DNA of 64,000 nucleotides from Auanema rhodensis (GCA_964057225.1 OZ059900.1:14818001-14882000), one strand, 5' to 3'. Positions 1-64,000 are shown, counted from the stretch's first letter. Numbers and translations: made by a program. The notes: a model not told the origin generated them from the letters alone.

Positions 1-32
1 ATTAAATAACGATGAATCAGAACAAAAACATT

Positions 33-104
33 CTCCCCGTCCGGGAATTGAACCCGGGTCTCGCATGTGACAGACGCGGATTCTCACCACTATACTACCG
101 AGGA
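33..104 (-). tRNA. trnD-GTC: tRNA-Asp(GTC), variant allele (T23A, C66A)
   Basis: 72-nt cloverleaf with anticodon loop CT-GTC-AC; A12:A23 and G7:A66 mismatches. Confidence 0.8.
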
Positions 105-463
105 TTGAATTTGCACTTAGAAACTTTCATTAAGAGTGTGAGTTTGAATTAAAGTAGAAAAATGAAACACTTTCTCTAACATATCTTGATTTATGGCCTA
201 CTTTACTCAAAGAGCTAATTGAAGTTTGGTGTTAAAATGAACAATTGATTAACGCTGACGTTCCGTTTTTTTTTCATAGTAATTGAGATAGAACATTTAA
301 ATTAAATGGAAATGTTTAAAAATTTAGAAAAAAAACACAAGCTAAAATCACTTTTGAAAAAACAGAAAGTTTAAAACAACCTTTTTTCTAATAATTATCT
401 TTTTTATCCGACTTTTGGAAAAAAACAAAAATAGCATAACATTCAATAACGATGAACCAGAAC

Positions 464-468
464 AAAAA
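464..468 (-). terminator. Pol III oligo-dT terminator (T5), one per monomer
   Basis: Minus strand reads ...GGGGAG-AATG-TTTTT-GTTC, so the T run starts 4 nt after the discriminator. Confidence 0.85.
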
Positions 469-484
469 CATTCTCCCCGGCCGG

Positions 485-493
485 GAATTGAAC
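485..493 (-). promoter_or_regulatory. Pol III type-2 B box (GTTCAATTC), TFIIIC site, one per monomer
   Basis: tRNA positions 53-61 match GTTCRANYC. Confidence 0.9.
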
Positions 494-526
494 CCGGGTC
501 TCGCATGTGACAGACGCGGATACTCA

Positions 527-537
527 CCACTATACTA
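527..537 (-). promoter_or_regulatory. Pol III type-2 A box (TAGTATAGTGG), one per monomer
   Basis: tRNA positions 8-19 fit the TRGYNNANNGG-type A-box consensus. Confidence 0.85.
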
Positions 538-544
538 CCGAGGA

Positions 545-585
545 TTGAATTTGCACTTAGAAACTTTCATTAAGAGTGTGAGTTT
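545..585 (-). promoter_or_regulatory. Conserved 5' flank; putative TFIIIB/initiation region (TTAAT at about -29..-25, CAA at -3..-1)
   Basis: Minus strand ...CACTCTTAATGAAAGTTTCTAAGTGCAAATTCAA|TCCTCGG, near-invariant across monomers. Function is inferred from position only. Confidence 0.45.
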
Positions 586-911
586 GAATTAAAGTAGAAA
601 AATGAAACACTGTCTCTAACATATCTTGATTTATGGCCTACTTTACTCAAAGAGCTAATTGAAGTTTGGTGTTACAATTAACGATTGATTAACGCTGACG
701 TTTCAATTTTTTTCATCGTAATTAAGATAGAACACTTAAATAAAATAGAAATGTTTGAAAATTTAAAAAAAAATCACAAGCTCAAACCACTTTTGAAAAA
801 GCAGAAAGTTTAAAACAATCTTTTTTCTAATAATTATCGTCTTTATCCGATTTTTTGAAGAAAACAAAAATAGCATAACATTCAATAACGATGAATCAGA
901 ACAAAAACATT

Positions 912-983
912 CTCCCCGGCCGGGAATTGAACCCGGGTCTCGCATGTGACAGACGCGGATACTCACCACTATACTACCGAGGA
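912..983 (-). tRNA. trnD-GTC: tRNA-Asp(GTC), consensus copy
   Basis: Identical to 473..544. Confidence 0.95.
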
Positions 984-1350
984 TTGAATTTGCACTTAGA
1001 AACTTTCATTAAGAGTGTGAGTTTGAATTAAAGTAGAAAAATGAAACACTTTCTCTAACATATCTTGATTTATGGCCTACTTTACTCAAAGAGCTAATTG
1101 AAGTTTGGTGTTAAAATGAACAATTGATTAACGCTGACGTTCCGTTTTTTTTTCATAGTAATTGAGATAGAACATTTAAATTAAATGGAAATGTTTAAAA
1201 ATTTAGAAAATATCACAAGCTAAAATCACTTTTGAAAAAACAGAAAGTTTAAAACAACCTTTTTTCTAATAATTATCTTTTTTATCCGACTTTTGGAAAA
1301 AAACAAAAATAGCATAACATTCAATAACGATGAATCAGAACAAAAACATT

Positions 1351-1422
1351 CTCCCCGGCCGGGAATTGAACCCGGGTCTCGCATGTGACAGACGCGGATA
1401 CTCACCACTATACTACCGAGGA
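1351..1422 (-). tRNA. trnD-GTC: tRNA-Asp(GTC), consensus copy
   Basis: Identical to 473..544. Confidence 0.95.
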
Positions 1423-1788
1423 TTGAATTTGCACTTAGAAACTTTCATTAAGAGTGTGAGTTTGAATTAAAGTAGAAAAATGAAACACTGTCTCTAACAT
1501 ATCTTGATTTATGGCCTACTTTACTCAAAGAGCTAATTGAAGTTTGGTGTTACAATTAACGATTGATAAACGCTGACGTATCAATTTTTTTCATCGTAAT
1601 TAAGATAGAACACTTAAATTAAATAGAAATGTTTGAAAATTTAAAAAAAATCACAAGCTCAAACCACTTTTGAAAAAGCAGAAAGTTTAAAACAATCATT
1701 TTTCTAATAATTATCGTCTTTATCCGACTTTTTGAAGAAAACAAAAATAGCATAACATTCAATAACGATGAATCAGAACAAAAACATT

Positions 1789-1860
1789 CTCCCCGTCCGG
1801 GAATTGAACCCGGGTCTCGCATGTGACAGACGCGGATTCTCACCACTATACTACCGTGGA
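1789..1860 (-). pseudogene. tRNA-Asp triple-mismatch allele (T4A, T23A, C66A); representative of ~22 copies
   Basis: Plus strand ccccgtcc / ggattctc / ccgtgga gives A4:G69, G7:A66 and A12:A23 mismatches. A/B boxes and anticodon are intact. Confidence 0.6.
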
Positions 1861-3106
1861 TTGAATTCGCACTTAGAAACTTTCATTAAGAGTGTGAGTT
1901 TGAATTAAAGTAGAAAAATGAAACACTGTCTCTAACATATCTTGATTTATGGCCTACTTTACTCAAAGAGCTAGTTGAAGTTTGGTGTTAGAATGAACAA
2001 TTGATTAACGCTGACGTTTCAATTTTTTTCATCGTAATTGAGATAGAACATTTAGAATTAATGGAAATGTTTAACAATTTAGAAAAAAAACACAAGCTCA
2101 AATCACTTTTGAAAAAACAGAAAGTTTAAAACAACCCTTTTTCTAATAATTATCTTTTTCATCCGACTTTTGGAAAAAAACAAAAATAGCATAACATTAA
2201 ATAACGATGAATCAGAACAAAAACATTCTCCCCGTCCGGGAATTGAACCCGGGTCTCGCATGTGACAGACGCGGATTCTCACCACTATACTACCGAGGAT
2301 TGAATTTGCACTTAGAAACTTTCATTAAGAGTGTGAGTTTGAATTAAAGTAGAAAAATGAAACACTTTCTCTAACATATCTTGATTTATGGCCTACTTTA
2401 CTCAAAGAGCTAATTGAAGTTTGGTGTTAAAATGAACAATTGATTAACGCTGACGTTCCGTTTTTTTTTCATAGTAATTGAGATAGAACATTTAAATTAA
2501 ATGGAAATGTTTAAAAATTTAGAAAAAAAACACAAGCTAAAATCACTTTTGAAAAAACAGAAAGTTTAAAACAACCTTTTTTCTAATAATTATCTTTTTT
2601 ATCCGACTTTTGGAAAAAAACAAAAATAGCATAACATTCAATAACGATGAACCAGAACAAAAACATTCTCCCCGGCCGGGAATTGAACCCGGGTCTCGCA
2701 TGTGACAGACGCGGATACTCACCACTATACTACCGAGGATTGAATTTGCACTTAGAAACTTTCATTAAGAGTGTGAGTTTGAATTAAAGTAGAAAAATAA
2801 AACACTGTCTCTAACATATCTTGTTTTATGGCCTACTTTACTCAAAGAGCTAATTGAAGTTTGGTGTTACAATTAACGATTGATAAACGCTGACGTATCA
2901 ATTTTTTTCATCGTAATTAAGATAGAACACTTAAATTAAATAGAAATGTTCGAAAATTTAAAAAAAAATCACAAGCTCAAACCACTTTTGAAAAAGCAGA
3001 AAGTTTAAAACAATCTTTTTTCTAATAATTATCGTCTTTATCCGACTTTTTGAAGAAAACAAAAATAGCATAACATTCAATAACGATGAATCAGAACAAA
3101 AACATT

Positions 3107-3178
3107 CTCCTTGGCCGGGAATTGAACCAGGGTCTCGCATGTGACAGACGCGGATACTTACCACTATACTACCGAGGA
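3107..3178 (-). pseudogene. tRNA-Asp variant (G68A, G69A, G51T, G20aA)
   Basis: Plus strand ctccttggcc and aaccaggg give C5:A68 and T51:C63 mismatches. Confidence 0.6.
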
Positions 3179-6100
3179 TTGAATTTGCACTTAGAAACTT
3201 TCATTAAGAGTGTGAGTTTGAATTAAAGTAGAAAAATGAAACACTGTCTCTAACATATCTTGATTTATGGCCTACTTTACTCAAAGAGCTAATTGAAGTT
3301 TGGTGTTACAATTAACGATTGATAAACGCTGACGTATCAATTTTTTTCATCGTAATTAAGATAGAACACTTAAACCAAATAGAAATGTTTGAAAATTTAA
3401 AAAAAAATCACAAGCTCAAATCACTTTTGAAAAAGCAGAAAGTTTAAAACAATCTTTTTTCTAATAATTATCGTTTTTATCCGACTTTTTGAAGAAAACA
3501 AAAATAGCATAACATTCAATAACGATGAATCAGAACAAAAACATTCTCCCCGGCCGGGAATTGAACCCGGGTCTCGCATGTGACAGACGCGGATACTCAC
3601 CACTATACTACCGAGGATTGAATTTGCACTTAGAAACTTTCATTAAGAGTGTGAGTTTGAATTAAAGTAGAAAAATGAAACACTGTCTCTAACATATCTT
3701 GATTTATGGCCTACTTTACTCAAAGAGCTAATTGAAGTTTGGTGTTACAATTAACGATTGATTTACGCTGACGTTTCAATTTTTTTCATCGTAATTAAGA
3801 TAGAACACTTAAATAAAATAGAAATGTTTGAAAATTTAAAAAAAAATCACAAGCTTAAACCACTTTTGAAAAAGCAGAAAGTTTAAAACAATCTTTTTTC
3901 TAATAATTATCGTCTTTATCCGACTTTTTGAAGAAAACAAAAATAGCATAACATTCAATAACGATGAATCAGAACAAAAACATTCTCCTTGGCCGGGAAT
4001 TGAACCCGGGTCTCGCATGTGACAGACGCGGATACTCACCACTATACTACCGAGGATTGAATTTGCACTTAGAAACTTTCATTAAGAGTGTGAGTTTGAA
4101 TTAAAGTAGAAAAATGAAACACTGTCTCTAACATATCTTGATTTTTGGCCTACTTTACTCAAAGAGCTAATTGAAGTTTGGTGTTACAATTAACGATTGA
4201 TTAACGCTGATGTTTCAATTTTTTTCATCGTAATTGAGATAGAACATTCAAATTAAATGGAAATGTTTAAAATTTAGTAAATATCACAAGCTCAAATTAC
4301 TTTTGAAAAAACAGAAAGTTTAAAACAACCTTTTTTCTAATGATTATCTTTTTTATCCGACTTTCGGAAGAAAACAAAAATAGCATAACATTCAATAACG
4401 ATGAATCAGAACAAAAACATTCTCCCCGGCCGGGAATTGAACCCGGGTCTCGCATGTGACAGACGCGGATACTCACCACTATACTACCGAGGATTGAATT
4501 TGCACTTAGAAACTTTCATTAAGAGTGTGAGTTTGAATTAAAGTAGAAAAATAAAACACTGTCTCTAACATATCTTGTTTTATGGCCTACTTTACTCAAA
4601 GAGCTAATTGAAGTTTGGTGTTACAATTAACGATTGATAAACGCTGACGTATCAATTTTTTTCATCGTAATTAAGATAGAACACTTAAATTAAATAGAAA
4701 TGTTCGAAAATTTAAAAAAAAATCACAAGCTCAAACCACTTTTGAAAAAGCAGAAAGTTTAAAACAATCTTTTTTCTAATAATTATCGTCTTTATCCGAC
4801 TTTTTGAAGAAAACAAAAATAGCATAACATTCAATAACGATGAATCAGAACAAAAACATTCTCCTTGGCCGGGAATTGAACCCGGGTCTCGCATGTGACA
4901 GACGCGGATACTCACCACTATACTACCGAGGATTGAATTTGCACTTAGAAACTTTCATTAAGAGTGTGAGTTTGAATTAAAGTAGAAAAATGAAACACTG
5001 TCTCTAACATATCTTGATTTATGGCCTACTTTACTCAAAGAGCTAATTGAAGTTTGGTGTTACAATTAACGATTGATAAACGCTGACGTATCAATTTTTT
5101 TCATCGTAATTAAGATAGAACACTTAAACCAAATAGAAATGTTTGAAAATTTAAAAAAAAATCACAAGCTCAAATCACTTTTGAAAAAGCAGAAAGTTTA
5201 AAACAATCTTTTTTCTAATAATTATCGTTTTTATCCGACTTTTTGAAGAAAACAAAAATAGCATAACATTCAATAACGATGAATCAGAACAAAAACATTC
5301 TCCCCGGCCGGGAATTGAACCCGGGTCTCGCATGTGACAGACGCGGATACTCACCACTATACTACCGAGGATTGAATTTGCACTTAGAAACTTTCATTAA
5401 GAGTGTGAGTTTGAATTAAAGTAGAAAAATGAAACACTGTCTCTAACATATCTTGATTTATGGCCTACTTTACTCAAAGAGCTAATTGAAGTTTGGTGTT
5501 ACAATTAACGATTGATTTACGCTGACGTTTCAATTTTTTTCATCGTAATTAAGATAGAACACTTAAATAAAATAGAAATGTTTGAAAATTTAAAAAAAAA
5601 TCACAAGCTTAAACCACTTTTGAAAAAGCAGAAAGTTTAAAACAATCTTTTTTCTAATAATTATCGTCTTTATCCGACTTTTTGAAGAAAACAAAAATAG
5701 CATAACATTCAATAACGATGAATCAGAACAAAAACATTCTCCTTGGCCGGGAATTGAACCCGGGTCTCGCATGTGACAGACGCGGATACTCACCACTATA
5801 CTACCGAGGATTGAATTTGCACTTAGAAACTTTCATTAAGAGTGTGAGTTTGAATTAAAGTAGAAAAATGAAACACTGTCTCTAACATATCTTGATTTTT
5901 GGCCTACTTTACTCAAAGAGCTAATTGAAGTTTGGTGTTACAATTAACGATTGATTAACGCTGATGTTTCAATTTTTTTCATCGTAATTGAGATAGAACA
6001 TTCAAATTAAATGGAAATGTTTAAAATTTAGTAAATATCACAAGCTCAAATTACTTTTGAAAAAACAGAAAGTTTAAAACAACCTTTTTTCTAATGATTA

Positions 6101-8370
6101 TCTTTTTTATCCGACTTTCGGAAGAAAACAAAAATAGCATAACATTCAATAACGATGAATCAGAACAAAAACATTCTCCCCGGCCGGGAATTGAACCCGG
6201 GTCTCGCATGTGACAGACGCGGATACTCACCACTATACTACCGAGGATTGAATTTGCACTTAGAAACTTTCATTAAGAGTGTGAGTTTGAATTAAAGTAG
6301 AAAAATAAAACACTGTCTCTAACATATCTTGTTTTATGGCCTACTTTACTCAAAGAGCTAATTGAAGTTTGGTGTTACAATTAACGATTGATAAACGCTG
6401 ACGTATCAATTTTTTTCATCGTAATTAAGATAGAACACTTAAATTAAATAGAAATGTTCGAAAATTTAAAAAAAAATCACAAGCTCAAACCACTTTTGAA
6501 AAAGCAGAAAGTTTAAAACAATCTTTTTTCTAATAATTATCGTCTTTATCCGACTTTTTGAAGAAAACAAAAATAGCATAACATTCAATAACGATGAATC
6601 AGAACAAAAACATTCTCCTTGGCCGGGAATTGAACCCGGGTCTCGCATGTGACAGACGCGGATACTCACCACTATACTACCGAGGATTGAATTTGCACTT
6701 AGAAACTTTCATTAAGAGTGTGAGTTTGAATTAAAGTAGAAAAATGAAACACTGTCTCTAACATATCTTGATTTATGGCCTACTTTACTCAAAGAGCTAA
6801 TTGAAGTTTGGTGTTACAATTAACGATTGATTAACGCTGACGTTTCAATTTTTTTCATCGTAATTAAGATAGAACACTTAAATAAAATAGAAATGTTTGA
6901 AAATTTGAAAAAAAATCACAAGCTCAAACCACTTTTGAAAAAGCAGAAAGTTTAAAACAATCTTTTTTCTAATAATTATCGTCTTTATCCGATTTTTTGA
7001 AGAAAACAAAAATAGCATAACATTCAATAACAATGAATCCGAACAAAAACATTCTCCCCGGCCGGGAATTGAACCCGGGTCTCGCATGTGACAGACGCGG
7101 ATACTCACCACTATACTACCGAGGATTGAATTTGCACTTAGAAACTTTCATTAAGAGTGTGAGTTTGAATTAAAGTAGAAAAATGAAACACTGTCTCTAA
7201 CATATCTTGATTTATGGCCTACTTTACTCAAAGAGCTAATTGAAGTTTGGTATTACAATTAACGATTGATAAACGCTGACGTATCAATTTTTTTCATCGT
7301 AATTAAGATAGAACACTTAAATTAAATAGAAATGTTTGAAAATTTAAAAAAAAATCACAAGCTCAAATCACTTTTGAAAAAGCAGAAAGTTTAAAACAAT
7401 CTTTTTTCTAATAATTATCGTTTTTATCCGACTTTTTGAAGAAAACAAAAATAGCATAACATTCAATAACGATGAATCAGAACAAAAACATTCTCCCCGG
7501 CCGGGAATTGAACCCAGGTCTCGCATGTGACAGACGCGGATACTCACCACTATACTACCGAGGATTGAATTTGCACTTAGAAACTTTCATTAAGAGTGTG
7601 AGTTTGAATTAAAGTAGAAAAATGAAACACTGTCTCTAACATATCTTGATTTATGGCCTACTTTACTCAAAGAGCTAATTGAAGTTTGGTGTTACAATTA
7701 ACGATTGATTAACGCTGACGTTTCAATTTTTTTCATCGTAATTAAGATAGAACACTTAAATAAAATAGAAATGTTTGAAAATTTAAAAAAAAATCACAAG
7801 CTCAAACCACTTTTGAAAAAGCAGAAAGTTTAAAACAATCTTTTTTCTAATAATTATCGTCTTTATCCGATTTTTTGAAGAAAACAAAAATAGCATAACA
7901 TTCAATAACGATGAATCCGAACAAAAACATTCTCCCCGGCCGGGAATTGAACCCGGGTCTCGCATGTGACAGACGCGGATTCTCACCACTATACTACCGA
8001 GGATTGAATTTGCACTTAGAAACTTTCATTAAGAGTGTGAGTTTGAATTAAAGTAGAAAAATGAAACACTGTCTCTAACATATCTTGATTTATGGCCTAC
8101 TTTACTCAAAGAGCTAATTGAAGTTTGGTGTTACAATTAACGATTGATTAACGCTGACGTTTCAATTTTTTTCATCGTAATTAAGATAGAACACTTAAAT
8201 AAAATAGAAATGTTTGAAAATTTGAAAAAAAATCACAAGCTCAAACCACTTTTGAAAAAGCAGAAAGTTTAAAACAACCCTTTTTCTAATAATTATCTTT
8301 TTCATCCGACTTTTGGAAAAAAACAAAAATAGCATAACATTCAATAACGATGAATCAGAACAAAAACATT

Positions 8371-8442
8371 CTCCCCGGCCGGGAATTTAACCCGGGTCTC
8401 GCATGTGACAGACGCGGATACTCACCACTATACTACCGAGGA
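8371..8442 (-). pseudogene. tRNA-Asp B-box mutant (C56A); first of ~18 copies
   Basis: Plus strand gggaatttaaccc makes the B box GTTAAATTC; invariant C56 is lost. Confidence 0.7.
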
Positions 8443-8809
8443 TTGAATTTGCACTTAGAAACTTTTATTAAGAGTGTGAGTTTGAATTAAAGTAGAAAAA
8501 TGAAACACTGTCTCTAACATATCTTGATTTATGGCCTACTTTACTCAAAAAGCTAATTGAAGTTTGGTGTTAGAATGAACAATTGATTAACGCTGACGTT
8601 TCAATTTTTTTCATCGTAATTGAGATAGAACATTTAAAATAAATGGAAATGTTTAACAATTTAGAAAAAAATCACAAGCTCAAACCACTTTTGAAAAAGC
8701 AGAAAGTTTAAAACAACCCTTTTTCTAATAATTATCTTTTTCATCCGACTTTTGGAAAAAAACAAAAATAGCATAACATTAAATAACGATGAATCAGAAC
8801 AAAAACATT

Positions 8810-8881
8810 CTCCCCGTCCGGGAATTGAACATGGGTCTCGCATGTGACAGACGCAGATACTCACCACTATCCTACCGAGGA
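8810..8881 (-). pseudogene. Degenerate tRNA-Asp (T11G, C27T, G51A, G52T, C66A)
   Basis: Plus strand gaacatggg, gacgcagat, ctatccta, ccccgtcc: acceptor, D and T stems all mismatched. Confidence 0.75.
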
Positions 8882-10123
8882 TTGAATTTGCACTTAGAAA
8901 CTTTCATTAAGAGTGTGAGTTTGAAATATAGTAGAAAAATGAAACACTGTCTCTAACATATATTGATTTTTGGCCTACTTTACTCAAAGAGCTAATTGAA
9001 GTTTGGTGTTACAATTAACGATTGATTAACGCTGATGTTTCAATTTTTTTCATCGTAATTGAGATAGAACATTCAAATTAAATGGAAATGTTTAAAATTT
9101 AGTAAATATCACAAGCTCAAATTACTTTTGAAAAAACAGAAAGTTTAAAACAACCTTTTTTCTAATGATTATCTTTTTTATCCGACTTTCGGAAGAAAAC
9201 AAAAATAGCATAACATTCAATAACGATGAATCAGAACAAAAACATTCTCCCCGGCCGGGAATTGAACCCGGGTCTCGCATGTGACAGACGCGGATACTCA
9301 CCACTATACTACCGAGGATTGAATTTGCACTTAGAAACTTTCATTAAGAGTGTGAGTTTGAATTATAGTAGAAAAATGAAACACTGTTTCTAACATATCT
9401 TGATTTATGGCCTACTTTACTCAAAGAGCTAATTGAAGTTTGGTGTTAGAATGAACAATTGATTAACGCTGACGTTTCAATTTTTTTCATCGTAATTGAG
9501 ATAGAACATTTAGAATAAATGGAAATGTTTAACAATTTAGAAAAAAAACACAAGCTCAAATCACTTTTGAAAAAACAAAAAGTTTAAAACAACCCTTTTT
9601 CTAATAATTATCTTTTTCATCCGACTTTTGGAAAAAAACAAAAATAGCATAACATTAAATAACGATGAATCAGAACAAAAACATTCTCCCCGTCCGGGAA
9701 TTGAACCCGGGTCTCGCATGTGACAGACGCGGATTCTCACCACTATACTACCGTGGATTGAATTCGCACTTAGAAACTTTCATTAAGAGTGTGAGTTTGA
9801 ATTATAGTAGAAAAATGAAACACTGTCTCTAACATATCTTGATTTATGGCCTACTTTACTCAAAGAGCTAATTGGATTTGGTGTTAGAATGAACAATTGA
9901 TTAACGCTGACGTTTTAATTTTTTTCATCGTAATTAAGATAGAACACTTAAATAAAATAGAAATGTTTAACAATTTAGAAAAAAATCACAAGCTCAAACC
10001 ACTTTTGAAAAAGCAGAAAGTTTAAAACAACCCTTTTTCTAATAATTATCTTTTTCATCCGACTTTTGGAAAAAAACAAAAATAGCATAAAATTAAATAA
10101 CGATGAATCAGAACAAAAACATT

Positions 10124-10195
10124 CTCCCCGTCCGGGAATTGAACCCGGGTCTCGCATGTGACAGACGCAGATACTCACCACTATCCTAACGAGGA
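10124..10195 (-). tRNA. trnD-GTC: tRNA-Asp variant with T7:A66 pair (also T11G, C27T)
   Basis: Plus strand ctatcctaacgagga (T7) occurs together with ccccgtcc (A66). Confidence 0.55.
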
Positions 10196-11436
10196 TTGAA
10201 TTTGCACTTAGAAACTTTCATTAAGAGTGTGAGTTTGAATTATAGTAGAAAAATGAAACACTGTTTCTAACATATCTTGATTTATGGCCTACTTTACTCA
10301 AAGAGCTAATTGAAGTTTGGTGTTACAATTAACGATTGATTAACGCTGATGTTTCAATTTTTTTCATCGTAATTGAGATAGAACATTCAAATTAAATGGA
10401 AATGTTTAAAATTTAGTAAATATCACAAGCTCAAATTACTTTTGAAAAAACAGAAAGTTTAAAACAACCTTTTTTCTAATGATTATCTTTTTTATCCGAC
10501 TTTCGGAAGAAAACAAAAATAGCATAACATTCAATAACGATGAATCAGAACAAAAACATTCTCCCCGGCCGGGAATTGAACCCGGGTCTCGCATGTGACA
10601 GACGCGGATACTCACCACTATACTACCGAGGATTGAATTTGCACTTAGAAACTTTCATTAAGAGTGTGAGTTTGAATTATAGTAGAAAAATGAAACACTG
10701 TTTCTAACATATCTTGATTTATGGCCTACTTTACTCAAAGAGCTAATTGAAGTTTGGTGTTAGAATGAACAATTGATTAACGCTGACGTTTCAATTTTTT
10801 TCATCGTAATTGAGATAGAACATTTAGAATAAATGGAAATGTTTAACAATTTAGAAAAAAAACACAAGCTCAAATCACTTTTGAAAAAACAGAAAGTTTA
10901 AAACAACCCTTTTTCTAATAATTATCTTTTTCATCCGACTTTTGGAAAAAACAAAAATAGCATAACATTAAATAACGATGAATCAGAACAAAAACATTCT
11001 CCCCGTCCGGGAATTGAACCCGGGTCTCGCATGTGACAGACGCGGATTCTCACCACTATACTACCGTGGATTGAATTCGCACTTAGAAACTTTCATTAAG
11101 AGTGTGAGTTTGAATTATAGTAGAAAAATGAAACACTGTCTCTAACATATCTTGATTTATGGCCTACTTTACTCAAAGAGCTAATTGGATTTGGTGTTAG
11201 AATGAACAATTGATTAACGCTGACGTTTTAATTTTTTTCATCGTAATTAAGATAGAACACTTAAATAAAATAGAAATGTTTGAAAATTTAAAAAAAAATC
11301 ACAAGCTCAAACCACTTTTGAAAAAGCAGAAAGTTTAAAACAATCTTTTTTCTAATAATTATCGTCTTCATCCGACTTTTTGAAGAAAACAAAAATAGCA
11401 TAACATTCAATAACGATGAATCCGAACAAAAACATT

Positions 11437-11508
11437 CTCCCCGGCCGGGAATTGAACCCGGGTCTCGCATGTGACAAACGCGGATACTCACCACTATACT
11501 ACCGAGGA
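11437..11508 (-). tRNA. trnD-GTC: tRNA-Asp(GTC) with C32T, the only anticodon-loop variant seen
   Basis: Plus strand gtgacaaacg; loop reads TTGTCAC, otherwise consensus. Confidence 0.8.
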
Positions 11509-11947
11509 TTGAATTTGCACTTAGAAACTTTCATTAAGAGTGTGAGTTTGAATTAAAGTAGAAAAATGAAACACTGTCTCTAACATATCTTGATTTATGG
11601 CCTACTTTACTCAAAGAGCTAATTGAAGTTTGGTGTTACAATTAACGATTGATTAACGCTGACGTTTCAATTTTTTTCATCGTAATTAAGATAGAACACT
11701 TAAATAAAATAGAAATGTTTGAAAATTTAAAAAAAAATCACAAGCTCAAACCACTTTTGAAAAAGCAGAAAGTTTAAAACAACCCTTTTTCTAATAATTA
11801 TCTTTTTCATCCGACTTTTGGAAAAAAACAAAAATAGCATAACATTCAATAACGATGAATCAGAACAAAAACATTCTCCCCGGCCGGGAATTTAACCCGG
11901 GTCTCGCATGTGACAGACGCGGATTCTCACCACTATACTACCGTGGA

Positions 11948-12270
11948 TTGAATTCGCACTTAGAAACTTTCATTAAGAGTGTGAGTTTGAATTATAGTAG
12001 AAAAATGAAACACTGTCTCTAACATATCTTGATTTATGGCCTACTTTACTCAAAGAGCTAATTGGATTTGGTGTTAGAATGAACAATTGATTAACGCTAA
12101 CGTTTTAATTTTTTTCATCGTAATTGAGATAGAACATTAAAAATAAATGGAAATGTTTAACAATTTAGAAAAAAACGATGAATCCGAACAAAAACATTCT
12201 CCCCGGCCGGGAATTGAACCCGGGTCTCGCATGTGACAGACGCGGATACTCACCACTATACTACCGAGGA
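11948..12270 (-). repeat. 323-bp monomer with ~115-bp spacer deletion; consensus tRNA at 12199..12270
   Basis: Junction ttagaaaaaaac|gatgaatccg at ~12176. Confidence 0.9.
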
Positions 12271-12708
12271 TTGAATTTGCACTTAGAAACTTTCATTAAG
12301 AGTGTGAGTTTGAATTAAAGTAGAAAAATGAAACACTGTCTCTAACATATCTTGATTTATGGCCTACTTTACTCAAAGAGCTAATTGGATTTGGTGTTAG
12401 AATGAACAATTGATTAACGCTGACGTTTTAATTTTTTTCATCGTAATTAAGATAGAACACTTAAATAAAATAGAAATGTTTAACAATTTAGAAAAAAATC
12501 ACAAGCTCAAACCACTTTTGAAAAAGCAGAAAGTTTAAAACAACCCTTTTTCTAATAATTATCTTTTTCATCCGACTTTTGGAAAAAAACAAAAATAGCA
12601 TAACATTAAATAACGATGAATCAGAACAAAAACATTCTCCCCGGCCGGGAATTGAACCCGGGTCTCGCATGTGACAGACGCGGATACTCACCACTATACT
12701 ACCGAGGA

Positions 12709-14028
12709 TTGAATTTGCACTTAGAAACTTTCATTAAGAGTGTGAGTTTGAATTAAAGTAGAAAAATGAAACACTGTTTCTAACATATCTTGATTTATGG
12801 CCTACTTTACTCAAAGAGCTAATTGAAGTTTGGTGTTAAAATGAACAATTGATTAACGCTGACGTTCCGTTTTTTTTTCATAGTAATTGAGATAGAACAT
12901 TTAAATTAAAAGGAAATGTTTAAAAATTTAGAAAAAAAACACAAGCTAAAATCACTTTTGAAAAAACAGAAAGTTTAAAACAACCTTTTTTCTAATAATT
13001 ATCTTTTTTATCCGACTTTTGGAAAAAAACAAAAATAGCATAACATTCAATAACGATGAATCAGAACAAAAACATTCTCCCCGGCCGGGAATTGAACCCG
13101 GGTCTCGCATGTGACAGACGCGGATACTCACCACTATACTACCGAGGATTGAATTTGCACTTAGAAACTTTCATTAAGAGTGTGAGTTTGAATTAAAGTA
13201 GAAAAATGAAACACTGTTTCTAACATATCTTGATTTATGGCCTACTTTACTCAAAGAGCTAATTGAAGTTTGGTGTTAAAATGAACAATTGATTAACGCT
13301 GACGTTCCGTTTTTTTTTCATAGTAATTGAGATAGAACATTTAAATTAAATGGAAATGTTTAAAAATTTAGAAAAAAAACACAAGCTAAAATCACTTTTG
13401 AAAAAACAGAAAGTTTAAAACAACCTTTTTTCTAATAATTATCTTTTTTATCCGACTTTTGGAAAAAAACAAAAATAGCATAACATTCAATAACGATGAA
13501 TCAGAACAAAAACATTCTCCCCGGCCGGGAATTGAACCCGGGTCTCGCATGTGACAGACGCGGATACTCACCACTATACTACCGAGGATTGAATTTGCAC
13601 TTAGAAACTTTCATTAAGAGTGTGAGTTTGAATTAAAGTAGAAAAATGAAACACTGTTTCTAACATATCTTGATTTATGGCCTACTTTACTCAAAGAGCT
13701 AATTGAAGTTTGGTGTTAAAATGAACAATTGATTAACGCTGACGTTCCGTTTTTTTTTCATAGTAATTGAGATAGAACATTTAAATTAAATGGAAATGTT
13801 TAAAAATTTAGAAAAAAAACACAAGCTAAAATCACTTTTGAAAAAACAGAAAGTTTAAAACAACCTTTTTTCTAATAATTATCTTTTTTATCCGACTTTT
13901 GGAAAAAAACAAAAATAGCATAACATTCAATAACGATGAATCAGAACAAAAACATTCTCCCCGGCCGGGAATTGAACCCGGGTCTCGCATGTGACAGACG
14001 CGGATACTCACCACTATACTACCGAGGA
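12709..14028 (-). repeat. Run of three near-identical 440-bp monomers with consensus tRNAs (13077..13148, 13517..13588, 13957..14028)
   Basis: Exact 440-bp period and the same spacer haplotype (ctgtttc, gttccgttttttttt, gctaaaatc). Confidence 0.9.
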
Positions 14029-16220
14029 TTGAATTTGCACTTAGAAACTTTCATTAAGAGTGTGAGTTTGAATTAAAGTAGAAAAATGAAACACTGTTTC
14101 TAACATATCTTGATTTATGGCCTACTTTACTCAAAGAGCTAATTGAAGTTTGGTGTTAGAATGAACAATTGATTAACGCTGACGTTTCAATTTTTTTCAT
14201 CGTAATTGAGATAGAACATTTAGAATAAATGGAAATGTTTAACAATTTAGAAAAAAATCACAAGCTCAAATCACTTTTGAAAAAACAGAAAGTTTAAAAC
14301 AACCCTTTTTCTAATAATTATCTTTTTCATCCGACTTTTGGAAAAAAACAAAAATAGCATAACATTCAATAACGATGAATCAGAACAAAAACATTCTCCC
14401 CGTCCGGGAATTGAACCCGGGTCTCGCATGTGACAGACGCAGATACTCACCACTATCCTACCGAGGATTGAATTTGCACTTAGAAACTTTCATTAAGAGT
14501 GTGAGTTTGAAATATAGTAGAAAAATGAAACACTGTCTCTAACATATATTGATTTTTGGCCTACTTTACTCAAAGAGCTAATTGAAGTTTGGTGTTACAA
14601 TTAACGATTGATTAACGCTGACGTTTTAATTTTTTTCATCGTAATTAAGATAGAACACTTAAATAAAATAGAAATGTTTAACAATTTAGAAAAAAATCAC
14701 AAGCTCAAACCACTTTTGAAAAAGCAGAAAGTTTAAAACAACCCTTTTTCTAATAATTATCTTTTTCATCCGACTTTTGGAAAAAAACAAAAATAGCATA
14801 ACATTCAATAACGATGAATCAGAACAAAAACATTCTCCCCGTCCGGGAATTGAACCCGGGTCTCGCATGTGACAGACGCGGATTCTCACCACTATACTAC
14901 CGTGGATTGAATTCGCACTTAGAAACTTTCATTAAGAGTGTGAGTTTGAATTATAGTAGAAAAATGAAACACTGTCTCTAACATATCTTGATTTATGGCC
15001 TACTTTACTCAAAGAGCTAATTGGATTTGGTGTTAGAATGAACAATTGATTAACGCTGACGTTTTAATTTTTTTCATCGTAATTAAGATAGAACACTTAA
15101 ATAAAATAGAAATGTTTAACAATTTAGAAAAAAATCACAAGCTCAAACCACTTTTGAAAAAGCAGAAAGTTTAAAACAACCCTTTTTCTAATAATTATCT
15201 TTTTCATCCGACTTTTGGAAAAAAACAAAAATAGCATAACATTAAATAACGATGAATCAGAACAAAAACATTCTCCCCGTCCGGGAATTGAACCCGGGTC
15301 TCGCATGTGACAGACGCAGATACTCACCACTATCCTACCGAGGATTGAATTTGCACTTAGAAACTTTCATTAAGAGTGTGAAATTGAAATATAGTAGAAA
15401 AATGAAACACTGTCTCTAACATATATTGATTTTTGGCCTACTTTACTCAAAGAGCTAATTGAAGTTTGGTGTTACAATTAACGATTGATTAACGCTGATG
15501 TTTCAATTTTTTTCATCGTAATTGAGATAGAACATTCAAATTAAATGGAAATGTTTAAAATTTAGTAAATATCACAAGCTCAAATTACTTTTGAAAAAAC
15601 AGAAAGTTTAAAACAACCTTTTTTCTAATGATTATCTTTTTTATCCGACTTTCGGAAGAAAACAAAAATAGCATAACATTCAATAACGATGAATCAGAAC
15701 AAAAACATTCTCCCCGGCCGGGAATTGAACCCGGGTCTCGCATGTGACAGACGCGGATACTCACCACTATACTACCGAGGATTGAATTTGCACTTAGAAA
15801 CTTTCATTAAGAGTGTGAGTTTGAATTATAGTAGAAAAATGAAACACTGTTTCTAACATATCTTGATTTATGGCCTACTTTACTCAAAGAGCTAATTGAA
15901 GTTTGGTGTTAGAATGAACAATTGATTAACGCTGACGTTTCAATTTTTTTCATCGTAATTGAGATAGAACATTTAGAATAAATGGAAATGTTTAACAATT
16001 TAGAAAAAAAACACAAGCTCAAATCACTTTTGAAAAAACAGAAAGTTTAAAACAACCCTTTTTCTAATAGTTATCTTTTTCATCCGACTTTTGGAAAAAA
16101 ACAAAAATAGCATAACATTAAATAACGATGAATCAGAACAAAAACATTCTCCCCGTCCGGGAATTGAACCCGGGTCTCGCATGTGACAGACGCGGATTCT
16201 CACCACTATACTACCGTGGA

Positions 16221-16543
16221 TTGAATTCGCACTTAGAAACTTTCATTAAGAGTGTGAGTTTGAATTATAGTAGAAAAATGAAACACTGTCTCTAACATAT
16301 CTTGATTTATGGCCTACTTTACTCAAAGAGCTAATTGGATTTGGTGTTAGAATGAACAATTGATTAACGCTGACGTTTTAATTTTTTTCATCGTAATTGA
16401 GATAGAACATTTAAAATAAATGGAAATGTTTAACAATTTAGAAAAAAACGATGAATCCGAACAAAAACATTCTCCCCGGCCGGGAATTGAACCCGGGTCT
16501 CGCATGTGACAGACGCGGATACTCACCACTATACTACCGAGGA
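16221..16543 (-). repeat. Second 323-bp monomer with the same deletion junction; consensus tRNA at 16472..16543
   Basis: Junction ttagaaaaaaac|gatgaatccg at ~16449. Confidence 0.9.
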
Positions 16544-19500
16544 TTGAATTTGCACTTAGAAACTTTCATTAAGAGTGTGAGTTTGAATTAAAGTAGAAAA
16601 ATGAAACACTGTTTCTAACATATCTTGATTTATGGCCTACTTTACTCAAAGAGCTAATCGAAGTTTGGTGTTAAAATGAACAATTGATTAACGCTGACGT
16701 TCCGTTTTTTTTTCATAGTAATTGAGATAGAACATTTAAATTAAATGGAAATGTTTAAAAATTTAGAAAAAAAACACAAGCTAAAATCACTTTTGAAAAA
16801 ACAGAAAGTTTAAAACAACCTTTTTTCTAATAATTATCTTTTTTATCCGACTTTTGGAAAAAAACAAAAATAGCATAACATTCAATAACGATGAATCAGA
16901 ACAAAAACATTCTCCCCGGCCGGGAATTGAACCCGGGTCTCGCATGTGACAGACGCGGATACTCACCACTATACTACCGAGGATTGAATTTGCACTAAGA
17001 AACTTTCATTAAGAGTGTGAGTTTGAATTAAAGTAGAAAAATGAAACACTGTTTCTAACATATCTTGATTTATGGCCTACTTTACTCAAAGAGCTAATTG
17101 AAGTTTGGTGTTAGAATGAACAATTGATTAACGCTGACGTTTCAATTTTTTTCATCGTAATTGAGATAGAACATTTAGAATAAATGGAAATGTTTAACAA
17201 TTTAGAAAAAAAACACAAGCTCAAATCACTTTTGAAAAAACAGAAAGTTTAAAACAACCCTTTTTCTAATAATTATCTTTTTCATCCGACTTTTGGAAAA
17301 AAACAAAAATAGCATAACAATAAATAACGATGAATCAGAACAAAAACATTCTCCCCGTCCGGGAATTGAACCCGGGTCTCGCATGTGACAGACGCGGATT
17401 CTCACCACTATACTACCGTGGATTGAATTCGCACTTAGAAACTTTCATTAAGAGTGTGAGTTTGAATTATAGTAGAAAAATGAAACACTGTCTCTAACAT
17501 ATCTTGATTTATGGCCTACTTTACTCAAAGAGCTAATTGGATTTGGTGTTAGAATGAACAATTGATTAACGCTGACGTTTTAATTTTTTTCATCGTAATT
17601 AAGATAGAACACTTAAATAAAATAGAAATGTTTAACAATTTAGAAAAAAATCACAAGCTCAAACCACTTTTGAAAAAGCAGAAAGTTTAAAACAACCCTT
17701 TTTCTAATAATTATCTTTTTCATCCGACTTTTGGAAAAAAACAAAAATAGCATAACATTAAATAACGATGAATCAGAACAAAAACATTCTCCCCGTCCGG
17801 GAATTGAACCCGGGTCTCGCATGTGACAGACGCAGATACTCACCACTATCCTACCGAGGATTGAATTTGCACTTAGAAACTTTCATTAAGAGTGTGAGTT
17901 TGAAATATAGTAGAAAAATGAAACACTGTCTCTAACATATATTGATTTTTGGCCTACTTTACTCAAAGAGCTAATTGAAGTTTGGTGTTACAATTAACGA
18001 TTGATTAACGCTGATGTTTCAATTTTTTTCATCGTAATTGAGATAGAACATTCAAATTAAATGGAAATGTTTAAAATTTAGTAAATATCACAAGCTCAAA
18101 TTACTTTTGAAAAAACAGAAAGTTTAAAACAACCTTTTTTCTAATGATTATCTTTTTTATCCGACTTTCGGAAGAAAACAAAAATAGCATAACATTCAAT
18201 AACGATGAATCAGAACAAAAACATTCTCCCCGGCCGGGAATTGAACCCGGGTCTCGCATGTGACAGACGCGGATACTCACCACTATACTACCGAGGATTG
18301 AATTTGCACTTAGAAACTTTCATTAAGAGTGTGAGTTTGAAATATAGTAGAAAAATGAAACACTGTCTCTAACATATATTGATTTTTGGCCTACTTTACT
18401 CAAAGAGCTAATTGAAGTTTGGTGTTACAATTAACGATTGATTAACGCTGATGTTTCAATTTTTTTCATCGTAATTGAGATAGAACATTCAAATTAAATG
18501 GAAATGTTTAAAATTTAGTAAATATCACAAGCTCAAATTACTTTTGAAAAAACAGAAAGTTTAAAACAACCTTTTTTCTAATGATTATCTTTTTTATCCG
18601 ACTTTCGGAAGAAAACAAAAATAGCATAACATTCAATAACGATGAATCAGAACAAAAACATTCTCCCCGGCCGGGAATTGAACCCGGGTCTCGCATGTGA
18701 CAGACGCGGATACTCACCACTATACTACCGAGGATTGAATTTGCACTTAGAAACTTTCATTAAGAGTGTGAGTTTGAATTATAGTAGAAAAATGAAACAC
18801 TGTTTCTAACATATCTTGATTTATGGCCTACTTTACTCAAAGAGCTAATTGAAGTTTGGTGTTAGAATGAACAATTGATTAACGCTGACGTTTCAATTTT
18901 TTTCATCGTAATTGAGATAGAACATTTAGAATAAATGGAAATGTTTAACAATTTAGAAAAAAAACACAAGCTCAAATCACTTTTGAAAAAACAGAAAGTT
19001 TAAAACAACCCTTTTTCTAATAATTATCTTTTTCATCCGACTTTTGGAAAAAAACAAAAATAGCATAACATTAAATAACGATGAATCAGAACAAAAACAT
19101 TCTCCCCGTCCGGGAATTGAACCCGGGTCTCGCATGTGACAGACGCGGATTCTCACCACTATACTACCGTGGATTGAATTCGCACTTAGAAACTTTCATT
19201 AAGAGTGTGAGTTTGAATTATAGTAGAAAAATGAAACACTGTTTCTAACATATCTTGATTTATGGCCTACTTTACTCAAAGAGCTAATTGAAGTTTGGTG
19301 TTAGAATGAACAATTGATTAACGCTGACGTTTCAATTTTTTTCATCGTAATTGAGATAGAACATTTAGAATAAATGGAAATGTTTAACAATTTAGAAAAA
19401 AAACACAAGCTCAAATCACTTTTGAAAAAACAGAAAGTTTAAAACAACCCTTTTTCTAATAATTATCTTTTTCATCCGACTTTTGGAAAAAAACAAAAAT

Positions 19501-21734
19501 AGCATAACATTAAATAACGATGAATCAGAACAAAAACATTCTCCCCGTCCGGGAATTGAACCCGGGTCTCGCATGTGACAGACGCGGATTCTCACCACTA
19601 TACTACCGTGGATTGAATTCGCACTTAGAAACTTTCATTAAGAGTGTGAGTTTGAATTATAGTAGAAAAATGAAACACTGTCTCTAACATATCTTGATTT
19701 ATGGCCTACTTTACTCAAAGAGCTAATTGGATTTGGTGTTAGAATGAACAATTGATTAACGCTGACGTTTTAATTTTTTTCATCGTAATTAAGATAGAAC
19801 ACTTAAATAAAATAGAAATGTTTGAAAATTTAAAAAAAAATCACAAGCTCAAACCACTTTTGAAAAAGCAGAAAGTTTAAAACAATCTTTTTTCTAATAA
19901 TTATCGTCTTCATCCGACTTTTTGAAGAAAACAAAAATAGCATAACATTCAATAACGATGAATCCGAACAAAAACATTCTCCCCGGCCGGGAATTGAACC
20001 CGGGTCTCGCATGTGACAGACGCGGATACTCACCACTATACTACCGAGGATTGAATTTGCACTTAGAAACTTTCATTAAGAGTGTGAGTTTGAATTAAAG
20101 TAGAAAAATGAAACACTTTCTCTAACATATCTTGATTTATGGCCTACTTTACTCAAAGAGCTAATTGAAGTTTGGTGTTAAAATGAACAATTGATTAACG
20201 CTGACGTTCCGTTTTTTTTTCATAGTAATTGAGATAGAACATTTAAATTAAATGGAAATGTTTAAAAATTTAGAAAAAAAACACAAGCTCAAATCACTTT
20301 TGAAAAAACAGAAAGTTTAAAACAACCTTTTTTCTAATAATTATCTTTTTTATCCGACTTTTGGAAAAAAACAAAAATAGCATAACATTCAATAACGATG
20401 AATCAGAACAAAAACATTCTCCCCGGCCGGGAATTGAACCCGGGTCTCGCATGTGACAGACGCGGATACTCACCACTATACTACCGAGGATTGAATTTGC
20501 ACTTAGAAACTTTCATTAAGAGTGTGAGTTTGAATTAAAGTACAAAAATGAAACACTGTCTCTAACATATCTTGATTTATGGCCTACTTTACTCAAAGAG
20601 CTAATTGAAGTTTGGTGTTACAATTAACGATTGATAAACGCTGACGTATCAATTTTTTTCATCGTAATTAAGATAGAACACTTAAATTAAATAGAAATGT
20701 TTGAAAATTTAAAAAAAAATCACAAGCTCAAACCACTTTTGAAAAAGCAGAAAGTTTAAAACAATCTTTTTTCTAATAATTATCGTCTTTATCCGACTTT
20801 TTGAAGAAAACAAAAATAGCATAACATTCAATAACGATGAATCAGAACAAAAACATTCTCCCCGTCCGGGAATTGAACCCGGGTCTCGCATGTGACAGAC
20901 GCGGATTCTCACCACTATACTACCGTGGATTGAATTCGCACTTAGAAACTTTCATTAAGAGTGTGAGTTTGAATTAAAGTAGAAAAATGAAACACTGTCT
21001 CTAACATATCTTGATTTATGGCCTACTTTACTCAAAGAGCTAATTGAAGTTTGGTGTTAGAATGAACAATTGATTAACGCTGACGTTTCAATTTTTTTCA
21101 TCGTAATTGAGATAGAACATTTAGAATAAAAGGAAATGTTTAACAATTTAGAAAAAAAACACAAGCTCAAATCACTTTTGAAAAAACAGAAAGTTTAAAA
21201 CAACCCTTTTTCTAATAATTATCTTTTTCATCCGACTTTTGGAAAAAAACAAAAATAGCATAACATTAAATAACGATGAATCAGAACAAAAACATTCTCC
21301 CCGTCCGGGAATTGAACCCGGGTCTCGCATGTGACAGACGCGGATTCTCACCACTATACTACCGTGGATTGAATTCGCACTTAGAAACTTTCATTAAGAG
21401 TGTGAGTTTGAATTATAGTAGAAAAATGAAACACTGTCTCTAACATATCTTGATTTATGGCCTACTTTACTCAAAGAGCTAATTGGATTTGGTGTTAGAA
21501 TGAACAATTGATTAACGCTGACGTTTTAATTTTTTTCATCGTAATTAAGATAGAACACTTAAATAAAATAGAAATGTTTGAAAATTTAAAAAAAAATCAC
21601 AAGCTCAAACCACTTTTGAAAAAGCAGAAAATTTAAAACAATCTTTTTTCTAATAATTATCGTCTTCATCCGACTTTTTGAAGAAAACAAAAATAGCATA
21701 ACATTCAATAACGATGAATCAGAACAAAAACATT

Positions 21735-21806
21735 CTCCCCGTCCGGGAATTGAACAAGGGTCTCGCATGTGACAGACGCGGATTCTCACCACTATACTAC
21801 CGTGGA
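21735..21806 (-). pseudogene. Degenerate tRNA-Asp (triple allele plus G51T, G52T)
   Basis: Plus strand gaacaaggg; the same allele is at 29639..29710. Confidence 0.75.
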
Positions 21807-24800
21807 TTGTATTCGCACTTAGAAACTTTCATTAAGAGTGTGAGTTTGAATTATAGTAGAAAAATGAAACACTGTCTCTAACATATCTTGATTTATGGCC
21901 TACTTTACTCAAAGAGCTAATTGAAGTTTGGTGTTACAATTAACGATTGATAAACGCTGACGTATCAATTTTTTTCATCGTAATTAAGATAGAACACTTA
22001 AATTAAATAGAAATGTTTGAAAATTTAAAAAAAAATCACAAGCTCAAACCACTTTTGAAAAAGCAGAAAGTTTAAAACAATCTTTTTTCTAATAATTATC
22101 GTCTTTATCCGACTTTTTGAAGAAAACAAAAATAGCATAACATTCAATAACGATGAATCAGAACAAAAACATTCTCCCCGTCCGGGAATTGAACCCGGGT
22201 CTCGCATGTGACAGACGCGGATTCTCACCACTATACTACCGTGGATTGAATTCGCACTTAGAAACTTTCATTAAGAGTGTGAGTTTGAATTAAAGTAGAA
22301 AAATGAAACACTGTCTCTAACATATCTTGATTTATGGCCTACTTTACTCAAAGAGCTAATTGAAGTTTGGTGTTAGAATGAACAATTGATTAACGCTGAC
22401 GTTTCAATTTTTTTCATCGTAATTGAGATAGAACATTTAGAATAAATGGAAATGTTTAACAATTTAGAAAAAAAACACAAGCTCAAATCACTTTTGAAAA
22501 AACAGAAAGTTTAAAACAACCCTTTTTCTAATAATTATCTTTTTCATCCGACTTTTGGAAAAAAACAAAAATAGCATAACATTAAATAACGATGAATCAG
22601 AACAAAAACATTCTCCCCGTCCGGGAATTGAACCCGGGTCTCGCATGTGACAGACGCGGATTCTCACCACTATACTACCGTGGATTGAATTCGCACTTAG
22701 AAACTTTCATTAAGAGTGTGAGTTTGAATTATAGTAGAAAAATGAAACACTGTCTCTAACATATCTTGATTTATGGCCTACTTTACTCAAAGAGCTAATT
22801 GGATTTGGTGTTAGAATGAACAATTGATTAACGCTGACGTTTTAATTTTTTTCATCGTAATTAAGATAGAACACTTAAATAAAATAGAAATGTTTGAAAA
22901 TTTAAAAAAAAATCACAAGCTCAAACCACTTTTGAAAAAGCAGAAAATTTAAAACAATCTTTTTTCTAATAATTATCGTCTTCATCCGACTTTTTGAAGA
23001 AAACAAAAATAGCATAACATTCAATAACGATGAATCCGAACAAAAACATTCTCCCCGGCCGGGAATTGAACCCGGGTCTCGCATGTGACAGACGCGGATA
23101 CTCACCACTATACTACCGAGGATTGAATTTGCACTTAGAAACTTTCATTAAGAGTGTGAGTTTGAATTAAAGTAGAAAAATGAAACACTTTCTCTAACAT
23201 ATCTTGATTTATGGCCTACTTTACTCAAAGAGCTAATTGAAGTTTGGTGTTAAAATGAACAATTGATTAACGCTGACGTTCCGTTTTTTTTTCATAGTAA
23301 TTGAGATAGAACATTTAAATTAAATGGAAATGTTTAAAATTTTAGAAAAAAAACACAAGCTAAAATCACTTTTGAAAAAACAGAAAGTTTAAAACAACCT
23401 TTTTTCTAATAATTATCTTTTTTATCCGACTTTTGGAAAAAAACAAAAATAGCATAACATTCAATAACGATGAATCAGAACAAAAACATTCTCCCCGGCC
23501 GGGAATTGAACCCGGGTCTCGCATGTGACAGACGCGGATACTCACCACTATACTACCGAGGATTGAATTTGCACTTAGAAACTTTCATTAAGAGTGTGAG
23601 TTTGAATTAAAGTAGAAAAATGAAACACTTTCTCTAACATATCTTGATTTATGGCCTACTTTACTCAAAGAGCTAATTGAAGTTTGGTGTTAAAATGAAC
23701 AATTGATTAACGCTGACGTTCCGTTTTTTTTTCATAGTAATTGAGATAGAACATTTAAATTAAATGGAAATGTTTGAAAATTTAAAAAAAAATCACAAGC
23801 TCAAACCACTTTTGAAAAAGCAGAAAGTTTAAAACAATCTTTTTTCTAATAATTATCGTCTTTATCCGACTTTTTGAAGAAAACAAAAATAGCATAACAT
23901 TCAATAACGATGAATCAGAACAAAAACATTCTCCCCGTCCGGGAATTGAACCCGGGTCTCGCATGTGACAGACGCGGATTCTCACCACTATACTACCGTG
24001 GATTGAATTCGCACTTAGAAACTTTCATTAAGAGTGTGAGTTTGAATTAAAGTAGAAAAATGAAACACTGTCTCTAACATATCTTGATTTATGGCCTACT
24101 TTACTCAAAGAGCTAATTGAAGTTTGGTGTTAGAATGAACAATTGATTAACGCTGACGTTTCAATTTTTTTCATCGTAATTGAGATAGAACATTTAGAAT
24201 AAATGGAAATGTTTAACAATTTAGAAAAAAAACACAAGCTCAAATCACTTTTGAAAAAACAGAAAGTTTAAAACAACCCTTTTTCTAATAATTATCTTTT
24301 TCATCCGACTTTTGGAAAAAAACAAAAATAGCATAACATTAAATAACGATGAATCAGAACAAAAACATTCTCCCCGTCCGGGAATTGAACCCGGGTCTCG
24401 CATGTGACAGACGCGGATTCTCACCACTATACTACCGTGGATTGAATTCGCACTTAGAAACTTTCATTAAGAGTGTGAGTTTGAATTATAGTAGAAAAAT
24501 GAAACACTGTCTCTAACATATCTTGATTTATGGCCTACTTTACTCAAAGAGCTAATTGGATTTGGTGTTAGAATGAACAATTGATTAACGCTGACGTTTT
24601 AATTTTTTTCATCGTAATTAAGATAGAACACTTAAATAAAATAGAAATGTTTGAAAATTTAAAAAAAAATCACAAGCTCAAACCACTTTTGAAAAAGCAG
24701 AAAATTTAAAACAATCTTTTTTCTAATAATTATCGTCTTCATCCGACTTTTTGAAGAAAACAAAAATAGCATAACATTCAATAACGATGAATCCGAACAA

Positions 24801-27800
24801 AAACATTCTCCCCGGCCGGGAATTGAACCCGGGTCTCGCATGTGACAGACGCGGATACTCACCACTATACTACCGAGGATTGAATTTGCACTTAGAAACT
24901 TTCATTAAGAGTGTGAGTTTGAATTAAAGTAGAAAAATGAAACACTTTCTCTAACATATCTTGATTTATGGCCTACTTTACTCAAAGAGCTAATTGAAGT
25001 TTGGTGTTAAAATGAACAATTGATTAACGCTGACGTTCCGTTTTTTTTTCATAGTAATTGAGATAGAACATTTAAATTAAATGGAAATGTTTAAAATTTT
25101 AGAAAAAAAACACAAGCTAAAATCACTTTTGAAAAAACAGAAAGTTTAAAACAACCTTTTTTCTAATAATTATCTTTTTTATCCGACTTTTGGAAAAAAA
25201 CAAAAATAGCATAACATTCAATAACGATGAATCAGAACAAAAACATTCTCCCCGGCCGGGAATTGAACCCGGGTCTCGCATGTGACAGACGCGGATACTC
25301 ACCACTATACTACCGAGGATTGAATTTGCACTTAGAAACTTTCATTAAGAGTGTGAGTTTGAATTAAAGTAGAAAAATGAAACACTTTCTCTAACATATC
25401 TTGATTTATGGCCTACTTTACTCAAAGAGCTAATTGAAGTTTGGTGTTAAAATGAACAATTGATTAACGCTGACGTTCCGTTTTTTTTTCATAGTAATTG
25501 AGATAGAACATTTAAATTAAATGGAAATGTTTAAAAATTTAGAAAAAAAACACAAGCTAAAATCACTTTTGAAAAAACAGAAAGTTTAAAACAACCTTTT
25601 TTCTAATAATTATCTTTTTTATCCGACTTTTGGAAAAAAACAAAAATAGCATAACATTCAATAACGATGAACCAGAACAAAAACATTCTCCCCGGCCGGG
25701 AATTGAACCCGGGTCTCGCATGTGACAGACGCGGATACTCACCACTATACTACCGAGGATTGAATTTGCACTTAGAAACTTTCATTAAGAGTGTGAGTTT
25801 GAATTAAAGTAGAAAAATAAAACACTGTCTCTAACATATCTTGTTTTATGGCCTACTTTACTCAAAGAGCTAATTGAAGTTTGGTGTTACAATTAACGAT
25901 TGATAAACGCTGACGTATCAATTTTTTTCATCGTAATTAAGATAGAACACTTAAATTAAATAGAAATGTTCGAAAATTTAAAAAAAAATCACAAGCTCAA
26001 ACCACTTTTGAAAAAGCAGAAAGTTTAAAACAATCTTTTTTCTAATAATTATCGTCTTTATCCGACTTTTTGAAGAAAACAAAAATAGCATAACATTCAA
26101 TAACGATGAATCAGAACAAAAACATTCTCCCCGTCCGGGAATTGAACCCGGGTCTCGCATGTGACAGACGCGGATTCTCACCACTATACTACCGTGGATT
26201 GAATTCGCACTTAGAAACTTTCATTAAGAGTGTGAGTTTGAATTAAAGTAGAAAAATGAAACACTGTCTCTAACATATCTTGATTTATGGCCTACTTTAC
26301 TCAAAGAGCTAATTGAAGTTTGGTGTTAGAATGAACAATTGATTAACGCTGACGTTTCAATTTTTTTCATCGTAATTGAGATAGAACATTTAGAATAAAT
26401 GGAAATGTTTAACAATTTAGAAAAAAAACACAAGCTCAAATCACTTTTGAAAAAACAGAAAGTTTAAAACAACCCTTTTTCTAATAATTATCTTTTTCAT
26501 CCGACTTTTGGAAAAAAACAAAAATAGCATAACATTAAATAACGATGAATCAGAACAAAAACATTCTCCCCGTCCGGGAATTGAACCCGGGTCTCGCATG
26601 TGACAGACGCGGATTCTCACCACTATACTACCGTGGATTGAATTCGCACTTAGAAACTTTCATTAAGAGTGTGAGTTTGAATTATAGTAGAAAAATGAAA
26701 CACTGTCTCTAACATATCTTGATTTATGGCCTACTTTACTCAAAGAGCTAATTGGATTTGGTGTTAGAATGAACAATTGATTAACGCTGACGTTTTAATT
26801 TTTTTCATCGTAATTAAGATAGAACACTTAAATAAAATAGAAATGTTTGAAAATTTAAAAAAAAATCACAAGCTCAAACCACTTTTGAAAAAGCAGAAAA
26901 TTTAAAACAATCTTTTTTCTAATAATTATCGTCTTCATCCGACTTTTTGAAGAAAACAAAAATAGCATAACATTCAATAACGATGAATCCGAACAAAAAC
27001 ATTCTCCCCGGCCGGGAATTGAACCCGGGTCTCGCATGTGACAGACGCGGATACTCACCACTATACTACCGAGGATTGAATTTGCACTTAGAAACTTTCA
27101 TTAAGAGTGTGAGTTTGAATTAAAGTAGAAAAATGAAACACTTTCTCTAACATATCTTGATTTATGGCCTACTTTACTCAAAGAGCTAATTGAAGTTTGG
27201 TGTTAAAATGAACAATTGATTAACGCTGACGTTCCGTTTTTTTTTCATAGTAATTGAGATAGAACATTTAAATTAAATGGAAATGTTTAAAATTTTAGAA
27301 AAAAAACACAAGCTAAAATCACTTTTGAAAAAACAGAAAGTTTAAAACAACCTTTTTTCTAATAATTATCTTTTTTATCCGACTTTTGGAAAAAAACAAA
27401 AATAGCATAACATTCAATAACGATGAATCAGAACAAAAACATTCTCCCCGGCCGGGAATTGAACCCGGGTCTCGCATGTGACAGACGCGGATACTCACCA
27501 CTATACTACCGAGGATTGAATTTGCACTTAGAAACTTTCATTAAGAGTGTGAGTTTGAATTAAAGTAGAAAAATGAAACACTTTCTCTAACATATCTTGA
27601 TTTATGGCCTACTTTACTCAAAGAGCTAATTGAAGTTTGGTGTTAAAATGAACAATTGATTAACGCTGACGTTCCGTTTTTTTTTCATAGTAATTGAGAT
27701 AGAACATTTAAATTAAATGGAAATGTTTAAAAATTTAGAAAAAAAACACAAGCTAAAATCACTTTTGAAAAAACAGAAAGTTTAAAACAACCTTTTTTCT

Positions 27801-29638
27801 AATAATTATCTTTTTTATCCGACTTTTGGAAAAAAACAAAAATAGCATAACATTCAATAACGATGAACCAGAACAAAAACATTCTCCCCGGCCGGGAATT
27901 GAACCCGGGTCTCGCATGTGACAGACGCGGATACTCACCACTATACTACCGAGGATTGAATTTGCACTTAGAAACTTTCATTAAGAGTGTGAGTTTGAAT
28001 TAAAGTAGAAAAATAAAACACTGTCTCTAACATATCTTGTTTTATGGCCTACTTTACTCAAAGAGCTAATTGAAGTTTGGTGTTACAATTAACGATTGAT
28101 AAACGCTGACGTATCAATTTTTTTCATCGTAATTAAGATAGAACACTTAAATTAAATAGAAATGTTCGAAAATTTAAAAAAAAATCACAAGCTCAAACCA
28201 CTTTTGAAAAAGCAGAAAGTTTAAAACAATCTTTTTTCTAATAATTATCGTCTTTATCCGACTTTTTGAAGAAAACAAAAATAGCATAACATTCAATAAC
28301 GATGAATCAGAACAAAAACATTCTCCTTGGCCGGGAATTGAACCCGGGTCTCGCATGTGACAGACGCGGATACTTACCACTATACTACCGAGGATTGAAT
28401 TTGCACTTAGAAACTTTCATTAAGAGTGTGAGTTTGAATTAAAGTAGAAAAATGAAACACTGTCTCTAACATATCTTGATTTATGGCCTACTTTACTCAA
28501 AGAGCTAATTGAAGTTTGGTGTTACAATTAACGATTGATAAACGCTGACGTATCAATTTTTTTCATCGTAATTAAGATAGAACACTTAAACCAAATAGAA
28601 ATGTTTGAAAATTTAAAAAAAAATCACAAGCTCAAATCACTTTTGAAAAAGCAGAAAGTTTAAAACAATCTTTTTTCTAATAATTATCTTTTTCATCCGA
28701 CTTTTGGAAAAAAACAAAAATAGCATAACATTAAATAACGATGAATCAGAACAAAAACATTCTCCCCGTCCGGGAATTGAACCCGGGTCTCGCATGTGAC
28801 AGACGCGGATTCTCACCACTATACTACCGTGGATTGAATTCGCACTTAGAAACTTTCATTAAGAGTGTGAGTTTGAATTAAAGTAGAAAAATGAAACACT
28901 GTCTCTAACATATCTTGATTTATGGCCTACTTTACTCAAAGAGCTAATTGAAGTTTGGTGTTAGAATGAACAATTGATTAACGCTGACGTTTCAATTTTT
29001 TTCATCGTAATTGAGATAGAACATTTAGAATAAAAGGAAATGTTTAACAATTTAGAAAAAAAACACAAGCTCAAATCACTTTTGAAAAAACAGAAAGTTT
29101 AAAACAACCCTTTTTCTAATAATTATCTTTTTCATCCGACTTTTGGAAAAAAACAAAAATAGCATAACATTAAATAACGATGAATCAGAACAAAAACATT
29201 CTCCCCGTCCGGGAATTGAACCCGGGTCTCGCATGTGACAGACGCGGATTCTCACCACTATACTACCGTGGATTGAATTCGCACTTAGAAACTTTCATTA
29301 AGAGTGTGAGTTTGAATTATAGTAGAAAAATGAAACACTGTCTCTAACATATCTTGATTTATGGCCTACTTTACTCAAAGAGCTAATTGGATTTGGTGTT
29401 AGAATGAACAATTGATTAACGCTGACGTTTTAATTTTTTTCATCGTAATTAAGATAGAACACTTAAATAAAATAGAAATGTTTGAAAATTTAAAAAAAAA
29501 TCACAAGCTCAAACCACTTTTGAAAAAGCAGAAAATTTAAAACAATCTTTTTTCTAATAATTATCGTCTTCATCCGACTTTTTGAAGAAAACAAAAATAG
29601 CATAACATTCAATAACGATGAATCAGAACAAAAACATT

Positions 29639-29710
29639 CTCCCCGTCCGGGAATTGAACAAGGGTCTCGCATGTGACAGACGCGGATTCTCACCACTATA
29701 CTACCGTGGA
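29639..29710 (-). pseudogene. Degenerate tRNA-Asp (triple allele plus G51T, G52T)
   Basis: Plus strand gaacaaggg; duplicate of 21735..21806. Confidence 0.75.
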
Positions 29711-30954
29711 TTGAATTCGCACTTAGAAACTTTCATTAAGAGTGTGAGTTTGAATTATAGTAGAAAAATGAAACACTGTCTCTAACATATCTTGATTTAT
29801 GGCCTACTTTACTCAAAGAGCTAATTGAAGTTTGGTGTTACAATTAACGATTGATAAACGCTGACGTATCAATTTTTTTCATCGTAATTAAGATAGAACA
29901 CTTAAATTAAATAGAAATGTTTGAAAATTTAAAAAAAAATCACAAGCTCAAACCACTTTTGAAAAAGCAGAAAGTTTAAAACAATCTTTTTTCTAATAAT
30001 TATCGTCTTTATCCGACTTTTTGAAGAAAACAAAAATAGCATAACATTCAATAACGATGAATCAGAACAAAAACATTCTCCCCGTCCGGGAATTGAACCC
30101 GGGTCTCGCATGTGACAGACGCGGATTCTCACCACTATACTACCGTGGATTGAATTCGCACTTAGAAACTTTCATTAAGAGTGTGAGTTTGAATTAAAGT
30201 AGAAAAATGAAACACTGTCTCTAACATATCTTGATTTATGGCCTACTTTACTCAAAGAGCTAATTGAAGTTTGGTGTTAGAATGAACAATTGATTAACGC
30301 TGACGTTTCAATTTTTTTCATCGTAATTGAGATAGAACATTTAGAATAAATGGAAATGTTTAACAATTTAGAAAAAAAACACAAGCTCAAATCACTTTTG
30401 AAAAAACAGAAAGTTTAAAACAACCCTTTTTCTAATAATTATCTTTTTCATCCGACTTTTGGAAAAAAACAAAAATAGCATAACATTAAATAACGATGAA
30501 TCAGAACAAAAACATTCTCCCCGTCCGGGAATTGAACCCGGGTCTCGCATGTGACAGACGCGGATTCTCACCACTATACTACCGTGGATTGAATTCGCAC
30601 TTAGAAACTTTCATTAAGAGTGTGAGTTTGAATTATAGTAGAAAAATGAAACACTGTCTCTAACATATCTTGATTTATGGCCTACTTTACTCAAAGAGCT
30701 AATTGGATTTGGTGTTAGAATGAACAATTGATTAACGCTGACGTTTTAATTTTTTTCATCGTAATTAAGATAGAACACTTAAATAAAATAGAAATGTTTG
30801 AAAATTTAAAAAAAAATCACAAGCTCAAACCACTTTTGAAAAAGCAGAAAATTTAAAACAATCTTTTTTCTAATAATTATCGTCTTCATCCGACTTTTTG
30901 AAGAAAACAAAAATAGCATAACATTCAATAACGATGAATCCGAACAAAAACATT

Positions 30955-31026
30955 CTCCCCAGCCGGGAATTGAACCCGGGTCTCGCATGTGACAGACGCG
31001 GATACTCACCACTATACTACCGAGGA
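30955..31026 (-). tRNA. trnD-GTC: tRNA-Asp(GTC) with C67T (G6:U67 wobble)
   Basis: Plus strand ctccccagccggg, otherwise consensus. Confidence 0.8.
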
Positions 31027-34000
31027 TTGAATTTGCACTTAGAAACTTTCATTAAGAGTGTGAGTTTGAATTAAAGTAGAAAAATGAAACACTTTCTCTA
31101 ACATATCTTGATTTATGGCCTACTTTACTCAAAGAGCTAATTGAAGTTTGGTGTTAAAATGAACAATTGATTAACGCTGACGTTCCGTTTTTTTTTCATA
31201 GTAATTGAGATAGAACATTTAAATTAAATGGAAATGTTTAAAAATTTAGAAAAAAAACACAAGCTAAAATCACTTTTGAAAAAACAGAAAGTTTAAAACA
31301 ACCTTTTTTCTAATAATTATCTTTTTTATCCGACTTTTGGAAAAAAACAAAAATAGCATAACATTCAATAACGATGAATCAGAACAAAAACATTCTCCCC
31401 GGCCGGGAATTGAACCCGGGTCTCGCATGTGACAGACGCGGATACTCACCACTATACTACCGAGGATTGAATTTGCACTTAGAAACTTTCATTAAGAGTG
31501 TGAGTTTGAATTAAAGTAGAAAAATGAAACACTTTCTCTAACATATCTTGATTTATGGCCTACTTTACTCAAAGAGCTAATTGAAGTTTGGTGTTAAAAT
31601 GAACAATTGATTAACGCTGACGTTCCGTTTTTTTTTCATAGTAATTGAGATAGAACATTTAAATTAAATGGAAATGTTTAAAAATTTAGAAAAAAAACAC
31701 AAGCTAAAATCACTTTTGAAAAAACAGAAAGTTTAAAACAACCTTTTTTCTAATAATTATCTTTTTTATCCGACTTTTGGAAAAAAACAAAAATAGCATA
31801 ACATTCAATAACGATGAACCAGAACAAAAACATTCTCCCCGGCCGGGAATTGAACCCGGGTCTCGCATGTGACAGACGCGGATACTCACCACTATACTAC
31901 CGAGGATTGAATTTGCACTTAGAAACTTTCATTAAGAGTGTGAGTTTGAATTAAAGTAGAAAAATAAAACACTGTCTCTAACATATCTTGTTTTATGGCC
32001 TACTTTACTCAAAGAGCTAATTGAAGTTTGGTGTTACAATTAACGATTGATAAACGCTGACGTATCAATTTTTTTCATCGTAATTAAGATAGAACACTTA
32101 AATTAAATAGAAATGTTCGAAAATTTAAAAAAAAATCACAAGCTCAAACCACTTTTGAAAAAGCAGAAAGTTTAAAACAATCTTTTTTCTAATAATTATC
32201 GTCTTTATCCGACTTTTTGAAGAAAACAAAAATAGCATAACATTCAATAACGATGAATCAGAACAAAAACATTCTCCTTGGCCGGGAATTGAACCCGGGT
32301 CTCGCATGTGACAGACGCGGATACTTACCACTATACTACCGAGGATTGAATTTGCACTTAGAAACTTTCATTAAGAGTGTGAGTTTGAATTAAAGTAGAA
32401 AAATGAAACACTGTCTCTAACATATCTTGATTTATGGCCTACTTTACTCAAAGAGCTAATTGAAGTTTGGTGTTAAAATGAACAATTGATTAACGCTGAC
32501 GTTCCGTTTTTTTTTCATAGTAATTGAGATAGAACATTTAAATTAAATGGAAATGTTTAAAAATTTAGAAAAAAAACACAAGCTAAAATCACTTTTGAAA
32601 AAACAGAAAGTTTAAAACAACCTTTTTTCTAATAATTATCTTTTTTATCCGACTTTTGGAAAAAAACAAAAATAGCATAACATTCAATAACGATGAACCA
32701 GAACAAAAACATTCTCCCCGGCCGGGAATTGAACCCGGGTCTCGCATGTGACAGACGCGGATACTCACCACTATACTACCGAGGATTGAATTTGCACTTA
32801 GAAACTTTCATTAAGAGTGTGAGTTTGAATTAAAGTAGAAAAATAAAACACTGTCTCTAACATATCTTGTTTTATGGCCTACTTTACTCAAAGAGCTAAT
32901 TGAAGTTTGGTGTTACAATTAACGATTGATAAACGCTGACGTATCAATTTTTTTCATCGTAATTAAGATAGAACACTTAAATTAAATAGAAATGTTCGAA
33001 AATTTAAAAAAAAATCACAAGCTCAAACCACTTTTGAAAAAGCAGAAAGTTTAAAACAATCTTTTTTCTAATAATTATCGTCTTTATCCGACTTTTTGAA
33101 GAAAACAAAAATAGCATAACATTCAATAACGATGAATCAGAACAAAAACATTCTCCTTGGCCGGGAATTGAACCCGGGTCTCGCATGTGACAGACGCGGA
33201 TACTTACCACTATACTACCGAGGATTGAATTTGCACTTAGAAACTTTCATTAAGAGTGTGAGTTTGAATTAAAGTAGAAAAATGAAACACTGTCTCTAAC
33301 ATATCTTGATTTATGGCCTACTTTACTCAAAGAGCTAATTGAAGTTTGGTGTTACAATTAACGATTGATAAACGCTGACGTATCAATTTTTTTCATCGTA
33401 ATTAAGATAGAACACTTAAACCAAATAGAAATGTTTGAAAATTTAAAAAAAAATCACAAGCTCAAATCACTTTTGAAAAAGCAGAAAGTTTAAAACAATC
33501 TTTTTTCTAATAATTATCGTTTTTATCCGACTTTTTGAAGAAAACAAAAATAGCATAACATTCAATAACGATGAATCAGAACAAAAACATTCTCCCCGGC
33601 CGGGAATTGAACCCGGGTCTCGCATGTGACAGACGCGGATACTCACCACTATACTACCGAGGATTGAATTTGCACTTAGAAACTTTCATTAAGAGTGTGA
33701 GTTTGAATTAAAGTAGAAAAATGAAACACTGTCTCTAACATATCTTGATTTATGGCCTACTTTACTCAAAGAGCTAATTGAAGTTTGGTGTTACAATTAA
33801 CGATTGATTTACGCTGACGTTTCAATTTTTTTCATCGTAATTAAGATAGAACACTTAAATAAAATAGAAATGTTTGAAAATTTAAAAAAAAATCACAAGC
33901 TCAAACCACTTTTGAAAAAGCAGAAAGTTTAAAACAATCTTTTTTCTAATAATTATCGTCTTTATCCGACTTTTTGAAGAAAACAAAAATAGCATAACAT

Positions 34001-36664
34001 TCAATAACGATGAATCAGAACAAAAACATTCTCCTTGGCCGGGAATTGAACCAGGGTCTCGCATGTGACAGACGCGGATACTCACCACTATACTACCGAG
34101 GATTGAATTTGCACTTAGAAACTTTCATTAAGAGTGTGAGTTTGAATTAAAGTAGAAAAATAAAACACTGTCTCTAACATATCTTGTTTTATGGCCTACT
34201 TTACTCAAAGAGCTAATTGAAGTTTGGTGTTACAATTAACGATTGATAAACGCTGACGTATCAATTTTTTTCATCGTAATTAAGATAGAACACTTAAATT
34301 AAATAGAAATGTTCGAAAATTTAAAAAAAAATCACAAGCTCAAACCACTTTTGAAAAAGCAGAAAGTTTAAAACAATCTTTTTTCTAATAATTATCGTCT
34401 TTATCCGACTTTTTGAAGAAAACAAAAATAGCATAACATTCAATAACGATGAATCAGAACAAAAACATTCTCCCTGGCCGGGAATTGAACCCGGGTCTCG
34501 CATGTGACAGACGCGGATACTTACCACTATACTACCGAGGATTGAATTTGCACTTAGAAACTTTCATTAAGAGTGTGAGTTTGAATTAAAGTAGAAAAAT
34601 GAAACACTGTCTCTAACATATCTTGATTTATGGCCTACTTTACTCAAAGAGCTAATTGAAGTTTGGTGTTACAATTAACGATTGATAAACGCTGACGTAT
34701 CAATTTTTTTCATCGTAATTAAGATAGAACACTTAAACCAAATAGAAATGTTTGAAAATTTAAAAAAAAATCACAAGCTCAAATCACTTTTGAAAAAGCA
34801 GAAAGTTTAAAACAATCTTTTTTCTAATAATTATCGTTTTTATCCGACTTTTTGAAGAAAACAAAAATAGCATAACATTCAATAACGATGAATCAGAACA
34901 AAAACATTCTCCCCGGCCGGGAATTGAACCCGGGTCTCGCATGTGACAGACGCGGATACTCACCACTATACTACCGAGGATTGAATTTGCACTTAGAAAC
35001 TTTCATTAAGAGTGTGAGTTTGAATTAAAGTAGAAAAATGAAACACTGTCTCTAACATATCTTGATTTATGGCCTACTTTACTCAAAGAGCTAATTGAAG
35101 TTTGGTGTTACAATTAACGATTGATTTACGCTGACGTTTCAATTTTTTTCATCGTAATTAAGATAGAACACTTAAATAAAATAGAAATGTTTGAAAATTT
35201 AAAAAAAAATCACAAGCTCAAACCACTTTTGAAAAAGCAGAAAGTTTAAAACAATCTTTTTTCTAATAATTATCGTCTTTATCCGACTTTTTGAAGAAAA
35301 CAAAAATAGCATAACATTCAATAACGATGAATCAGAACAAAAACATTCTCCTTGGCCGGGAATTGAACCCGGGTCTCGCATGTGACAGACGCGGATACTT
35401 ACCACTATACTACCGAGGATTGAATTTGCACTTAGAAACTTTCATTAAGAGTGTGAGTTTGAATTAAAGTAGAAAAATGAAACACTGTCTCTAACATATC
35501 TTGATTTATGGCCTACTTTACTCAAAGAGCTAATTGAAGTTTGGTGTTACAATTAACGATTGATAAACGCTGACGTATCAATTTTTTTCATCGTAATTAA
35601 GATAGAACACTTAAACCAAATAGAAATGTTTGAAAATTTAAAAAAAAATCACAAGCTCAAATCACTTTTGAAAAAGCAGAAAGTTTAAAACAATCTTTTT
35701 TCTAATAATTATCGTTTTTATCCGACTTTTTGAAGAAAACAAAAATAGCATAACATTCAATAACGATGAATCAGAACAAAAACATTCTCCCCGGCCGGGA
35801 ATTGAACCCGGGTCTCGCATGTGACAGACGCGGATACTCACCACTATACTACCGAGGATTGAATTTGCACTTAGAAACTTTCATTAAGAGTGTGAGTTTG
35901 AATTAAAGTAGAAAAATGAAACACTGTCTCTAACATATCTTGATTTATGGCCTACTTTACTCAAAGAGCTAATTGAAGTTTGGTGTTACAATTAACGATT
36001 GATTTACGCTGACGTTTCAATTTTTTTCATCGTAATTAAGATAGAACACTTAAATAAAATAGAAATGTTTGAAAATTTAAAAAAAAATCACAAGCTCAAA
36101 CCACTTTTGAAAAAGCAGAAAGTTTAAAACAATCTTTTTTCTAATAATTATCGTCTTTATCCGACTTTTTGAAGAAAACAAAAATAGCATAACATTCAAT
36201 AACGATGAATCAGAACAAAAACATTCTCCCCGGCCGGGAATTGAACCCGGGTCTCGCATGTGACAGACGCGGATACTTACCACTATACTACCGAGGATTG
36301 AATTTGCACTTAGAAACTTTCATTAAGAGTGTGAGTTTGAATTAAAGTAGAAAAATGAAACACTGTCTCTAACATATCTTGATTTATGGCCTACTTTACT
36401 CAAAGAGCTAATTGAAGTTTGGTGTTACAATTAACGATTGATTTACGCTGACGTTTCAATTTTTTTCATCGTAATTAAGATAGAACACTTAAATAAAATA
36501 GAAATGTTTGAAAATTTAAAAAAAAATCACAAGCTCAAACCACTTTTGAAAAAGCAGAAAGTTTAAAACAATCTTTTTTCTAATAATTATCGTCTTTATC
36601 CGACTTTTTGAAGAAAACAAAAATAGCATAACATTCAATAACGATGAATCAGAACAAAAACATT

Positions 36665-36736
36665 CTCCTTGGCCGGGAAATGAACCAGGGTCTCGCATGT
36701 GACAGACGCGGATACTCACCACTATACTACCGAGGA
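36665..36736 (-). pseudogene. Degenerate tRNA-Asp (A58T, G51T, G68A, G69A)
   Basis: Plus strand ctccttggccgggaaatgaaccaggg; invariant A58 is lost. Confidence 0.75.
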
Positions 36737-37542
36737 TTGAATTTGCACTTAGAAACTTTCATTAAGAGTGTGAGTTTGAATTAAAGTAGAAAAATGAAAC
36801 ACTGTCTCTAACATATCTTGATTAATGGCCTACTTTACTCAAAGAGCTAATTGAAGTTTGGTATTACAATTAACGATTGATAAACGCTGACGTATCAATT
36901 TTTTTCATCGTAATTAAGATAGAACACTTAAATTAAATAGAAATGTTTGAAAATTTAAAAAAAAATCACAAGCTCAAATCACTTTTGAAAAAGCAGAAAG
37001 TTTAAAACAATCTTTTTTCTAATAATTATCGTTTTTATCCGACTTTTTGAAGAAAACAAAAATAGCATAACATTCAATAACGATGAATCAGAACAAAAAC
37101 ATTCTCCCCGGCCGGGAATTGAACCCGGGTCTCGCATGTGACAGACGCGGATACTCACCACTATACTACCGAGGATTGAATTTGCACTTAGAAACTTTCA
37201 TTAAGAGTGTGAGTTTGAATTAAAGTAGAAAAATGAAACACTGTCTCTAACATATCTTGATTTATGGCCTACTTTACTCAAAGAGCTAATTGAAGTTTGG
37301 TGTTACAATTAACGATTGATTAACGCTGACGTTTCAATTTTTTTCATCGTAATTAAGATAGAACACTTAAATAAAATAGAAATGTTTGAAAATTTAAAAA
37401 AAAATCACAAGCTCAAACCACTTTTGAAAAAGCAGAAAGTTTAAAACAATCTTTTTTCTAATAATTATCGTCTTTATCCGATTTTTTGAAGAAAACAAAA
37501 ATAGCATAACATTCAATAACGATGAATCCGAACAAAAACATT

Positions 37543-37614
37543 CTCCCCGGCCGGGAATTGAACCCGGGTCTCGCATGTGACAGACGCGGATACTCACCAC
37601 TATACTACCGAGGA
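37543..37614 (-). tRNA. trnD-GTC: tRNA-Asp(GTC), last consensus copy before a 15-copy run of variants
   Basis: Identical to 473..544. Confidence 0.93.
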
Positions 37615-40600
37615 TTGAATTTGCACTTAGAAACTTTCATTAAGAGTGTGAGTTTGAATTAAAGTAGAAAAATGAAACACTGTCTCTAACATATCTTGAT
37701 TTATGGCCTACTTTACTCAAAGAGCTAATTGAAGTTTGGTGTTACAATTAACGATTGATTAACGCTGACGTTTCAATTTTTTTCATCGTAATTAAGATAG
37801 AACACTTAAATAAAATAGAAATGTTTGAAAATTTGAAAAAAAATCACAAGCTCAAACCACTTTTGAAAAAGCAGAAAGTTTAAAACAACCCTTTTTCTAA
37901 TAATTATCTTTTTCATCCGACTTTTGGAAAAAAACAAAAATAGCATAACATTCAATAACGATGAATCAGAACAAAAACATTCTCCCCGGCCGGGAATTTA
38001 ACCCGGGTCTCGCATGTGACAGACACGGATACTCACCACTATACTACCGAGGATTGAATTTGCACTTAGAAACTTTCATTAAGAGTGTGAGTTTGAATTA
38101 AAGTAGAAAAATGAAACACTGTCTCTAACATATCTTGATTTATGGCCTACTTTACTCAAAGAGCTAATTGAAGTTTGGTGTTAGAATGAACAATTGATTA
38201 ACGCTGACGTTTCAATTTTTTTCATCGTAATTGAGATAGAACATTTAAAATAAATGGAAATGTTTAACAATTTAGAAAAAAAACACAAGCTCAAATCACT
38301 TTTGAAAAAACAGAAAGTTTAAAACAACCCTTTTTCTAATAATTATCTTTTTCATCCGACTTTTGGAAAAAAACAAAAATAGCATAACATTAAATAACGA
38401 TGAATCAGAACAAAAACATTCTCCCCGTCCGGGAATTGAACCCGGGTCTCGCATGTGACAGACGCAGATACTCACCACTATCCTACCGAGGATTGAATTT
38501 GCACTTAGAAACTTTCATTAAGAGTGTGAGTTTGAAATATAGTAGAAAAATGAAACACTGTCTCTAACATATATTGATTTATGGCCTACTTTACTCAAAG
38601 AGCTAATTGAAGTTTGGTGTTAAAATGAACAAATGATTAACGCTGACGTTCCATTTTTTTTCATCGCAATTGAGATAGAATACTTAAATTAAATGGAAAT
38701 GTTTAAAATTTAGAAAATATCACAAGCTCAAATTACTTTTGAAAAAACAGAAAGTTTAAAACAACCTTTTTTCTAATGATTATCTTTTTTATCCGACTTT
38801 CGGAAGAAAACAAAAATAGCATAACATTCAATAACGATGAATCAGAACAAAAACATTCTCCCCGGCCGGGAATTTAACCCGGGTCTCGCATGTGACAGAC
38901 GCGGATACTCACCACTATACTACCGAGGATTGAATTTGCACTTAGAAACTTTCATTAAGAGTGTGAGTTTGAATTATAGTAGAAAAATGAAACACTGTTT
39001 CTAACATATCTTGATTTATGGCCTACTTTACTCAAAGAGCTAATTGAAGTTTGGTGTTAGAATGAACAATTGATTAACGCTGACGTTTTAATTTTTTTCA
39101 TCGTAATTGAGATAGAACATTTAAAATAAATGGAAATGTTTAACAATTTAGAAAAAAAACACAAGCTCAAATCACTTTTGAAAAAACAGAAAGTTTAAAA
39201 CAGCCCTTTTTCTAATAATTATCTTTTTCATCCGACTTTTGGAAAAAAACAAAAATAGCATAACATTAAATAACGATGAATCAGAACAAAAAAAATTCTC
39301 CCCGTCCGGGAATTGAACCCGGGTCTCGCATGTGACAGACGCGGATTCTCACCACTATACTACCGAGGATTGAATTCGCACTTAGAAACTTTCATTAAGA
39401 GTGTGAGTTTGAATTATAGTAGAAAAATGAAACACTGTCTCTAACATATCTTGATTTATGGCCTACTTTACTCAAAGAGCTAATTGGATTTGGTGTTAGA
39501 ATGAACAATTGATTAACGCTGACGTTTCAATTTTTTTCATCGTAATTAAGATAGAACACTTAAATAAAATAGAAATGTTTGAAAATTTAAAAAAAAATCA
39601 CAAGCTCAAACCACTTTTGAAAAAATAGAAAGTTTAAAACAACCCTTTTTCTAATAATTATCTTTTTCATCCGACTTTTGGAAAAAAACAAAAATAGCAT
39701 AACATTCAATAACGATGAATCAGAACAAAAACATTCTCCCCGGCCGGGAATTTAACCCGGGTCTCGCATGTGACAGACGCGGATACTCACCACTATACTA
39801 CCGAGGATTGAATTTGCACTTAGAAACTTTCATTAAGAGTGTGAGTTTGAAATATAGTAGAAAAATGAAACACTGTCTCTAACATATCTTGATTTATGGC
39901 CTACTTTACTCAAAGAGCTAATTGAAGTTTGGTGTTAGAATGAACAATTGATTAACGCTGACGTTTCAATTTTTTTCATCGTAATTGAGATAGAACATTT
40001 AAAATAAATGGAAATGTTTAACAATTTAGAAAAAAAACACAAGCTCAAATCACTTTTGAAAAAACAGAAAGTTTAAAACAACCCTTTTTCTAATAATTAT
40101 TTTTTTCATCCGACTTTTGGAAAAAAACAAAAATAGCATAACATTAAATAACGATGAATCAGAACAAAAACATTCTCCCCGTCCGGGAATTGAACCCGGG
40201 TCTCGCATGTGACAGACGCAGATACTCACCACTATCCTACCGAGGATTGAATTTGCACTTAGAAACTTTCATTAAGAGTGTGAGTTTGAAATATAGTAGA
40301 AAAATGAAACACTGTCTCTAACATATATTGATTTATGGCCTACTTTTCTCAAAGAGCTAATTGAAGTTTGGTGTTAAAATGAACAAATGATTAACGCTGA
40401 CGTTCCATTTTTTTTCATCGCAATTGAGATAGAATACTTAAATTAAATGGAAATGTTTAAAATTTAGAAAATATCACAAGCTCAAATTACTTTTGAAAAA
40501 ACAGAAAGTTTAAAACAACCTTTTTTCTAATGATTATCTTTTTTATCCGACTTTCGGAAGAAAACAAAAATAGCATAACATTCAATAACGATGAATCAGA

Positions 40601-41051
40601 ACAAAAACATTCTCCCCGGCCGGGAATTTAACCCGGGTCTCGCATGTGACAGACGCGGATACTCACCACTATACTACCGAGGATTGAATTTGCACTTAGA
40701 AACTTTCATTAAGAGTGTGAGTTTGAATTATAGTAGAAAAATGAAACACTGTTTTTAACATATCTTGATTTATGGCCTACTATACTCAAAGAGCTAATTG
40801 AAGTTTGGTGTTAGAATGAACAATTGATTAACGCTGACGTTTTAATTTTTTTCATCGTAATTGAGATAGAACATTTAAAATAAATGGAAATGTTTAACAA
40901 TTTAGAAAAAAAACACAAGCTCAAATCACTTTTGAAAAAACAGAAAGTTTAAAACAGCCCTTTTTCTAATAATTATCTTTTTCATCCGACTTTTGGAAAA
41001 AAACAAAAATAGCATAACATTAAATAACGATGAATCAGAACAAAAAAATTT

Positions 41052-41123
41052 TTCCCCGTCCGGGAATTTAACCCGGGTCTCGCATGTGACAGACGCGGAT
41101 ACTCACCACTATACTACCGAGGA
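41052..41123 (-). pseudogene. tRNA-Asp pseudogene (G73A discriminator, C66A, C56A)
   Basis: Plus strand aatttttccccgtccgggaatttaac. Confidence 0.8.
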
Positions 41124-44100
41124 TTGAATTTGCACTTAGAAACTTTCATTAAGAGTGTGAGTTTGAATTATAGTAGAAAAATGAAACACTGTCTCTAACA
41201 TATCTTGATTTATGGCCTACTTTACTCAAAGAGCTAATTGGATTTGGTGTTAGAATGAACAATTGATTAACGCTGACGTTTCAATTTTTTTCATCGTAAT
41301 TGAGATAGAACATTTAAATTAAATGGAAATGTTTAACAATTTAGAAAAAAAACACAAGCTCAAATCACTTTTGAAAAAATAGAAAGTTTAAAACAACCTT
41401 TTTTCTAATAATTATCTTTTTTATCCGACTTTCGGAAGAAAACAAAAATAGCTTAACATTCAATAACGATGAATCAGAACAAAAACATTCTCCCCGGCCG
41501 GGAATTGAACCCGGGTCTCGCATGTGACAGACGCAGATACTCACCACTATCCTACCGAGGATTGAATTTGCACTTAGAAACTTTCATTAAGAGTGTGAGT
41601 TTGAATTAAAGTAGAAAAATGAAACACTGTCTCTAACATATATTGATTTATGGCCTACTTTACTCAAAGAGCTAATTGAAGTTTGGTGTTAGAATGAACA
41701 ATTGATTAACGCTGACGTTTTAATTTTTTTCATCGTAATTGAGATAGAACATTTAAAATAAATGGAAATGTTTAACAATTTAGAAAAAAAACACAAGCTC
41801 AAATCACTTTTGAAAAAACAGAAAGTTTAAAACAGCCCTTTTTCTAATAATTATCTTTTTCATCCGACTTTTGGAAAAAAACAAAAATAGCATAACATTA
41901 AATAACGATGAATCAGAACAAAAAAAATTCTCCCCGTCCGGGAATTGAACCCGGGTCTCGCATGTGACAGACGCGGATTCTCACCACTATACTACCGAGG
42001 ATTGAATTCGCACTTAGAAACTTTCATTAAGAGTGTGAGTTTGAATTATAGTAGAAAAATGAAACACTGTCTCTAACATATCTTGATTTATGGCCTACTT
42101 TACTCAAAGAGCTAATTGAAGTTTGGTGTTAGAATGAACAATTGATTAACGCTGACGTTTCAATTTTTTTCATCGTAATTGAGATAGAACATTTAAATTA
42201 AATGGAAATGTTTAACAATTTAGAAAAAAAACACAAGCTCAAATCACTTTTGAAAAAATAGAAAGTTTAAAACAACCTTTTTTCTAATAATTATCTTTTT
42301 TATCCGACTTTCGGAAGAAAACAAAAATAGCTTAACATTCAATAACGATGAATCAGAACAAAAACATTCTCCCCGGCCGGGAATTGAACCCGGGTCTCGC
42401 ATGTGACAGACGCAGATACTCACCACTATCCTACCGAGGATTGAATTTGCACTTAGAAACTTTCATTAAGAGTGTGAGTTTGAATTAAAGTAGAAAAATG
42501 AAACACTGTCTCTAACATATCTTGATTTATGGCCTACTTTACTCAAAGAGCTAATTGGATTTGGTGTTAGAATGAACAATTGATTAACGCTGACGTTTCA
42601 ATTTTTTTCATCGTAATTGAGATAGAACATTTAAATTAAATGGAAATGTTTAACAATTTAGAAAAAAAACACAAGCTCAAATCACTTTTGAAAAAATAGA
42701 AAGTTTAAAACAACCTTTTTTCTAATAATTATCTTTTTTATCCGACTTTCGGAAGAAAACAAAAATAGCTTAACATTCAATAACGATGAATCAGAACAAA
42801 AACATTCTCCCCGGCCGGGAATTGAACCCGGGTCTCGCATGTGACAGACGCGGATTCTCACCACTATACTACCGAGGATTGAATTCGCACTTACAAACTT
42901 TCATTAAGAGTGTGAGTTTGAATTATAGTAGAAAAATGAAACACTGTCTCTAACATATCTTGATTTATGGCCTACTTTACTCAAAGAGCTAATTGGATTT
43001 GGTGTTAGAATGAACAATTGATTAACGCTGACGTTTCAATTTTTTTCATCGTAATTGAGATAGAACATTTAAATTAAATGGAAATGTTTAACAATTTAGA
43101 AAAAAAACACAAGCTCAAATCACTTTTGAAAAAATAGAAAGTTTAAAACAACCTTTTTTCTAATAATTATCTTTTTTATCCGACTTTCGGAAGAAAACAA
43201 AAATAGCTTAACATTCAATAACGATGAATCAGAACAAAAACATTCTCCCCGGCCGGGAATTGAACCCGGGTCTCGCATGTGACAGACGCAGATACTCACC
43301 ACTATCCTACCGAGGATTGAATTTGCACTTAGAAACTTTCATTAAGAGTGTGAGTTTGAATTAAAGTAGAAAAATGAAACACTGTCTCTAACATATATTG
43401 ATTTATGGCCTACTTTACTCAAAGAGCTAATTGAAGTTTGGTGTTAGAATGAACAATTGATTAACGCTGACGTTTTAATTTTTTTCATCGTAATTGAGAT
43501 AGAACATTTAAAATAAATGGAAATGTTTAACAATTTAGAAAAAAAACACAAGCTCAAATCACTTTTGAAAAAACAGAAAGTTTAAAACAGCCCTTTTTCT
43601 AATAATTATCTTTTTCATCCGACTTTTGGAAAAAAACAAAAATAGCATAACATTAAATAACGATGAATCAGAACAAAAAAAATTCTCCCCGTCCGGGAAT
43701 TGAACCCGGGTCTCGCATGTGACAGACGCAGATACTCACCACTATCCTACCGAGGATTGAATTTGCACTTAGAAACTTTCATTAAGAGTGTGAGTTTGAA
43801 TTAAAGTAGAAAAATGAAACACTGTCTCTAACATATATTGATTTATGGCCTACTTTACTCAAAGAGCTAATTGAAGTTTGGTGTTAGAATGAACAATTGA
43901 TTAACGCTGACGTTTTAATTTTTTTCATCGTAATTGAGATAGAACATTTAAAATAAATGGAAATGTTTAACAATTTAGAAAAAAAACACAAGCTCAAATC
44001 ACTTTTGAAAAAACAGAAAGTTTAAAACAGCCCTTTTTCTAACAATTATCTTTTTCATCCGACTTTTGGAAAAAAACAAAAATAGCATAACATTAAATAA

Positions 44101-44562
44101 CGATGAATCAGAACAAAAAAAATTCTCCCCGTCCGGGAATTGAACCCGGGTCTCGCATGTGACAGACGCGGATACTCACCACTATACTACCGAGGATTGA
44201 ATTTGCACTTAGAAACTTTCATTAAGAGTGTGAGTTTGAAATATAGTAGAAAAATGAAACACAGTCTCTAACATATATTGATTTATGGCCTACTTTACTC
44301 AAAGAGCTAATTGAAGTTTGGTGTTAAAATGAACAATTGATTAACGCTGACGTTCCATTTTTTTTCATCGTAATTGAGATAGAACTTTTAAATTAAATGG
44401 AAATGTTTAAAAATTTAGAAAAAATCACAAGCTGAAATCACTTTTGAAAAAACAGAAAGTTTAAAACAACCTTTTTTCTAATAATTATCTCTTTAATTCG
44501 ACTTTTGGAAGAAAACAAAAATAGCATAACATTCAATAACGATGAATCAGAACAAAAACATT

Positions 44563-44634
44563 CTCCCCGGCCGGGAATTGAACCCGGGTCTCGCATGTGA
44601 CAGACGCGGATACTCACCACTATACTACCGAGGA
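44563..44634 (-). tRNA. trnD-GTC: tRNA-Asp(GTC), consensus copy
   Basis: Identical to 473..544; first intact copy after 37614. Confidence 0.93.
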
Positions 44635-47600
44635 TTGAATTTGCACTTAGAAACTTTCATTAAGAGTGTGAGTTTGAATTAAAGTAGAAAAATGAAACAC
44701 TGTCTTTAACATATATTGATTTTTGGCCTACTTTACTCAAAGAGCTAATTGAAGTTTGGTGTTACAATTAACGATTGATTAACGCTGATGTTTCAATTTT
44801 TTTCATCGTAATTAAGATAGAACACTTAAATTAAATAGAAATGTTTGAAAATTTGAAAAAAAATCACAAGCTCAAACCACTTTTGAAAAAGCAGAAAGTT
44901 TAAAACAATCTTTTTTCTAATAATTATCGTCTTTATCCGACTTTTTGAAGAAAACAAAAATAGCATAACATTCAATAACGATGAATCCGAACAAAAACAT
45001 TCTCCCCGGCCGGGAATTGAACCCGGGTCTCGCATGTGACAGACGCGGATACTCACCACTATACTACCGAGGATTGAATTTGCACTTAGAAACTATCATT
45101 AAGAGTGTGAGTTTGAAATATAGTAGAAAAATGAAACACTGTCTCTAACATATATTGATTTTTGGCCTACTTTACTCAAAGAGCTAATTGAAGTTTGGTG
45201 TTACAATTAACGATTGATTAACGCTGATGTTTCAATTTTTTTCATCGTAATTGAGATAGAACATTCAAATTAAATGGAAATGTTTAAAATTTAGAAAATA
45301 TCACAAGCTCAAATTACTTTTGAAAAAAACAGAAAGTTTAAAACAACCTTTTTTCTAATGATTATCTTTTTTATCCGACTTTCGGAAGAAAACAAAAATA
45401 GCATAACATTCAATAACGATGAATCAGAACAAAAACATTCTCCCCGGCCGGGAATTGAACCCGGGTCTCGCATGTGACAGACGCGGATACTCACCACTAT
45501 ACTACCGAGGATTGAATTTGCACTTAGAAACTTTCATTAAGAGTGTGAGTTTGAATTAAAGTAGAAAAATGAAACACTGTCTCTAACATATCTTGATTTA
45601 TGGCCTACTTTACTCAAAGAGCTAATTGAAGTTTGGTGTTACAATTAACGATTGATAAACGCTGACGTATCAATTTTTTTCATCGTAATTAAGATAGAAC
45701 ACTTAAATTAAATAGAAATGTTCGAAAATTTAAAAAAAAATCACAAGCTCAAACCACTTTTGAAAAAGCAGAAAGTTTAAAACAATCTTTTTTCTAATAA
45801 TTATCGTCTTTATCCGACTTTTTGAAGAAAACAAAAATAGCATAACATTCAATAACGATGAATCAGAACAAAAACATTCTCCCCGGCCGGGAATTTAACC
45901 CGGGTCTCGCATGTGACAGACGCGGATACTCACCACTATACTACCGAGGATTGAATTTGCACTTAGAAACTTTCATTAAGAGTGTGAGTTTGAATTATAG
46001 TAGAGAAATGAAACACTGTTTCTAACATATCTTGATTTATGGCCTACTTTACTCAAAGAGCTAATTGAAGTTTGGTGTTAGAATGAACAATTGATTAACG
46101 CTGACGTTTTAATTTTTTTCATCGTAATTGAGATAGAACATTTAAAATAAATGGAAATGTTTAACAATTTAGAAAAAAAACACAAGCTCAAATCACTTTT
46201 GAAAAAACAGAAAGTTTAAAACAACCCTTTTTCTAATAATTATCTTTTTCATCCGACTTTTGGAAAAAAACAAAAATAGCATAACATTAAATAACGATGA
46301 ATCAGAACAAAAACATTCTCCCCGTCCGGGAATTGAACCCGGGTCTCGCATGTGACAGACACAGATACTCACCACTATCCTACCGAGGATTGAATTTGCA
46401 CTTAGAAACTTTCATTAAGAGTGTGAGTTTGAAATATAGTAGAAAAATGAAACACTGTCTCTAACATATATTGATTTATGGCCTACTTTACTCAAAGAGC
46501 TAATTGAAGTTTGGTGTTAAAATGAACAAATGATTAACGCTGACGTTCCATTTTTTTTCATCGCAATTGAGATAGAATACTTAAATTAAATGGAAATGTT
46601 TAAAATTTAGAAAATATCACAAGCTCAAATTACTTTTGAAAAAACAGAAAGTTTAAAACAACCTTTTTTCTAATGATTATCTTTTTTATCCGACTTTCGG
46701 AAGAAAACAAAAATAGCATAACATTCAATAACGATGAATCAGAACAAAAACATTCTCCCCGGCCGGGAATTTAACCCGGGTCTCGCATGTGACAGACGCG
46801 GATACTCACCACTATACTATCGAGGATTGAATTTGCACTTAGAAACTTTCATTAAGAGTGTGAGTTTGAATTATAGTAGAAAAATGAAACACTGTTTCTA
46901 ACATATCTTGATTTATGGCCTACTTTACTCAAAGAGCTAATTGAAGTTTGGTGTTAGAATGAACAATTGATTAACGCTGACGTTTTAATTTCTTTCATCG
47001 TAATTGAGATAGAACATTTAAAATAAATGGAAATGTTTAACAATTTAGAAAAAAAACACAAGCTCAAATCACTTTTGAAAAAACAGAAAGTTTAAAACAA
47101 TCTTTTTTCTAATAATTATCGTCTTTATCCGACTTTTTGAAGAAAACAAAAATAGCATAACATTCAATAACGATGAATCAGAACAAAAACATTCTCCCCG
47201 GCCGGGAATTTAACCCGGGTCTCGCATGTGACAGACGCGGAAACTCACCACTATACTACCGAGGATTGAATTTGCACTTAGAAACTTTCATTAAGAGTGT
47301 GAGTTTGAATTATAGTAGAAAAATGAAACACTGTTTCTAACATATCTTGATTTATGGCCTACTTTACTCAAAGAGCTAATTGAAGTTTGGTGTTAGAATG
47401 AACAATTGATTAACGCTGACGTTTTAATTTTTTTCATCGTAATTGAGATAGAACATTTAAAATAAATGGAAATGTTTAACAATTTAGAAAAAAAACACAA
47501 GCTCAAATCACTTTTGAAAAAACAGAAAGTTTAAAACAACCCTTTTTCTAATAATTATCTTTTTCATCCGACTTTTGGAAAAAAACAAAAATAGCATAAC

Positions 47601-50600
47601 ATTAAATAACGATGAATCAGAACAAAAACATTCTCCCCGTCCGGGAATTGAACCCGGGTCTCGCATGTGACAGACACAGATACTCACCACTATCCTACCG
47701 AGGATTGAATTTGCACTTAGAAACTTTCATTAAGAGTGTGAGTTTGAAATATAGTAGAAAAATGAAACACTGTCTCTAACATATATTGATTTATGGCCTA
47801 CTTTACTCAAAGAGCTAATTGAAGTTTGGTGTTAAAATGAACAAATGATTAACGCTGACGTTCCATTTTTTTTCATCGCAATTGAGATAGAATACTTAAA
47901 TTAAATGGAAATGTTTAAAATTTAGAAAATATCACAAGCTCAAATTACTTTTGAAAAAACAGAAAGTTTAAAACAACCTTTTTTCTAATGATTATCTTTT
48001 TTATCCGACTTTCGGAAGAAAACAAAAATAGCATAACATTCAATAACGATGAATCAGAACAAAAACATTCTCCCCGGCCGGGAATTTAACCCGGGTCTCG
48101 CATGTGACAGACGCGGATACTCACCACTATACTATCGAGGATTGAATTTGCACTTAGAAACTTTCATTAAGAGTGTGAGTTTGAATTATAGTAGAAAAAT
48201 GAAACACTGTTTCTAACATATCTTGATTTATGGCCTACTTTACTCAAAGAGCTAATTGAAGTTTGGTGTTAGAATGAACAATTGATTAACGCTGACGTTT
48301 TAATTTTTTTCATAGTAATTGAGATAGAACATTTAAAATAAATGGAAATGTTTAACAATTTAGAAAAAAAACACAAGCTCAAATCACTTTTGAAAAAACA
48401 GAAAGTTTAAAACAGCCCTTTTTCTAATAATTATCTTTTTCATCCGACTTTTGGAAAAAAACAAAAATAGCATAACATTAAATAACGATGAATCAGAACA
48501 AAAAAAATTCTCCCCGTCCGGGAATTGAACCCGGGTCTCGCATGTGACAGACGCGGATTCTCACCACTATACTACCGAGGATTGAATTCGCACTTAGAAA
48601 CTTTCATTAAGAGTGTGAGTTTGAATTATAGTAGAAAAATGAAACACTGTCTCTAACATATCTTGATTTATGGCCTACTTTACTCAAAGAGCTAATTGGA
48701 TTTGGTGTTAGAATGAACAATTGATTAACGCTGACGTTTCTATTTTTTTCATCGTAATTGAGATAGAACATTTAAATTAAATGGAAATGTTTAACAATTT
48801 AGAAAAAAAACACAAGCTCAAATCACTTTTGAAAAAAAAGAAAGTTTAAAAAAAACCTTTTTTCTAATAATTATCTTTTTTATCCGACTTTCGGAAGAAA
48901 ACAAAAATAGCTTAACATTCAATAACGATGAATCAGAACAAAAACATTCTCCCCGGCCGGGAATTGAACCCGGGTCTCGCATGTGACAGACGCAGATACT
49001 CACCACTATCCTACCGAGGATTGAATTTGCACTTAGAAACTTTCATTAAGAGTGTGAGTTTGAATTAAAGTAGAAAAATGAAACACTGTCTCTAACATAT
49101 ATTGATTTATGGCCTACTTTACTCAAAGAGCTAATTGAAGTTTGGTGTTAAAATGAACAATTGATTAACGCTGACGTTCCATTTTTTTTCATCGTAATTG
49201 AGATAGAACATTTAAATTAAATGGAAATGTTTAAAAATTTAGAAAAAATCACAAGCTGAAATCACTTTTGAAAAAACAGAAAGTTTAAAACAACCTTTTT
49301 TCTAATAATTATCTCTTTAATTCGACTTTTGGAAGAAAACAAAAATAGCATAACATTCAATAACGATGAATCAGAACAAAAACATTCTCCCCGGCCGGGA
49401 ATTGAACCCGGGTCTCGCATGTGACAGACGCGGATACTCACCACTATACTACCGAGGATTGAATTTGCACTTAGAAACTTTCATTAAGAGTGTGAGTTTG
49501 AATTAAAGTAGAAAAATGAAACACTGTCTTTAACATATATTGATTTTTGGCCTACTTTACTCAAAGAGCTAATTGAAGTTTGGTGTTACAATTAACGATT
49601 GATTAACGCTGATGTTTCAATTTTTTTCATCGTAATTAAGATAGAACACTTAAATTAAATAGAAATGTTTGAAAATTTGAAAAAAAATCACAAGCTCAAA
49701 CCACTTTTGAAAAAGCAGAAAGTTTAAAACAATCTTTTTTCTAATAATTATCGTCTTTATCCGACTTTTTGAAGAAAACAAAAATAGCATAACATTCAAT
49801 AACGATGAATCAGAACAAAAACATTCTCCCCGGCCGGGAATTGAACCCGGGTCTCGCATGTGACAGACGCGGATACTCACCACTATACTACCGAGGATTG
49901 AATTTGCACTTAGAAACTTTCATTAAGAGTGTGAGTTTGAATTAAAGTAGAAAAATGAAACACTGTCTCTAACATATCTTGATTTATGGCCTACTTTACT
50001 CAAAGAGCTAATTGAAGTTTGGTGTTACAATTAACGATTGATAAACGCTGACGTATCAATTTTTTTCATCGTAATTAAGATAGAACACTTAAATTAAATA
50101 GAAATGTTCGAAAATTTAGAAAAAATCACAAGCTGAAATCACTTTTGAAAAAACAGAAAGTTTAAAACAACCTTTTTTCTAATAATTATCTCTTTAATTC
50201 GACTTTTGGAAGAAAACAAAAATAGCATAACATTCAATAACGATGAATCAGAACAAAAACATTCTCCCCGGCCGGGAATTGAACCCGGGTCTCGCATGTG
50301 ACAGACGCGGATACTCACCACTATACTACCGAGGATTGAATTTGCACTTAGAAACTTTCATTAAGAGTGTGAGTTTGAATTAAAGTAGAAAAATGAAACA
50401 CTGTCTTTAACATATATTGATTTTTGGCCTACTTTACTCAAAGAGCTAATTGAAGTTTGGTGTTACAATTAACGATTGATTAACGCTGATGTTTCAATTT
50501 TTTTCATCGTAATTAAGATAGAACACTTAAATTAAATAGAAATGTTTGAAAATTTGAAAAAAAATCACAAGCTCAAACCACTTTTGAAAAAGCAGAAAGT

Positions 50601-51141
50601 TTAAAACAATCTTTTTTCTAATAATTATCGTCTTTATCCGACTTTTTGAAGAAAACAAAAATAGCATAACATTCAATAACGATGAATCAGAACAAAAACA
50701 TTCTCCCCGGCCGGGAATTGAACCCGGGTCTCGCATGTGACAGACGCGGATACTCACCACTATACTACCGAGGATTGAATTTGCACTTAGAAACTTTCAT
50801 TAAGAGTGTGAGTTTGAATTAAAGTAGAAAAATGAAACACTGTCTCTAACATATCTTGATTTATGGCCTACTTTACTCAAAGAGCTAATTGAAGTTTGGT
50901 GTTACAATTAACGATTGATAAACGCTGACGTATCAATTTTTTTCATCGTAATTAAGATAGAACACTTAAATTAAATAGAAATGTTCGAAAATTTAAAAAA
51001 AAATCACAAGCTCAAACCACTTTTGAAAAAGCAGAAAGCTTAAAACAATCTTTTTTCTAATAATTATCGTCTTTATCCGACTTTTTGAAGAAAACAAAAA
51101 TAGCATAACATTCAATAACGATGAATCAGAACAAAAACATT

Positions 51142-51213
51142 CTAACCGGCCGGGAATTTAACCCGGGTCTCGCATGTGACAGACGCGGATACTCACCACT
51201 ATACTACCGAGGA
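51142..51213 (-). pseudogene. tRNA-Asp pseudogene (G70T, G71T, C56A)
   Basis: Plus strand ctaaccggccgggaatttaac: acceptor pairs 2:71 and 3:70 broken, B box mutated. Confidence 0.8.
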
Positions 51214-54200
51214 TTGAATTTGCACTTAGAAACTTTCATTAAGAGTGTGAGTTTGAATTAAAGTAGAAAAATGAAACACTGTCTCTAACATATCTTGATT
51301 TATGGCCTACTTTACTCAAAGAGCTAATTGAAGTTTGGTGTTAGAATGAACAATTGATTAACGCTGACGTTTCAATTTTTTTCATCGTAATTGAGATAGA
51401 ACATTTAAAATAAATGGAAATGTTTAACAATTTAGAAAAAAAACACAAGCTCAAATCACTTTTGAAAAAACAGAAAGTTTAAAACAACCCTTTTTCTAAT
51501 AATTATCTTTTTTATCCGACTTTCGGAAGAAAACAAAAATAGCATAACATTCAGTAACGATGAATCAGAACAAAAACATTCTCCCCGGCCGGGAATTTAA
51601 CCCGGGTCTCGCATGTGACAGACGCGGATACTCACCACTATACTACCGAGGATTGAATTTGCACTTAGAAACTTTCATTAAGAGTGTGAGTTTGAAATAT
51701 AGTAGAAAAATGAAACACTGTCTCTAACATATATTGATTTATGGCCTACTTTACTCAAAGAGCTAATTGAAGTTTGGTGTTAAAATGAACAAATGATTAA
51801 CGCTGACGTTCCATTTTTTTTCATCGCAATTGAGATAGAACATTTAAAATAAATGGAAATGTTTAACAATTTAGAAAAAAAACACAAGCTCAAATCACTT
51901 TTGAAAAAGCAGAAAGTTTAAAACAATCTTTTTTCTAATAATTATCGTCTTTATCCGACTTTTTGAAGAAAACAAAAATAGCATAACATTCAATAACGAT
52001 GAATCAGAACAAAAACATTCTCCCCGGCCGGGAATTTAACCCGGGTCTCGCATGTGACAGACGCGGATACTCACCACTATACTACCGAGGATTGAATTTG
52101 CACTTAGAAACTTTCATTAAGAGTGTGAGTTTGAATTAAAGTAGAAAAATGAAACACTGTCTCTAACATATCTTGATTTATGGCCTACTTTACTCAAAGA
52201 GCTAATTGGATTTGGTGTTAGAATGAACAATTGATTAACACTGACGTTTCAATTTTTTTCATCGTAATTGAGATAGAACATTTAAATTAAATGGAAATGT
52301 TTAACAATTTAGAAAAAAAACACAAGCTCAAATCACTTTTGAAAAAATAGAAAGTTTAAAACAACCTTTTTTCTAATAATTATCTTTTTTATCCGACTTT
52401 CGGAAGAAAAAAAAAATAGCTTAACATTCAATAACGATGAATCAGAACAAAAACATTCTCCCCGGCCGGGAATTGAACCCGGGTCTCGCATGTGACAGAC
52501 GCAGATACTCACCACTATCCTACCGAGGATTGAATTTGCACTTAGAAACTTTCATTAAGAGTGTGAGTTTGAATTAAAGTAGAAAAATGAAACACTGTCT
52601 CTAACATATATTGATTTATGGCCTACTTTACTCAAAGAGCTAATTGAAGTTTGGTGTTAAAATGAACAATTGATTAACGCTGACGTTCCATTTTTTTTCA
52701 TCGTAATTGAGATAGAACATTTAAATTAAATGGAAATGCTTAACAATTTAGAAAAAAAACACAAGCTCAAATCACTTTTGAAAAAATAGAAAGTTTAAAA
52801 CAACCTTTTTTCTAATAATTATCTTTTTTATCCGACTTTTGGAAAAAAACAAAATAGCATAACATTCAATAACGATGAATCAGAACAAAAACATTCTCCC
52901 CGGCCGGGAATTTAACCCGGGTCTCGCATGTGACAGACGCGGATACTCACCACTATACTACCGAGGATTGAATTTGCACTTAGAAACTTTCATTAAGAGT
53001 GTGAGTTTGAAATATAGTAGAAAAATGAAACACAGTCTCTAACATATATTGATTTATGGCCTACTTTACTCAAAGAGCTAATTGAAGTTTGGTGTTAAAA
53101 TGAACAATTGATTAACGCTGACGTTCCATTTTTTTTCATCGTAATTGAGATAGAACATTTAAATTAAATGGAAATGTTTAAAAATTCAGAAAAAATCACA
53201 AGCTGAAATCACTTTTGAAAAAACAGAAAGTTTAAAACAACCTTTTTTCTAATAATTATCTCTTTAATTCGACTTTCGGAAGAAAACAAAAATAGCATAA
53301 CATTCAATAACGATGAATCAGAACAAAAACATTCTCCCCGGCCGGGAATTGAACCCGGGTCTCGCATGTGACAGACGCGGATACTCACCACTATACTACC
53401 GAGGATTGAATTTGCACTTAGAAACTTTCATTAAGAGTGTGAGTTTGAATTAAAGTAGAAAAATGAAACACTGTCTTTAACATATATTGATTTTTGGCCT
53501 ACTTTACTCAAAAAGCTAATTGAAGTTTGGTGTTACAATTAACGATTGATTAACGCTGATGTTTCAATTTTTTTCATCGTAATTAAGATAGAACACTTAA
53601 ATTAAATAGAAATGTTTGAAAATTTGAAAAAAAATCACAAGCTCAAACCACTTTTGAAAAAGCAGAAAGTTTAAAACAATCTTTTTTCTAATAATTATCG
53701 TCTTTATCCGACTTTTTGAAGAAAACAAAAATAGCATAACATTCAATAACGATGAATCCGAACAAAAACATTCTCCCCGGCCGGGAATTGAACCCGGGTC
53801 TCGCATGTGACAGACGCGGATACTCACCACTATACTACCGAGGATTGAATTTGCACTTAGAAACTTTCATTAAGAGTGTGAGTTTGAAATATAGTAGAAA
53901 AATGAAACACTGTCTCTAACATATATTGATTTTTGGCCTACTTTACTCAAAGAGCTAATTGAAGTTTGGTGTTACAATTAACGATTGATTAACGCTGATG
54001 TTTCAATTTTTTTCATCGTAATTGAGATAGAACATTCAAATTAAATGGAAATGTTTAAAATTTAGAAAATATCACAAGCTCAAATTACTTTTGAAAAAAC
54101 AGAAAGTTTAAAACAACCTTTTTTCTAATGATTATCTTTTTTATCCGACTTTCGGAAGAAAACAAAAATAGCATAACATTCAATAACGATGAATCAGAAC

Positions 54201-57200
54201 AAAAACATTCTCCCCGGCCGGGAATTGAACCCGGGTCTCGCATGTGACAGACGCGGATACTCACCACTATACTACCGAGGATTGAATTTGCACTTAGAAA
54301 CTTTCATTAAGAGTGTGAGTTTGAATTATAGTAGAAAAATGAAACACTGTCTCTAACATATCTTGATTTATGGCCTACTTTACTCAAAGAGCTAATTGAA
54401 GTTTGGTGTTAGAATAAACAATTGATTAAGGCTGACGTTTCAATTTTTTTCATCGTAATTGAGATAGAACATTTAAAATAAATGGAAATGTTTAACAATT
54501 TAGAAAAAAAACACAAGCTCAAATCACTTTTGAAAAAACAGAAAGTTTAAAACAACCTTTTTTCTAACAATTATCTCTTTAATTCGACTTTTGGAAGAAA
54601 ACAAAAATAGCATAACATTCAATAACGATGAATCAGAACAAAAACATTCTCCCCGGCCGGGAATTGAACCCGGGTCTCGCATGTGACAGACGCGGATACT
54701 CACCACTATACTACCGAGGATTGAATTTGCACTTAGAAACTTTCATTAAGAGTGTGAGTTTGAATTAAAGTAGTAAAATGAAACACTGTCTCTAACATAT
54801 ATTGATTTTTGGCCTACTTTACTCAAAGAGCTAATTGAAGTTTGGTGTTACAATTAACGATTGATTAACGCTGATGTTTCAATTTTTTTCATCGTAATTG
54901 AGATAGAACACTTAAATTAAATATAAATGTTTGAAAATTTGAAAAAAAACACAAGCTCAAATCACTTTTGAAAAAATAGAAAGTTTAAAACAACCTTTTT
55001 TCTAATAATTATCTTTTTTATCCGACTTTCGGAAGAAAAAAAAAATAGCTTAACATTCAATAACGATGAATCAGAACAAAAACATTCTCCCCGGCCGGGA
55101 ATTGAACCCGGGTCTCGCATGTGACAGACGCGGATTCTCACCACTATACTACCGAGGATTGAATTTGCACTTAGAAACTTTCATTAAGAGTGTGAGTTTG
55201 AAATATAGTAGAAAAATGAAACACTGTCTCTAACATATATTGATTTTTGGCCTACTTTACTCAAAGAGCTAATTGAAGTTTGGTGTTACAATTAACGATT
55301 GATTAACGCTGATGTTTCAATTTTTTTCATCGTAATTGAGATAGAACATTTAAATTAAATGGAAATGTTTAACAATTTAGAAAAAAAACACAAGCTCAAA
55401 TCACTTTTGAAAAAATAGAAAGTTTAAAACAACCTTTTTTCTAATAATTATCGTCTTTATCCGACTTTTTGAAGAAAACAAAAATAGCATAACATTCAAT
55501 AACGATGAATCCAAACAAAAACATTCTCCCCGGCCGGGAATTGAACCCGGGTCTCGCATGTGACAGACGCGGATTCTCACCACTATACTACCGAGGATTG
55601 AATTTGCACTTAGAAACTTTCATTAAGAGTGTGAGTTTGAATTAAAGTAGAAAAATGAAACACTGTCTTTAACATATATTGATTTTTGGCCTACTTTACT
55701 CAAAGAGCTAATTGAAGTTTGGTGTTACAATTAACGATTGATTAACGCTGATGTTTCAATTTTTTTCATCGTAATTAAGATAGAACACTTAAATTAAATA
55801 GAAATGTTTGAAAATTTGAAAAAAAATCACAAGCTCAAACCACTTTTGAAAAAGCAGAAAGTTTAAAACAATCTTTTTTCTAATAATTATCGTCTTTATC
55901 CGACTTTTTGAAGAAAACAAAAATAGCATAACATTCAATAACGATGAATCCGAACAAAAACATTCTCCCCGGCCGGGAATTGAACCCGGGTCTCGCATGT
56001 GACAGACGCGGATACTCACCACTATACTACCGAGGATTGAATTTGCACTTAGAAACTTTCATTAAGAGTGTGAGTTTGAAATATAGTAGAAAAATGAAAC
56101 ACTGTCTCTAACATATATTGATTTTTGGCCTACTTTACTCAAAGAGCTAATTGAAGTTTGGTGTTACAATTAACGATTGATTAACGCTGATGTTTCAATT
56201 TTTTTCATCGTAATTGAGATAGAACATTCAAATTAAATGGAAATGTTTAAAATTTAGAAAATATCACAAGCTCAAATTACTTTTGAAAAAACAGAAAGTT
56301 TAAAACAACCTTTTTTCTAATGATTATCTTTTTTATCCGACTTTCGGAAGAAAACAAAAATAGCATAACATTCAATAACGATGAATCAGAACAAAAACAT
56401 TCTCCCCGGCCGGGAATTGAACCCGGGTCTCGCATGTGACAGACGCGGATACTCACCACTATACTACCGAGGATTGAATTTGCACTTAGAAACTTTCATT
56501 AAGAGTGTGAGTTTGAATTATAGTAGAAAAATGAAACACTGTCTCTAACATATCTTGATTTATGGCCTACTTTACTCAAAGAGCTAATTGAAGTTTGGTG
56601 TTAGAATAAACAATTGATTAAGGCTGACGTTTCAATTTTTTTCATCGTAATTGAGATAGAACATTTAAAATAAATGGAAATGTTTAACAATTTAGAAAAA
56701 AAACACAAGCTCAAATCACTTTTGAAAAAACAGAAAGTTTAAAACAACCTTTTTTCTAACAATTATCTCTTTAATTCGACTTTTGGAAGAAAACAAAAAT
56801 AGCATAACATTCAATAACGATGAATCAGAACAAAAACATTCTCCCCGGCCGGGAATTGAACCCGGGTCTCGCATGTGACAGACGCGGATACTCACCACTA
56901 TACTACCGAGGATTGAATTTGCACTTAGAAACTTTCATTAAGAGTGTGAGTTTGAATTATAGTAGAAAAATGAAACACTGTCTCTAACATATCTTGATTT
57001 TTGGCCTACTTTACTCAAAGAGCTAATTGAAGTTTGGTGTTAGAATAAACAATTGATTAAGGCTGACGTTTCAATTTTTTTCATCGTAATTGAGATAGAA
57101 CATTTAAAATAAATGGAAATGTTTAACAATTTAGAAAAAAAACACAAGCTCAAATCACTTTTGAAAAAACAGAAAGTTTAAAACAACCTTTTTTCTAACA

Positions 57201-59106
57201 ATTATCTCTTTAATTCGACTTTTGGAAGAAAACAAAAATAGCATAACATTCAATAACGATGAATCAGAACAAAAACATTCTCCCCGGCCGGGAATTGAAC
57301 CCGGGTCTCGCATGTGACAGACGCGGATACTCACCACTATACTACCGAGGATTGAATTTGCACTTAGAAACTTTCATTAAGAGTGTGAGTTTGAATTAAA
57401 GTAGAAAAATGAAACACTGTCTCTAACATATATTGATTTTTGGCCTACTTTACTCAAAGAGCTAATTGAAGTTTGGTGTTACAATTAACGATTGATTAAC
57501 GCTGATGTTTCAATTTTTTTCATCGTAATTGAGATAGAACACTTAAATTAAATAGAAATGTTTGAAAATTTGAAAAAAAACACAAGCTCAAATCACTTTT
57601 GAAAAAACAGAAAGTTTAAAACAACCCTTTTTCTAATAACTATCTTTTTCATCCGACTTTTGGAAAAAAACAAAAATAGCATAACATTAAATAACGATGA
57701 ATCAGAACAAAAACATTCTCCCCGTCCGGGAATTGAACCCGGGTCTCGCATGTGACAGACGCGGATTCTCACCACTATACTACCGAGGATTGAATTTGCA
57801 CTTAGAAACTTTCATTAAGAGTGTGAGTTTGAAATATAGTAGAAAAATGAAACACTGTCTCTAACATATATTGATTTTTGGCCTACTTTACTCAAAGAGC
57901 TAATTGAAGTTTGGTGTTACAATTAACGATTGATTAACGCTGATGTTTCAATTTTTTTCATCGTAATTGATATAGAACATTTAAATTAAATGGAAATGTT
58001 TAACAATTTAGAAAAAAAACACAAGCTCAAATCACTTTTGAAAAAATAGAAAGTTTAAAACAACCTTTTTTCTAATAATTATCGTCTTTATCCGACTTTT
58101 TGAAGAAAACAAAAATAGCATAACATTCAATAACGATGAATCCGAACAAAAACATTCTCCCCGGCCGGGAATTGAACCCGGGTCTCGCATGTGACAGACG
58201 CGGATTCTCACCACTATACTACCGAGGATTGAATTTGCACTTAGAAACTTTCATTAAGAGTGTGAGTTTGAATTAAAGTAGAAAAATGAAACACTGTCTT
58301 TAACATATATTGATTTTTGGCCTACTTTACTCAAAGAGCTAATTGAAGTTTGGTGTTACAATTAACGATTGATTAACGCTGATGTTTCAATTTTTTTCAT
58401 CGTAATTAAGATAGAACACTTTAATTAAATAGAAATGTTTGAAAATTTGAAAAAAAATCACAAGCTCAAACCACTCTTGAAAAAGCAGAAAGTTTAAAAC
58501 AATCTTTTTTCTAATAATTATCGTCTTTATCCGACTTTTTGAAGAAAACAAAAATAGCATAACATTCAATAACGATGAATCCGAACAAAAACATTCTCCC
58601 CGGCCGGGAATTGAACCCGGGTCTCGCATGTGACAGACGCGGATACTCACCACTATACTACCGAGGATTGAATTTGCACTTAGAAACTTTCATTAAGAGT
58701 GTGAGTTTGAATTAAAGTAGAAAAATGAAACACTGTCTCTAACATATCTTGATTTATGGCCTACTTTACTCAAAGAGCTAATTGAAGTTTGGTGTTAGAA
58801 TGAACAATTGATTAACGCTGACGTTTCAATTTTTTTCATCGTAATTGAGATAGAACATTTAAAATAAATGGAAATGTTTAACAATTTAGAAAAAAAACAC
58901 AAGCTCAAATCACTTTTGAAAAAACAGAAAGTTTAAAACAACCCTTTTTCTAATAATTATCTTTTTCATCCGACTTTTGGAAAAAAACAAAATTAGCATA
59001 ACATTAAATAACGATGAATCAGAACAAAAACATTCTCCCCGTCCGGGAATTGAACCCGGGTCTCGCATGTGACAGACGCAGATACTCACCACTATCCTAC
59101 CGAGGA

Positions 59107-59412
59107 TTGAATTTGCACTTAGAAACTTTCATTAAGAGTGTGAGTTTGAAATATAGTAGAAAAATGAAACACTGTCTCTAACATGTATTGATTTATGGCC
59201 TACTTTACTCAAAGAGCACTTTTGAAAAAATAGAAAGTTTAAAACAACCTTTTTTCTAATAATTATCGTCTTTATCCGACTTTTTGAAGAAAACAAAAAT
59301 AGCATAACATTCAATAACGATGAATCAGAACAAAAACATTCTCCCCGGCCGGGAATTGAACCCGGGTCTCGCATGTGACAGACGCGGATACTCACCACTA
59401 TACTACCGAGGA
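59107..59412 (-). repeat. 306-bp monomer with ~133-bp spacer deletion; consensus tRNA at 59341..59412
   Basis: Junction ctcaaagagc|acttttgaaaa at ~59217. Confidence 0.9.
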
Positions 59413-61533
59413 TTGAATTTGCACTTAGAAACTTTCATTAAGAGTGTGAGTTTGAATTAAAGTAGAAAAATGAAACACTGTCTTTAACATATATTGATTT
59501 TTGGCCTACTTTACTCAAAGAGCTAATTGAAGTTTGGTGTTAGAATGAACAATTGATTAACGCTGACGTTTCAATTTTTTTCATCGTAATTGAGATAGAA
59601 CATTTAAAATAAATGGAAATGTTTAACAATTTAGAAAAAAAACACAAGCTCAAATCACTTTTGAAAAAACAGAAAGTTTAAAACAACCCTTTTTCTAATA
59701 ATTATCTTTTTCATCCGACTTTTGGAAAAAAACAAAATTAGCATAACATTAAATAACGATGAATCAGAACAAAAACATTCTCCCCGTCCGGGAATTGAAC
59801 CCGGGTCTCGCATGTGACAGACGCAGATACTCACCACTATCCTACCGAGGATTGAATTTGCACTTAGAAACTTTCATTAAGAGTGTGAGTTTGAAATATA
59901 GTAGAAAAATGAAACACTGTCTCTAACATGTATTGATTTATGGCCTACTTTACTCAAAGAGCTAATTGAAGTTTGGTGTTAAAATGAACAAATGATTAAC
60001 GCTGACGTTCCATTTTTTTTCATCGCAATTGAGATAGAATACTTAAATTAAATGGAAATGTTTAAAATTTAGAAAATATCACAAGCTCAAATTACTTTTG
60101 AAAAAACAGAAAGTTTAAAACAACCTTTTTTCTAATGATTATCTTTTTTATCCGACTTTCGGAAGAAAACAAAAATAGCATAACATTCAATAACGATGAA
60201 TCAGAACAAAAACATTCTCCCCGGCCGGGAATTTAACCCGGGTCTCGCATGTGACAGACGCGGATACTCACCACTATACTACCGAGGATTGAATTTGCAC
60301 TTAGAAACTTTCATTAAGAGTGTGAGTTTGAATTATAGTAGAAAAATGAAACACTGTTTCTAACATATCTTGATTTATGGCCTACTTTACTCAAAGAGCT
60401 AATTGAAGTTTGGTGTTAGAATGAACAATTGATTAACGCTGACGTTTTAATTTTTTTCATCGTAATTGAGATAGAACATTTAAAATAAATGGAAATGTTT
60501 AACAATTTAGAAAAAAAACACAAGCTCAAATCACTTTTGAACAAACAGAAAGTTTAAAACAGCCCTTTTTCTAATAATTATCTTTTTCATCCGATTTTTG
60601 GAAAAAAACAAAAATAGCATAACATTAAATAACGATGAATCAGAACAAAAAAAATTCTCCCCGTCCGGGAATTGAACCCGGGTCTCGCATGTGACAGACG
60701 CGGATTCTCACCACTATACTACCGAGGATTGAATTCGCACTTAGAAACTTTCATTAAGAGTGTGAGTTTGAATTATAGTAGAAAAATGAAACACTGTCTC
60801 TAACATATCTTGATTTATGGCCTACTTTACTCAAAGAGCTAATTGGATTTGGTGTTAGAATGAACAATTGATTAACGCTGACGTTTCAATTTTTTTCATC
60901 GTAATTGAGATAGAACATTTAAATTAAATGGAAATGTTTAACAATTTAGAAAAAAAACACAAGCTCAAATCACTTTTGAAAAAGCAGAAAGTTTAAAACA
61001 ATCTTTTTTCTAATAATTATCGTCTTTATCCGACTTTTTGAAGAAAACAAAAATAGCATAACATTCAATAACGATGAATCAGAACAAAAACATTCTCCCC
61101 GGCCGGGAATTGAACCCGGGTCTCGCATGTGACAGACGCAGATACTCACCACTATCCTACCGAGGATTGAATTTGCACTTAGAAACTTTCATTAAGAGTG
61201 TGAGTTTGAATTAAAGTAGAAAAATGAAACACTGTCTCTAACATATCTTGATTTATGGCCTACTTTACTCAAAGAGCTAATTGAAGTTTGGTGTTAGAAT
61301 GAACAATTGATTAACGCTGACGTTTCAATTTTTTTCATCGTAATTGAGATAGAACATTTAAAATAAATGGAAATGTTTAACAATTTAGAAAAAAAACACA
61401 AGCTCAAATCACTTTTGAAAAAACAGAAAGTTTAAAACAACCCTTTTTCTAATAATTATCTTTTTCATCCGACTTTTGGAGAAAAACAAAATTAGCATAA
61501 CATTAAATAACGATGAATCAGAACAAAAACATT

Positions 61534-61605
61534 CTCCCCGTCCGGGAATTCAACCCGGGTCTCGCATGTGACAGACGCAGATACTCACCACTATCCTACC
61601 GAGGA
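61534..61605 (-). pseudogene. tRNA-Asp with C56G B-box mutation (plus T11G, C27T, C66A)
   Basis: Plus strand gggaattcaaccc (c at 61551) makes the B box GTTGAATTC. Confidence 0.8.
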
Positions 61606-63723
61606 TTGAATTTGCACTTAGAAACTTTCATTAAGAGTGTGAGTTTGAAATATAGTAGAAAAATGAAACACTGTCTCTAACATGTATTGATTTATGGCCT
61701 ACTTTACTCAAAGAGCTAATTGAAGTTTGGTGTTAAAATGAACAAATGATTAACGCTGACGTTCCATTTTTTTTCATCGCAATTGAGATAGAATACTTAA
61801 ATTAAATGGAAATGTTTAAAATTTAGAAAATATCACAAGCTCAAATTACTTTTGAAAAAACAGAAAGTTTAAAACAACCTTTTTTCTAATGATTATCTTT
61901 TTTATCCGACTTTCGGAAGAAAACAAAAATAGCATAACATTCAATAACGATGAATCAGAACAAAAACATTCTCCCCGGCCGGGAATTTAACCCGGGTCTC
62001 GCATGTGACAGACGCGGATACTCACCACTATACTACCGAGGATTGAATTTGCACTTAGAAACTTTCATTAAGAGTGTGAGTTTGAATTATAGTAGAAAAA
62101 TGAAACACTGTTTCTAACATATCTTGATTTATGGCCTACTTTACTCAAAGAGCTAATTGAAGTTTGGTGTTAGAATGAACAATTGATTAACGCTGACGTT
62201 TTAATTTTTTTCATCGTAATTGAGATAGAACATTTAAAATAAATGGAAATGTTTAACAATTTAGAAAAAAAACACAAGCTCAAATCACTTTTGAAAAAAC
62301 AGAAAGTTTAAAACAGCCCTTTTTCTAATAATTATCTTTTTCATCCGATTTTTGGAAAAAAACAAAAATAGCATAACATTAAATAACGATGAATCAGAAC
62401 AAAAAAAATTCTCCCCGTCCGGGAATTGAACCCGGGTCTCGCATGTGACAGACGCGGATTCTCACCACTATACTACCGAGGATTGAATTCGCACTTAGAA
62501 ACTTTCATTAAGAGTGTGAGTTTGAATTATAGTAGAAAAATGAAACACTGTCTCTAACATATCTTGATTTATGGCCTACTTTACTCAAAGAGCTAATTGG
62601 ATTTGGTGTTAGAATGAACAATTGATTAACGCTGACGTTTCAATTTTTTTCATCGTAATTGAGATAGAACATTTAAATTAAATGGAAATGTTTAACAATT
62701 TAGAAAAAAAACACAAGCTCAAATCACTTTTGAAAAAATAGAAAGTTTAAAACAACCTTTTTTCTAATAATTATCTTTTTTATCCGACTTTCGGAAGAAA
62801 ACAAAAATAGCTTAACATTCAATAACGATGAATCAGAACAAAAACATTCTCCCCGGCCGGGAATTGAACCCGGGTCTCGCATGTGACAGACGCAGATACT
62901 CACCACTATCCTACCGAGGATTGAATTTGCACTTAGAAACTTTCATTAAGAGTGTGAGTTTGAATTAAAGTAGAAAAATGAAACACTGTCTCTAACATAT
63001 ATTGATTTATGGCCTACTTTACTCAAAGAGCTAATTGAAGTTTGGTGTTAAAATGAACAACTGATTAACGCTGACGTTCCATTTTTTTTCATCGTAATTG
63101 AGATAGAACATTTAAATTAAATGGAAATGTTTAAAAATTTAGAAAAAATCACAAGCTCAAATCACTTTTGAAAAAACAGAAAGTTTAAAACAACCTTTTT
63201 TCTAATAATTATCTTTTTAATTCGACTTTTGGAAGAAAACAAAATAGCATAACATTCAATAACGATGAATCAGAACAAAAACATTCTCCCCGGCCGGGAA
63301 TTTAACCCGGGTCTCGCATGTGACAGACGCGGATACTCACCACTATACTACCGAGGATTGAATTTGCACTTAGAAACTTTCATTAAGAGTGTGAGTTTGA
63401 AATATAGTAGAAAAATGAAACACAGTCTCTAACATATATTGATTTATGGCCTACTTTACTCAAAGAGCTAATTGAAGTTTGGTGTTAAAATGAACAATTG
63501 ATTAACGCTGACGTTCCATTTTTTTTCATCGTAATTGAGATAGAACATTTAAATTAAATGGAAATGTTTAAAAATTTAGAAAAAATCACAAGCTGAAATC
63601 ACTTTTGAAAAAACAGAAAGTTTAAAACAACCTTTTTTCTAATAATTATCTCTTTAATTCGACTTTTGGAAGAAAACAAAAATAGCATAACATTCAATAA
63701 CGATGAATCAGAACAAAAACATT

Positions 63724-63795
63724 CTCCCCGGCCGGGAATGGAACCCGGGTCTCGCATGTGACAGACGCGGATACTCACCACTATACTACCGAGGA
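63724..63795 (-). tRNA. trnD-GTC: Last tRNA-Asp(GTC) in the window, A57C variant
   Basis: Plus strand gggaatggaaccc; T loop reads TTCCATT. Confidence 0.65.
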
Positions 63796-64000
63796 TTGAA
63801 TTTGCACTTAGAAACTTTCATTAAGAGTGTGAGTTTGAATTAAAGTAGAAAAATGAAACACTGTCTCTAACATATATTGATTTTTGGCCTACTTTACTCG
63901 AAGAGCTAATTGAAGTTTGGTGTTACAATTAACGATTGATTAACGCTGATGTTTCAATTTTTTTCATCGTAATTAAGATAGAACACTTAAATTAAATAGA

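Follow-up and report, generated by a model that had tools for sequence, protein, structure and literature searches.

The stretch analysed here, 64,000 bp of the Auanema rhodense assembly (GCA_964057225.1, OZ059900.1:14818001-14882000; hereafter the window, lying on the sequence designated C8), is occupied by one tandem array of tRNA-Asp(GTC) genes. ARAGORN identifies 147 genes over the whole window, all of them on the minus strand. Their spacing is most often 439 bp (73 cases), followed by 438 bp (30), 440 bp (24) and 437 bp (16), and the regular period is broken three times by shorter units, two of 323 bp and one of 306 bp. TRF likewise reports a single 439-bp array over bases 1-63,997, with the 306-bp variant as the only other period, so that the original prediction of about 147 co-oriented cassettes at a spacing of about 439 bp is confirmed. 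The G+C content is flat across the window (31.4-32.0%), and the sequence contains no N.

At gathering scores, RF00005 (tRNA) is the sole Rfam family on either strand of the window, and 144 of the 147 copies reach 29 bits or more, above the gathering score of that family. The anticodon GTC occupies positions 34-36 in every window copy, while one copy outside the window carries ATC. The predicted promoter boxes and T5 terminator are also present: a run of five T follows each of the 147 copies, and the A and B boxes are unaltered in 127 and 126 of them, respectively. The statement that 64 kb hold no other gene or microsatellite stands as well, since the window lacks ORFs of at least 90 aa, TRF detected no microsatellite in the spacer, and a permissive Rfam search for other RNA genes in the unit, which contains one tRNA, gave sub-threshold chance matches only. 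As in a satellite, one monomer is repeated head to tail for 64 kb without interruption or other content.

Table 1. Features of the tRNA-Asp array, in window coordinates
Feature	Position	Strand	Remarks
Tandem array	1-64,000	-	147 units, consensus 438 bp, one tRNA-Asp(GTC) each (ARAGORN, TRF, Rfam)
Example canonical tRNA-Asp(GTC)	473-544	-	72 nt, 55.4 bits against RF00005; 56 identical copies in the window
A-box region of the example gene	527-537	-	tRNA positions 8-18
B-box region of the example gene	483-493	-	tRNA positions 52-62; C56 to A in one subfamily
Five-T run	464-468	-	Pol III terminator-like; begins 5 nt past the 3' end of the example tRNA
Low-diversity block upstream of the tRNA	545-662	-	118 bp, pi about 0.02
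Variable mid-spacer	664-863	-	Unit positions 121-320, pi 0.05-0.13; common variants per site double the number elsewhere in the unit
Spacer of the first 323-bp short unit	11,947-12,199	-	Deletion of about 116 bp
Spacer of the second 323-bp short unit	16,220-16,472	-	
Spacer of the sole 306-bp short unit	59,106-59,341	-	Deletion of about 133 bp
Sixteen colinear units	20,929-27,515	-	Colinear with C8:14,782,786-14,789,371; mean 6.5 differences per unit
Second colinear block	32,345-37,614		Matches C8:14,794,199-14,799,467

The window is a small part of the locus. A spacer 30-mer, searched with up to two mismatches, counts about 1,519 units genome-wide (416 forward and 1,103 reverse), and all of the matches listed fall on C8 between 14,408,438 and 15,010,648. 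We describe the domain as a run of about 1,500 units, each 438-439 bp long, that extends over about 0.7 Mb, from C8:14.41 Mb to past 15.01 Mb. On this scale, the predicted lack of an array end, a transposon or an inversion, which is correct for the window, no longer applies: an LTR retroelement breaks the array 667 bp past the window end, more of them lie within the array both left and right of the window, and oppositely oriented array blocks are found on its left. In the units outside the window, the retroelement insertions have a hot spot at -29 to -73 from the tRNA, within the low-diversity upstream block, a hint that the genes are bound by Pol III factors.

Homogenisation is uneven across the domain. 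Units share a mean pairwise identity of 93.7% within the window and of 98.4% within the right-hand domain, a stretch about 23 kb right of the window that is young, near-uniform and mostly intact; adjacent units of the window are 95.5% identical. The window is an older, more diverged and decayed part of the domain. Since the deletion of about 116 bp occurs in two short units, it has been copied by local duplication, and the two colinear blocks of Table 1 jointly mark an old segmental duplication within the array at an offset of 56 kb. Uneven homogenisation of domains, local multi-unit haplotype patterns and segmental duplication are all satellite-like.

Many of the tRNA copies are structurally damaged. 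The canonical tRNA accounts for 38% of the window copies and for 53 of the 144 full-length window units; 58 of these 144 have all stems paired and the invariant bases kept, whereas 86 (about 60%) have a stem mismatch and/or an altered invariant base. The Rfam scores show the same spread, with 57 window copies at 55.4 bits and 54 of 147 at or below 45 bits or sub-threshold. Across 479 full-length units, 295 are intact and 58% canonical, terminators being present in all, and the canonical fraction of full-length units rises to 85% in the young right-hand domain. The damage has spread: variants with three stem mismatches or with C56A are amplified to tens of copies, and damaged haplotypes recur in local multi-unit patterns. 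Haplotypes peculiar to the array include one with A4, A23 and A65, numbered along the 72-nt gene, and the C56A haplotype.

Singletons are as dense in the tRNA as elsewhere (0.29 versus 0.25 per site, p = 0.46). Common variants, however, are rarer within the tRNA plus near flanks than in the mid-spacer (0.16 versus 0.35 per site, p = 8e-6). Selection acting over the long term to keep the genes working could be the cause, but conversion events centred on the gene can produce the same pattern. As the tRNA takes up new mutations no less densely than the spacer does, the array behaves as a tRNA-seeded satellite. The original prediction had offered three readings, namely a 5S-like dosage locus, a structural chromosome element and a tRNA-seeded satellite, and the last of them fits best in view of the 60% damaged copies, the undepleted new mutations in the tRNA, the amplified damaged variants and the transposon invasion.

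The prediction had assumed an ordinary eukaryotic chromosome, an assumption that has to be abandoned. The germline assembly of A. rhodense amounts to 180.9 Mb, 61% of the germline genome is discarded, elimination takes away the repeat-rich ends of the X, and the X satellite XT-2 is eliminated according to FISH (10.64898/2026.08.27.747507). We identify C8 as the X chromosome because the published FISH probes match it exactly in thousands of copies: XT-2 (X-eliminated) has 25,032 exact matches, the first at C8:15,016,471, XR-1 (X-retained) has 2,494 from C8:7,210,884, and XT-1 has 9,872 from C8:75,052. Pkinase and RRM matches on C8 are confined to 5.91-13.98 Mb. The window thus falls between the last gene markers (13.98 Mb) and the eliminated XT-2 (from 15.016 Mb), and from this position alone we consider the array probably germline-restricted DNA. 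With 61% of the germline genome discarded in this nematode, and an eliminated satellite directly beside the array, an excess of copies acquires a different meaning. The same 25 nt of the tRNA core also occur at dispersed sites and in arrays of 727-bp period on C3, amid gene matches; judging from this shared core, the retained genome has tRNA-Asp copies of its own.

Guesses at a break-site motif did not locate the right-hand X break site. TTAGGC-N15-GCCTAA had one chance match and TAGGC-N15-GCCTA had 23 matches against 16 in the control, while a perfect 29-mer palindrome constructed from a recurring match had none. A degenerate break-site consensus was absent from C8 and found only an autosomal telomere-like minisatellite with a period of 29-35 bp.

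The novelty that the original prediction had attached to the array does not survive either: that tRNA arrays lie in eliminated A. rhodense DNA is already known from a preprint of August 2026, which counts 19,554 tRNA loci, classes only 215 tRNA loci as pseudogenes, and lists arrays of 5S rRNA, several tRNA loci and U2 among the germline-restricted tandem repeats (10.64898/2026.08.27.747507). Those arrays belong to the same genome and the same phenomenon as the one described here. The preprint text gives no anatomy of the X array, to which the present analysis adds the unit structure, the approximately 1,500 copies, the ages of the domains, the decay and the retroelement hot spot; its 215 pseudogene loci genome-wide also contrast with structural damage in 60% of the window copies. 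A literature search for tRNA arrays in the eliminated DNA of other species returned nothing relevant besides this preprint.

We consider it likely that the X array was amplified from one tRNA gene, is germline-restricted, and consists of copies under relaxed selection. The array would occupy the inner margin of the right-hand X repeat block that is discarded by programmed DNA elimination; with somatic loss from the 12-cell stage, its DNA would be left in the germline and the earliest embryo only. One tRNA gene with its flanks would have been amplified via unequal exchange and segmental duplication. Since the DNA would be confined to the germline and early embryo, and the retained genome would have its own tRNA-Asp genes, there would be little or no selection on single copies, and we infer relaxed selection on this basis. 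The copies could then accumulate stem-breaking and B-box mutations, damaged variants could be amplified in turn, and LTR retroelements could insert just upstream of the tRNA genes. In the germline, Pol III transcription of intact copies may persist.

An unlikely alternative is that this transcription is what the locus is for: in the germline and earliest embryo, Pol III would transcribe the intact copies to serve the translation load of oogenesis, and elimination would end the somatic supply, by analogy with the Xenopus oocyte-type 5S genes. The latter are tandem Pol III genes, present in thousands and active only in the germline; they stay in somatic DNA, silenced by chromatin, and differ in sequence from the somatic type. 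The Auanema array departs from this model in that its DNA is probably discarded and its canonical tRNA shares the 25-nt core with dispersed copies; no germline- versus somatic-type sequence variant was found, the canonical array tRNA being identical to the C3 dispersed copies over the 25 nt compared. The canonical fractions given above (58% of 479 full-length units, 85% in the young domain) agree with a dosage locus, as do the recurrence in tandem of a T-run after every copy and of mostly intact A and B boxes, the rarity of old variants in the tRNA and near flanks relative to the mid-spacer, the insertions at 29-73 bp upstream, as expected with TFIIIB/TFIIIC bound there, and the count of 19,554 tRNA loci (10.64898/2026.08.27.747507). 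Against it, the tRNA is not depleted of new mutations, three-stem-mismatch and C56A variants stand at tens of copies, and gene-centred conversion can also explain why fewer variants are carried near the tRNA. Moreover, the sole RNA-labelled contig, of depth 3, spans the tRNA together with 130 nt of its 5' flank, a form that does not fit a Pol III transcript. In a bolder version, which we regard as rather doubtful, the X array and the tRNA arrays of other isotypes would together form a germline-only Pol III battery for oogenesis and the first cleavages, discarded at the 12-cell stage, and the insertions at -29 to -73 would be the footprint that Pol III factors leave when bound in germ cells.

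The remaining explanations concern the fate of the array DNA, its role in the chromosome and the assembly itself. If the X break site lay between the array and XT-2, where about 6 kb separate the two, the array would stay in the soma beside the new telomere as an ordinary oversized tRNA-Asp locus or a boundary element; both somatic X fragments do keep large repeat blocks (10.64898/2026.08.27.747507). This arrangement seems improbable, since the array runs directly into XT-2, gene markers are absent right of 13.98 Mb, and several hundred minus-strand units are unplaced by the unit counts, some of which may sit past 15.01 Mb, e.g. in the 57-kb XT-2 gap at 15.044-15.101 Mb. A structural role, in which X-specific, TFIIIC-bound tDNA would serve, in germline chromosomes, pairing, the unusual segregation of the Auanema X, condensin/cohesin loading or the marking of DNA for elimination, is in our view quite improbable. 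The unit copies are all on the X among the matches listed, the B box is intact in 86% of window copies, and X-specific repeats have been speculated to shape X inheritance (10.64898/2026.08.27.747507); the array of about 0.7 Mb is nevertheless small next to XT-2 (at least 8.5 Mb), and B-box decay (C56A) is tolerated.

That the assembler over-expanded a short array is hardly credible. Adjacent units are 4-6% apart, with distinct patterns, unique deletions and transposon junctions that HiFi reads can place, and most long reads map uniquely within the repeat blocks (10.64898/2026.08.27.747507). Window variants also recur in the contigs of another DNA run: over a 5.6-kb test stretch, chosen as the most unique part, contigs cover 30 of 30 bins and 683 of 1,074 are at least 99% alike, although these are assembled contigs whose depth is uninformative.

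Several known systems can be set beside the germline-restricted satellite proposed here. In Entamoeba, nearly all tRNA genes are arrayed, with up to five tRNAs per unit and STRs in the spacers, and account for an appreciable part of the genome (PMC2652664). Long tandem tRNA arrays are common to both; in contrast, the Auanema unit holds one tRNA, its spacer lacks a microsatellite, and dispersed copies exist as well. The Ser-Tyr-Tyr cluster of Arabidopsis chromosome 1 comprises 27 three-gene units, is heterochromatic and mostly silent, evolves by local duplication, and is reactivated in a tissue after silencing without being physically removed (PMC2886086, PMC12308677). Tandem tRNA genes and local duplication are shared with it, but Auanema has about 1,500 one-gene units. 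The eliminated satellites of nematodes (Ascaris, Oscheius, and Auanema XT-1/XT-2) are tandem repeats of a few hundred bp at chromosome ends, unevenly homogenised and lost from the soma, as the X array would be; unlike them, the Auanema monomer described here includes an entire Pol III gene, from its promoter boxes to the terminator.

If the array is a satellite under relaxed selection only, it would be a worked example of a housekeeping gene seeding a satellite in DNA that the body does not use, and the 19,554 tRNA loci would overstate the number of working genes. If the germline makes use of its intact copies, elimination would gain a function, namely the removal of a supply of germline-only Pol III products; for protein-coding genes, such a function of elimination is doubted by the authors of the preprint (10.64898/2026.08.27.747507). 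Should the tRNA arrays indeed act as a germline-only battery, gene dosage would be set by DNA elimination rather than by chromatin. In either case, the mutant tRNAs of the array are natural tags for its transcription.

The window holds a single 439-bp array running from base 1 to base 63,997 (Tandem Repeats Finder), in which ARAGORN detects 147 tRNA-Asp(GTC) genes, every one on the minus strand. The gene spacing is 437-440 bp, with the exception of three shortened units (323, 323 and 306 bp). At the curated thresholds tRNA is the sole Rfam family in the window, 144 of the 147 copies exceeding the gathering score, and relaxing the Rfam thresholds over 3 kb yielded only chance hits besides tRNA. 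No open reading frame of at least 90 amino acids was found in the window, which contains no N and is flat in base composition. A run of five T begins 5 nt beyond the tRNA 3' end in all 147 copies, and the A-box and B-box regions are unaltered in 127 and 126 of them, respectively. The array described in the original prediction, with its gene number, isoacceptor, one orientation, single 439-bp period and T-runs, is therefore borne out exactly.

Reading a further 200 kb around the window (264 kb in all, C8:14,738,001-15,002,000) raises the number of tRNA-Asp genes to 509, and the window is the longest unbroken array piece among them. A 30-mer of the spacer, allowing at most 2 mismatches, has 416 forward and 1,103 reverse matches genome-wide. 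Since its count tracks that of the genes over the 264 kb (507 vs 509), the domain is estimated at ~1,500 units, equivalent to some 0.67 Mb of repeat. Left of 14.745 Mb the array is a mosaic of both orientations. At one head-to-head junction, two opposite blocks both break at unit position 377 and flank an insert of 1 kb that contains a 197-codon ORF, an arrangement resembling an inversion junction at the site of an insertion. One copy outside the window carries the anticodon ATC instead of GTC.

The assembly searched comprises 180,911,798 bases in 112 contigs; the published germline assembly of Auanema rhodense is 180.9 Mb, and 61% of the germline genome is lost by programmed DNA elimination starting at the 12-cell stage (10.64898/2026.08.27.747507). 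Three of the four FISH oligos printed in the Methods of that preprint (10.64898/2026.08.27.747507) were searched as exact patterns across the genome, and their matches establish the species as A. rhodense and show that contig C8 is the X chromosome. The published layout is reproduced on C8: the left end carries the satellite XT-1, the middle the retained genes and XR-1, and the right XT-2. The eliminated status of XT-1 is the naming of the preprint, whose text gives no FISH result for this probe, while XT-2 is absent from somatic nuclei by FISH (10.64898/2026.08.27.747507).

The array domain begins at 14.41 Mb and reaches within ~6 kb of XT-2. From this position on C8, we consider it likely that the window is germline-restricted DNA. 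Alternatively, a break site might lie in the few kb separating the array from XT-2. A genome search with guessed break-site motif patterns did not find the break site. A telomere-like motif occurs on autosomes, consisting of TAGGCAGTGGATA and then GCCTAAGCCTA-like letters, often in tandem copies 29-35 bp apart; it differs from the sought break-site palindrome and was rejected as such.

Locations of satellite probes, array features and related sequences in the germline assembly
Feature	Location	Details
XT-1 satellite probe	C8:75,052 (first place)	named X-terminal eliminated in the preprint; 9,872 exact matches; period 347 bp
Pkinase and RRM matches	C8:5.91-13.98 Mb	on C8, confined to this interval
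XR-1 satellite probe	C8:7,210,884 (first place)	X-retained by FISH; 2,494 exact matches; period 348 bp
Spacer 30-mer	C8:14,408,438 to 15,010,648	places among the matches listed, all on C8
Seven interruptions	C8:14,744,190-14,950,184	outside the window
Head-to-head junction	C8:14,744,190-14,745,844	
Gypsy-type element	C8:14,756,331-14,759,066	fusion-glycoprotein domain, gB-like or Monjiviricetes-type
Copy with anticodon ATC	C8:14,808,947-14,809,018	
Pao/BEL element	C8:14,895,123-14,903,747	single 2,875-codon open frame
Right domain of the array	C8:14.905-15.002 Mb	
598-bp units	C8:14,943,365-14,958,985	five units
XT-2 satellite probe	C8:15,016,471 (first place)	X-eliminated by FISH; 25,032 exact matches; period 342 bp
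727-bp-period tRNA-Asp copies	C3:15,861,985-16,120,163	several blocks
Telomere-like motif	C1:10,852,760	
Telomere-like motif	C3:15,668,594-15,668,676	
Telomere-like motif	C3:18,702,429, 19,028,762, 19,030,656, 19,053,182	
Telomere-like motif	C5:8,677,170-8,677,264	
Telomere-like motif	C6:15,352,732-15,352,855	

Most window copies have decayed. Among the 144 full-length units, 53 are canonical, 5 are changed but intact and 86 are structurally damaged, having a stem mismatch and/or a changed invariant base. The corresponding numbers are 277 (58%), 18 and 184 of 479 over all 264 kb, and 163 (85%), 6 and 22 of 191 in the right domain. Judged from the sequence, the tRNA changes seem mostly harmful on their face: a haplotype seen 33 times breaks three stem pairs (U4 to A, U23 to A, C65 to A), one pair is lost through G67/G68 to A and a D-stem pair through U11 to G, and in 24 units C56 to A eliminates an invariant base of the B box. 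Unit identity is 98.4-99.2% in the right domain versus about 95.5% for neighbouring units in the window, which belongs to an old portion of the array. Along the array, short patterns of damaged haplotypes appear repeatedly, and two window blocks are colinear with blocks 56 kb leftward, averaging 5.9-6.5 differences in each unit. Overall, the array looks like the product of local amplification in repeated rounds, its copies decaying in the intervals.

Four of the five foreign-DNA gaps in the 264 kb are LTR retroelements, one Pao/BEL and three gypsy-type; the first after the window starts 667 bp beyond its end. The open frame of the Pao/BEL element, which looks young and intact, contains Peptidase_A17, DUF1759, DUF5641 and integrase zinc domains. 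In the tabulated gypsy-type element, the fusion-glycoprotein open frame sits between gag and pol, and an element resembling it was observed 2.8 kb past the end of the window. When seven independent interruptions were mapped onto the unit, five fell at positions 366-410, which places them 29-73 bp upstream of the tRNA that follows (chance of 5/7 within 45 of 438 positions, 2e-4), and four within positions 366-383; target duplications (5 bp or 6 bp) accompany two of the seven. The 598-bp units share the same 155-bp insert at positions 370-374 and are scattered over 15 kb, implying one insertion copied by array amplification. The clustering suggests that LTR-element integration upstream of the array tRNAs is directed by Pol III, and it argues indirectly for occupancy of the array genes by Pol III factors in germ cells.

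Alignment of 483 units (consensus 438 bp) gives a diversity pi of 0.023 in the tRNA part and about 0.02 in both the 48 bp downstream and the 118 bp upstream, versus 0.05-0.13 in the middle 200 bp of the spacer. Old, common variants account entirely for this difference: the tRNA with its near flanks carries 0.16 per site and the mid spacer 0.35 (p = 8e-6). New mutations, each confined to one unit, reach much the same density inside the tRNA (0.29 per site) and outside it (0.25; p = 0.46). Weak long-term selection for working units could explain why old variants are scarcer close to the gene; gene conversion centred on the tRNA could explain it equally well. A putative role of the intact copies in germline tRNA supply finds its best argument in the upstream insertion clustering, which hints at Pol III factors on the genes; we regard this role as unlikely, and it is directly testable because mutant tRNAs tag the array. 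Most likely, and with good probability, the array is a tRNA-seeded satellite that would expand under relaxed selection in germline-only DNA.

In a 5.6-kb test stretch, contigs from a DNA run of the best-matching organism cover 30/30 bins, for the most part with at least 99% identity, so that the sequence variants are not peculiar to this assembly. A run under another label (X7, organism C) contains spacer pieces with 0-3 differences from window positions 55,321-58,797. Their word depth is 13-62 (mostly 13-18) versus 180-250 for its tRNA-bearing contigs, and its tRNA-Asp contigs extend into unrelated flanks, which hints that this organism is a close relative, or a strain, in which the unit is present in few copies. 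In the run of a third organism the tRNA part alone matches, at about 88% identity. An RNA-labelled run yields a single 199-nt contig of depth 3, which spans the tRNA together with 130 nt of its 5' flank; its shape is not that of a Pol III transcript, and it may be DNA carry-over.

The array is real and striking, yet already known. The original prediction stated that a prior description would remove novelty, and the preprint describes the arrays of this genome, counting 19,554 tRNA loci and placing 5S rRNA, several tRNA loci and U2 arrays among the germline-restricted tandem repeats (10.64898/2026.08.27.747507). Its 215 tRNA pseudogenes called genome-wide (10.64898/2026.08.27.747507) contrast with the damaged majority of full-length units in the window alone. 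New here are the domain beside XT-2 and how its parts differ in age, the decayed state of most window copies and the upstream insertion hot spot. The 25-nt tRNA core of the array also occurs at dispersed single sites and in 727-bp-period arrays on C3, amid protein-gene matches. If retained in the soma, these C3 arrays would supply somatic tRNA-Asp.
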